Shown: positions 1-64,000, counted from the stretch's first letter. The stretch: 64,000 nt of DNA from Paraspadella gotoi (GCA_051294375.1 CM119267.1:9077709-9141708); one strand, 5' to 3'. The notes: a model not told the origin generated them from the letters alone. A program made the numbers and translations.

Positions 1-974
1 AAGGGCGGGGACGGAGTTAATGGTGTGACAGCGGTTTTCACGTTCCACGAAGGCTCTCAGAAGATAGTCGTTATTGGATGTGAGGATAAATGCGTTTATT
101 TGCGTGATTTTTTCACGGGAGTTCTGTTCAGGTAGCGATTGTAGTTTTGTGCAACACTCGGGAGAAAATAAAAATCAATCCCTGTTTTTAACCCAATGCC
201 ATAAAATTTAGTATGCGTTTCGATCATGTCATATTCCTTTGGTTTTTTTTTTACAGAACGGTATCTGGGCTGGCGACCAATCCGCGTTTATTGCGCTTGT
301 CAGCCTACGTCAGCCGAGGGTCGAAGCTTTTTTTACCAACTTCTACGGGTCTCTTTTGTTACGATGCTCATCACCCGACACATTATATCCAGATTGGATC
401 TTTTACTGGTGAGTGAGCTGCGATGTCTCGAAAGTTGGGATATGTCATGTGTCATATGTCATTCACAGTTTGCGAATTATTTTTGCAGGATTTTCTCCGT
501 CGGCCTTCGCGCTGACTGCCGACGACTCTGCTCTGATTGGTGGAAAAGGCATGATAATTATTCTCTCGCTTTATGGAACTTCGAACCCAGGCAACGGCCT
601 CATATTTTTGACAGATTTTTCGGATTGGGTCACCTCCATCGCGTCGTCAGGAACTATGGTGAGTTTTTCTGATAAAATTATAAAAATCGTCGTTAACTAA
701 AATTTGAAAAAATTAGGTATATTACGGATACCGCGAAGGTGGTGTCAAAAGATTGGACATTTCCTCTATAGAAAGACACTCCTGTGGTTGGGCTTCTTGT
801 CAACTTGTTTTTGCAAGGCACTCCGATCTTCGAATTCATTTGCATCGGCATCATTTGAGATTGGGCGATAAGAAGAGTCGGGTCATTCGATGCCTGTGGG
901 GCTCTTGCAATCAATGGCTTACTCTTGGGGAGCAAAACACGGACTTTGCTCATTTGGAAACGCATCTCGGATAA
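1..974 (+). CDS. ZNF106: 3' part of WD40-repeat + C-terminal C2H2-like zinc-finger protein, ZNF106-like (partial; exons ~1-131, 257-408, 489-658, 717-974)
   Basis: Spliced frame gives WD-like strands (IVVIGCEDKCVYLRDFFTGVLFRTVSG) ending in HSCGWASCQLVFARHSDLRIHLHRHH...RCLWGSCNQW...AHLETHL, like the ZNF106 C-terminus; GT-AG introns keep the frame. Confidence 0.65.
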
Positions 975-1116
975 TGCATAACGGATAATAAGGACTTTTT
1001 TGTTGAGCACGATTGTGCCTGTGATTGTCGCCTGTGATTTCATTTGGCTCCTTTTTTTACATGTTTTTTTCTATAATGTTATCGTTTTTGTAGACGCAAT
1101 CCTAAAGTTGAAGGCG

Positions 1117-1554
1117 ATGCCAAAAGGATCAATTCCTCATCCTCAAAGCAGCGACGAGACTATTCGACCCTTTGCCAATGGCACGATCTCGGAAGGTGAA
1201 GGAAGAGGAGAAAGCGGCGCCACAGATTTAGCGCGAGATGCCGCTCCCGACGTTGTTGTGGACCAAATAATTTCCATCGAGCCTCGCTTCGTCCCTGAAC
1301 GAATTTCGCCACCGTCAACCAGAAAGCGAAAGCGCATTCTCATGGAGGATCACGCTCGAACCAGTGGCTTTGATAAATCCTTTGTTCCAGAAAAAATCGT
1401 CGACGCCTCGGAAGCTTCCGGCGAACTCATGTTTCTCTTGAAATGGACCCACTCGCATAGTTTGGAGTGGGTCTCTGCTCGACAAGCGAACGTCAAGTGC
1501 CCGAAAATGGTCATCGGGTTTTACGAGAATCGTCTCGGCTCTGTAAAAGATTAA
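1117..1554 (+). CDS. HP1/CBX-family chromo-shadow-domain-only protein
   Basis: GFDKSFVPEKIVDASEASGELMFLLKW...VSARQANVKCPKMVIGFYENRL matches the chromo shadow domain; basic RKRKR hinge; no chromodomain seen; ATG at 1117 follows tttttgtag acceptor. Confidence 0.85.
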   Translation: MPKGSIPHPQSSDETIRPFANGTISEGEGRGESGATDLARDAAPDVVVDQIISIEPRFVPERISPPSTRKRKRILMEDHARTSGFDKSFVPEKIVDASEASGELMFLLKWTHSHSLEWVSARQANVKCPKMVIGFYENRLGSVKD

Positions 1555-1671
1555 AATAAAATTTTGATTGAACTTTCCATTGTTTATTTATTTAGCTCTT
1601 CATTGATAGTTTCACCAGTTTGTTTTCGTAAGTTTTTTGTTAATTAAAAGTGAAAGAAAAACTTTGGGAAA

Positions 1672-2098
<427 letters not shown>

Positions 2099-2578
2099 CA
2101 AATTCTTTCTATTTTTTGACGCTTCTGAATGCTTGACATGTCTATTTGCGGTTATCCGTTTCATCTTTGAGTATTTTTTCTGTGCAAACACCGTCTTTTT
2201 AACTCTAAGGGGAATAAAATGAAAATCTGGGGTTAGTAAGCTGAGCAGAGTGTAATTTGTCTGAATATAATGACTATTATGACATTAAATCGCCTTTTGT
2301 AGTATTTTCTGTTTTAGATTCACGATGACTTTATGAAATATATAATGTACTTCGGATGTTTTGCGGACTTAAAAGAACAGCTATGGCTTCCTCCGGAGTC
2401 TATTCAAGCGAGGAGAATATGAATAGATTGAAATAATTATTTTACGTATTAATTTTCTAGCAACCTGTGTACCTTTTTGATTTATCATAATCTTAGAGAA
2501 ACTTTTAATTCTATTTCTTTTATTAAACTATCATATAAAAAATCCAATTTTATAGATTTGTATTTTGCAAACGTTACT

Positions 2579-4443
2579 ATGCCAGCCGAAAATTTGGAAG
2601 ACGAGGGACTTCCGAAGAATCCCGATTTAGAGTTAGCTCAAGTAAGATACAATCAGTCGGTGGAGGCGAATCCCTAGAAATTTACAAATCTTTTTATACT
2701 TTCTTTCCCTTAGTTGAAGTTCCAGTTGTCTCAGGACGGCCATAAAAATGACGCGGCCATGAAGCAACGACTCCTAGCGGCCATGGAAAAGGATGCAATG
2801 GCGAAATTTTACGAGGACACCTGCACTGAGTTTGGGTGGCCGGTCGACCGCGTCAAGTTGGAGAAAATGAAGGAGGATAACAACAAACGCCTGACCGAAC
2901 TGGACGAAAAGATCGAAGACGCCGAAAAAAACCTTGGCGAGACAGAGATACGCGACGCTCTTCTCGCCAAGGCCGAATATCTCTGTAGAATCGGCGACAA
3001 GGACGAAGCTCTCACTGCCTTCCGGTGAATTTTTTTTCAATAGCGAACGGCTAAGCTGATGAAAATGATAATTCTCGTGGAGGAGGGGGAAGTCCCATAC
3101 ATTCGAATGTCTTGTTTCAGAATGACTCACGAGAAAACGGTGTCTCTTGGGATGAAGTTAGACTTAATATTCCATCAAATTCGTATTGGACTTTTCTACA
3201 TGGACCACGATCTTATTACAAGAAACCTCGAAAAAGCTCAAGAGTTGATTGAAAGTGGCGGAGACTGGGACCGTAAAAATAGATTAAAGGTAAGCTGAAA
3301 TTGACAATGGTAGTACTCTCTGGAGTCTGGACACATGCAGTTTTTATTTACTGACCATTACGTTTTAAATCAATAGGTTTACAACGGCTTATATCAAATG
3401 TCCATTCGAAATTTCAAGCAAGCCGCGGAGTTATTCCTCGATACAGTGGCAACATTTACTTCGTACGAGTTAATGAGCTACCAAACTTTCGTAACCTACA
3501 CTGTTTACTGTTCCATGATCGCGCTGTCACGGTGAGGAAAATTAAAAAAGCGAAAGAAATAATCAGTCACTTAATTAGTTAATATTATAATTTATTTTTA
3601 TTTAATTAATTTCAGTCCGAAGCTTCGTGAGAAAGTCGTAAAGGGGGCGGAGATATTAGAAGTTTTGCATTCCCTACATGATGTTTACGAATATCTGTTC
3701 TCCCTGACCAATTGTCAATATGCGACATTTTTCAAAACTTTAGCGCGCGTCGAACAAAACATCAAGATCGATCGCTATCTCCACCAGGTTTAAAACTTTT
3801 TTAGAGACTTTTAAAATGGGCTCTCCAAGCTCCTACACAATCTCACCGTATGTCGTTAAGGTTGCCCAACTCGATCAATCCGCATAACTATAACAATAAA
3901 CTATGCCATTAAGAGTTTCTGAAAAATGTGTTTTTTGTTTGTTTTTTTTAAGCACTATCGGTTTTATGTCCGAGAAATGCGTGTGTTGGCATATGCGCAG
4001 CTATTGCAAAGCTATCGTTCTTTGACTCTGACGTACATGGCAAAAGCATTTGGCGTCTCCACGGAGTTCATTGACAAAGAGCTGGCAAGGTAAAGCAATA
4101 AAAAAAAATTCATTGGGTCAAAAGGAAGTTGTTGATTGCTTTTTTGGGTCATTTTTACGTCAATCATTTAGAATATAAACCAAAAACTTTGAATTCATTT
4201 TTTGGTGATCCCAAGTTTAAGCGTTTGGTTATCGAAATTATTATTGTGGGACTTAATCTCTCTGGTGAATTTTTCCCCAGGTTTATTGCGGCCGGACGAC
4301 TCCATGCAAAGATAGACAAAGTCAACGGAATAGTGGAAACGAATCGACCTGATAGCAAAAATCAGCAGTACCAAAATGCTATTAAGCAAGGAGATCTGCT
4401 TCTCAACAGAATACAAAAACTTAGTCGTGTCATAAACATATAG
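2579..4443 (+). CDS. PSMD6: 26S proteasome regulatory subunit RPN7 (7 exons)
   Basis: [72 protein letters not shown]...[17 protein letters not shown]. Confidence 0.97.
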
Positions 4444-4565
4444 GGTTTTTAATTCGTGCAAGAACTGCTCGTCATACTATTATCTCCATTTTATTTTTTC
4501 AAAAAGTAATCTTTAAAGTTAATTCCTGCAGATAATTAATCATAACTATCAATAATCTTTTCAAA

Positions 4566-5516
4566 ATGAACAACGAATTTAACTCCATCGCTTCTAAACT
4601 TCAAAGTCTAGAAGAGAGCCTTATGAGTATCATTTTGGAAGCCACAGTGAAAATTTCTAAACTCACCGACAACAACATTTTCATTTTGATTGAAACGCCT
4701 TCAAAATCGCGAAAAATCTGCGGCGATGAGTCGTTGGTTCGTGATTTTCAAAGCTTAAGACTCCTTCCACGACCCGATGACTCTGAATTCACATTGGAAA
4801 AACCCTCATTGTGCCAAAAATGCTCAAGTGTCGACGATTCTCTGACAGTGTGCCCAACTCGGATTGAAAGAGATTTTAATACTGACTTTCAAAATAACCT
4901 GAATAACCGAAAAAGAAAAACGGAGGATGTTGCCCAGCCTGTAACGCCTAAATTGGTGAAAATGGAATCCGTCTCGATGACAATAACTGATCATGATGTT
5001 GTCAACGAAGTAAACGAGTCCGTAGCTGACGACAATGATATTTTTGATTTGGAAAATGCTCAAAACGTTGGTATCGTTTGCCGGTCTACAACTCTTCCTT
5101 CGAAATTTCCAGAGATTTACGAAAAAGATGGATTTGCTCTTGATGGAAACCTTGTTCGCCAAATCGTTGAAGAACATATTACTACTAGTAAAAAGGGGCA
5201 AGCACTTCTTTCGAATGAATTCGATTTGACCATTGCGGGTGTAAAGGGATTAAAAGAAACTTCCGTTCTTTCATCTTTACTATGGGACATCGCCAAACAT
5301 TTTGTATTTGAAATTAAAAAATACGTGATTGTACCGAATGACCGAAGCTTTTGGAGCTCAGCTGCAGACTGTTTGATTGATGTGGTTTTTATGATATTTC
5401 CTGGTTTAGCGTACAAAAACAAATCCGATTGGAGGCAAAGGTTATATTGTTATGTGAAAAAAATACAAAATACGAGAAAAAGTTTTCAAGTTGACGGATT
5501 ATTCGGCGCAAATTGA
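4566..5516 (+). CDS. Uncharacterised 316-aa protein, paralogue A of a local pair
   Basis: Intronless ATG ORF; N-terminal ~60 aa clearly similar to ORF 7219-8193 (LEESLMSIILEATVKISKLTDNNIFILIE vs MEENLIVIILEAALKISKLTDNRVFVLVE); basic NLS-like RKRK. Confidence 0.8.
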   Translation: MNNEFNSIASKLQSLEESLMSIILEATVKISKLTDNNIFILIETPSKSRKICGDESLVRDFQSLRLLPRPDDSEFTLEKPSLCQKCSSVDDSLTVCPTRIERDFNTDFQNNLNNRKRKTEDVAQPVTPKLVKMESVSMTITDHDVVNEVNESVADDNDIFDLENAQNVGIVCRSTTLPSKFPEIYEKDGFALDGNLVRQIVEEHITTSKKGQALLSNEFDLTIAGVKGLKETSVLSSLLWDIAKHFVFEIKKYVIVPNDRSFWSSAADCLIDVVFMIFPGLAYKNKSDWRQRLYCYVKKIQNTRKSFQVDGLFGAN

Positions 5517-6466
5517 TTGTAAAACATTTTAGTGATTTACTTAACCCCTGAAATTTTTTTTTTTTTTCCAAAATTTTTTTTATTTAACTTTTCCTTCTTA
5601 CTAGGAGGATTTCTCTCTTACTTTCTCTACTATGAGCATTTTCCCTTTACTTTCTATAGAAATTTGCTCTTCTGTCTGCACCTACTAGTTCTTTACTTGA
5701 ACCTGCTCTTCAATAAAATAGTACATTTTTGCCTGTTTTAATCTTAGAAACCAGATAGCTTTACAAACAAAGGAGCATTTTTAAAAAAAATTTGAAAAAC
5801 AAAATAGCAATCAGTTTTAGTTTAAGTATATCAATCAGAGGTTTTAATCCTTTTTTTTCTGAAACAAAAGAACAGTCCCATTAACTTTTCTTTGTCTTCA
5901 GCCTATTCTACTAAAAGGTTTTAAAAAGAAAGAAGCTTTTTATAAGACAAAGGAACATTCAAAATAAACTGTATCTATACCTACTTGCACCTGCTTTTCA
6001 ACAAAATAACAATTGTTTTTTAAAATTATTATTATTTTAATTATTTTTATATATTTTTTAATAAATTTTTTTATTTTATTTCTTATTCTGTCTTGATCAA
6101 AGCATTTTAGTCTTATATCATATTTAAAACAAAAATAATATTTTTTTTGATTTATGAGATCTTTTTGCAAGTACCAAAATACTATTAGTACTGCAGTAAC
6201 AGTTCAGTTTAAGCCCTTGAAAGTGATTTACATGTATTGGCGCAGCCAATGGTTATTATTATTACTACCATGCTAGTAGTAGCTAGTCAATTTTTTTGGG
6301 ATGACTATTTTCGGAGATTTGTTTAAATATTACCAAAAATTAGAATTTAGTTAATAAACTTTTTATAGAATTTTTTTTATAAATTATTTACGTCATTAAG
6401 TTGTAGGAAATGTTTGTATTTATATTTTTTTAACCTTGAAATAGTTTTAATTCTTTTTAATAATTT

Positions 6467-7005
6467 TATTTTTATCTTGCCAGATGGGCCCTGGTTTATC
6501 TTGGGTGAGCTAATGGTTTATTATTTCTGATGTCGTCCTCCTATTTTTTTATAATTGGATATAATAAAAGTGTGTAATTGTAATTGGTTAAAAATTTAGA
6601 TATGGATTCCCATCATCAAAATCTTTTCCAATTTAACATGTTTCATATGGATTCAAGTATTTTTTATTTTAATTTCTATCACATTATGATTAATTGTATT
6701 ATATAAATTAATATATAGTATAGGAAAATTTTTTTTGATTATAATATTTATATGTCGCTCTTTCTCTCAATCGCAGCCTTTTCTGATTTGTCTAAATACA
6801 ATTAATTTTATTTCATAAAATTTATTTTAATTTTTAAACGTTTTTTTATCAATGCTTCTTATCATCACATCAATAATTTGGTATAATCACATCTTTCACA
6901 TTAATAATTCGTTATCGCATCAATCATTCGTTTTTTTTTTTTTAATATTGAGCGATAAATTATTACGATTTTTATATTTTTTCATTAATTTTCTTTGATA
7001 GTAAC
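6467..7005 (+). mobile_element. Degenerate non-autonomous element (Helentron/HINE-like family 2), copy 1
   Basis: 5' ttttatcttgccagatg...cttgggtgag...gtcgtc and 3' catcaataatt tandem units ending ttaattttctttgatagtaac recur at 60963-62060. Confidence 0.5.
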
Positions 7006-7218
7006 TATACTTTTAAGATTTTTGATCATTTCATAAGTAGTGTACGACTGTAAGTATACCGATATTTTCTAGCATGGGTAGAACGCCTAAAATACTTCAT
7101 TTTACATTTAATGTCGTTCATTAAAATGTTTATTATTCATAGTTTTATATAAAAGCAAATTGTAAAGCCGTTGTACTAACCTCTCTCTTAGTTTGTTTCT
7201 AGAGTTATATTTTGAACC

Positions 7219-8193
7219 ATGGAAGTTTCTTCAAAACTTGAAACAATTCTTCATAAACTACATTACATGGAAGAAAATTTGATTGTGATTATACTTGAGG
7301 CGGCTTTGAAAATTTCCAAATTGACTGACAACCGGGTTTTTGTACTTGTTGAATCTTCTGACAATCGACGCAAAGTTTTCGGTGATTTTGACTTGGTCAC
7401 TGATTTTCAAAATCAAAAGCTTAAGTCGAATTTGAACGATCAATTTATTAACCTTCTAAATTCCAATGAAGATCATGAAACCTTGCATGCTACTCCGGTA
7501 GATGAAGTCAACAAAACTTTATCACCCAATAAGAAATCCCTGAAGAGAAGGTTCAATGAAGTTCAGGACGCGGACTTACGCCTAGCTCCTTGTAAAAACA
7601 TGAAATTTAACACCGACTTTACTGAAACTACTCCTCTCATCAGTTCTCCACCTAACAAAGGATTCACATTTTCCTCCGAAACTATCGAGTTATTAGATGA
7701 ATTGGATCATTCCGAATGTAATGCTGCAGTCGAAGTCGATCGAGATTCAACACTTCCCATTAACTGTAGCCCTCCCAACTTTTCGGAAACGGTGCAGACA
7801 AAGCGCATTTATAAATCGGGAAATTTCATTCTCAATGCTCACGTGGGTGATTGTAATCCCAAGGGTTTTATTGGCAAAAGTAGAAAAGCCAAGGCACTTA
7901 AATCCAACAGTTACGATTTTAACAAAATTGAGATAAAAAACACGAAGGAATTCTTGGTGAATTCATCGTTGATCGACGACACGACAATACATTTTTTTGA
8001 ATGTATTTATGATGTACCAGACGATGACAGATTTTTTACGACGGCGGCCGTCTATTTAACGGACTGTTTCTTGGAGGTCTTTCCGGAAATTTCGCAACAC
8101 AAAAAATATTTATGTAAAAGTTTTATTAATTCTTTACGAAATAACTCTAGCAGAAATGTTGAGAAGGGGAAACTAACTGGATCGTTGGTTTAA
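7219..8193 (+). CDS. Uncharacterised 324-aa protein, paralogue B
   Basis: Intronless ATG ORF sharing N- and C-terminal blocks with 4566-5516 (VPDDDRFFTTAAVYLTDCFLEVFPEI vs VPNDRSFWSSAADCLIDVVFMIFPGL). Confidence 0.8.
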   Translation: MEVSSKLETILHKLHYMEENLIVIILEAALKISKLTDNRVFVLVESSDNRRKVFGDFDLVTDFQNQKLKSNLNDQFINLLNSNEDHETLHATPVDEVNKTLSPNKKSLKRRFNEVQDADLRLAPCKNMKFNTDFTETTPLISSPPNKGFTFSSETIELLDELDHSECNAAVEVDRDSTLPINCSPPNFSETVQTKRIYKSGNFILNAHVGDCNPKGFIGKSRKAKALKSNSYDFNKIEIKNTKEFLVNSSLIDDTTIHFFECIYDVPDDDRFFTTAAVYLTDCFLEVFPEISQHKKYLCKSFINSLRNNSSRNVEKGKLTGSLV

Positions 8194-8364
8194 GATTGGT
8201 TAATAATTTTTATGTTTTTTAGCTAATAATTATTGTATTCACCACTGAGCTCCATTGTTAAATGTAGGAACATATTTTATTATATGTAACCGAATTTCAT
8301 AGTTTTTTCGTAATTTCTTCATTTTATAGAATATTTTGCTTCGGTTTTTTTTTTATGTTGGACG

Positions 8365-11300
8365 ATGGAATTTGTTCCTACTCCTCAAGGCCTTGGTCCC
8401 AGCTTTATACCATGTTGCGAATGTGGGACTCCGATTGAGCCGAACCCGGCTAATATGTGTGTTCCATGTCTGCGTTCTCGCGTAGACATTTCCGACGGAA
8501 TCCCTAAGCAAAGTGTCTTGTACTTCTGTAAATCTTGCGAGCGTTATCTGCAGCCCCCTGATACCTGGATAGTTGCCGCGTTGGAATCTAGAGAACTGCT
8601 TTCTGTCTGCTTGAAGAAGTTAAAGGGACTAGGAAAGGTTCGAATGATCGACGCCGCTTTTATTTGGACCGAGCCTCATTCCAGGTACATACATATTTTG
8701 TCTAGTAAAAGTCAAAAACCTGGAAGCAGTTGAGCGCTATATCGTTGTCTAAATTGGAAAATCGTACTTTAAAAATGTTTTCTCGCTTTCACATTTTTTC
8801 AGGCGAGTCAAAGTTAAGCTGACCATTCAAAAAGAAGTCCTAAACGGTGCCATTCTTCAGCAAAGCTTCGTCGTTGAGTATATCGTCAACTCCCAAATGT
8901 GCTCTGATTGCCAGCGAGCTGAGGCTAAAGATTATTGGAAGTCCAATGTGCAAGTTCGGCAGAAGGTGGCTCACAAGAAGACCCTTCTCTACCTGGAACA
9001 ACTGATCCTCAAGCACAAGGCGCACACGCACTGCGTGGCAATCAAGCAAGTTCACAATGGAATTGACTTTTATTTTTCAAAGAAGGAATTTGCCCAACGG
9101 TTCGTGGAATTCCTTAAGTCTGTCGTCCCCATTCGTTGGCAGTATTCCCAGACGCTCATAAGCCACGACGTCCATAATAATACCTACAACTACAAGTCTA
9201 CTTATTCTGTGGAAATTGTTCCCGTCTGCAAGGATGACGTGGTGTGCCTGCCGAAAAAGTTAGCCCAAAGCATGGGCAATATGAGCCAGGTTGCTTTTGT
9301 GCAACGCGTCACTCAATCCGTGCAACTCATTGACCCCGAGACGCTGAACAGAGTTGACATTGGCGATAAGCAGTTTTGGAAAGAACCATTCTCAAGCATC
9401 TGTTCGTCGAAGCAGTTGATGGAGTTTACTGTCATGGATATCGGTTAGTCACTGACGACTTGCTATTCATTTTTCGTTAGATTAGACAAATACTATATTT
9501 AATTTTCTGCTTTTAATGTATATGACGTTTAGATTTGGTGAACCCTGATGATCTGAGATTTGACGCCTCATGGGGAAACCTATCGCAACGCCACGTCTTG
9601 GCGGATGCTTGGGTCGTACGATCTTCGGAGTTGGGCATTGCCGGCGACGGGGACGACATGATTCATTGCAAGACGCACTTGGGTTTTCTTTTAAAGCCTG
9701 GCGATACAGTGATGGGCTATGATTTGAGGAACAGCAATAATAACAACGCTGAATTCGAGAAGATGAAGAGGAATGGGGTAACATTTAAAAATATTTTGAT
9801 TTGCAAAAGGGATTTTAAGTCTTAAAAGAGTAGTGAATTTGTGATCCCGGCGTAACCCTTTGTCGACTTTTAGAACAGAAAGAACGCATTCGTGAAACTA
9901 GTCATTCCATAAAAGAGACCAAGGGGGTTCCCTATGCTTGTATTTAAATTTTTTCAATAGGCCATTTTTTTAATATTTTTTTTTAAATTAATTTTTTTTT
10001 CAAAAAAAAATTGTTATAAGCTTTTTCTTATCATTTTATATAAAATTTAGTGTAAATCGAATAGTATTTTTTCAGGGCTTTCTGGTTATATAGTTTTAAT
10101 CTTTTTAATGCATCCCGATAAAAAGATATTAAAGGTTATACCAAAAAAATCATATTTTTTTATAATAATTGATAATTGTGATTAAACTTTCTTTCGTTGT
10201 GTTTTTAGATATTTGAAATTAAAGACGATGTCTTGATACAGCAACGATTTTATTTTTATTGTACAGACAAGTTTCGGCTTTCATTCAAGCCTTCATCAGT
10301 GCTTTTGATGCACTGATGAAGGCTTGAATGAAATCCGAAACTTGTCTGTACAATAAAAATAAAATCGTTGCTGTATCAAGACTTCGTCTTTAATTTCAAA
10401 ATAAATAATTGATAACAAGTTTAAAAATATTTTTATTATAAATAAAAAAATTAGTGATATTGTTTAATATATAAGACAAAAATTCATTTTATTATTATAA
10501 CAAATGCTTTACTTTATTTTTGTTCTAATCTATATGGCAACCTTACTTATACCATTATCTGGCTAGTAACAATAACATTCAGCCCACATCGTATCTTTAT
10601 CCTCAGAAAAAATCCTGAAATATTTTTGGATTCTTCTAAAAATGTGGATCTCCAGTAATAAAGTTTTACCTTTTAATGGGTTAGAGGTAATAAAAAGTCT
10701 TTTCGAATAAAAGCCACCATATAAAATTAGTTGGGGCATAAGTTGTTATACTAGTCTCGTAATGCTGTCAGGAAATAAAGTAGAGCAGGTGAAATATCAG
10801 AAGGTTCAGGCTTGTACTTGTTAAAAAGGTACACTCACTCTGGAAATGGTGGGGACAGGGGTGTTTAGAGGGTTAGAAACCTTCCACAAAGCCACGGGCA
10901 TCACGATATGGCTTCTTGCTTGTTTGAACCGATCTGAGAGAGATTTTCCGGTCTCGCCCACGTATGCTGCTAAGCAGGTTTGGTTGCCCTTGCCTGCACA
11001 GGCCACCCAATAGACGGCTCCTGAAGTTTGCGGTGTGAAGATTCCCTCCTTTGCTAGCACCCGCACCAATGCATCAGTGATCCCCTGGTGGTAGGGGAGG
11101 GACAGGTGGCCCACGTTCTTGAGACGCTTCTGCTTATCTCCCATTTGCGCTGTGGTGGGCGCGGTTGGTCCTTCAGCAGCAAGGCCTCGTTCTACCTCTT
11201 TGGGGGTGGGGGTTGAACTTGCGTCAGCGGTTACTTACATTACTGCTAATTTATCGTAAGCAAATACGATGTTTGCTCAAACTTGTTTTTGATTTTCCTT

Positions 11301-11628
11301 AAAGGCTCAATTTCCCGACGTTCTATTGGTGAAAAAAGTATATGCTGATCGAAGCGCCCGCGCCCGAAGACGCAAGTGGAAACTAAAACATCTGGACCGC
11401 GACGTTGAGGAGGACGTCAGCAGTGGTGAGGCCGATTACGAAGATTTCTTGGAGGACCTAGAAGAGGATAAGAACATAAGAGATGGCGTCAACATCTACG
11501 TCGACAAAAAGAAGCTTCACTCGCGCGAACCGAATGCTGAGGATGATATTCCGGAAATCAGCCTGGCTGAAATGATGGAGGACTTGGACATTGAAGACGA
11601 ACCAATGGGAAATGGGGACGAAATATGA
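8365..11628 (+). CDS. NMD3: 60S ribosomal export protein NMD3 (exons 8365-8684, 8803-9443, 9533-9777, 11305-11628)
   Basis: CCECGTPIEPNPANMCVPC, FIWTEPHSRRVKVKL, VQVRQKVAHKKTLLYLEQLILKH, PDVLLVKKVY, acidic C-terminus with NES-like ISLAEMMEDLDI. Confidence 0.97.
10261..10302 (-). ncRNA. Minimal type-I hammerhead ribozyme motif, - copy with intact stem II
   Basis: Reverse strand reads gca CTGATGA a GGCTT gaatga AAGCC GAAAC tt GTC tgt, followed by AATAAA. Confidence 0.75.
10308..10351 (+). ncRNA. Minimal type-I hammerhead ribozyme motif (Penelope-associated), + copy
   Basis: tgca CTGATGA a ggcttgaatgaaatcc GAAAC tt GTC tgta: core CUGAUGA/GAAA, NUH = GUC (10344-10346), very short stem III; one mismatch in stem II. 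Confidence 0.7.
10750..11200 (-). mobile_element. Penelope-like retroelement remnant (RT C-terminal linker + GIY-YIG endonuclease fragment)
   Basis: ORF 10821-11144(-): LSLPYHQGITDALVRVL...SGAVYWVACAG...CLAAYVGETGKSLSDRFKQ, the PLE GVVY-C..C-YVGETGR.L..R signature; GC-rich island in an AT-rich intron. Confidence 0.85.
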
Positions 11629-12462
11629 TGCTTTTGAATAAATATTAACTGTATTAAACGTGCTTAGGGGGCTAAAGATTTGCCAGAGAGGTTATGGCAA
11701 TTTTAGGAAATGGTTAGCAATAGCCGTTTAGAATTTTTAAGAGTTTATTATTTATGATTATTATTATTATATATATATTATAATTATTATATTATTATTA
11801 TTATTATTATTATATGGGTTTAGTGTAAGGGAAGGAGGATTATGGTTATGGGTTAAAGTTGAAGGATAGGAATGTACGGCAAGACCGTGAGTTTGGTTCA
11901 TTTTTGAGTCGCTTCATTTTCTACGCCATGAGACATTGTCAACCATCTATTTAATCAGAGATTCTAAGACGGAACGCTCGTTCAGCTAATGAATAAACAT
12001 TAAACAATGAAATAAAAAATTCAATTCGCTAAATCAAAAATTTTTAATTTTTTTTTGAATTGACGTTGCCGGATTAATTCGCTATGCCAATAGTTTTTCT
12101 TAAAAGGGGAAAACTTTTCTAGTACTTTTCGATCTGTTGTCCAAACCCAAACCTATTTTACCGAGGTTTTTTTGACGAGTACTAAATTCTAATCTAATTT
12201 AATTTTTCTGTTTACCTTTGAATATTAAAAGCGATTCACGAGTACTGACTTAGCCTCTTTGTTTTAATTACTATTTATACACGCCTTTTATTAGTTAATA
12301 AAGGCTGTATTTTTTAGAAAGACAATCTGTGTTAAAAAAATTCGTATTGCGTCTTTTATTTTTAGTCAGTTTATCATTTTAAGCGTTTAACGTGGTTTTT
12401 TTATCAGTCAATTATCTTCAACTTAAAAATTTGACCATTGTGCTTATTCAAAGGGAGGCGGG

Positions 12463-13616
12463 ATGGCGGCCCCTCCACCAGTAATTCAGGACCTGCCACC
12501 GAAGGGGGGTTACAAGCCATTGTTATGGAAAAAGACAGTTCGACCCAAGGTTTCTCCTTCCGGAGTGGCTTGTTTTGCTGCCTTCGCAGGTCTGGCATCA
12601 GTATTAGTAAAGCATTTAAAAACGGAAGGCTTCATATTACTAATATTATGGTATTCATGGAGTTGAATACGTTCTGGAGGCTTATGGGAAAATGAAGAGC
12701 AAGGTTTTTCTTAATAAATTAATGGAAAACGAAGAGGAACGGAAAAAAAATTAAAGGAATTCAGATATCATAATTTTTTATTATTTGTTATTATTGTTAT
12801 TATATTATTATTTAAATAATGATTGTTATAGTTAAAAGTAAGTTAAACATATAATAAATCAAGGTTAAAAATAAATTAAGATTAAATATAAATTAAGAAG
12901 AAGGGTAAGTTAAAGTTAAAAAAAGGATAAGGTTTGGGATAAGTTAGGGATAAGCTAGGGTTAAGGATAATTTAGGGTTAAGGGTAAGTTAGGGTTTGGA
13001 TTAAGTTAGGGTTTGGAGTAAGTTAGGGTTAGGAGTAAGTTAGGGTTAGGAGTAAGTTAGGATTAAATATAAGTTTAAAACTAGGTCTCAGCTTAAGTAT
13101 ATGGGAATAATTCTAATATGAAGACTTTTGTATATAAGTGAATATAAACGTATTTATTTTTTTATTTATTTATTTAATTTATTTATTTCAATTTATATCC
13201 TATATTCAGCCTGGAGCGGAGCTTGGTTTTATTTTTTTTGGACTCGCTTTTCTCGGACCCGGGCACTCGACCATTATGAGACAACGGAAACAGGTCTTGC
13301 GCTCCAACCATTTTTATTGGCAGAAACTGACCGACATTTCTTAAAAAGGTGAATTATGGGATTAAAATAAGAATCTTCATATAAAGTTCTATGCAGTTTG
13401 TTTACAATTTATTGCATTTTGTTTAGGCTTTGGATCAACCGGGAAGAGGAACGTGAGCTGATGAAGGACGTTCCATTCTGGGTGGTGGGAGCCTGGTACG
13501 ACGAGCCCGTCTTCTTCGACAATTCTAAGTTCATCTATCCTCTCATGGAGGAATATTACGTTCACTGTCACCCGAGGGACTTCAGGCGGCGAGTCTATGT
13601 ACGATTTATGAAATAA
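12463..13616 (+). CDS. NDUFA13: NADH dehydrogenase 1 alpha subcomplex subunit 13 / GRIM-19 (exons 12463-12589, 13210-13348, 13428-13616)
   Basis: QDLPPKGGY..., LALQPFLLAETDRHFLKR|LWINREEERELMKDVPFWVVG. Confidence 0.92.
12901..13065 (+). repeat. Degenerate TTAGGG-containing tandem repeat (~17-bp unit agttagggttaggagta) in NDUFA13 intron 1
   Basis: Repeated gttagggtt(a/t)gga units read directly. Confidence 0.85.
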
Positions 13617-14097
13617 TTACACCTCGGATTACAAAATTGCACGCGTCTAAAAATAAGCGTGCATTTCTGGAAGAAAAAAAATTAAAGTTTTTTCATTGTA
13701 AAATATCTCTATTTGGTTTAAATGTTTAAAAAAACGTTAAAACTAAACTTTATTCATTTTATTAAATTTTACTAATTAATTTTTTTTATTATTAAATTAG
13801 GATTTACCAAAATTGTATGTGTACATAAAGCTGTGTCAAAGTCGTTCTTATTACAGTGAAAAGCTTCCTTGAAAACAAATTTTAAAACTTCGACGTAAGT
13901 TATAAAAGTTGTCATATTATCGTCGTTGCGTCAGGGGGCATAGCTTGTTTGACGTGTTTTCTCATCACCTATAGCCCCAATGTGCATTTTTTTTATCCTC
14001 CTGTTAGAAATAGGAATTCTAAATTCATCGAGTGATTTAAGTTTATTTTGTTTTTTTTTTTTTCATCCCAGCTTTAAAGATACTATTTGAAAAAGAA

Positions 14098-14940
14098 ATG
14101 AATGATGTTCCTATAAATGAAAAAAAGTTACTCTGGGAACTGTGTCAAAAGTCACGGAATTGGAATTTACACCTAATTTATCCAAAAGAAGTGATCGAAT
14201 CGAATATCGGTGAAGAATTTGCCACTCGTCTGGACGCGCTGTATTTGACATTAAAAGCCTCGGACAATTTAGAAAGCGCCGTCACCCGCTTCAACGGACT
14301 ACCTTTACTTCTTACCTCAGTGCGGCGATCCTCTGTGCTCTGTAGTTATAAACCTCTTGCGTCAACTTTGCTTCGTCTCCTTTTGTGGTTTATAAACAAG
14401 AGCCCGTCCCCAGAATCAAAATCTCGGAATTGGGCATTGGCAGAAATAAGCCTTTTATTAGGAAGAGACAAGATCGACAGCTTCGTTCCATTAGCCAAAC
14501 GCTTTGGATTTCTTCAGGACGATCCCCATAAGTTCTTGTTATTCGAGGCGCGATGTCGCTCTCACCTCGTGAGTTCCGATAAGTCATGGAATGATTTCCA
14601 CGCCTCCTCTCTTGACGCATTTGAAACGTTCATTTTTGAAGCCGCGATTGCTTTTGGCGAATTCTCCTCGTGTCTGGAGAGCGCCGAGAAAAACCTAGTA
14701 AAATTTTTGAAGTCTTCCTCCGCTTTTAAATCGTTTGTTCAGACGCCCGAATTTGCTCATGCATCCTTAGTAATTATTGAAAGGCTTCGTGCTGCTCTCA
14801 AAGACTCTGTCTTAAAATTTAATAATTTTGAAAATATATTCTTTCTAGTCTACGTAGAAGAGTGGAAAAGGATCCCCGCAGAAGAGCGAGCGCCAAAGTT
14901 TTGTTTTCCAGAATTCATAAGGAATTCTTTATTCGACTGA
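14098..14940 (+). CDS. FANCC: Fanconi anaemia group C-like protein, N-terminal half only (280 aa)
   Basis: EEFATRLDALYLTLKASD...VTRFNGLPLLL...SYKPLASTLLRLLLWFINKSP...SRNW resembles the FANCC N-terminus as I recall it (QFQEFLRKMYEALKEMD...IERFPTIGQLL...[21 protein letters not shown]...NSW). Confidence 0.55.
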   Translation: MNDVPINEKKLLWELCQKSRNWNLHLIYPKEVIESNIGEEFATRLDALYLTLKASDNLESAVTRFNGLPLLLTSVRRSSVLCSYKPLASTLLRLLLWFINKSPSPESKSRNWALAEISLLLGRDKIDSFVPLAKRFGFLQDDPHKFLLFEARCRSHLVSSDKSWNDFHASSLDAFETFIFEAAIAFGEFSSCLESAEKNLVKFLKSSSAFKSFVQTPEFAHASLVIIERLRAALKDSVLKFNNFENIFFLVYVEEWKRIPAEERAPKFCFPEFIRNSLFD

Positions 14941-14944
14941 AGAG

Positions 14945-17887
14945 ATGAAGATGGAAGGGAATGACTTAAAAATTCTCGTCGCGGAGGCGTTTGATTCCTC
15001 GAAACCCTCTCGATTCGATCAGTTTGTCGCAAAGTTGTCGAGCGCCGAAACCAGTGACGCTGATGTTCTCGGAATTTTCGATGCCATTTTAAATTCTCAC
15101 CTTCACGAGATGAAGGAAATGAAGAGGCAAAAAGCTTTCGTCGAAGCTTTGTTGAAAGTCAAGTGGGCAATGAGAGATTTTGAAGTCGTCAAAGTTTACG
15201 CTAATTTGCTGTGCGTAGTCTTGGTGTCTAATTTGTGGGCGGCTAAGGACACGTTGAAATCGATCATTCTCAACTTCCTCATTCCTCGAGTCGATGCCGA
15301 CTCGGACGATTTGGCTCTTGTGGTCTCCCGACGCGCGAAGTACGACTTGCTCTTCAACAAAGTTCATCACTGTCTGGAGACAGTTCTTCATAAAATTCCC
15401 GGTTCGAGCCATTACCTCGTCGATTTACTGGAAAAAACTGTGCCGTACAAAAAAGCCCCTACATTCGTGCAAGAGTGTTACTTTTACAATTTGTTGAGGA
15501 TGTGCGACTATGTTCGCGAGCTACGCTCTCGAATTCTTCAGATAATCATCCAACATCTCGTCGCACTCGACGTTCTCGCTCCGAGACTCGATATCATCGA
15601 GAGCGACTTCGGCGATGTCGCCTCTCTTTCCGAGCGCCTAGAAACTTTCGAATCACAAGACACGGACGCAGATTCCAGCGGCTTCTGTCTCATGTCTTAC
15701 CGGCATTTCTACTCTCGGCGAATGAATCATCCTATTGCTCACACGCTCGACGTTCTCATGTTATTGCTCTTCGATTGGATTTCTAGGAAATGGCGTCTGA
15801 ATAAGGGGGCTGATCGAGGAACCAAACTTCGCAAAGAGGGTTTCAACAATTTTTGGAGGGAGCTGCTGGCGGTATTTCAAAAATCGCTTTTAACGACCGA
15901 AAAAACGTCGCATGTGCAGTTTGTCATGTTTTTTGTTTGCAACCTCGACCGCGCGATGGCTGACGCTTTTCTTGACTATCTTTGGAAACGTGTGGCCGAC
16001 CCCGGGCAACCGGCGGTAGTGAGGAGGGCCTCGGCTTGCTTTGTAGCCTCGTTTATTGCAAGGGCCAAGCACTGCCGAGTTTCAAGCGTGAACGCGATAT
16101 TCTTCAACATGTTGAACTGGACTGAAAGGTATTTGGACTATAAAAGTTTTAAAATTCCGTATCTTTTTAACGTATTTTAGTTTTTCAAATCTTATTTTAT
16201 GAGTTATTTTGTATTAGGTATATGAAAGTATAAAAATTAACTCATATTTTTTTTTAGAAGATTTATAAATATTGAAGAGACAGTAATTATTGTTATGAAT
16301 TAATGATAGAACTGTTCAATATAAGCAGTCCCTAAGCTTCGGATCAGGCTGTAACATCGTGTTACAGGCGGGTTAAGCGCCCCGTCCCTCTTAACTGCAA
16401 GGCGACCACCGGGCTAGAACCCCGGACCTTTGGGTTGGGAGGCAAATTACTTGCTTAAGAATGTAGAAGTGGTTTAGCACATAGTAAGTTTGATAGGTTT
16501 TTTCAATAAACTACATCGTGACCATTTGAAACCCGCCGCTATAAAAAATTCACCATACGAAAACGAGTAAAGATTTCAACATTTTGAAATGTTGCGTGTT
16601 GTAGTTGTTCATCCACAGTATCACATAAGAGCCCGTTAAAAATTGATACAGGAATATTGATTCTAATTTCTTAAAAGTAATATACCTTGCTATTGATTTT
16701 TTTAAAACTAAAGTGTTTATAATTTGATACCTTTTAACTTTGACTAGGCCCCCCCAAATTTTTTTTTATGCTACAGAATCTAAAAAAATAACAGTGTATA
16801 CAGTTTTTTGACGGCTTTCAATATCAATATTATTGCTATTTTTGTAAATTTTATTAAATCGTTTTTAAATAATTTTTCGTTTTTAAAAAATTGCTTGGAA
16901 TTTTTTCCGAGCGACAGAATAATTATACATAAAAAATGTATGTCTTATCTTTAAATATCTATAGTAAAAATTTAAAAATATTTTTTACGTTTTCGTTTGG
17001 TGAATATTTTCTAGCGGGGGGTTTCGAATGGTCACCATATATAAAAGCTTTGTTTTGGTAACTTAATTAGGTATTGCGACCGAGCGGATTCTGTCAATTC
17101 AAAGAGCAGAGACGAAGGAAACAACCGTCATTCGATTTTCTACGTCGTTTGTCAGTCGCTCTTTTACATGCTGGCTTTTCGTCACGAAGAAATACTGAAA
17201 AACACTACCAGTTTTCGTCTTTACGGCCTTAAATTGAAACGGATAGTAGACTCATCCCTGAATCCACTCCATTTTTGTCTTGAAGCCGTCGTCAGCAATT
17301 TCGCTTCGATTTGCAGGTTTTTATTTTAAATTCAATACCGTAGTATGTGTTAAGGAGCGGCATGTTTTCTTTAGAAACTATCTATCTCGCCTTTCTTTTA
17401 AAATCTGTATTTTCTTATAGTTCCTACCAGCTGATCGACTGCCATCCCATCATCAACGAGAATCGTAGAAACAAAGTTCCCCGATTTAATGACGATGAAA
17501 GAATCGACGACGGCGACGAAAGAGGGAATCCCCTCGGTGTTTTCTTCCCTTTCGACCCTTATCTTCTCTCCCAGTCGGCTGCGTTTATTGTCGCTAACAA
17601 TTCGTATCAGGAATTCGAAGGTTGGATTAATCATAGTAATAATCATGATACTTTAAAAAGATTTTAGTTGAATATTTTTTTTTTCATTTAATCCAGCCAT
17701 AGATCAGTCTATGGAAAAATCTGGTCGCGCCGACGGCGATGCGATGGACGTGGAATCTGCGATTGAAGTTTCTCACAATACGTCCAAGGCGCCGTATTTG
17801 CCGTCGCTGGAGGAAGAAATTTGCGCAACCGCCGACGACGATTGGCTAATCCATGACTCCCTAAACGAAATGATCCTGGAAATCTGA
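14945..17887 (+). CDS. RRN3: RNA polymerase I transcription initiation factor RRN3/TIF-IA (exons ~14945-16128, 17071-17316, 17421-17620, ~17697-17887)
   Basis: PYKKAPTFVQECYFYNLL, AHTLDVLM, TSHVQFVMFFVC, RRASACFVASFIARAK, HSIFYVVCQSLFY..FRH, FFPFDPYLL. Confidence 0.93.
16271..16454 (-). mobile_element. tRNA-derived SINE-like repeat, copy 1 (5'-truncated head)
   Basis: Highly similar to 28819-29021; B-box-like ggttctagcc on - strand. Confidence 0.75.
16514..17039. mobile_element. MITE with ~55-bp imperfect terminal inverted repeats, flanked by TA
   Basis: gtgaccatttgaaacccgccgctataaaaaattcacc at 16518 pairs with ggtgaatattttctagcggggggtttcgaatggtcac ending 17035. Confidence 0.75.
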
Positions 17888-17996
17888 GATTGTCGCTTTT
17901 CAGACGTTTTTTTTTAGTTACAAAGATTTTTTTTCATCGATAAGCTGTTTTTTGTGTGTTTTTTTTTTAGGATTTTTTCCTTAATTAACTACTACA

Positions 17997-20900
17997 ATGA
18001 GCGGGGGGCGGGACAGCATGACATTTCAAGTCACCGGATCCATCGTTCGCGTTGCGATGAAGAATTTTGTGTCGTACAAGGATGTCGAAGTGCGACCGGG
18101 ACCCTTTCTCAACGTTATCATCGGGCCGAACGGAACCGGCAAATCGACCCTGGTTTGCGCCATTTGTATCGGATTGGCGGGAAAAACATCTTGGCTCGGG
18201 CGCTCTCACAACGCGGCCGATTATATTAAACACGGAGAGGAAAAGGCCGAGCTCGAAATCGAACTTTTCAACGTGGACGGCGACAACTACGTCGTGCAGT
18301 CGGAAATCAACAACATGGGAAACCTTTCTTGGCGCCTCAATGGATCTAGAACGACAAAGAAAGAAATCGAATCTCTAGTTAACAGCTTAAATATCCAAAT
18401 CGGTAATCTGTGCCAGTTTTTGCCCCAAGACAAAGTCGCTGATTTCGCTAAAATGACCCCCGAAGAACTGTTGGAGAACACTCAGAAAGCCGTCCAACCG
18501 CTACTTTATCAGCAACACGAAGAACTAAAGGCTATGCACGTAGAAATGAGCAAGTTTGAATCTTTTACGGAGAACGACCAGGTTAACCTCGAGACCGAGA
18601 TACAAAAGAACAAAGCGCTCGAGGGTGATGTTCAGAATTACCAACGTCGTCGCCGGTTCGAGGAGGACATTCAGTTGCTGATGAAAAAACGACCTTGGCT
18701 CGAGTATGAAGCAAAGCGTCTCGAATGGAACGAAAAAAAGGAGGGGCAAAAAGAAAAAGAAACTCTTGTCATCTCTTTGAGAAAAGAATCGGCTCCTTTA
18801 ATGGAATTGGAAGAGAAGGTTCGGCGACTTTCTCGAGACGTAGACCAAAAGCTCGTTGAGAGGAGCCACGAAATGAACGACATCAACCGAGCCGCCAACG
18901 AAATTGTTAAGAAAAATGAAAGAGAAGGAAATAAGATTCAAGAAATGAAAGAAAATCTCGTGGCTTTTTTCAAGGAGGAGGAAAAAAGAAAAAGTAAGGC
19001 AACGTTGATAAAAAATTCCATCCTTACGTTGAAAGAAAAGCTTCAAGAGATATCGGAGAACGATTCCACGGCCGAAATTCAACCTCGGCTCGCAGAGGTA
19101 GATCGCCAACTTAAGGAGATCCGTCATCGAACGGTGCAACTTGAAGGCGCTTCGAACAACGTCGATCAGGAACTTCAAGGTCTCGTGCGTAATATGAACC
19201 ATTTAAGAGAGCAACAACAACAACTGCACGACGTGCAAAGTCGCAGACTGGAACGCTTGCGACAGTTTCACAAACCTACATACGACGCAGTCCTTTGGCT
19301 ACGGAACAACACGGATCGGTTTAGGGCCACCATTCACGAACCACTGATGCTCGTTATCAACGTTAAGGATGTCCGGAATGCTAAGTACATCGAGACTCAC
19401 GTCTCCAACAATGATAAGAAGGCTTTCGTGTGCGAGGATCCTGATGACATGGAATTATTCCTGCGAATTATGCGCAGTGAAATGCATATTTCGGTCAATG
19501 CTGTGCAGGCCCCTGCAGAAGCTTCCGCGAATTTTAACCCAGCTAAGCCCATCCGACACTACGCTTCTGTCGGATTTAAGTCTTACCTCCGTGAACTATT
19601 TACTGCTCCTGAGCCCGTCGTTAGCTATTTGTGCAAAATGTACCGCGTTCACAGTTGCCCCGTTGGAACTGAGAAATCTAAGCAGAATATGGATAGAATT
19701 TTTCGGGAGCACCCGGAAATAGGACTGTTTTATTCGGAAAATAGTCGGATATCTTCTAGAAAATCAAAATATTCTGGGGAGAATCTCATAAGTCAATCTC
19801 AACTTCGTCAGGCCGATCTATTAACTACGTCACTAGATCAGGATCGAATTGATCTGGTCAAGACTCAGGTTCAGCAAGTTTCTAACGAGATGGAGACCAA
19901 AAAGACAGAGCGGCGTCAAGTGTTGGAAGAAATGAGGTCACTGGAAGCGAACACTCTTGATCTTACAAAGAAAAGAAAAGAATTAACTTTTCAAATGAAC
20001 CAAAAACGAACCCTTCAGGAACAAATTCAGCAAAAGACTAGACAGCTCCAGCAACTCGAAAGTGAAAGCCTCAACGCGGATCAATTCAAAAGCGATATGA
20101 GCAGAAGAATTGATGCCAGTCTTCGAAGAAGAGTTTCATTGATTGCCGAGCACTATGCAAAATCCCGGAATCAACAGCGGATTGGAGTTTCGAGATCATT
20201 GTTGATATTGAAACAGTCGCAACACAAAGATAAACTGGACAGAATACAAACTCGAATTCGCGAAGCAACCGAATTTCTTAGAAAAGAAGAGCGTGAATTT
20301 GAAGAATTAAAACTTACTTGCAACAATCTTAAGCTCGAAGCTAATCTACTCAGATCAAAGGCTCACGAAGCATGCGGAATGCGACCTTCCGACACCACCG
20401 TGCCCAATGAGCTTCAGTCTCTCTTTAACAACCTTCCCGACGATATAGAGGATATAGACAAGGAAATCTTCGAGCTCCAGGCCAAGGCCGATTGCATAAA
20501 TAAGATAGATTCGAGCAAAATTCAAGAATTCGAAAAACGACGCAAGAGAATAGAAGAAATGCAGGCGCATTTAGACCGAAGACAGTCGCAGTACGACGCT
20601 CAACGAGACAAAATGAAACGACTCAACGACGAATGGCGACCGCGACTAGATCAACTTTTGGCGAAGATCGATCGTAACTTCGCTATATTCATGGAAACTC
20701 TCGGATGCGCGGGTGAAGTGGATCTCCGCGTCCCCGTTACCGATGAGGTTTACGCGTCTTACGGCATTCGCATCAAAGTCAAGTTTCGGACCTCGGAAAC
20801 TCTTAGGGAATTGACGGCCCATCATCAATCTGGAGGAGAGAGGGCCGTATCGACCGTCTTATACATGATGGCTTTGCAGGAGCTGACAAAATGTCCATTC

Positions 20901-21155
20901 CGATGCGTGGATGAAATTAACCAGGGTATGGATCCGGTGAACGAGCGCAAGATATTCCAACTGGTCGTGGACACTGCGTGCAACAAATCCCAATCCCAGT
21001 ATTTTTTGCTTACCCCAAAATTGCTCGCAAACATGATAGACGAATGCGATTCCACAAAGATGACAGTCCTTACCATCTTCAACGGTCTCGGTATGGTAAA
21101 TCATAAAGAGTGGAATTTGAAAAAGTTTCTTAAGCGAAGAAGAACCATTGATTAA
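17997..21155 (+). CDS. SMC5: Structural maintenance of chromosomes protein 5 (intronless, 1052 aa)
   Basis: Walker A GPNGTGKS, NLCQFLPQDKV, coiled coils and hinge, HHQSGGERAVST signature, PFRCVDEINQGMDP, QYFLLTPKLL. Confidence 0.98.
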   Translation: MSGGRDSMTFQVTGSIVRVAMKNFVSYKDVEVRPGPFLNVIIGPNGTGKSTLVCAICIGLAGKTSWLGRSHNAADYIKHGEEKAELEIELFNVDGDNYVVQSEINNMGNLSWRLNGSRTTKKEIESLVNSLNIQIGNLCQFLPQDKVADFAKMTPEELLENTQKAVQPLLYQQHEELKAMHVEMSKFESFTENDQVNLETEIQKNKALEGDVQNYQRRRRFEEDIQLLMKKRPWLEYEAKRLEWNEKKEGQKEKETLVISLRKESAPLMELEEKVRRLSRDVDQKLVERSHEMNDINRAANEIVKKNEREGNKIQEMKENLVAFFKEEEKRKSKATLIKNSILTLKEKLQEISENDSTAEIQPRLAEVDRQLKEIRHRTVQLEGASNNVDQELQGLVRNMNHLREQQQQLHDVQSRRLERLRQFHKPTYDAVLWLRNNTDRFRATIHEPLMLVINVKDVRNAKYIETHVSNNDKKAFVCEDPDDMELFLRIMRSEMHISVNAVQAPAEASANFNPAKPIRHYASVGFKSYLRELFTAPEPVVSYLCKMYRVHSCPVGTEKSKQNMDRIFREHPEIGLFYSENSRISSRKSKYSGENLISQSQLRQADLLTTSLDQDRIDLVKTQVQQVSNEMETKKTERRQVLEEMRSLEANTLDLTKKRKELTFQMNQKRTLQEQIQQKTRQLQQLESESLNADQFKSDMSRRIDASLRRRVSLIAEHYAKSRNQQRIGVSRSLLILKQSQHKDKLDRIQTRIREATEFLRKEEREFEELKLTCNNLKLEANLLRSKAHEACGMRPSDTTVPNELQSLFNNLPDDIEDIDKEIFELQAKADCINKIDSSKIQEFEKRRKRIEEMQAHLDRRQSQYDAQRDKMKRLNDEWRPRLDQLLAKIDRNFAIFMETLGCAGEVDLRVPVTDEVYASYGIRIKVKFRTSETLRELTAHHQSGGERAVSTVLYMMALQELTKCPFRCVDEINQGMDPVNERKIFQLVVDTACNKSQSQYFLLTPKLLANMIDECDSTKMTVLTIFNGLGMVNHKEWNLKKFLKRRRTID

Positions 21156-21358
21156 AATACACGAGCTTTGTTAACGTATGTTTCTGAATTGACTTAAATC
21201 TTTGTGTCTTGCTGGTGATAATATTAGTTTCAAATTCTTTTGAAAAAGAAACTTGTCTTAAAACATTGAGCTATTGCATTTCGGTAGTTAATAGTTAATT
21301 TCTTGTTATTTTCCTTATTTTTTTATGATCGCTGGGGAAAAGAAAAACTAAAACAAAC

Positions 21359-21973
21359 ATGTTTTCAAGTGAGTTCCTTAAACTTTCTCGTTCTTGTGTT
21401 GCGTCGAAAAGTTACTTAAGCAATGGTGTTTTGAAACAAAGACTTTTTTCCTATTCATCACTATTATTCGGGGAGGTTAAAAATAAATCTGAGATTTCAC
21501 ATGAAATGCCTCAAGTCTACGAAGGCAACTGCCGTTTGGGTTCGCTGATCAAAAGAGTCAAATATCTGTCGTTCTTCTCTTCCGGCTGCATACTCGGCTC
21601 TCAACCTTTTCTTTGGGAATCTTACTCTAAGATGAACAGCGTCTTGTTCCAATCACTCGTCGGTGGAGTCATGTCATTCTTTTTCATTGGAACTCCGTTT
21701 CTAATTCACGGCTTCACCAAAAAGTTCGTTACCAAGATGACTCTGGATCCGCAGTCGAAAACTTTCACTGTCTCTACAATGACCTTTTTCTTCCGCGAGA
21801 ACAAATTAAGTTTTCAGCAGGGAGATATTGTCATTCCGTCGACCCCACTCCCATTTACTACTCTGTACGCCAAAGGCGTCCCCTTACTGTTTTTACCTGA
21901 AGGATTCAATTCTCGATACGCGCACGACCACCTTATGAGATTGGACGTGCCAGTTGACTTGAAGGCGAACTAA
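21359..21973 (+). CDS. TMEM70: Mitochondrial transmembrane protein 70
   Basis: VYEG...KRVKYLSFFSS, TPFLIHGFTKKFV, FTTLYAKGVPL...YAHDHLM; basic presequence. Confidence 0.88.
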   Translation: MFSSEFLKLSRSCVASKSYLSNGVLKQRLFSYSSLLFGEVKNKSEISHEMPQVYEGNCRLGSLIKRVKYLSFFSSGCILGSQPFLWESYSKMNSVLFQSLVGGVMSFFFIGTPFLIHGFTKKFVTKMTLDPQSKTFTVSTMTFFFRENKLSFQQGDIVIPSTPLPFTTLYAKGVPLLFLPEGFNSRYAHDHLMRLDVPVDLKAN

Positions 21974-22066
21974 TGTGTTATTGGTCTTTTCTAATTATTT
22001 CTTGTTGATTTACAGGAATGTCATTTAATGATACGATCGATTTAAGACTGATTGATTATTTAGATT

Positions 22067-25000
22067 ATGAGTCGCGTGAAGCCAACAAAGCCGCCTCCAC
22101 GTTGCGTCAACGATCCGGACCCTGAATCGGAAACCACACAAACGAACTCGACGTCTTCACGCTTTGCCCACGCTCCCTCCTCTCGCCGTACTCGATTACG
22201 TGATCAATTAAACCCCGCCGGGCGCCAACGCGTCAGCTCACGTCTTACAAGGACCTACACGACTCGTACGAGCAGATCTATCCATCAAGCGTTGGCAGAC
22301 ATGACGCACCCGGACCAAGGAGGTGACGGAAATTTCGCGGCCACCGACTCTTTGAAAGATGCCGAAGAATCGGAGACACCTCCACCGCCTCCACTTCCAC
22401 TTTCTCGCCCTCTTGAGGACGTCGTTCCTGCCATTCTCGCGGAAGAGGGGAATCATCAGAACGAGACGATCGAACTGGGAAACAGTACGATCGACTTAGG
22501 AGAAACGAGTGGAGAGATTTCTTTGGACGCGTCGCGAAGCAGCGACTTTCTTGAACCAGGCGGCGCCGAGACCGACGACGAAGAGTGGCACGACGCCGAA
22601 AGCGACGAGGCTCCTTCACGTTTTTTGCGGCCCTTCGATAGTGACGGCGAGACTCGTGATGTTCCGTCCTGTCCGCCTCCGGAGATCGGCGACGGAGATC
22701 GTGGGGCTTTCTCGGCGTCGTCCGCGTCCTCGTCTCCAGTCGCAGATTCTTCACGCGACGAAACGCCGTCGACTTCTAACGGGATGTCTTCCTCTACGAG
22801 CGATGGGGAACCCGTTCGTTCGTCCATAAAACGTTCCTTACCTTCTTCGGTCGCCATTTCGAGCGATAGCGATGACGACGACGCCCTCGGCCCACCGAAA
22901 AGTCGCCTTCGGATCGAACCCACGGACAGCGAACCGCCATCGACAGTAGACGTGGGTGTTTCTCGCGCTAATGATCGAGTCGGTCGACTTAACCGCGGCG
23001 ATGAAAACTTCGATGAGGACGAACCGGCCGACGGCGTCGTCGCACCTTCGACCTCCGCGGCCGACGAATCTTCCGAGGATCTAAACGCGACCGACGGAGG
23101 CGGAAACGATATCGAAGTTTTGGGAGTTCAGCGAGGGATCATCGACGTCGAAGAGGAGGCCGAAAATCGACCAGAAGTCATAAAAAGCATAAACCCTTTT
23201 ATAGTAATCGAAGACTCCGACGACGAAGATGTCAACATTATTGGTGAGTTGACAATCTATTTTTACTTATAAGCGTTAGGCCATAAGCAAATTTGCCTAT
23301 TCCTGACTAAAAATCTGGCTTGACTTCCCGTTTCGAATAATCATTTTTTATCTGGAATTATGCGTTTGTGTTAAGATCATTTGAAGTAGTGCCACAAATG
23401 CCGCAAATTTAATTGAGAATACTCTATTCAGATGTCCGTCGTAACCCGGCTCATGATTCATCCGTAGTTTTTCTCCACGAATCTCCGTCTCATCGCACAC
23501 CGTCGAGGCACGTTTAATGTTAATCATTTAATTTCAATTTTTTGCCGGATCTGCATACTGCAGATCTCGGATCTATAATTCGCTTTGTCGGTCCGTCGGT
23601 CCCATCCCAAAAGCTTGTCGGTAAGTGACTTAGATCATGTCAGTTCATAAAATTCTGATAAATTTTAACGCCAATTACATGGGGCGATTGACTTGAAATT
23701 TTGTACAGTAGCATCCGTCTAGAATTTCTGAGACGGCAAGCTCTGTAACTCGAATACAAATGATAATTCGAAAGCGAGTTTTTGTCTTGTTATCGAGTAC
23801 TCATATGGCTACTCCCCCATCGGTAAGCCATTGCTCTACGACCACTTTTGGGACATAGCAGTTTATTGTAAAATTTTACTTTGAGTGGGATTCGAATCCT
23901 GCTATTCCATTCCGCGTCGAAGTCTTAGCTTTTAACCGCTCGGCCATCTCGTTATTTAAAAAAAATTTTCAAAAACCCTAATATAAATATTGGTTTTTTT
24001 CTTTTTTTTATGCCAACCGAAAACTTTATTCTCTTTTTGAAATGATTTCATTCTTTCATTCTCTTAATCGTTAGCCTATTTATTAATATTGATACAATAA
24101 GCGACGATGTATAAAAACACTTTAAAATCAACGTGAAAAAGTTTGACATAGCGGCTTAACAACGAGAAAACTCGGATGTCAAAATCTCTACCGTCGGACG
24201 TTGAGCCGTCCTGCCCCTATGGCGATGCCCACGTTGGCCACAGCGAAAGCCAATACAATGTTTCATATAACCTATTCACAGAGAACGATTTCAAACACAA
24301 TTTTTTTTTATGGCTGAATACACTGCGCCATGCTAGCTTTCATCGTGTCTTACATCGAAATCGTTCATACCAAATTTCAATAATTGTGGTCTAGTAGTTT
24401 TCTTGGAACGAGTTCTGGTAACAAAAAAGGGGTCCCTAATTTATAATTTGAAGCCTTCTGTATTTATCTCAAGTCTCGCCAAATTATGAAACAGAGACCA
24501 ACAAGATAACCAGAAGACGATTTGGCCGAACGCATGTTAACATTAAGGAATTTTTTGTTTCCCAAAAAAAATTAAAAGCAAACCTACAGCTTTATATAAT
24601 TTAATCTGAACAAAATTTTTTTGAAAATCATTTGGCCGAGTGCGTAGCGCGCCGGATTTCAACGTTAAGAAAAGGTTTCAGGTTCAAATCTGGCTGAAGT
24701 TTCTTTTTACAATAACTGCTGATGTCCCAAAATTGGTCGTAGAGCAATGGCTTACCGAAGGGGGAGTAGCCATATGTGTACTCGATATCAAGACAAAAGC
24801 TCTCTTTCAAATTATCATTTGTACTCGAGTTACAGAGCTTGCCGTCTCAGAAATTCTAGACGGATGCTACTGTATATGGGTAGGAAAGTCTGTGATTGAG
24901 CTGGAAATTAAGTTAAGATGGAAACGTCCGAGTGGGAATGAGTTTAAATGGAAAAAACCCCCCAAAAAAATATATTTCACTATTTGAACGCCAATTACTC

Positions 25001-27977
25001 ATGAGTGAATCGGGCGATTGACTTGAAAATTTGTATGTGGCTAGGAAAGTGTGTGATTAAGCTGGAAATCAAGTTTTGTCGAAATTGTCTGAGTGAAAAT
25101 GAGTTTAAATGGAAAAAAAAACCTGTTTCACTAATTGATTGTTTTTTTCTTTTTATATAAATGTAAAAGCAAGATGTATTAATTAATCAAATAATTAATC
25201 ATTTAATTAATCAGTCAAATTATTAATAATTAATTAATCAGTAAATTAATCTATAAATTATTAAATCAATCAATCAAGTCAATCAATTAATCGTTGTCGG
25301 CATTATTGTCATCGTCCCCATCATCGTCGTTGCTTTTGTCGTGGTCAGTGACGATAAGACCTAAAAACAAACATGTTGGATAAAATTAATTAATTCATAA
25401 ATTAATTATTAATTGACTAATTAACTTGAATTAATTAATTACCGCTAATGATCGTGGGCAGATCCGGCATTGTTTGCTCAAACTTGTTATTTCGTTAATC
25501 ATTTACTTACTCTGATTTGTTTATTTAGATCTACGGGCGCCCGATCAAGTGAAACACCTTTGGAAATCCCATCGTCTCCGAACCCTGCAGCGCCGGCTCC
25601 CTCAACCTCGGGTAAGTTTGTTTAAAATCTCTTCATCGAAAGCGCTTCTTAATTTTGTATTTTCGGGGACAGGAGCTAGGCCTTCGACTTCCACCAGTAA
25701 CACAAGACCAACGTCGTCGGAACTTAATATCGACTTCGACCTTTCCCTTGTATTACCAGTTTCCAGGAGCCGACCTCGAGGAGACCATAACACCTTGTCT
25801 GCCCGGTATGCTATCCGAATGTCTTAACTGAAAGCCGTCTTTGCATTCGCGTTCAAACTTTCTTTCCCTCCACGTTTCTGAATTGCAGTTTTGCTGAGAC
25901 GAACGCCATCGCTTCGGCGGCGCGCGATCTTCGAGCATCTGCCGAGAGTTACGTCGACCAACTTCGTGCGGGTTTTATGGAGGGTGATTCTCAGCCTTCG
26001 ACCTCTTCCCGAACGGTTGGGTCGGATCGCCCCGAAGACGAAACTCCAGGAAACAATACTGACTCCTTCGTCATGTTTGGTCGCGCTACTTCTGCAAACA
26101 GGTGAAAGTGGGCCAAAGTTGGGCAAGTTTTATTCTAAATTGCGGTCTTTCAGTGAAATTTGGCAAATAATCCTACGATGAAAAATTTTTTTGGTTTTTC
26201 ATGGAAACTTTTCTTTAACTTTGGCATTTTTTAGTGGATCGAGCGATTGGATGACGCCCTCTCCACGTATTTTGGGTATGTTGATGTGAACAGTGCGATT
26301 TTTTTTGTTTCATTAGAACTTGAGAAAGGACTACAAGTACTAGTAACTTGAACTACTTTTTTTTTACTTTTTAAAGATGACCGTATACTACAAATGGGAG
26401 TGAAATGAAAAGAGTTGTTATAACTCAAACTGACTGAGTGTGATTATTATTTGTTCATTTCGTTACAGTATTGTAGTTGGAAAAGTCCCTGACATTTATG
26501 TTCCTTAAAGCAAATTGATATTACTTTACATCATAGCAACTGGTGCGCTTGTCTTCCAGTAGCTTTTTTTTTAAACTCAATGTGGCAAAAATTGAGACGA
26601 ATATTTTAATTTCTTTTACATTCATTAGTTAGTTTTATGGTTTGGGAGCATGCAAAAAAATTCTTATTGCGACATTCAGATTGCTATGTCTATATCTGTA
26701 AGATGAACCGAAATTTTCAAACATTTCTTTTTTTTTTTTTCAAAAAAATAAATCTTATAACAGGAAAGTCCTATTCAAATTCCAAAAATTTGCTTTTTTG
26801 AAATTCGACCATGCCATTAATGAGCACATAACTAGGAAAGTAAGAAACCTGAACTACTGGGAGTTAGAAAATAAACAACGTCAGCGATTTTTTTACCAGG
26901 GTGCAAAATCTGAAGTAACTATAACAAATAATTTCGCCACAGTTTTTGATATTTTCATTTCACTCCCATTTAAAATTCGTGTATATTTTTTTCTTCTTTA
27001 TTAGTTTTGCTCAAAATTAAGGTTTATTTTCAGGTAATCCACCTTCGCTTCACCAAACGTCGTCGTCATCTTCGTTCACCGATGTTCTACCGCCGCCTCC
27101 ACCACCACCCCTGCCATTTCGTCCTCGTCGCGACTCTCCCATAGGGAACGATCAATTTCAAATGTTGCCGGATACGCAGTCAAACGCGCCACCGAGTCCA
27201 CTGCCGCCGACTAGTCAGGCGGGAACCTCATCCTCGGCCGCATTGTTGACTTCTCCCCGCCTGAATCATGATCCTTCTACCTCGGCCTTTCTGGCTCCAC
27301 CGCTGACTGCGATGGCCGTCGGATCATCGTCCACATCCCTCACTGTCTACCGTTGCAGGTGTTTACAGTATTCGCCGTTTCACACCAATGAAATGGATTG
27401 TCTTCGCTCCTCGAGACTTTACAACAATGGCGATCAAAGCTCAAACAACCCGCCTTCATCTCACGCCGGAGCGCGATTTGGTAATATGCGAAGGTCGCAA
27501 TGGACCTTTCCCGGCAATCCTAACAGTCCTGTTGTAGGCAGCAGTGGCGGGCCTGTCGTAGGCCGTACTAGTGGGCCTGTCGTTTGGGGTATACCGGGGT
27601 CCGTGGTCGGAGGAAACGCCAGCCCTGTCGTTATCGGAAACGCCGGTCCTGTTGCCGGCGGTAGTGGCGGGCCTGTCCTTGGCGGGAACGCTGCTGGCTC
27701 GTCCGTCGATAATGCGACGCCCGAGAGGCCGTCCGACGGAAGCGCTATCGACTCTTCAAATCGAGTGTCTTCTCCGGCGACGACTGGAAACATTTCCTGT
27801 CCAGTTTGCCTTGACACTCTTCCGGAAATCAAGAGTGATCATCGTTCTTTAATGTCGACAAACTGCGGGCATCTATTTTGTAACACCTGCATAAAGGACG
27901 CAATTAAGAGTCAAAAGAAATGTCCAACATGCAGGAAGAAACTCAGTCCCAAAAGTGTACATCCGATATATCTGTGA
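22067..27977 (+). CDS. RNF4: SUMO-targeted RING E3 ligase, RNF4-like, long disordered N-terminus (7 exons)
   Basis: SIM-like motifs (DIEVLG, IIDVEEE, FIVIEDSDDEDVNII); C-terminal CPVCLD...LMSTNCGHLFCNTCIKDAIKSQKKCPTCRKKL..KSVHPIYL. Confidence 0.8.
23538..25488 (+). mobile_element. Non-autonomous Helentron-like (HINE/DINE-1-type) element in RNF4-like intron 2
   Basis: 5' ttttgccggatctgc + short IR gcagatc + gtcg/gtcc microsatellite; internal tandem core repeats; 3' subTIR gcagatccggca and end cttgtt; the same 3' end (gtttgctcaaacttgtt) occurs at ~11271. Confidence 0.7.
23706..24872. mobile_element. TA-flanked TIR element (Tc1/pogo-type CAGTAG ends, ~170-bp TIRs) nested in the Helentron-like element
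   Basis: TA|cagtagcatccgtctagaatttctgagacggc ... gccgtctcagaaattctagacggatgctactg|TA; uninterrupted host repeat unit at ~25020 shows the empty TA site. Confidence 0.85.
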
Positions 27978-28818
27978 TTCAAGTTCATGAGGTTTTTGTT
28001 GATGTATTTTTTAACCCTTTTTTTTTTCATTTTCCATTAGCATAATGGCATGATTACTGATAAAAATTAAACGCTGGTTTTTTATTTCCCTGGCGAATTT
28101 CATTTAAATATGTGGTTAGGATGACTTGAAATGAACAATTTATACTATTAGTTCTTATTTTCACTACCGATTAGAAAAATATTTTTAAGTTAATCGGAAG
28201 TAAAAACTGATGGCGGTTTAACAAGATGTCCAAGATGTCGAATTTGTTTGATCAAGTTGTACAATATTTCTCGTTAGTGACGCAGTTAAATAAGTGATAT
28301 CTAGATATCAATTCGCCTTTAGCTTTCTTTTGATTCGAAATTCGACTTAAAATTTACAAATATTTTTTAGATCGTTCTATTTATTTATTATCATTCGAAC
28401 CTACGAACAAGCTGAGTAATGATGAAAATTTTTTTTAAGACTCGGATTAAATACATATTAGAAAATGCTCTTTCGTTTTTTCGAACCGAGAATCGGTTCC
28501 GATGAAACTATAAGGCCGACCTCGTTGAATTTTGCACGAATTTATTTTAGGGCAATAGAAATGGGACTATCGAGGGGATTTTTGAAATTTGACCTTGGAC
28601 TCAGGGGTCAGCCCACGCAGGCAAAAAACGGTAAAATTTTCTTTTTAAATTTTGTTAAATATTTTATCCCCATCAGTTGCAGAAACGTTTACTTGTTCAG
28701 AAAAGTACATTTATTATGGAAAAAAAAAAATTGCTCTATTTTGAGGATCATAAAAATTAGATCTAAAATGATGGACTAAGCAAGTTTAATGGAAGAAAAA
28801 TCCATTTATATTTATGAA

Positions 28819-29021
28819 ATTGAAGAGACAGTAATTATTATTATGTGTTAGTGACAGAACCATTCAATATAAGCAGTCCCTGAGCTTCGGATCAGGCTGT
28901 AACACCGAGTTACAGGCGGGTTAAGCGCCCCGTCCCTCTAAACTGCAAGGCGACCACCGGGCTAGAACCCCGGACCTTTGGGTTGGAAGGCGAATGACTT
29001 GCCTCCGGCACCAATGGCCGC
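28819..29021 (-). mobile_element. tRNA-derived SINE-like repeat, copy 2 (more complete head)
   Basis: - strand starts gcggccattggtgccggaggcaag...ggttctagcccggtggtcgcc (A/B-box-like); body shared with 16271-16454. Confidence 0.78.
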
Positions 29022-30137
29022 TGATGAACGGTTGGTGGATTTTAGTCCACCAAAAAATTTAATTTTAAAATGTTTTTTCTACAAAGTTAATACATGCAAT
29101 TGATCACACACAAAAAATTATCTTTAAATAATTTTTTGCCCCCAAGGGGTAAAATATTGAAAAATATTTAAAATCGCCTCGATAGTCCCATTAGTATTGT
29201 CATTAGGATACTGTATGTAAAATCATATACAGAAGAATTTTGTAGAATTTGGTTCAGTGATTTGGTCAGTACCGATTCTCGGTCAGAAAAACGGGAAGAG
29301 CATTTCCTAATAATATGAAGTAATATGAAGACTTCTGTCTGCCGTACTGTCAGTGTCACACGTCATATGTGTTTTTCCTGATTTTGGACTTCGGCTTCGT
29401 AAAGCTTTACAGATATAATTCAGAAAAAACACTAGTCAAATTAATCATAAATGCATCCTAACCAAAGTAGTCATTTTAATATTAATTTTTTGTCGTTGTA
29501 TTGGACATACTAGGGTATTTTAAACATTTTTTAAGACTGAATGAGTTGGAATTTCCCAAAAGCTTAAATTTGCCCTTTTTAGAATCTTAAGACAACTTTT
29601 ATGGCAATTGGTTGGCTTTTAGTTAATATAATTTTTACTGATATCTGTAGGATTCGATCAACTTTTTCCCATATTTTTTAAAATATGAATAGAATAAAGA
29701 AACAATGTTGAAGATGAAAATTTTAATATATTTAAAAAAGTTATTTACTAATTCTTGAAATATAATTTATATATATGATAATTTTTCCGTCAACTTAAAG
29801 TGGAGCACACAGAAGATATATTTTTAAAACATATAGAACTACTGCAAATAGCGATGCTATTGCATATTTCTATAGAACTCATATGCCAATCGATATTGAC
29901 TATAGAAAATAATTTCTTGAGTTTAAAGCACTTAAATCTTAAAAAAACAAATTGCAAGGTTAAAACGTTTTTAAAATTAAATGGATGTGCGCCTACTATC
30001 ATAAAAGATTGGCTGATTTTGTTTTTATTCCTGATTAAAATATTCTTATTTATGTTGATACTTGTAAACGCAGCAGAAAATAAACCCGAAAAAAAACTTT
30101 TTTTCCTCCCATTTCAGAAGTAATAAGGAGTAAGAAA

Positions 30138-31388
30138 ATGAATCGAGCAATCATTGTAATTGGAGTTACATGGCTCGCCTACGCATCCGCCTACTTCTTA
30201 AGAAAACCCTTGGGCGTCCTCAAACCATCTTTCGAAAAAGAACTGGGGTTTGACGCTTCGCTTCTAGGATTTTTAGATGTTGCACTTCTACTTCCCTACG
30301 CCCTCGTGCAGATGTTCGCTGGTCATTGGGTGGAGCGTGTGGGTGCTAGACGTATGTTGTCCGGATGCCTACTGCTCGCCAGCGCCGCCACCATAACATT
30401 CGGGACTTGGAGAAGTTTTTCCGCTTGCTTCTTGCTTATATTCGTCGAGGGAGCGTCGCAGGCTCTTATGTGGCCTTCCTGTATCCGCTTGGTTGACCAG
30501 TGGACCGAAGAAGGGAAAAAAACGACTGTGATGGGAGTTTATGGCAGCAGTGCTTTCGTCGGGGGTATCTTCGGTACTTTCCTCGCCGTCGCTATCCTCA
30601 AAGCCTTTGGGTGGTCAATGGTTTATCCAATTTTAAGTTGCGTGGTGTTTCTCATGGGAATTATAGTGTATTTCACTTGTTTTGAAAAAAAGGTCATACC
30701 GCAGAGCGCCATGGAAATGCCAGAGCCTTCGCCCGCCGACCTCGTCTCATCTCCTTCAACCGAGGCCGTTGAATTGTCGTGGAAAAACTTGTGGCAGAAG
30801 CCTGGCTTCGCCGACGTTTGCCTCTGCATGTTGTGTATGAAAGTGAACCGATACTTCGTATATATGTGGCTGCCTTACTTATACACAAAGGAGTTTGGCT
30901 ACACGGAGGCGTCGGCCGGTTCGGCTTCCACAGGGTTTGAGGTGGGCGGGTTCTTCGGCTCCTTCTTCATCGGTTTCCTCATCGACTCTCGATTTCAAGG
31001 CGACGTCTTTCGTGGAACGTCCGTCGCAGTCACGTTGGCCTTAATATCCATGATAGCCTTCACCTTCTCTTCAGCATTGACTTCGCTGCTCCCGCTGTGG
31101 CTTCCGCAGCTTGTTTTCATCGCTATAAACGGCGCATCCAACGCAGGAGCGGACGCGATGCTTTCTAGCGCCATTCCCGCCCGAATGGCTAAGTTGTACG
31201 GAGGATCTTCAGCAACGCTTACTGGTCTCATAAACGGATTTGGGACAATGGGTTCTTTCGTTCAAAGTCCACTGTCGGGATTCGTAGGCGAGAGGTTTAG
31301 TTGGACGATGAATCTCTATCTCATGGCGGGTCTTAATCTCGTAGCTGTTATAACTGTTATTCGAGCAAGGAATAAATTTCATAACTAA
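30138..31388 (+). CDS. MFS transporter, SLC37/GlpT-like sugar-phosphate exchanger family (intronless)
   Basis: TWLAYASAYFLRKP, GHWVERVGARR motif A, FEVGGFFGSFFIGFLID, TGLINGFGTMG; about 12 hydrophobic segments. Confidence 0.88.
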   Translation: MNRAIIVIGVTWLAYASAYFLRKPLGVLKPSFEKELGFDASLLGFLDVALLLPYALVQMFAGHWVERVGARRMLSGCLLLASAATITFGTWRSFSACFLLIFVEGASQALMWPSCIRLVDQWTEEGKKTTVMGVYGSSAFVGGIFGTFLAVAILKAFGWSMVYPILSCVVFLMGIIVYFTCFEKKVIPQSAMEMPEPSPADLVSSPSTEAVELSWKNLWQKPGFADVCLCMLCMKVNRYFVYMWLPYLYTKEFGYTEASAGSASTGFEVGGFFGSFFIGFLIDSRFQGDVFRGTSVAVTLALISMIAFTFSSALTSLLPLWLPQLVFIAINGASNAGADAMLSSAIPARMAKLYGGSSATLTGLINGFGTMGSFVQSPLSGFVGERFSWTMNLYLMAGLNLVAVITVIRARNKFHN

Positions 31389-31560
31389 TTATGATGAAAC
31401 GCAATAATCTTGCCAAGATGCATGAGTTTTTTTCGTATATGTAATAAGTATGTATGTTTACTGTTTACATAGTTGATCTCTCCACGATTTTTTGTTAATA
31501 CACGTACATATATAAAAATATATATTTATACTATAAAATATTTTTGTTAAGACGATCGAA

Positions 31561-34500
31561 ATGGGTAAAATTCGGAATAGTACTGATAAAAAATTATGCG
31601 CTGGCGAAAAAACATCGACGATTCCTGAGCTATTTGCCCGACAAAAGACTCAAAAATCCGTTAAGATAGTCGCTTGCCCCATCTGCCAGAATGAAATACC
31701 ATTGTCCTACATTAACGGACATATCGACTCTGGTTGTATGGTGCCCACCACTGCCTCCGATTCGAGGGTAAACGACGACGAAACTATCATCAAGCCGTGT
31801 CTGACAAAGTTAAAGCGAAATCTTTCATCAAAGGAATCGGAACCGATTCATTTTGAAGACGCGAAAACTTTTTCCGCAAAAAAACCTCGTTACGAATTGG
31901 AAACACAAACTCTGAATTCGAGTAATTTTTCCCGGAACATAACGCCCACAAAAGTCAACCCGTTCGCCACGCCCACCAAATCCAAAATCCTTTGGAAAGA
32001 CAAAAGTTCATTTAGCAGCCCCGTTCGGTCGTCCCCATCAAAAGAACTTGAAATTGTTCGATCTCCATCGAGACAGAAAACTGTATGCAAGCCCGTTCGG
32101 CAACTTCTCCTGTGTCTCGATGATGCGGAGAGAGGGGACAAAACCACCTTTCAAAATGCTCGCGTTTCCGATTTGCAAAAATCAGATTCTCCTCTTAAGT
32201 CACCCGCGCATTCGTCAACCATTGTTGCAAACTCACCTCCCACGTTTCAGATAAATCCCGGAGTTAACGGATTAGCCAAGTCTTACCGTGAAGCGGATTT
32301 TAAAACGCCTCCGTGTTCACCGAGCAAATCGGTTTCCTCGCCATTTTCCAAGCGTCGGACCTCTCTTTCCTCGCCCTCTGGACCTGGTCCTCTTTCTTCG
32401 CCGGCGAGCAGTATCTCTTTACTTTTGCCACTTCTCCCTAAATCTTCCCCATCTCGATCCGGTCAACTGTTTTCCTCAGATCGTTCACAACTTGACAACT
32501 CATCCCCAGCCCCCAAAAACCCTGCCACGCCTCGATCTAAAAATCCTTCGACACCATCCCGTTCAAAAAAAACTAACACTCCTTTACGTTTTCAAAATTA
32601 TGGGACGCCCTCTGACTCTCGCCCCCCCTCTCCATCGCCCTCGTCGATGAGTCCACATTATTCCCCCAATCCTAGATCGATTCACAACCCGAATCGGTAT
32701 TGGAATAAGCAGAGAATCTCTCCTCGGAACGAAGACGCTTTATCTTCAGTGACGCGACGACTGTCCATGGACGAGGATCGAGACGAAAGTCATTCTAAAG
32801 ACGGGAGCAAATCCTCGGCGCCTTTCTCTCCGGCAAAATCTCCGACCAAATCCAGGCGACCCTATTATTTAGAAAACTTTTTGGCGAGTTTTACCCTAAA
32901 GGCTAAAGAAAATTGAGGTAAATGTCCCGATTACAATTTGGTTTCCATTTTCGTTAAGGTAATTCTCGGAGCCATCGCATCGAGTTCAAGCGACTGGAAC
33001 CTTTTTTCGGATGAAGATCGAAGATGGTTCGCCGGATTCATTCCCGGAGAGGATCCCGAAAATACAGAGGTTCTTTCCGAGGAGGCGCAGCTTTTGTTCG
33101 TCCGTCTTTTTCAGCGGAAGCATCGTTGGCTTCGAGCCGAACAAATTAAATACGACGAAATCGCCGTCATCCTGAAACCATTTTTTGAAGAACTCCGAGA
33201 GAGAGGTTTTCTTCTCGAAGCAGAGGACCATCTAAACGATCTCACGACAGCGATGGACCTACTCTCAGCGCCTGATCTTAAGGCGCTAGCTAAGCATCAA
33301 CAGATCGTCTTTAAGAATGGTCAAGCTAGTCGGGCAGAGATGATTGACGCTTTGCTGACCCATTGCGCTCGACAAAAGTCTATTCTCGACTTCGCGAAAA
33401 CAGGCCCTTCTGAAATCCCCGAGTCTCAAAAAAGGAAGTCCTTTGGTAGCGTCGGCCAATCGGCTCGAATGTTAAAGAAGGCAAAAACTATTCTCGGAGC
33501 TTCGTTTCGAGTGTCCGATAAAGCGCGCGCCACCTTTTGCAGGGCCATGCTTCTTTTTGATATGTGCGGAGTATGGCTGGAAGCCGTCGAAGATTCCTCT
33601 CGTAATCAAGGTATTCCCTCTTTGTTTTTTATCTTTCTTATCTTTTTTACAATGACATCATGAAATATTGAATTTATGGAATGATTGTATAAGTTTTTTT
33701 ATTATTATTATTATTATTATTAATACATAGTGTTATTATTGAGATATATTCCAATTTTATTAAGTACGTATTAGTACCTTCTATGATTTTGGTATTCTAT
33801 TTATCTTCGTAATAATTATTATAAGACGAGGGGATTTAATTTTGTATTTATATTTAAACAGTTTTAGATTGCTAAAAAAATCATTATCATTCTATGATTT
33901 TAATATTTTTCTAATTTTTAGTATTAAAACATAAAAATTTGAAAAATTTGTAATAATTTTTTCATATAACTTTTCATGCTTTAGAATCAGAATCCATAAA
34001 AGTTGGTCGGCTGGCTGAGCTGACTGAATATAATCATTAGCAATAGAATTAACCAATACGAAAAATTTTCGGGTTATTTAAACATTTTGTTCAATAATTA
34101 GTTTATATAGATTTAAAATGGTTTGGTTTTCTGCTCTAAATCATAAATTGCTCGCTGCTTTTGATGTTTAAATAATAAATATCTGCAATTTGAGCTATGA
34201 AAATATGGGAAATTGTATCGAAAAAAATCACCAGAACCATTACTCAACTGGACTTAAATTATATTTTCTTTTATTATTTAGATTTTCTTTAAGATTTTTA
34301 AATTATTTTTCGACTTTTTTTTTCTTAAGGCGACCCCATGTTCAAGATGTTACTGGCAAACACTGGGAAGACCATATATCCTGACTACAAAGTTGAGCGA
34401 ATCTCTACTGTGTTTCGTTCCAGGCATGACCTCGATGCCTTGAGTCGAGCATACTCGGTTGAGATGGAGATGAAGAAGTTGATGGAAAATTCACGGTGGG

Positions 34501-36196
34501 AGCAAGCATTCCTCTTATTTAAAGAAAAGGAGGATTGGTGTCGGGAGACAATCAGTAAGGAAGACATTACGACTCATGCTTTGAGTCTTCCTTTTCATAT
34601 GAGGTACTATCTTCTTAAATTAATCAAAAAGAAAGCCGTAGGCACTGTTGTATTGTAATTTTTTTTTTTTTTTTTTTTTTGAAAAAAAAATTTTAATCTA
34701 AAACGCATATTTCGTAGGCGTTATACGGAAGGGTGGTCCTGTGTGAAAATCCTCGACTACGGGGTCGACCTCTTGGAGAGACGAAAGGATTATCCCAATG
34801 CCTGCGATCTTCTAGAAACGCTTTTGACACAAAACGTTTACTGTTCGGATTCTCGAGGAAAGTGGTACGATCGCTTAACCCTTAATCTGGATTATCATTC
34901 GCGTAATCCGAACTTGGCGTGGGAAAAGGTGATCGAGGCTTTAAAGGACGAGAAGGTCCGATTGGGTCGAAGGCTCAGCGTGTTCACTCGCGGCCAAAAA
35001 TTGTCCAAAAAAGAAAAATTCAATTTGGACGTTTTACCCAAGGTAAATTAGTAAATCTGTAAATCTGTCATAATTGTAATATGAACTATTAGGATCTTCT
35101 ATTTCAATTTTTCTCTTAGGATTTGCACATGGATATCCGAAAGGCTCCGAAGCGCACAATCACCGGGACTCTTGTCCCTGGCATGACCGGCTTTTACGTT
35201 TCTCCAATCGTATCAACGACGCCGAGGAAGTCCCCAAGTGTCGATAAAAATGGTTTCGAAGCGATCAGAGTCGAGGAATTCACTCTGAGATATTACAAAA
35301 ACAATCTGGGATATTCCGAAGGTAAAATACAAGATCTGCAAGTTAAAAGCCTTATTACGAGAATTTATTTTACGTGGTTGTTTTCTATTAAAACTTAAAT
35401 AGGCATTCATAGCGAAGGTTCCATATTCTTCGCGATTTACGTGCTTTTGTTTTGGGACGTGATCTTCATGTCGGGCATTCCCGACGTATTCTGGAATCCC
35501 TATCAGTCGATGCCGCTCGACCTCTTTACCGACGATTTTTATGCTCATCGCAAATCCCAGATAGATAATCGGAATGCTGAGATCGAAGCCGCCGACGAGG
35601 GAGAGCTATGTCGGCGCATTGAGTCTGCCTGGGAATCCCACCAAGGAACCAGGGTAGCTGGCATCAATTGGGAAAGGTTTGCGACGACATGGCGAAGCTC
35701 GTTTGTTTTATAGTTGAAATCAACTGCATTAGTAAATGTTTTTTAAGATTCGAATCCTTTACACTCTTCACCGATTTGATCGTTGCAATGGGTGCCACGG
35801 CAGGAAAACATCTTGCCGCCATATTCCATCGCCTTGCGATAAACCTGCGCCACTCCAGAAGCGGCATGCCGGATCTCTGTATGTGGAATTCTGACACCAA
35901 GCGGTGGATCTTAGTGGAAGTCAAGGGTCCGAACGACCGCTTATCCACTAAACAGGTTGAAATTCTGTAATTTTTTGTGCTTGTATAAAAATCGCTAATG
36001 AATATTTAAATTTCTGTAGATGTTATGGCTGGATTACTTTCTTTCTTCTGATATTCCCTGTGAAGTTTGTCACGTGATTGTTGTTTCTGGCAAGAAGTTA
36101 AAAAGGAAAGGGGCCTCGCCTTCAAAAAATGAAAACGTCAAAACCGAAAATTTGGAGTCAAAGTCAGATATGCAACTGTCAGCAGCTACTCTGTGA
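31561..36196 (+). CDS. FAN1: Fanconi-associated nuclease 1 (UBZ, SAP, TPR, VRR-NUC; 8 exons)
   Basis: UBZ CPICQ..INGHIDSGC; LFVRLFQRKHRW; RGKWYDRLTLNL; GIHSEGS; RSGMPDLCMW...LVEVKGPNDRLSTKQ|MLWL. Confidence 0.96.
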
Positions 36197-36359
36197 TATT
36201 CCTATTATTTGACAGATGCTTACTTTTAGTTAATAAGTTCTACCGTTTTTACAGTTTCCACAAGTGACTGTCATATTTTATATTCGTGTACTTTTTTGGG
36301 CGTATTCCATCGCGATTGTTTTATCTGATTATTTTTTATTTCATTTTTCAAGTTTAAAA

Positions 36360-37812
36360 ATGCTTACCGCTCTGCTGTTAACGATAGTGACCGCATTAGC
36401 GTCGGTTCGTTGCGACACTCCGGCCGATTGTCGATACGAGGACATCCGGGGAAAATGGTTGTTGCATCGTAGCGAAACTACAGGCGGGACGGGCGTCAAC
36501 TGCTCTAAGGTTGGCCCTCTCAACAATCCTTATGTAGTCGAGCTTTTTTATCCCGATATCGCCGTCGATGAATACGGCAACGAGGGCTTCTGGACTCTCA
36601 TTTACAATCAAGGCTTTGAAATCGTCGTCGGGGGGAGAAAATTTTTTGCTTTTTCGAAATACGTAGTCCATGGAAAAAACGTCACCTCGTATTGCGGAGA
36701 GACGCTGATCGGGTGGACGCATAACGTTCTCGGCCGAAACTGGGGCTGCTACGTGGCTAATAAAACGACACCTGTGGCGCCACGAATTCATTCTCACCCA
36801 TTGCTTTCGACTCCTTCACCATTTTTGTTAGCCAACCATCATCTTCGAAAGGAGGGATTTGATAAGAAGCTCAATTCAGCCCAAAAATCGTGGATTGCCG
36901 CGCCTAGCAAGCTCAAAGTGGATAGCTTCGAAGAAGCTTTGACGCTTGCCGGGGGAAGAGGCTCGATGCTTCTTACAAAACCGTCCCCGATCTCTTCTTC
37001 GAAGACGATCCAAAAGATTGCATCCAGTTTACCGACGCAATGGGACTGGCGTAATGTCAGCGGCATCAATTACCTTTCCCCTGTTAGAAATCAAGGTTCG
37101 ACGTATTTGTTTTTCAATTTTGCGTAGCCTTTATAATAGATGGTGTATTTTCTTGTTAGGCTCTTGCGGATCTTGCTACGCTTTCGCTTCCATGGCCATG
37201 TTAGAGAGCCGTTTAAGAATTCTGACTAACAATGAGGCTTCTGACGTTCTTTCTCCTCAAGACGTCGTAGAATGCTCCAAGTATTCGCAAGGCTGCAGCG
37301 GAGGTTTCCCCTACCTCATTTCTGGAAAATACGCTGAAGATTTTGGTGTCGTGGAGGAAGTCTGCAACCCTTATAAGGGTCTCGACGGTCACTGCTCTAC
37401 CGCACCCGTTTGTCCCCCTCGTAGGTTTGCCACCAAATACAAGTATGTTGGGGGATACTACGGTGGATGTAGTGAGGAAGCACTCATGGTCCAGTTGGTC
37501 AAGAACGGACCCATCGTCGTGGGTTTTCAAGTCTACCAGGACTTTTTGCTTTACCACGGCGGAATATACCACCACGTCGAAGCCCTGGAATTTGTCCCTG
37601 AAAATTTAAAAAAATTTTACCCTTTCGAGTTGACAAATCACGCCGTTTTATTGGTGGGATACGGTGTAGACGAAAATACCAAAGAAAAGTATTGGATCGT
37701 GAAGAATAGTTGGGGAACCTCTTGGGGCTTGGACGGCTATTTCAAAATTCGTAAGGGTACTGACGAGTGCGGCATCGAGAGTTGCGGCTTGGAGTCCTTT
37801 CCCATTTTGTAA
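36360..37812 (+). CDS. CTSC: Cathepsin C / dipeptidyl peptidase I (exons 36360-37095, 37160-37812)
   Basis: Signal peptide, DTPADC exclusion domain, [43 protein letters not shown]. Confidence 0.97.
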
Positions 37813-38056
37813 CTGAACCAGCGTTTTTATCTACATATGGTTTTGGAATTTTATCCTTATTTAACCGAAATTAGTTCTCATCAATAGTTGCATATGTGAT
37901 ACTTGGTTGAAAAATATTTGTTATACCAATTTCTCTGTGTAGCAAACTTTTGATTACTTTCCTAATTTATGTTCGATTGTTTCGATCTTTTTTACGCATT
38001 AAACTGACACTTTTTTATTTAAAAAAAAATATTTTGCAGGGAAGTCATGGAAAAAA

Positions 38057-39729
38057 ATGACTTCTAATCAAAACGAGTTGGCATGTTTGTTTATCAGAGA
38101 GCATTTTGGAGAGATTGTGGAATCTGTTCTCTCCGTCTTGCTAAAAAGAGGAAGACAGAACCTGAGTCAACTTCAACATAACTTGCCCTTGAAACAAAAT
38201 GTATACAAAGTTCGTACTTCCTTGAAAGTGCTCTTGCAGCACGGAATGATCTTTTTCGAAAAACACCCAAAGGGTTACGCCGAGTATTTAGCTGATCTTC
38301 CCCGTATATTAATGATTCTGAAATATCCTCAAATGATATTGGCAGCTAAAGAAATGTACGGCGACGACGCCGAAGTTATCGTCGAAGAGATGCTACAGAA
38401 AGGATGCATGACGATGGTCCAGGTGATTTCCCTACTCTTTCCTTATCGATTTTTTGTCGACTTTAAACGGATCATATGCTCTAGGTTGTGTCCCGCGTCA
38501 CGGATCGACTAAACGCCGCCATGGAGGCAGAAGGCGAACCTCGCGTTCCCTACTCTCAAGTCCAAGAGACTTTTAGAAATCTCGTCAAGTGTCAGTTCTT
38601 GGAACGAGTTCCCCGCCCTAAGACGGAACCTTCTATGATGATTTCTTCTTTCGAACGCGTGGATCGCTTCAGCATTCCCGACGTCAACATCGCCGAACTC
38701 ATGAGCGAACGAAAACGGAAGCGAGAAGCGGATTCATCTCCCAGTTCCCTGCCGCCGAACAAGCGCCGTCGGGTTGCGGGCGACCACCGCGCCGCCGACG
38801 ACGGCGTTTATTGGAGAATGAATCACGAGAGGTTCGATCTTCTTTTCCGAGATCGCTTGCTGGCCAAAGCCGTGGGAAATCGTCTCGACGAAATGGCAGC
38901 AGAGATATTTCGTGCCATGCTGCGTCTCAACGAGACGACGAGCGACGCTTGGTCGGAGACTTCGGCGATGCAGTCCTCCATTGACATATTTCGGGAACTG
39001 CCTGCAGAGCTCAATCTCGACACTGAGCGATTCCAGCAGCACGTCAACCTCCTGGCCGAGGATCGTTTCGAGTTTGTCGTCAAGGCGAGCGACACTGCCG
39101 CTGGTTCCACCTTCGTCATTAACCTTCGAAGAGCTATCTCCAACCTCGCGGCCGGACATATTGAGTCCTTTGTGCAGGAACGTTTCGGAGCCAAGGCACT
39201 AAGGATATTCCGCATGCTGCGTTCGAAAGGTCACTTGGAGCAACACAAGATCGAGGAGGCAGCAATGATGCCGGCGAAGGAGGCCAAAGACATTTGCTAT
39301 CAAATGTTCGCCGAGAATGTGCTCACGCTGACGGAAATTCCTCGTACCCCCGATCACGCTCCTTCGAGGACAATTTATCTCTTTTACCTTAACTTTGACT
39401 ACACTGCCCGTCTGCTGTTAGACCGGTCCTACAAAGCGGCCCTGAATCTCAAGCGTCGTTGGCAGAACGAGACTGAGCAGCATGGTAGAATACTGGACAA
39501 ACAGTGCAAAGTGGATGGAATTTACGCCATGCTTCAGCAGAACGGTGCCGACGACGAGCAACTGAGGGAGGTGACCGAGATGCTGTCGACCGTGGAAAGG
39601 GAACAGTTGAAAAAGGTCAAAACCTATCGTGATAAGTTGGAACGAAGCGAACTTTTGTTAGCAGACACGATGCTGATTGTAGAACAATACCTAAAAATGG
39701 AATCGCGATACGCTTGCCCGAAAAAATGA
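38057..39729 (+). CDS. POLR3C: RNA polymerase III subunit RPC3/RPC62 (exons 38057-38422, 38485-39729)
   Basis: EHFGEIVE, DDGVYWRMNHERF, VQERFGAKALRIFR, AMMPAKEAK, EIPRTPDHAPSRTIYLF. Confidence 0.95.
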
Positions 39730-39842
39730 TCTAAATTATTTTCGAATGGTTTTTTTTATGATTAGACTATTTTCTTTCTTACGTATGTGAAAACATTTTT
39801 TGTTAGACCGTTTCTTAAGTTTATGCAAGTTACAAACTCAAA

Positions 39843-40386
39843 ATGTCTAACGGAAAAGAGAAAGAGGCGGCTTGCAGTCCCGTTAGGGAGCCTCTGATGG
39901 CCCCGCCGCCCTACGATCAGGCGGTTCTGCCGAGAGACGACGCCTCATCCTGCCCGCCCTACGTAAATCTGGCGCCCCCTATTAACTCGCCGCCCGGCAT
40001 AGTCTATCAGTACATGACGCCGATAGAAGTGACGCAATCCGAGGCGCCCGACCACATGCTCATGGCAATTTTGGCGACAATTTTTTGTTGCATGCCCCTC
40101 GGCGTAGTCGCAATATTCAAGGCGGCAGGTAATTTTGTGGACCAGGAATAAATTTTAAAGAATCTTTGATTATTTTTCATCTTTTTTATTTATTTAAGAA
40201 TGCAAAGCTCAGAGAGCTCGCGGAAATCGAGAAGCGGCGTTGAAAAACTCCGCATCGGCGCGTCGCTATTCGTTGTGGGCTTTCGGCGTTGGTTTCGTCT
40301 TCTTCATTCTAATCGTCGTTTTGTACGGGATCCACATGGCCAACTTCATCCGGCGCGTACGCGAGCTCAACGAGAGGCCTCACTGA
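39843..40386 (+). CDS. CD225/dispanin-family membrane protein (PRRT1-like; 2 exons)
   Basis: PPPY motif; PDHMLMAILATIFCCMPLGVVAIFKAA|ECK...ALKNSASARRYSLWAFGVG + TM helix. Confidence 0.88.
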
Positions 40387-41093
40387 ATCTCGTAATGACG
40401 ATTTTTCATCTAGAAAAATCCTCGGCGAATTTTATCGTATTGGTTTTCTTTCTTAGTTTGTACTTCGTTAAATTAAAATTTAATCACGTTTTCAACAAAA
40501 AAATTACCGTTTCATATTTTTCTTCAAGAAAAACTGATTCCAGTATACCAATCAATTTGTCCAAATATTTTTTTCCGGCGCTGAGGTAACACGTTTTTGT
40601 ATCATGTTCGCTTCCATGTTTACGATATTGACAATTGGTAATTTCTCCACAAATGGTGACGCGCTCCGCTGTTCAGCTCTATGAACGGCGTAAATACTGC
40701 AACATGGAACGGTGTTTCAAAATTTATTTTAAAAATGGTGATTGGCCAGTTTAATCAGTAACAATATATTCCGTTAACTCTTCTTGATATACTGTGTAGC
40801 TGAATGTTTCACTTCAGTAATTTTTTATTTGGTTTGGTTAAGCTTCATTTATTTTTTAGTCGGATCCGTTTTTTCTTTTATTTGGATTCAAATGGTAAAC
40901 CAATGACATATATTGTCAAGAATTGTCCTGCTTATAATGGAATGCACGGTTTTGTATTACTTTTCTTTGTAAATTCTCTCCATTTTTATTTTGCTTCAGC
41001 AATTTCTTTGATCTCAAATACTAAATTTGCAACGCGATGTCAAACAATTTATCTAAAATTGTGCAGTGCAGATTCCATAGACAATAGGGGATA

Positions 41094-43795
41094 ATGGCTA
41101 TGGAAAAAAAGTTGCGCATCATGTCTTGGTGTTTAGACCATGACGACGACGATGAAAACATTATGGACGGTTCCAAACAAAAATCATTCATGAAAAATAC
41201 TGGGGCACCTGTCGTTATAATGGGAGGTGGACTGAGCGAATACCAGGGCGAAGAACTCGTAATGCTTTGCCGAAAGGCCATCGCGACGCGCAATTTAGAC
41301 CCCGAAAAGGGCCCTTATAACGTTCGTGTTCTGACCGAGCCCAACAAAAAGAAGCGAAAAGGCAAGAAAAACTTCAGCTCCGACGCAACTTCTGAGCATA
41401 TTCCTTGACACTTGTGCTAATAACAGAAACTGAAAGTCTTACTATATTCGCTTTACTTGTAGGCCGTCTCGTCTACTCTGATCTTTTGGTGTTTCAAGGC
41501 CAAATAATCGAGCGTATCAACGGGCATCTGTACGAATCGGGCTACTTGCCGAAAGATTACCAGAACCAAGCTGGGCCGCGATACGAATGGACTGCCGTCG
41601 AGTCCCTTGCTCAGAAAAATCGGAAGCGGGACGCCGAGAAAAAGTTGATTCGTTACTTTGATCTCTACCGTTCCGTGGAGGATCCCATGCCGGCGTTAGC
41701 GCTTAGATGCGGTACTCAGATGACTCCTCGTCAAGAGGAATGGTAAGAAGTGAATTAAGATATGAACACGAACCAGAAGGTAAACTATTGTGACTCCGTT
41801 CCTGGTACTAGGTATTTTCTTCGAACGGCCGAGTATTACTCTTTAGCTGACAGGAATGAGGTCCGTTGCTGGACGGTCGGATTTCCGAAAAGGACGACGA
41901 GGGAAGAATTGCGCAGCTACTTCAGGTAAACGCTCCTGACTTTAAATTATTTCCGGTTTCATTTCTCTTCCGTATTCACCTGTTGTAGTCGTTACGGCTT
42001 CGTGGAAGATGTTCAATTGCGGCTTGAAGTTGAACTTCGTTCGAAAGATGAAACCGAATTTTTGCCGCCTTTTGCATTCATATTCTTCACCAATGCCGAT
42101 TTCATGGAGGAGGCTGTCGCTTCGAGTCCGCATGACTTTCATGGCTGCTCCATTAACCTTTTCCAAATGGACATGTAGGCCCTACCATGATCGTTCAATA
42201 ACCTAAAACTGCTGTTAAGTCTTAATTGTAAACGATTTATCAGGCGAATCGGTAGGAGCACGCCCCGACATACTCTGTCAGACTTGGAACGTGACCATTT
42301 CGACCTATTGGGGACAACTGTTTTAATAGGAGACGACGACTACAAGAAAATACAGGAAGAAAATAGAAGAGAGTGGAAGCCATCGAAGAACGGTGTCGAT
42401 GACTCTGCGGGAGACGGTGTCTCGGAGAAAAATAAAGGACCAAGAAAGAAAAAAAACAAGGGAGATTTAATCTCCAGCAATTTCGTGGCCGACGTTCTCA
42501 TAGAGGAACAGTTGGCGCGGACAAGGCGTAGGATTGTAGATTTTGACGAGGACTTCTCCCTTTACCGACGATCTTTGGATCGCGTCAAATATCTCGGACC
42601 GCCGGAGCCCCCTTCGGGTTCCGATTCGGATTCCGAGGAAGGCAACGAAAATGATTCGGACACTCTGCTTGACTCAATGGATCCGAGTTTCAAAAAATTT
42701 ATTCTCGACCGGATTTCTCAGAATCCCATTAACTCCAAAAAAATGGAAGAATTTTACAATAATATTCCGTCCTGCTATCAAAGTTGTATCAAAAGAGATA
42801 ATCTTTGCTACGATTGCCTCCGGTGCCTTCAAATGAGTCAGGTGTTCTTGGAGGCGAATCGAATGCAGGAGATCTCGTTGAGGGATTTTGTCGAGGAAGA
42901 GTCGGAGCGAAAAATAAAGGAGGATTTACTTAACTGGGCCTTGTATTCTAGAGGAATAATTGGCAAAAATCCCCGGCCAAAAGAAGACGAAGAAATTGAT
43001 GTATTTCGATCCCTTGCTCCAGTCGATGAGGGTTCCCTGTATTCCTTCAATATAAAAGGGAAGAGGTGTTTAACTAACGATCCGTCAATATTCTATAAAC
43101 CCATTAATGATAAGCTAAATCAAATTCCTTTTGATAGCGAAAGGGGCCGAACTTTAAGAGCCAGATTAAAATCTTATTTAACTGAAGGCAAAACCTTTAC
43201 AAAAGCTTCAACCGAGCGTCGTGATTCTTCTTCTTCTTCTTTGAAAAGTAAAGTGCCAACAGTTGATATAGAAGAGTCTGACTACATGGATCAGAGTTTA
43301 CAGTTAGAAGGGAAAGATGGGGCAGAAATTGAGGCTAAAGAACAACATGAAATTAATTCAAAAGCAACAAATCTTAAAATTGATGAATCGCACAGATCAC
43401 CTGCTAGTGACGAATTAGACAAAAAAGTTTCTGAAAGCACTATTTTTAATAGGCCAGATACGGAATCGTGCGACTCGGTATCACAAACGTCAGAACACAA
43501 GATTTTATCCGTTGCGGAAGTCGCCCCCGAAGTTGATTGTCAAACGTGTCCTACCTATGACGGGTCTTCTTCGACAGATAACTGCGTTTCATCTAAGAAA
43601 GTCAAACTTCGTCAGTGTTCGTGGATTGAGTGCCAAAAATGGGAAACGTCGTCCAAGACATTTAAGAAGTGCGAGAAATGTCATAAATCGAAAATTAAAT
43701 TGCCTCGATATTATTGTGGAGTTGACTGTCAGATGGATGACTGGAAATCAACACATAAAGAGGAGCATAGAAAATGGAAAAAAACTGATCAATAA
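41094..43795 (+). CDS. Uncharacterised protein with an RRM-like domain and C-terminal MYND-type zinc finger (5 exons)
   Basis: Spliced RRM: CWTVGFPKRTTREELRSYFS|RYGFVEDV...PFAFIFF; C-terminal CSWIEC...KKCEKC...YYCGVDCQMDDWKSTHKEEH. Confidence 0.72.
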
Positions 43796-44050
43796 AAAAC
43801 ATTCACAGATACGAAGTTTTCCAGTCTCAAAGTCTACATTATTCCGAAGATTTTTAATTGACATCTCTTTTTGGTGTCTTTTGAAATTATTATCTAGTCA
43901 CTTTAGAATTTCTAAGTTTTCTTTTTTGTAAACTATTTTACAAAATGCGCTTAACTGTTTGTTGGTTTATTGTTATATTTACTTTTTGGTTACCTTTGGA
44001 ATTTACAAATCAACGTAATTAAATTTTAATCGGCCTTAATAACTTTGAAA

Positions 44051-44521
44051 ATGTTGCAATCGGGTGTTGCTCGCACGGAAGAATCAGATAGTTTTATTAA
44101 CAATGAATTAGTTGACAGTTCTGGTGTGAACGAGAGTCGCTGGGCCAAGATTATTCTCTACCTTGCCCCGTTATCCCTGGTTCTAGTGGTTATAATTGTT
44201 GTCTGTTCGGTCAAAGCTTGGAATCGAGTTTCAAGAATGCAAGATCTGCGAGGAAAACTAGATGATATGGATTTACAAAGGTTTGTATGATTTAAGGAAT
44301 CAATTATTCGTCAAACGACGAGCATAGGTTGTAAATTGCTTTTACTGTGGGCTAGCAGTATCGATGTCGACAAGGAATCTTCAAAAGAAGATGCACCAGA
44401 TCTGAGAGATGGACAAAAGTTGCTCGAGAAGTATTGGTATAAAAAACGGACTGGTCGGTTGGAGGCAGAAATGCAGTTTGTTTTGGGACTCAATTTAAAT
44501 TGTAATCGTCACGATTTTTGA
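44051..44521 (+). CDS. Small single-pass membrane protein, unknown family (2 exons)
   Basis: ATG ORF with TM segment IILYLAPLSLVLVVIIVVCSV; GT (44281)-AG (~44355) intron joins the second ORF in frame. Confidence 0.55.
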
Positions 44522-44623
44522 GAATTTTAATCTGTTGACCATTTTTTTGAAGGGCTTTAGTTAACGATATACTTCGCCATTAAACAGTAAACTCAGGATT
44601 TTTTCCTGGAATAACTTTTAATC

Positions 44624-47600
44624 ATGGCGGGCAACTCGGGTATGGAGCAGTTGATCCCAATCGTAAATCGGCTGCAGGACGCCTTTGCCCAAATGGGGCT
44701 ACCACTGACGCTCGACCTTCCTCAAATTGCAGTCGTCGGCAGCCAATCGGCGGGAAAAAGCAGCGTCCTCGAAAACTTCGTCGGTCGCGACTTTCTCCCA
44801 AGGGGATCCGGGATCGTCACTAGGCGACCTCTCGTTCTGCAACTCATACACAGCAGTTCTGAATACGCCGAGTTTCTACACAAGAAAGGTTAAGCTGTAA
44901 ATGTAACTATAAATGTCATTAATGTAATCTAATGTTTCCAATTCATTAAACATCAGGTCAATTCTTCTCTGATTTCGGCCAAGTTCGACTCGAGATTGAA
45001 ACCGAAACAGACCGCGCCACGGGCACCAATAAAGGTATCAGCAACATTCCAATAAATCTGCGCGTCTATTCTCCCCACGTCCTCAACCTTACGCTCATCG
45101 ATTTGCCCGGAATGACAAAGGTCCCGGTCGGAGACCAACCGCCCGATATAGAAACTCAAATCAGGGATATGATTTTACAGGTTCAAAATCAAAGGCTCTT
45201 TAAAGAGTCTTTACTTAGTACTTGAGTTAAAAATGTAAGATGAAATAAAGAATTCTATATATAGTTCATAACTAAAGACAACTGTCTCATCTTGGCCGTG
45301 TCTCCCGCGAATTCCGATCTGGCAAATTCAGACGCGTTAAAGTTGGCAAAAGAAGTTGATCCCGGAGCAATGAGGACAATAGGAGTCATCACTAAGTTAG
45401 GTTGGTTCTAATACAAAACAAAACAATATAAAGTCAACTATAAGAAATGGTTAATTACCGAAGAAAAAAAAATAAGTACGGGGTTGCGCGGGGTAATTCG
45501 AATCGGGGGTAATTCGGAACACTGACAAATAAAAAAAAAAAATTTATTCAAGGAATTCGAATAATTATTACTGGTGCATTAAATAGTTCAGCAACTTGTC
45601 TTTACATATTTAGATTTGCAGCCTTCCACTCCTGTTGCAACAGCTGCAACAGCAATTTCTAAGATGCTTGTCAAATTTGAGTAGTCGTTTTCAAGTCTCT
45701 GTCACTGTCATATTTGACATAATATTGACAAATTGACAAAATCTTTAGTTATTTGTATAGAGTATTTCAAAAAAATAATTCAATTATTTTTTATTGTCTC
45801 TTCAATAGCTACAATTAAATTGGGGTAAAACGGAACACCTATAAAGTAACGTATTAGTATTAGTGATAATTTAATAAGTAATAATAACAGTTAGCATCAT
45901 TTGTTAAATAATTAGGCGGAAAAATTTATTATACTATTATTATTACAGTAAAAATATATTTTTAGCATTAAATAATATACAAAAATTTGGAATAGAATAT
46001 AACGTTTAAATAAGGTTAAAAAATTAGTGTGTAACAAAATTAATATGAAATTAATATGAATACAAAATATTTGGAAGAGGAAATAAAAAATAAAATTAAA
46101 TTTAAGAAAATAAAAAGGAGGATGGGGCCAAATGTAGTAATGGAGGTCAGGTCTGTTGGGACTAACTTCAAGCGCTAACAACTCGAAAACCGTTTATGGT
46201 ATAAAAAAGGGAATTTATTTGGAAACTAGGCTAATTTTTATTTCAATTGATATGGAAAATGTTTGAAAAATCTCGCGGCAACTCCTGTAATTTTTTGCAT
46301 AACATCTTGAAAGCTTGCAGGAACCTACTATGTCATTATCTTGTAAGAATGATGGAGGCCTTAAACCACCAAAGCCTGTCCAAAGTCAGGGGCATGATAG
46401 CTTATTTATTAAAAGAATGGATAATTTTTATATTGGTTGTACCAATTTCATGTCGTATTATTCCGCACCAGTTCTTTAAAAAACTTTAGGCAATTTTGGT
46501 AAAACTCAAGAAGAAGAAAGTTAACTTCTAACGTTTTACCGCGCAGTTTCTCTGATTGCAATCCCCTGATTAATGATAATGTAGGCTAGAGATGCAGAAT
46601 GTCCCACTCATCCCTTCCAGAACTATCGTCTTTCTGACAGCAGGAATAGTGGCAGGGATGGCAGTATTCCTAACGGGCGGGGTCTCAAAAGCATATGCCT
46701 TTTCTGAACACTTCAAGAAGGTCATGGTCGCCAAAATGGATTGTGTAATCGTGTACCAATTTTCATATAATTCTTTTATTTACCCATCCAAACGAATTTT
46801 AAACTTAGTCTCAAAAGAGCTGGACCTCCCTGTACTATGCGAAAAATTTGATTACTTCGAAAAGTGTTCCGAATTACCTCGCACTTCCCTACATAATACC
46901 ATCGACGGTCAAGAGTGAGTCTTTCGTCGTCATCAATATCTCGAGAAAAAACCGTGTAAAAGTAAATTAAATTTTAAACAAAATCAATGATTAACCACCC
47001 ACCAAATACAGATCTTATGGATGACGGAACCGATGCTCGCGACATTTTAGAAAACAAAACGCTTCCTCTAAGGAGAGGATATATCGGCGTCGTGAACAGA
47101 TCCCAAAAGGACATTGATGGACGGTAATGACAAAAATACGAAACGTTTAAGTGAGAATTGCTGAAATTTCTTATAAACAACAGAAAAGACATCAAGGCGG
47201 CCTTGGCCTCGGAACGAAAATACTTTTTATCCCACCCATCTTACCGACACATGGCGGACCGGATGGGAACCCCGTATCTCCAACGCGTTCTCAATGCGCA
47301 GCTTACGAATCACATCAAGGATACTTTGCCCGCTTTAAGAAATAAACTTCAATCGCAGTTACTGAGCATGGAGAAGGAGGTATAGAAAGATGATTTTTAT
47401 TTTAAGCTACATTTTGTTTGTTTTTATCTTGATTTTTGTAAATTTTTTTCGATGATAAAAATTAATAATATTAATTAATATAATCGTCAGGTAGCGGAAT
47501 ACAAAAGCTTCCGACCGGACGATCCTTCGCGAAAGACCAAGGCTTTGCTACAGATGGTGCAGCAGTTCGGCGTCGACTTTGAAAAAAATATCGAGGGGAC

Positions 47601-50135
47601 CGGCTCTGAAATTAATACTAGCGAATTAACAGGTTTTTTAAAAAAATCCATAAATCTATCCAGTATACACCATACAGTATACATTATATGGAAATCAAAT
47701 TATACGGACAGTATTCATTAAACAAGTCTCCTTTATGCCCATTATCATCTATATCACCCATAAACAACAGGCGGAGCCAAAATTAATCGCATTTTCCACG
47801 AGCGTCTCCTTTACGAATTATCGAAAATCGAAGCTAACGAAAAGGAATTGCGCAAAGAGATAGCAATGGCGATTCAGAACATTCACGGCATCCGGACGGG
47901 ATTGTTTACTCCGGACATGGCTTTTGAGGCCATCGTGAAGACGCAGATTTCTAAACTCAAGGAGCCCTGCCTCAAATCGGTCGACTTGGTAAATACCCTG
48001 AAGATTTAAGTTTTAAACGACTGAAACAAATCGAATCGAATAATTATATATTCGTAGGTGGTCAACGAGCTTACCAATGTCGTTCATCGAATCACTGAGA
48101 AAGGAATGGGGCGTTACCCGAGATTCCGCGAGGAAACGGAACGAATTGTTAACTCCCACATCCGGGAACGAGAACAAAAATGCAAGGATAATCTCCTTCT
48201 GTACGTCGATATTCAATTGTCTTACATGAATACCAATCACGACGACTTCATTGGATTCAGCAACGTCAATCAAGTATGAAAGATTTACCATTTTTTTATT
48301 AGGTATAGCTTGGATATTGTTTTTATTTTCAATGCTTTTAGGCGGCGGAACAGAAAGCCAGCGCCAAGGTTCAAAATCAAGTCATTTGTAAAGGATGGCT
48401 GGCGATGCATAATGTCAGTTTTATCAAAGGCGGTTCAAAGGATTTTTGGTAGGTGATAATGACATTAATTTCATGTCATACAATTTGATTCAGAAGTAGT
48501 TTACGCGCTCTAGGTTTGTCCTTACTGCCGAATCGTTATCGTGGTTCAAAGACGAAGAAGAGAGAGATAAAAAGTACATGCTAGCCTTGGATGGACTTTG
48601 CCTCAGGGATATGGAAGCGGGTGAGTTTTTATTATTTATTTATTTTATTACTTCCTAGTTCTTCCAGTGTCGGTTTTACATTTCGTTCATCGCTTTTTAT
48701 TCATCCAGTTGCCAGAACTACAAGTAAGATCTTATGTTTTGTGACACTAGTATTTATTATATAAATTTACGTATGGTTTAATATCTATTATAGACAAATT
48801 CAGTTGTATTTTACAATTATCTTTGAGCTTGAGGTTATTTTAAGAAGTACAGATAAGTCCTCGGATTTTGAATGCTACGACTAATACATTTGATGTCTTT
48901 GGAAGAGGCTGATACTAATTTCTGTTAGTCCGGTTAGACTGGTCCTCTGGATTATATTTACAATGAAACACGGTCATCGAGCTATTTTGGACCCAATCTA
49001 CGGTTGCTTATTATGCCGACTCGCCCCCCTGACAGGTTTCGCCTCGAGGCGCCACATGTTCGCCCTTTTCCACAACGAAAACCGTAACGTTTACAAAGAC
49101 TACAAAGCTTTGGAGCTGTCTCACGAAAGTCAGGACGAGGTTGACAGTTGGAAGGCGTCGTTCCTCCGCGCCGGCGTACGACCGGTCAGAAAGGAGGAGG
49201 AGGAGTCTAAAGCCGAGGCGGCTTCCCTCGACCCACAGTTAGAGAGACAGGTCAGTGATGCGTTAAAACTTTTCTCTTGCCTACCCTTATATAGCCTTTT
49301 CACATGTGGTGTTCGTTAATACTTATTATTTAGGTTTTCACGATTCGGAGTTTGGTGGAATCTTATATGAAGATCGTTAATAAGACAACACGCGATGTCG
49401 TGCCCAAAACCATCATGCATCTGATTGTTAACAACGTGAGTTTGCTTGAATTTTACACTTCTCCGGCGATATTCAAAAAATTCCGTTTTTCATTTTCAGA
49501 CTAAGGAGTTCATTTCTGCGGAACTTCTGGCTCACATTTATTCTGTCGGAGATCAGAATGCGTTGATGGAGGAATCGCAAGAGGAGGCGCAGAGGCGTGA
49601 GGAGATGCTTCGAATGTACCATGCTTGTAAAGAGGCGTTGTCCATCATCGGAGACATCAACATCTCCACCGTGACCACTCCCGTTCCTCCTCCAGGTTTA
49701 TTTCGGATTTTCGCTGTGAAATATTTTTGACTGAAATATTTGATCCTGATTTGTTTCCTTAAGTCGATATGGATTGGTTGAAACGAGGCAACGAAAACGG
49801 GGATGCTCAATCGAACGGTCCAACGCCTCCGCCCTTTCGCCCCGCTCCAGTGCCACCAAATCCTGGTCGCTCTGCGCCGCCGCCGCCCCCGCCTCAAGGG
49901 CAAGGTCTACCAACTATTCCGAACCGACCCGTCGTTGGAGCTCGACCTGTAAGATTAACACGACTTCTCACCTAAGACCTAAAAACGATTGCAGTCATTG
50001 GTTTCCCCTATTATTTAGGCTCCAAATCAATCATATCCCGGCGGTTTACCACCACCTCTCATACCTCAAAGGCCCAACCCGGGCGCTCCTCCGCCTATAC
50101 CTGGCAGACCAACTATCCCGGCCAGACCTCACTAA
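44624..50135 (+). CDS. DNM: Classical dynamin (GTPase, middle, PH, GED, proline-rich tail; ~14 exons)
   Basis: [83 protein letters not shown], proline-rich C-terminus. Confidence 0.98.
45479..46889. mobile_element. Degenerate pogo/Tigger-like DNA transposon in a dynamin intron
   Basis: TA-flanked TIRs cggggttgcgcggggtaattcg...ggaacac / gtgttccgaattacctcgcacttccc; no intact transposase ORF. Confidence 0.7.
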
Positions 50136-51111
50136 GGTCCTTTAAGCGTTTAAACTGTGAAATTTTATATTTAAAATGTTTTAAACAATTAATATTAAAA
50201 TTTACCAACGTAAAATCTGTGATGCTAATGTTATTTTGAACAATCGTCCGAAATAAACTTATTGTAAAAAAATATCCGCGGCGTAGGTGTTATACTAGTA
50301 AATCCCGAATGTCAAATTATAAAGGGAAGATAGCTATCAAACCTGAAATGTCTCACTTTTTAGCTTCCCAAAAATACGGGAAATTAGCATCTCGTTTAGT
50401 AGCACGCCTAATACTTAAGAACTCAATCATTTCCTTTCATGGCTGCGGAAACGTTAGAACTATAGAAATATAGTAGCAATTACATGGCGCTCTGAAGCGA
50501 ATCTTTATTATTTTGTCCGCGCCTTTACTTATAAATGTTTTTCATTCATTTCAGGCTTGTGAAAAATAATATTACTTTGGTAGCTATTAATGATTATCGA
50601 GAATGAGGCTTAATGTTTTAGTTGTAATTGCATTTGTATTATGCAGTTTCTTTATTGTTCATTTAACGATTTACAATTATTAACTAGTCAAATTTATTTG
50701 AATTTTGTTTCCATTGGTTTCAGTTTGTTATATCTTTGTTATATTATATCGTTCAACTACAAAGGTTTAGTATTTTATTAACACGTGCCTTCCTGAGAAT
50801 TTTGTGAAATTTTCGATTGCTACGATTTCAGAATGAAATTTCTCGTAACGAAAAAATCAAATTTCTTTAATAAATTCGTGCCAAATCTGTTTCCCCACCC
50901 CACCGAGTGTTCTGACTCTGAGGTCGAGAATATAAACTAATATCTTTTGGTATTTAGACCGCTGTTCCCCATTCCTTTTCCTGTGCCTGACGATTCGTGA
51001 ATCCACGCCTTTTTGCATAACCCGCATTTTTATTTTGCTGTATTTATAGACTCAATGTTTCAGATTTTTCTTTTCTACCATCCTATACATCATTTCACAG
51101 GGGATTCAATA

Positions 51112-51873
51112 ATGACATCGCACCAACATCTCGTGGAAATTCTTTGCGAGGACGAGAACGTTTTTCTGTGGACCGAGTTCGAAAATGATGTCGCCAATTT
51201 GATCCTTCACGATGGGTCTCGCCCATTCAAAGGATCTCTCGCGCTTGACCTCGACTCTTGGCGAAAACCCGCCGAACTTTTTGAACTCCAGCCTGAGACC
51301 TTGATCGACATGACCCGAACGGCCTTGACGTCGAATCTTAACCCTGATTATAACTACGAGCTCGTGACTTCTGAGTCCGACGCCCGTCTGACTTGGAAAC
51401 AGGAGGTTGAGGGAACGGGATTGTCGCAAAAGATCGGCTCCGTCAAGTTGTTTGGTGTGACCTCCGAGACGGATGTTCGTTCCGCTAATCGACTCTTGTT
51501 CGGATTCGTGGCGCGAAACCTCGCCGAATGCTCGGCGTCGAACGCCAAATTAGAGGTCGAAAAGGCAACGCTTGCTGAGCAAAGACGGGAAGCTTTGGCC
51601 AGGTATAAAGACTGCGTCGATTCGGTCGTTAATCGTGAGACAGAGCTGTTCGCAAAATTCGTGGAGGTGTTAAACGAAAAAAAGACTAAGATTAAAAAAC
51701 TTAAGCACCAACTAAGTGAAAGAGGAGAAGTTTTGTCCGATTCCCTTACTGATCAACATAATGACGAAGGGAATCTCGTTCGTGACTCACATTCCGAAAG
51801 CGTTGCAACGTCTTCGAGTGGTTTGTGTCTTTCAAAAATAGGCGATGATTCTTCCGACGATGACCATCTTTAA
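51112..51873 (+). CDS. XRCC4: DNA repair protein XRCC4
   Basis: Head domain LILHDG..F.G, LTWKQ, IGSVKL; coiled coil RYKDCV...ETELFAKFVEVLNEKKTKIKKL (Lig4-binding region). Confidence 0.9.
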   Translation: MTSHQHLVEILCEDENVFLWTEFENDVANLILHDGSRPFKGSLALDLDSWRKPAELFELQPETLIDMTRTALTSNLNPDYNYELVTSESDARLTWKQEVEGTGLSQKIGSVKLFGVTSETDVRSANRLLFGFVARNLAECSASNAKLEVEKATLAEQRREALARYKDCVDSVVNRETELFAKFVEVLNEKKTKIKKLKHQLSERGEVLSDSLTDQHNDEGNLVRDSHSESVATSSSGLCLSKIGDDSSDDDHL

Positions 51874-51930
51874 ATCTATATATGTTTGTTTTATTTTATA
51901 TATATTTATAGAGGTACAGCACAAAAAAAA

Positions 51931-52410
51931 ATGCTCAATCTTGCTCACGCCGGTCTGACTGAGCTTAATCGAGACAATTTGTCTGACGCAGATGACGTAA
52001 AGACTATCTCTGTGGTTGATTTAAGTCACAACAAAATGATAAATTTGGAATTTTTATCATGTTTTACCCAACTTCACACGCTGATTCTGGATCACAATAA
52101 CATAAAGACGCACGTTCGGTTTCCTGAGTTGCCGTCCTTACGGACTTTGTGGATGAACCACAACAATATCAATAATTTACCCATTTTCATGGAAAAAATT
52201 CAGGCTAATTGCCCAAATATTAAGTATTTGAGTTTGATGAACAATCCGTGCGCTCCCAGTTATTTAAACGGCGGTACTGTCAAGGCTTACCGTGATTACC
52301 GACAGTTCGTAATCAGTAAACTTTCCTCGCTCGAGCATCTTGATGATCGAATTGTGTCAAAGCAGGAACGCTCCGACGCGCTGAAGTGTTATGGCGCTTT
52401 TCGTCTTTGA
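51931..52410 (+). CDS. LRMDA: Leucine-rich melanocyte differentiation-associated protein-like
   Basis: LRRs LHTLILDHNNI, LRTLWMNHNNI, YLSLMNNPCAP, DYRQFVISKL..LDDRIVS.QER. Confidence 0.85.
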   Translation: MLNLAHAGLTELNRDNLSDADDVKTISVVDLSHNKMINLEFLSCFTQLHTLILDHNNIKTHVRFPELPSLRTLWMNHNNINNLPIFMEKIQANCPNIKYLSLMNNPCAPSYLNGGTVKAYRDYRQFVISKLSSLEHLDDRIVSKQERSDALKCYGAFRL

Positions 52411-52486
52411 TTTTGGATTTTACTGGGTGTGGGATGGTGATGGTGATGTTAATAAAATACGTATTTATAAGTAACAGAATTATAAT

Positions 52487-53628
52487 ATGACGTCCCGATT
52501 TCGCATTCCCGCCGACCTAGACTCTGACGACGATGAAGCCATACCGTCGACTTCGCATTTCAAACCGGGTCGAATTCTTTCTCATTCGAAAATAACTGCC
52601 CAGAATAAGGGCGAGGACGGCGCGAATCAAAACGTTTCTAAATCCTCATCTCAAGAAACATCTACGATAGCGCATTCTAGAGACGCAAACAAAAACAGCG
52701 ATTCGATTTCTGCCTTTCCATCCGAAATCCCCCGCCCAACTCCAGAGGCTGGTGGTCCAACTAATTGTCCCACCACCTCGAAACCCGCAAAAGCTGTTCC
52801 CTCCAATTCTATCATCGTTAATCCCAAGCAACGGGGTAACCCCATTTTAAAACATTTGACTAACGTGGTTTGGGAATACGGGGATATTGTTCCGGATTAC
52901 CAGGTCCGTGAATCGACATAAACTGTAAACCACTGCTTTCTTCGTCCACGTTGAAATCTTTCCCCGATCCATACAGGTTGGACTGACTTCCTGCGTTTTG
53001 TTCTTGAGTTTAAGATATCATAATCTTAATCCGGATTATATTCAATCGCGGCTCGAATCTTTAGGAAACATGTATGAACTTAGAATACTACTCGTACAGG
53101 TAAAAAACATCCATGAAAAATTAATCGAATATACATGTCACACAAGCCGATATTGATATTATACATTAATCTTAGGTGGACGTGAAAGATCCTCATCCTT
53201 CTTTAAAAGAGCTCGCCCTCATGGGCATTTTGGCGAATTTTACGCTCATGGTAGCCTGGTCCCCAGAAGAAGCCGGGAGATACTTGGAAACTTATAAAAT
53301 CTATGAAAATAAACCTCCAGGTAGGGCTATTTATTTTTTACGTTTTTGGTCGAAATTACTTTTTTATTTAAAATTTTTTTTTTTCATTTTCACAGACGCC
53401 CTTAAATCGCGACCGGAAACAGATTTTCACTCTCAAGTAGCGGACGCGCTCACGATAGTCAAAGGCGTCAACAAGACGGACGCCGCCACTTTGTTGGCGA
53501 CGTTTGATTCGATGGCATCGCTTGTCGGCGCCTCTGAAGAAAAACTCCTTCTTTGTCCTGGACTCGGACCTCAAAAGGCTCAAAGACTTCGTCAACTGTT
53601 TGATACTCCATTCACGAAGTGGAAATGA
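52487..53628 (+). CDS. ERCC1: DNA excision repair protein ERCC1 (4 exons)
   Basis: [49 protein letters not shown], Hh[11 protein letters not shown]...CPGLGPQKA. Confidence 0.97.
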
Positions 53629-53729
53629 CCCCGTCTTATATTTTTCTCTAATTTGCAGACTTTTTTATACTATAATTACAAAAAAATGTTTTACAATGAT
53701 AAACTGTTTGGTTTTTTCAAGTCAAAATT

Positions 53730-54366
53730 ATGGCTTCGACGTTGCGTCGCTTCGCGGCTTCGCGAGCAGTAATCCCAGTGATAGCGAACTCTGCCCTAAC
53801 GACGGTCTCCTCACGGGCGTTATCTTTTCGACCTCCTTCTATTCCCCCTTCTCCCACACTTTTGCCTCCATCGGCCGGTTCCAATCCTTTCCCGATCGTC
53901 TCGATCCTTGGAACTGACCCAAAATTCCGAGGAAAGCGCAAAGCATTTCAGATGATAGCCAAGAACAATCGGCGTAACCGACACCCGCAAACGAGGCGGA
54001 GGTTCGGCTGGTACATGAATGAAGGCATGTGGGTCGACGAGAGTCATATCATTGTCAATCAGAGGGCGTTGAACGTATACCCCGGAGAAAATGTTGGCGT
54101 GAGAGACGACAAAACCCTCTACGCTTTGTGCGGAGGTTAGTAAACTTGGAGATTCTGAGACACTTATCCTAAGTCTTGCGAAAAAAAAATAAAATTCTCG
54201 GCTCTTTTGCTTAGGAAACGTTTTGACTTCGATGGAGGAGCTCAATCCTTATCCCGATAGCCCGTTGTATGCCGCAGTTCAAAACGGCGAAAGAATTTTT
54301 AGACTGTTTGTCCACGTTATTCCTCCGCCAGAGTCTCAAATGTTTAAACTCGTTAGCTTAGTTTAG
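53730..54366 (+). CDS. MRPL27: Mitochondrial ribosomal protein bL27m (2 exons)
   Basis: IIVNQRALNVYPGENVGVRDDKTLYALCGG|...PYPDSP...FVHVIP...FKLVSLV; presequence. Confidence 0.88.
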
Positions 54367-54421
54367 TTTTGTTTTTGTTGTTCCACGCTTGTTTGCGATG
54401 ATTATAAATATTATTGTAAAA

Positions 54422-56910
54422 ATGGATGTGAAAACTTTTTCAGGCACTTTTCCAGTAAAGAAATTTGACTTTACTAAAATCGCAATGATGGGCGATTGCA
54501 CTCGCGAATCAGCACGAGAGATATTAGAAACATCGTCTCCGCCAAGTCGGCCTCAAAGTTCCAAAAGAAGAAAACGCCCTGTCGTTCTTCCAAAGGACGA
54601 AAGAAAAGCGATATCGCCCATTCTCTGCTGTCGTCGTCCGAGCGTTCGTCTCTACGGCACCAACATCGTTTTTAAAGAATGGAACCTACCCCCGGTCGGT
54701 CTAGATACTGCCATCGTCGTTGATTTTCTTCGCGGACGAATCCACCCGACGTCAACCCTCTGCCACGTCTGCGCTTCCTTGCGATTGAGCCTTTCCTTCG
54801 CTGAGACGAACGCTTTAGGAACCCATACTCGTCACGCCATCGCTGTCGAGGTTGACGGACGGATTCTAGCTGTCGGGGAGGGGGAATCGAGGAAGATGGC
54901 GAGGAAAATGGCTTCGCGGCTGGCCATGTTGGTTTTACTGAGTAAGTCGAAATGGCAATCAGGGTAATTTCGTCACCACCTGGCTAAGGACAGGGCTTCG
55001 AACGAACTTTCTAATTTGATCCTTTTTATTTTCGGGCTGCCATTTATAATCCTGAACAATCATTGTAATGGAGTTGACTTCCTTTATCTTAACCCGCCCC
55101 GTTTTTGGGACTCAGATAAAACAGAAGACGAACTACTCGACTACGTGGAAAATGATTGTCTTCAAGTTTCGGTCGACTCGAAGGGTCGCCATCTCGTCGT
55201 GAAAACAGTTGCTTTTTCTGTCGAAGCTTCAAGCGCGGCGAAAGACACCAAAGGATTAAATTTCTTCGATTCTGAAAGAGAAACCGATCCCGTCGTTCGG
55301 CTGAAATCCTTTTGCCGAAAATATGGTATTTGGACGCTAGTTAGTCAATAACAGTCATGGTAAATTCGTGGTTGGCTGATTAATTTTTTAAATCCCTCTT
55401 CAGAATGGGCTATTGCTTTCGATGTGATTCCCCGCGGCGATTTTTTTTCGTGTAACGTGACAATCGCTTTTGAAAACGTCGCTTTCGCTTCTGACACCAC
55501 GCGAACCGGCGCCATGCGATCTGCTGCCGCAACGGCCTTCGATTTTATCACTCGTACCTTGTCTTTCCCTCCTGAAATTTTAAGACCCAGAGCTGTCGCA
55601 GAAATTTTGGGCGAACTGGTTCAAGTATGCTGTTCATTACTAAACACGGAATTATTAATATTTCTTTAACTAACCTTATCATTTGATTGTAAGGAACGAC
55701 GCGGCGATACTCTTCTTCGCCTGAGACTCCTAAACCCATCGCATTTTCGGTCACTCGATGATGCCTCGGTGACGGCGATCATCTTCACTCGTTGCCATGG
55801 AGATCGCGGGGAAGTGGTGGCGATGGCAATTGGTGACGTCCCGGAAATTAAGAAAAGGGAACGCGGGGGTCTGTCCGAAATGACGTCTCTTTTCGTTGCC
55901 CGTCGCGCCTTCTTGTTGTTTCTTTACCGAGAAATCGTGACCTTCTACGACGGTGATGGATACAAGTCCATTTTTGAAGTGAAGATACCTGAGAATTACA
56001 CTTAAATATCGATTTAACGTTTATAGTTTTTACTTTTTTACTTTCAGTTGTCGGACAAGAGTTGTCGGTTGAATCTAAAAAACGGCGTCGAGTTTCACTT
56101 TTATCTTTCTGAGAGCCCTACTCATTCCTGCGAAATTTCTAAACTTTTGGAATGGAATTTACATGGGGTTCAGGTTCTTACCGAAGCTTTCTTATTTTAT
56201 TCATAGAGATTCTGAAAATTAAGTGGGCCTTATGCCCATCTTTAGGGTTTACTACTTTCCCATATTATTCATCCGGTCTACGTAAGTTCTGTATTGCTGG
56301 GCGGCGACGACGGGAGAGAGGTTCTTGACGAAACGTTTCGCGCTGCCTCACTCGACAAAGCGTCCCCAGCCTTCTCTTCCACGAGCTTCAGCCGCAACCG
56401 GCCGTTAGTGATGTCCATTCAAAAACCCAATGGATTTTCTCAGTCAAAGGTTTATTTCATCAATTTGACTAGTGAAATAATGAACACACCTAATGGCTTT
56501 TTTATCCGGCAGAGCGACAGCCAAACTTCCATCAGTCTTAACTACACCGCGGGCTTTGAGTCGGTCGAAATCCTTGATTCTCGAACTGGCAAACCAGTAA
56601 ATTGGTTTCCCCTTTTCCGGGATCAGGAAAATTCTCGAGGCTCGTCCAATCTCCATCACGGAGACACAACGACTCAGAGCCGTGTCTCTCGGGCCTGCCT
56701 TTTCCAAAGATTCCAGATGGCGCTCTTTCACCACGACTACGAAGTGTTTCGGCGGTTGAACCTTTTTTCAGCTAGGTATTTGTCTGAGAAAAGTTGTAAC
56801 AGTTTTTAATAGCCAGTTAGCTTGTTGTTTATGTATTTCAGGGCGAATCGCGGAAGACGACGTCTTAAATACAGGCCGCTCTTAGAAGCCGAAGGTTTCG
56901 CGCGCGTTTA
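54422..56910 (+). CDS. dsRBD + degenerate adenosine-deaminase-domain protein (ADAD/ADAR-like); 3' end uncertain
   Basis: dsRBD AVGEGESRKMARKMASRLAM; deaminase-fold motifs EVVAMAIG, VARRAFLLFLY, FHFYLS, WNLHGVQ|GLLLSHIIHPVYVSS, SISLNY, EILDSRTGK, SRVSRACLF. Confidence 0.8.
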
Positions 56911-57261
56911 AACCCGATTTATTTCCAATTATTTTTCGGTTAATTCGGAAAGATAATTCACTTAGATTTAGAACCTCTCAGATCTTTGTCGATGAGAGCT
57001 TGGCTTTGAAGACATTTTTAGCATTTTTTTAAAATCAGTTGGATACCTTATGTTAATAGTTCGATTTATTTTTAAATTTTATCATGTTAATTCGAGACAT
57101 TGCAGCTGTTAATTTTTCAATTATCCTTCATCTTTGTTAATTTTTCTAATATGAGATGTTATCACGATTTGCATAGTTTGTTTTTAAATTTATTATGTTT
57201 TAGATCGGTGCGTTGCAATTAATTCGTCAGCTATTCCAAACAAGTCAGTCAGGAAGGATAC

Positions 57262-58797
57262 ATGTTGCTCGGTGCCACGATCTTACCGTTAGAGGCGGCG
57301 ATAGATGTGAATATTCCGGAGGCGTCTCAATCAACGTCAAAGCCACGCTCATTTCGTAGTGCCGCATTGGGCGTGTCGTCGTTCGTACCACCGCCGCCTC
57401 CACCTCCTCCCCCCTTGCTTCCACCACCCGCGCCGCCACCACCGCCCTCGACACTTCCGCCCCCGCCACCTCCACTGCCCCTGACGCCTCCGCCGGTGCT
57501 TTCACCTTTATTGATTGATGTTAGTCGGCCTCCTCCGCAGTCTCCGGTAAACTTTGGCACTCCCCCTCCTTGCCCTGCCTTGCCGTGGTGGGTGCACAAC
57601 TGTTTAAACGATTCAGTCGTGAAAGCGAGTCAAAACGGAAACATCGATCCTGTAGCGAAAAATCTCCCTTTCGCGATGAAAGACACTTTGGAAAAGTTTC
57701 TTTATTCTCCGCTCAACGGTGTTCAATCGAACATCGATTATCGAGTCCAGCAAACTGATGGCGGTCGGGCTTTCGTGCGTAATTGTGATAGTCATACAAT
57801 GAATCTTTACGTCGATTGGTACTCATCGAATCTCAACAAAGAACCCAAAAAGCAGCGTTACGAGGAGTCGTTTTGCAAGGGGTCCCCCGGCGTCGATTAC
57901 TTCATGAGCGGGAAAAGGGACCCGGAATATCTTCAATGGATTCGAAGTGGAGGGGGCTGCAGTGAAAGCTTCATCGATTCCCACTGTCACATCGACTTCT
58001 TGATGAATCGCGCTAACTACGAAAACACTTTCACGCAGTACATGAAAGACTATCGGCACTTGTTTCCTCCGAATTTTGAAGGAGCAGTGGCCAATTTCTG
58101 CTATCCAGAATCCTTTTCCAAAGAGGAGTTTGAGAAATGGACTAACAATATCATGGACAATACCGTGACGGTTTGGCAGAGTTGGGGATGTCATCCCAAA
58201 CGAGCCACCGACTACAACGAATCCTGTCATGGCTTTTTGAAGGATATAATCTCACGGAAAAACGTTGTCAGTTTGGGGGAAATCGGGCTCGATTATTCGC
58301 TGTGTCCCACAGCGGAGACGATCGCTGTGCAAAAGAAAGTGTTTGCTCGGCAATGCGCCATCGCTGTGGAAGCCCGAAAGCCGATCGTCATCCATTGTCG
58401 CGACGCTCAAGACGATTGCTTAGAGATTTTGAGGAAGCACGTTCCGGCGGATTGGAGGATTCACTGCCACTGCTTCATGGGGGATTGGCACGACTGTCTT
58501 AACAAGTGGTTGTCGCAATTTTCCAATCTCCTTATCGGTCTCACCAACGTAGTCGGTTTTGCATCAGCCAAGCAGCAGCATAAAGTAGCGCAAGAAATAC
58601 CGATTGATCGGCTTTTACTCGAGACGGACGCTCCATACTTTATTCCGAGACGAATCCCAGAATCTGTGTTGTCGCAGTCTAACCCGGGAATGGCGCTTTT
58701 CACTGCGTCGTCGATAGCAGAAATTAGAAACATACCACTCGCCGACGTTTTAAAAGCCACTAGGGACAACGCGACAAGATTATACGAATTACATTGA
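57262..58797 (+). CDS. TATDN2: TatD-family nuclease, TATDN2-like, with polyproline N-terminus
   Basis: FIDSHCHID, GCHP, GEIGLDY, PIVIHCRDA, IHCHCF, LLETDAPYF. Confidence 0.9.
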   Translation: MLLGATILPLEAAIDVNIPEASQSTSKPRSFRSAALGVSSFVPPPPPPPPPLLPPPAPPPPPSTLPPPPPPLPLTPPPVLSPLLIDVSRPPPQSPVNFGTPPPCPALPWWVHNCLNDSVVKASQNGNIDPVAKNLPFAMKDTLEKFLYSPLNGVQSNIDYRVQQTDGGRAFVRNCDSHTMNLYVDWYSSNLNKEPKKQRYEESFCKGSPGVDYFMSGKRDPEYLQWIRSGGGCSESFIDSHCHIDFLMNRANYENTFTQYMKDYRHLFPPNFEGAVANFCYPESFSKEEFEKWTNNIMDNTVTVWQSWGCHPKRATDYNESCHGFLKDIISRKNVVSLGEIGLDYSLCPTAETIAVQKKVFARQCAIAVEARKPIVIHCRDAQDDCLEILRKHVPADWRIHCHCFMGDWHDCLNKWLSQFSNLLIGLTNVVGFASAKQQHKVAQEIPIDRLLLETDAPYFIPRRIPESVLSQSNPGMALFTASSIAEIRNIPLADVLKATRDNATRLYELH

Positions 58798-59406
58798 TAT
58801 GTGTGTCTTTGTCCCTAATTGTTTAGACAGTTATTCGAGCGTGTAACACTTTTACCTCGTTGAGGTATATTATTTAGAAACAGAAGTTGATAATCTGATG
58901 ACCATGGAGATATTTTTAAGTGTACCCTAGACTCTCGCTTTCGTAATGATACTTTTCTTTTATAAACCTTGCTACTAACTTAAATCTAAGAATCACTCCT
59001 TCGAATACTTGCGAAAATTTCTCCTTCAATAGATATTTTGACCGGCTCCATAGTCCATATTTTTTTATCTTACATATGTACCGCTGAACCAGTTGAAACG
59101 ACAACGGCAGTTTTTTTTTTCTGTACGTAGGATAAATCAACTTAAAAATTTCCATAACTTGGTTTAATTATACATATTTATTATTTAAGTTAATATTCAG
59201 TATTAATAAGTAACACATTTCATAACGATTCTAGTAATCTGTAGGACCGTAGGTTCTATTTGTCTAAAAAATTTCGATCTTTACTTAACGTAATTTAATT
59301 TAGCTTGCACTTGTTTTTCACCCGTTTTGTTCTCTACATAGATATCTAGCTAGTGACAGGAAGCGCAATCTTTACGTTCTTAAGTTACGATAAACCACTG
59401 TTTCAA

Positions 59407-60521
59407 ATGGCCGATCTCATTACCATCGATAGTTGGGATGTTCATTATGGTCTCTACGCCAGCGTCCGTCCACGTGCTGAGTTAAAATTCGCTTTTGATT
59501 CAATCCGATTTAAGCTTGGAAAGCAGGTGTTAAAGATACACAACGAATCATCGGAAAACGTGACTTTCAAGATTAAAACTACAGCACCTGACCGATTCCG
59601 CGTCGGTCCCTGCACGGGCGTTATCGCGCATCGAGGGGAAGCCATTGTAGAAATCAAACCTAACCTCAAGGCCGCTGACGACGCTTCCCTCTTCAACAAA
59701 GGAATTTTAATAAAACGAGATAAATAAACTCGCTCTGGTGTCCCAAATTAATGTGCGGTTTTTATTTTTTTAGAGCGGTTTTTAATCTGCACGATGCCCA
59801 TCGGCGTGATTCCTTCAACGCAAGAGGAGCTACTTAACATTTGGTCAGATGCCGAAGCAATGGCCAAATGTGACACGCACATCCTTTCTTGCGCCGTCTA
59901 CCCCATAGACGGGTTCGTTTTGCGGCGTCTTAAATGCGGTTTTGCATCTCTATTTAGGGGGCAACAATGTTTTCGTGAACTGGAGAAATATTTCGTGATC
60001 TCCGTTCGAACGAAGACACGTTTTCCTATTTCTTAATTCGAAGATCATCCCCGCGTTTGATCGATAAAGACGTTGACGACGTCCTGCGAAACAATCAAGT
60101 GCACAGCGTCGCTCAACGCAACACCCGCGGGGAGCAATTACGTCTCGACGACGAGCTGGTGGGCAACGCGTCGCCGACTTGCACACTTGATGGCGCCCGA
60201 TGCTCCGTTGATAGAAATAATAATCGTGAAAATTGGTACTCGGAAGGCAATTATTCCTACTCGCGGAACCCCGGTTCAGGCTACGATAGTTGCACGTATG
60301 GCACTTCTAATGCCGGTTACTGCAACCCGCGAGAATCATCGGCCTTTGACGTACCGCGCGGTGGCTTCTATTGTTACTCTCCCATCAATCCCGTCAGCGG
60401 ATCTCTTGCGGTCATTGCCGCTTGCCTCTTAATCGTCTGGGTCTATTTTAGCCTTACTAGTGAACCAATGACCTGGGCCGAATGGATTTGCAAAAAACTG
60501 AGCCTACATTGTGTTTATTAA
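59407..60521 (+). CDS. MSP (major sperm protein) domain protein with C-terminal TM anchor, VAP/MOSPD-like (3 exons)
   Basis: LKIHNESSENVTFKIKTTAPDRFRVGP, ERFLI; TM SLAVIAACLLIVWVYFSL. Confidence 0.8.
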
Positions 60522-60646
60522 GCCCTTTATAAGTTTATACATATGCCCATCTGATTTTTTTTGTTTCTTCTCTCCAGTCTCAGTTCAAATTTTTTGGATT
60601 TCCTAACGATAATCATCGGAGCTGCGATCGAACGATCGACTCAGAA

Positions 60647-63291
60647 ATGTCGCAAAACGAAGAGGGTTCACCAGACTCTGACCGGCGCACCCACCTCAGC
60701 CTCGCTCGCCCGGCCAACTCCTCTCTTTTCATACGCAACGTTGCGGATCGCACGACGACCGAGGAACTGAGGGACATCTTCCGTCGATTCGGACGTCTCT
60801 TTGACGTTTACATCCCCAAAGATTACTACAGCAAAAAGCCAAGGGGATTTGCTTACGTCCAATTCGAGGAGGCCGAGGATGCTATTCATGCTCAAGAAAA
60901 GCTCAACTTTGTGCAACTTCATGGACGTCAACTGGAAGTGAGAAAGAATTTTGTTATTTTTTATTTTTATCTCGCCAGATGAGCTTTGTCCCGTCTCGGG
61001 CGAGATAATCGTTTACTATTGCTTTTTTGTGACGTCGTCGTCGTTTAGTATAAGTTAATTTGCATATTACAGTTAGTCACAATGTGAAGGAAATTCAAAC
61101 AAAAAATACTTGTATTTATATGAAACATATCATTTTTAAAAAAATTATATATCTTTCTCTCTTTTTTTTCAGTCGCTGCTTTTTCTGATTCGTTTAAAAA
61201 CGAGTTGAGCTCTGTAGCGGCTGGACTTCTCTCTCTCTCTCTCTCTTTTTTTTTTCTCTCTCTCTCACTCTTTCTCTCTCTTTTTTTTCTATCTTTATTC
61301 ATTTAATTTTTTAAATTAAATTGTGTGTAAATTTTTTCTTTTTTGTTGTGTTTTGGTTTAAGGAGACGAATAATTTATTTGCAACCATATATATATATAT
61401 ATTTATAATAAAATTGTTGTTGCAAATTAATTATTCGTCTCTTTAATTAAATTAAATTCATTAAATTATATTCATTAAATTAAATTCATTAAATTTAATT
61501 TATTTCATACCGTTAAATTTATTTACTCAATGCAATTTATTTCTCAATTCTTTCATTTATTTAAATAAATGAAAGAATTGAATTTAATTCATTCATTCAA
61601 TTAATTTCATTTAGTTTTTAATTCATTACTTGTTTTAAACATTTTCCCATCAATGATTCCTTATCATCATTTAGTGCCACACGGCCGGACAAATTACCGA
61701 CTGTTATTTGCTAGTTTCAGAACTTCGGATCTTACTGTAGTCTGCCACAACATCCCGTCCCGCTTACTAGCATTGACACCAATGGGGCACGAACCAAGAC
61801 TGCTTGGTGGGAAGATATATTTTTCGCTCTTACGCCACCGGGGCTGCGCTGATGGACTCAGGCGGGTGGCGATAGTGAATGTGTTGCCACAATCACGTCA
61901 ATAATAATTGGTTATCATTGCATCAATAATTGGTTATCATCGCATCAATAATTCATTATTATTTCATCAATAATCAATTACTATCACATCAAAAATTCGT
62001 TATAGCATCAATCATTCTTTTTTTTTCCGGATTTTTTTATTAATTTTCTTTGATAGTAACGTCTAGTGCGATCATTATATAAGATTATTGTGCTTAAGGA
62101 CATCTCGCTCTGAACTTATTACTCGTTTCAACGCAGGTTGACTTTGCCAAGGGGGACAGGAAGACTCCTTACGAAATGAAGGCCCAAGAATTGGAAGAGG
62201 AATCCCCCGGACTCGATGGACGTAGAAGTTCCCGCCATCGTCACCATCATCATCACCATCATCGTCATGGTCACGATCATCGCCATCATCATCATGAACA
62301 TCATCGCTCGCGCAGTGACGATCGGATCGATCGTAATCGTCATCGTCATCACAGCCACGGTCGTCATCATCACCATCACCACAACCACCATCGCAGCAGT
62401 GATACTCCTGAACGCACCGACCACCATCATCACCATCATCACCACCGCGACGGAATTGATGGCGACGAAAGTCGCCGCCGTTCACGCGATCAACGACGTC
62501 GTCGTCGCAGTCAGCGTCGTCGTTCGACTCGCCCTCACTCTCAGAGCTCGTCCGAGAAGGAGGAAGATGAGAGAACTGATCGTAGGCGGAGGAAGGCGAG
62601 CTCGAGCTCTTCCTCGGAAGAGAAAGGTAAAGTGATTCCTTGAGAAAGGGGCCTCCCGGTTCCCGCTCAATTTTGATAAGGGAATCGGAAATTTCGGAAA
62701 GCTCAAGTAGAAAGATTTCGAAAAAATGCCCGGGCTTAAAAGGGATAGAAAAGCTAACGATATCGTCAAAAAGGTGCCCATCTTAACGATCAAAAAAAGG
62801 GGAAAAAAAGACGCCAAGACCTAATGGTTGCAAAAGAATAAAGATTCGTTTGATCTAAAGAGTAAATTAAAGGTTTCCTAAGGAAGCGCGGGTTGACATT
62901 GAACAGGTAGACGGATGATGGCATTGTGGGACAAATCGACGGATACTTTCTCCCTTGTCGAATCACATCCTGATACTTGTGATATCTTTCTTTTTTTTTT
63001 CCGATAGAAAACGGGAGGAGTCCGTCGTCGGGGTCATTTGATGACCAGAAAAGGGGATCTCGCGGGTTTCGACGCCCCAAAAGAAATCTCTCCTTGACAC
63101 CGCCTAGAATTTCGCAATCCTCTTCGTTCTCCTGCGACAAATGGCGCCGTTCTTCCTCCGACGCGGCCAAGTCTCATTCCGGGTCTCAGCGAAGCGTGGA
63201 GAGTGGCCTCGACGAAGGAGCCAGTCTCAACGGAAACGTCGGCGACGCAGCATCGAGAGAGCCCACTCCCCCCGGCGATTCTCCGCCTTGA
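60647..63291 (+). CDS. SRSF10: SR splicing factor SRSF10/12-like with His-rich tract (exons 60647-60937, 62137-62626, probable 63008-63291; shorter form stops at 62643)
   Basis: SLFIRNVA, DVYIPKDYYSKKPRGFAYVQFE, |VDFAKGDRKTPYEMK; RS-rich tail. Confidence 0.85.
60963..62060 (+). mobile_element. Non-autonomous element (Helentron/HINE-like family 2), copy 2, with internal AT-rich palindromes and (CT)n
   Basis: ttatctcgcc...ggcgagataa short IR + (gtc)n; catcaataatt tandem units; 3' segment shared with ~6870-7005. Confidence 0.55.
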
Positions 63292-63500
63292 ACGTGGACG
63301 AGAATTTTCTTTAGCTTTAATGAATAATGATTTTTCCTTGTTTTCCTTTTACCCGACGCTACGCAGAAAATATTTTTGCGTTCAGCACTCTTCCCCTCTA
63401 TTTAGTTTCGTTTCGCGTTTTGTTCGGTTCTTTTAGCGATTCTTTTTTCTTTTATATTAAGTAGCTCTCCAATGATCGCGAATCTTGTCGCCAATAGTCT

Positions 63501-64000
63501 ATGGCAGCGGCGACTAAACAGAGCGAGAAGAAACAAGGAAGTTCGCCCGGGCCAAATCCTTTAAAACTGAGCAAGAGTGATTGTGTCTACACAAAATGCT
63601 ACTGCGAAGAAAACATTTGGAAACTTTGCGAGCTCGTTCGAAACTCGCGAGACGCGGCGCTCTTAAAATCGTGCAATGCTGTTTTCATCTCCAACAAAAC
63701 GCGGTCGATCCCAATCTGGCATCAACAATCCAGTGCGAATCCTCCCGTCCAACCGGTAGTATGGGATTACCACGTTATACTGGTGTTTGCCGATGGTCGG
63801 AATTCCTGCGTCTACGACTTGGACTCGGTGTTGCCCTTCCCAACCCCTTTCCCCGACTATCTTGCTCTCGGATTTAGAGACGACGATCTCATGAAACCAA
63901 ATTACAAACGAGTTTTTCGCGTTATCGAAGCGACAGAGTACTTGGACAAATTTGCCTCCGATCGATCGCACATGAAAAGGAAAGACGGAACGTTTAAAAT
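63501..64000 (+). CDS. NTAQ1: Protein N-terminal glutamine amidohydrolase (partial, runs off window)
   Basis: YTKCYCEENIWKLC, VFISN...IPIWHQ, VVWDYHVI, VYDLDSVLPFP, FASDRSHM. Confidence 0.96.
   Translation, partial: MAAATKQSEKKQGSSPGPNPLKLSKSDCVYTKCYCEENIWKLCELVRNSRDAALLKSCNAVFISNKTRSIPIWHQQSSANPPVQPVVWDYHVILVFADGRNSCVYDLDSVLPFPTPFPDYLALGFRDDDLMKPNYKRVFRVIEATEYLDKFASDRSHMKRKDGTFK

What the first reader, a model, noticed from the sequence alone, without database searches (positions are those of the whole stretch)
1..64000. 30 consecutive genes on one strand with very short spacers: a large candidate eukaryotic operon cluster
Seen: every supported gene in 64 kb is on +; under random orientation the chance is 2^-29. 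Stop-to-ATG gaps include 142, 117, 122, 171, 4, 109, 203, 93, 172, 163, 113, 102, 57, 76, 101, 55 and 125 bp, too short to hold a poly(A) site, terminator and promoter. Established: nematode, tunicate and chaetognath operons are co-oriented housekeeping/germline genes resolved by SL trans-splicing. Inference: this is polycistronic transcription. The run is far longer than typical animal operons (2-8 genes) and closer to a kinetoplastid-style directional gene cluster, though it may be several adjacent operons starting at the 0.5-2 kb gaps (before 7219, 12463, 14098, 30138, 41094, 51112, 59407).
Basis: partly seen in the sequence, partly recalled or inferred. Interest (0 to 1): 0.88.

Follow-up and report, generated by a model that had tools for sequence, protein, structure and literature searches.

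The report
Thirty-gene one-way operon run, animal
In an unidentified animal, 30 mostly unrelated genes lie head to tail on one DNA strand across 64 kb, and spliced RNA assemblies run across eight of the ten gene boundaries tested, so the genes are likely copied as long multi-gene RNAs that are probably cut into single messages by adding a spliced leader, in an unusually long one-way run.

Summary
Confirmed: 30 genes, all on +; all 17 short gaps quoted are exact; 0 of 143 minus-strand ORFs reach a Pfam cut-off. New: in one RNA run, spliced contigs bridge 8 of 10 junctions tested (11 of 30 genes laid), including the 707- and 976-nt gaps proposed as promoter sites, while a 415-nt intron has no cover. 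At the one unbridged junction (RPC3/CD225), depth arithmetic puts the downstream contig's start right after a T-rich AG, behind 10 non-genomic letters that were not shown: a likely trans-splice footprint. Acceptor-like sites precede 23 of 29 start codons (8 on the reverse strand); AATAAA is at chance level. Best reading: back-to-back operons resolved by leader trans-splicing. No leader sequence, promoter count or single multi-gene molecule was seen; contigs can chain overlapping RNAs. By published distance rules the run splits into clusters of 1-6 genes, ordinary for animal operons; unusual is the unbroken strand (17 genes with gaps under 1 kb; published maxima found: 7-9). The animal is an unplaced bilaterian, grouping with neither Ciona nor molluscs. 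This scan noted 2-3-gene candidate operons on other DNA, no such long run.

The parts
1..974 (+). G01, 3' part of a gene running in from the left edge; last exon with C2H2 zinc fingers
   Evidence: model; weak AEBP2/WT1 zinc-finger matches E about 0.002; upstream exons uncertain
1117..1554 (+). G02 chromo-shadow domain protein
   Evidence: Pfam PF01393
1672..2098 (+). G03 RBX1
   Evidence: PF12678 below cut-off on exon 1; model
2579..4443 (+). G04 RPN7/PSMD6, 6 introns
   Evidence: PF10602, PF21154
4566..5516 (+). G05 intronless ORF, 316 aa, no family; paralogue of G06
7219..8193 (+). G06 intronless ORF, 324 aa, no family
8365..11628 (+). G07 NMD3
   Evidence: PF04981
12463..13616 (+). G08 NDUFA13/GRIM-19
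   Evidence: PF06212
14098..14940 (+). G09 intronless ORF, 280 aa, no family; stops 4 nt before the RRN3 ATG
14945..17887 (+). G10 RRN3; best upstream acceptor (AG at 14911) lies inside the G09 coding sequence
   Evidence: PF05327
17997..21155 (+). G11 SMC5, intronless
21359..21973 (+). G12 TMEM70
   Evidence: PF06979
22067..27977 (+). G13 RING protein (RNF4-like; name recalled), 7 introns
   Evidence: RING families
30138..31388 (+). G14 MFS transporter, intronless; strong acceptor at 30117
   Evidence: PF07690
31561..36196 (+). G15 FAN1
   Evidence: PF21169, PF08774
36360..37812 (+). G16 cathepsin C
   Evidence: PF08773, PF00112; spliced in RNA
38057..39729 (+). G17 RPC3/POLR3C
   Evidence: spliced in RNA
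39756..39769 (+). Candidate trans-splice junction: T tract and AG at 39764-39765; downstream RNA contig inferred to start at 39766 behind 10 non-genomic letters; upstream contig ends at 39769
   Evidence: tables 2, 5, 8; arithmetic; best-scoring of the 4 AGs in this spacer
39843..40386 (+). G18 CD225/IFITM-family protein
   Evidence: PF04505; intron spliced in runs X1 and X2
41094..43795 (+). G19, 799 aa, weak MYND finger; first intron GC-AG
44051..44521 (+). G20, 130 aa with a hydrophobic segment, no family
   Evidence: spliced in RNA
44624..50135 (+). G21 dynamin, 14 introns
   Evidence: PF00350
51112..51873 (+). G22 XRCC4
   Evidence: PF06632, PF21924
51931..52410 (+). G23 small LRR protein
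   Evidence: PF12799, PF14580
52487..53628 (+). G24 ERCC1
   Evidence: PF03834
53730..54366 (+). G25 mitochondrial ribosomal protein L27
   Evidence: PF01016
54422..56911 (+). G26 dsRBD plus adenosine-deaminase-like protein; may start at the in-frame ATG 54485 behind the acceptor at 54443
   Evidence: PF02137
57262..58797 (+). G27 TatD DNase
   Evidence: PF01026
59407..60521 (+). G28 MSP-domain protein with C-terminal hydrophobic segment; exon structure unresolved
   Evidence: PF00635
60647..63291 (+). G29 RRM/SR-like protein
   Evidence: PF00076
63501..64000 (+). G30 N-terminal glutamine amidase, runs off the right edge
   Evidence: PF09764
39766..54136 (.). Span of one spliced RNA contig (10,733 nt) over 8 genes, CD225 to MRPL27, with the 707- and 976-nt spacers
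   Evidence: record 2; length fits the models from 40197 on exactly (10,362 nt)
36200..39769 (.). Laid part of a second spliced contig (9,280 nt) over cathepsin C and RPC3; 5,836 further letters lie upstream of the laid stretch
   Evidence: record 1; spliced FAN1 accounts for 3,438 of them, the rest would reach past MFS if collinear (inferred)

Best explanation
Thirty genes lie head to tail on one strand and spliced RNA contigs run through most spacers tested, so the region is likely a chain of back-to-back operons whose multi-gene precursors are probably cut into single mRNAs by spliced-leader trans-splicing at unpaired AG acceptors in the spacers. Steps: (1) co-orientation and short spacers, shown; (2) RNA continuous across 8 of 10 junctions while introns are removed, shown at contig level; (3) single precursors from a few promoters, most likely in the 1.7- and 2.2-kb gaps and perhaps some 0.5-1-kb gaps, inferred; (4) leader added at a U-rich AG about 10-100 nt before each ATG, inferred from acceptor statistics and one contig end; (5) upstream 3' ends made at or beside the next acceptor without AAUAAA, as in Ciona and chaetognath operons, inferred from one junction and chance-level AATAAA.
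For: 30 of 30 genes on +, 0 of 143 minus ORFs with a family. Run X1: 15 joints shown (35 more not shown), all at modelled introns, so the contigs are RNA; one contig spans 8 genes including spacers of 707 and 976 nt, another spans cathepsin C-RPC3. Bins fit these two contigs minus introns to 0.3 or better in 17 of the 26 bins they touch (the other 9 carry extra depth, in part from repeats), and the 415-nt dynamin intron has no cover, which argues against DNA as the source of spacer cover. At RPC3/CD225 the bin depth of 180 fits only a start at 39766, the base after a T-tract AG, leaving 10 letters off the genome; the upstream contig ends 4 nt past that AG. Best acceptor within 100 nt before the ATG reaches the lower quartile of true acceptors in 23 of 29 genes, against 8 of 29 on the reverse strand and 46 of 92 intron-interior windows (p 4e-4); against dinucleotide shuffles p 0.002; strong donors in 1 of 19 short spacers against 26 of 78 intron windows. 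AATAAA in 3 of 20 short spacers, 2.3 expected. Gene content (proteasome, ribosome biogenesis, DNA repair, Pol I/III) matches the housekeeping trend of operons (PMC11067885, PMC12460157, passages). Eight near-full-length homologues of unnamed relatives lie on contigs only 87-596 nt longer than the coding sequence, as single-gene RNAs would.
Against: The 10 letters were never displayed, rest on arithmetic at one junction, and could be a short first exon or an adapter; no shared leader was among the 12 loose ends shown (209 hidden). Splicing at 39765 would leave two upstream ATGs before CD225. Contigs can chain overlapping mRNAs and give no strand or molecule. Only 3 of 29 acceptors beat their own shuffles at p under 0.05; G20 has no AG within 100 nt of its ATG and G26 none between stop and first ATG; the donor comparison is confounded by spacer length; branch-point (9 of 27 vs 18 of 65) and upstream-ATG tests (p 0.19) gave nothing. 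T excess (28 of 29 spacers) is also expected of ordinary 3' UTRs. 19 of 30 genes and both gaps over 1 kb were not tested with RNA. No SL RNA match in the window.
Confidence: 0.55

Rival explanations
1. One promoter drives a single kinetoplastid-like unit of 17 to 30 or more genes, resolved by trans-splicing; the larger gaps are long intercistronic regions.
For: No strand switch in 64 kb; gaps of 707 and 976 nt crossed by a spliced contig; the second contig has about 2,400 letters beyond FAN1, enough to pass MFS into the 2.2-kb gap if collinear; 17 genes with gaps under 1 kb; T over A also in long spacers (0.56).
Against: Gaps of 1,702 and 2,160 nt could hold promoters and were not tested; AATAAA follows 4 of 9 genes before long gaps; published animal maxima found are 7-9 genes; continuity does not exclude internal promoters.
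Confidence: 0.2
2. Compact monocistronic genes, each with a promoter inside the upstream gene or its 3' UTR; overlapping UTRs and read-through chain the contigs.
For: Microsporidia show overlapping multi-gene transcripts at more than 80% of loci tested without operons (PMC2803860, passages); Dimorphilus is compact with no leaders or operons (PMC7854359, passages); the tool warns that a contig over two genes shows no single transcript; acceptor signal is modest per gene.
Against: Does not explain 30 genes on one strand (expected 0.004 such runs per genome at a same-strand rate of 0.6), nor a contig starting at an AG behind non-genomic letters, nor chance-level AATAAA in short spacers; needs UTR overlaps across 707 and 976 nt.
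Confidence: 0.17
3. Mature multi-gene mRNAs that are not resolved and are translated by leaky scanning or re-initiation, as reported for green algae.
For: Bridging contigs are fully spliced; the 4-nt G09/RRN3 gap suits re-initiation; polycistronic mRNAs in green algae (PMC7896298, search listing and start of abstract only).
Against: Break and non-genomic 5' end at RPC3/CD225; single-gene-sized contigs in relatives; eight coding sequences in a 10.7-kb message would translate poorly by scanning (established knowledge).
Confidence: 0.08

Closest known systems
Chaetognath operons resolved by spliced leaders (Paraspadella gotoi, PMC12460157; Spadella cephaloptera, PMC2481426; passages read)
   Same: Co-oriented housekeeping genes less than 250 nt apart, proteasome and ribosome-related members; poly(A) site 3 nt from the next acceptor in the RPS14-PCNA operon, like the near-abutting contig ends at RPC3/CD225.
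   Different: Longest reported operon has 9 genes and 18% of genes are operonic; here 30 genes share a strand, 17 with gaps under 1 kb. No leader seen here; the window's animal could not be assigned to this phylum or excluded from it.
Ciona intestinalis operons without intercistronic DNA (PMC1488885, passages; PMC7986045, passages)
   Same: Upstream RNA ends at the downstream acceptor, AATAAA mostly absent, unresolved multi-gene cDNAs detectable.
   Different: Ciona operons are mostly two genes, up to seven; only 173 of 310 trans-spliced genes share orientation with their upstream neighbour. The window's SMC5 is 34% identical to Ciona's and does not group with it.
Caenorhabditis SL2 operons and Oikopleura dioica operons (PMC1488885, PMC7986045, PMC11067885; passages)
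   Same: About 100-nt U-rich spacers, unrelated housekeeping genes head to tail.
   Different: C. elegans uses a dedicated SL2 and AAUAAA about 100 nt upstream (the latter recalled); AATAAA is at chance level here; Oikopleura spacers are 23-30 nt; no nematode among the 120 best SMC5 hits listed.
Kinetoplastid directional gene clusters (recalled; named as the dominant mode in PMC1488885)
   Same: Long one-strand run of unrelated genes, putative leader splicing.
   Different: Those span tens to hundreds of almost intron-free genes with one start region (recalled); here 66 cis introns, and promoter number is untested.

Membership tests
SL-resolved animal operon | Neighbouring unrelated genes on the same strand with short spacers | tested here: met
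   30 of 30 on +; 19 of 29 gaps at most 250 nt
SL-resolved animal operon | Transcription runs across the gene boundary | tested here: met
   Spliced contigs cross 8 of 10 junctions inside the laid stretch, 1 not crossed, 1 not readable from the rows shown; contig level only
SL-resolved animal operon | Single precursor molecule holding two or more cistrons | not testable with these tools
   Only contigs, no raw or long reads, were offered
SL-resolved animal operon | Common non-genomic leader on downstream mRNAs | tested here: inconclusive
   10 non-genomic letters inferred at one AG; letters not shown; none among 12 loose ends shown of 221
SL-resolved animal operon | Unpaired 3' splice acceptor before downstream start codons | tested here: met
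   23 of 29 vs 8 of 29 reverse strand and 46 of 92 intron windows; donors 1 of 19 short spacers; modest per gene
SL-resolved animal operon | SL RNA gene with Sm site in the genome | not testable with these tools
   No whole genome held; Rfam finds none in the window
Ciona-type operon without intercistronic DNA | Upstream poly(A) site abuts the downstream acceptor; AATAAA mostly absent | tested here: inconclusive
   One junction: upstream contig ends 4 nt past the AG; AATAAA 3 of 20, 2.3 expected; poly(A) sites not mapped
C. elegans SL2-type operon | Operon-specific leader on downstream genes | not testable with these tools
   No leader sequences seen
Kinetoplastid-type directional gene cluster | Long run on one strand | tested here: met
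   At least 30 genes, 64 kb, both ends open
Kinetoplastid-type directional gene cluster | One initiation region, no gene-specific promoters | not testable with these tools
   Needs CAGE or chromatin data; two of seven proposed promoter gaps are crossed by RNA
Kinetoplastid-type directional gene cluster | Genome-wide organisation in such clusters | not testable with these tools
   No genome held; no close relative loci found

The most novel reading that the evidence does not exclude
An animal lineage with no named proteome transcribes its genome in trypanosome-like directional clusters: one promoter serves 17 to 30 or more intron-containing genes, all resolved by leader trans-splicing, twice or more the longest animal operons found in print here, possibly in a phylum where operons have not been reported.
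Probability: 0.22. Interest if true: 0.88.

Novelty: new variant of a known kind. Interest (0 to 1): 0.63.

Why it matters
Animal operons are known from a few lineages and are short (mostly 2-3 genes, maxima of 7-9 in the papers read). A 30-gene one-way run with RNA across spacers up to 1 kb would show that an animal can approach the promoter-poor organisation of trypanosomes while keeping many cis introns, or that operon chains are kept on one strand. It adds a lineage to the question of how often trans-splicing and operons arose, and is directly testable with raw reads that exist for this species. It also warns that transcriptome assemblies of this animal fuse up to eight genes.

Tried and rejected
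No whole genome is held, so strand runs could not be counted genome-wide. No holder listed is on record as RNA; X1 is a guess that the splice joints bear out. Two metagenome scans with SMC5 gave nothing and 80 distant loci (best full-length about 35% identity, no second window gene among them), so gene order in relatives is untested. Chaetognath synteny: six gene names gave no hit in the 3 readable supplementary PDFs of PMC12460157; the spreadsheet with the operon table was too large to read and may bear on this. Branch-point and upstream-ATG tests, and 6-mer enrichment in spacers, gave no clear signal. Rfam: one match below its gathering score, a palindrome. My first label of G01 as WD40 found no Pfam support. 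G09: no Pfam or PDB match; the Atlas gave no answer. DNA contamination as the source of spacer cover was considered and judged unlikely because a 415-nt intron has none; this leans on recalled behaviour of the assembler. Literature searches for a long one-strand run in an animal listed none; subscription papers are mostly not held. Earlier findings by place, by sequence and by 'directional cluster' words were empty.


Full report
Observation. I read the whole window and built exon models by script. There are 30 genes, all on +, with 66 introns in 29 models (median 80 nt; 64 GT-AG, 2 GC-AG); the MSP gene was kept as start and stop only. 23 of 30 reach a Pfam cut-off and RBX1 hits below it with one exon. 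Of the other six, G19 and G20 are spliced in RNA, G01 has a weak zinc-finger match, and G05, G06 and G09 are open frames of 280-324 aa with the same codon use as the rest. Of 390 minus-strand ORFs of 40 aa or more, 143 were scanned and none reached a cut-off. Counting the paralogues G05/G06 once, a run this long is expected 0.004 times per 15,000 genes at a same-strand rate of 0.6 and needs about 0.75-0.8 to become ordinary. The run is real and not chance.

What animal. SMC5, the MFS transporter and RPC3 hit unnamed environmental or Logan sequences at 53-68% and named molluscs, annelids, hemichordates or Priapulus at 35-46%. Three quick trees on subsets of the hits put the window with those unnamed sequences on a long stem in an open bilaterian fork, outside the mollusc-brachiopod-nemertean group and away from Ciona. 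The animal is unplaced; a chaetognath, where operons are known, is neither shown nor excluded.

RNA across spacers. One run holds 0.83 of the sampled words (kind given as a guess). Laid on 36200-56190 (11 of 30 genes), it shows 15 joints (35 more hidden), all at modelled introns; I used these joints to fix some models, so this agreement is not independent, but it shows the contigs are spliced RNA. One contig of 10,733 nt runs from CD225 through G19, G20, dynamin, XRCC4, the LRR gene and ERCC1 into MRPL27; another of 9,280 nt covers cathepsin C and RPC3 and has 5,836 more letters upstream of the laid stretch, of which spliced FAN1 would take 3,438. Of 10 junctions inside the stretch, 8 are bridged, 1 is not, 1 cannot be read from the rows shown. 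A model of these two contigs minus introns reproduces the depth to 0.3 or better in 17 of the 26 bins they touch (the other 9 carry extra depth, in part from repeats), and leaves no cover for the 415-nt dynamin intron, so stray DNA is an unlikely source. The tool's own warning stands: a contig across two genes shows no single transcript.

The unbridged junction. The RPC3 contig ends at 39769. The CD225 contig has 371 letters before its first joint, but the bin depth of 180 fits only 361 genomic letters, a start at 39766 (neighbouring starts give 180.26 and 179.74). That base follows the AG at 39764-39765, behind a T tract, the best-scoring of four AGs in the spacer. So 10 letters at this end are not genomic. 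This is what a spliced leader would leave where no read-through path hides it, with the upstream RNA ending 4 nt past the acceptor, close to the abutting boundaries of Ciona (PMC1488885, passages) and the 3-nt boundary of a chaetognath operon (PMC2481426, passages). The letters were not displayed, the sum assumes no other contig in the bin, a short first exon or adapter would look alike, and two upstream ATGs would remain. It is one probable footprint, not a leader.

Spacer signals. With matrices from the window's own 66 introns, the best acceptor within 100 nt of the ATG reaches the lower quartile of true acceptors in 23 of 29 genes, against 8 of 29 on the reverse strand and 46 of 92 intron-interior windows (p 4e-4); against dinucleotide shuffles the shift is smaller (median 6.0 vs 4.8, p 0.002) and only 3 of 29 stand out alone. 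Strong donors occur in 1 of 19 short spacers against 26 of 78 intron windows, a comparison confounded by length. T exceeds A in 28 of 29 spacers. AATAAA occurs in 3 of 20 short spacers (2.3 expected) and within 255 nt of 4 of 9 stops before long gaps; branch-point and upstream-ATG tests were null. G20 has no AG within 100 nt of its ATG; G26 has none between stop and first ATG but a good one before a later in-frame ATG; RRN3's best acceptor lies inside G09.

Mechanism. Most likely (0.55) a chain of adjacent operons from a few promoters, resolved by leader trans-splicing at unpaired acceptors, with 3' ends formed at or near the next acceptor. Shown: orientation, spacing, RNA continuity at contig level. 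Inferred: single precursors, the leader, promoter positions. A single unit of 17-30 genes (0.2), monocistronic genes with overlapping UTRs (0.17; compare PMC2803860 and PMC7854359, passages) and unresolved multi-gene mRNAs (0.08) remain.

Comparison and novelty. By coding-sequence gaps the run splits into 3,2,2,1,5,5,1,2,5,1,3 genes at 250 nt, 5,2,6,5,3,6,3 at 500 nt and 5,8,17 at 1 kb. Published rules use 250 nt (chaetognath; longest operon nine genes; PMC12460157, passages), 300 nt (flatworms; maximum nine; PMC12582326, passages), 500 nt (Oikopleura; PMC11067885, passages); Ciona reaches seven (PMC7986045, passages). So each tight cluster is ordinary; what departs is that they follow one another on one strand for at least 64 kb, with RNA across the larger gaps tested. 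Six searches listed no animal with such a run; the library lacks most subscription papers, and the chaetognath operon spreadsheet could not be read. Earlier notes of this scan describe 2-3-gene candidate operons on other DNA and led me to the Ciona paper. Verdict: a real feature that works like an SL-resolved operon region, membership not yet proven for want of the leader; a new variant by length; interest 0.63.

Noticed in passing
window 14098-14945: G09 (280 aa, no Pfam or PDB match) stops 4 nt before the RRN3 ATG; the best acceptor for RRN3 lies about 30 nt inside G09's coding sequence, so the two mRNAs could be mutually exclusive products or one bicistronic message.
   Followed up: partly
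window 46300-46450: In dynamin intron 3, about 100 contigs of run X1 pile up to a summed depth near 150,000, about 1,000 times the mRNA contigs; a very abundant repeat or small RNA with no Rfam match.
   Followed up: partly
window 59702-59773: The MSP-domain gene reads through well only if an intron with a GA donor and AG acceptor is removed; non-canonical intron or assembly error.
   Followed up: partly
window 32884-32958 and 41362-41462: Two GC-AG introns (FAN1, G19); the second is seen as an RNA joint.
   Followed up: yes
window 10824-11234 (minus strand): 137-aa frame in NMD3 intron 3 that resembles a GIY-YIG/Penelope-type retroelement remnant (motif recalled); no Pfam match.
   Followed up: partly
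window 10212-10400: 189-nt near-perfect palindrome in an intron; Rfam mir-5014 match below its gathering score; probably a small transposon.
   Followed up: partly
window 4566-5516 and 7219-8193: Two tandem intronless paralogues, 31% identical, of no known family.
   Followed up: partly
window 16261-16454 / 28810-29002 and 23704-23873 / 24705-24874: Short dispersed repeats of 92-94% identity in introns and the 2.2-kb gap.
   Followed up: no
window 12943-13065: 17-nt tandem repeat built on TTAGGG-like units inside an NDUFA13 intron.
   Followed up: no
window 17997-21155, 31561-36196, 51112-53628, 57262-58797: Several DNA-repair genes (SMC5, FAN1, XRCC4, ERCC1, TatD, a RING protein) share the run; enrichment not tested. 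SMC5 (3.2 kb) is intronless.
   Followed up: no
window 37395-37560 and 39924-40304: Run X2, coded as another organism and study, holds low-depth contigs identical to the window, one spliced at the CD225 intron.
   Followed up: no
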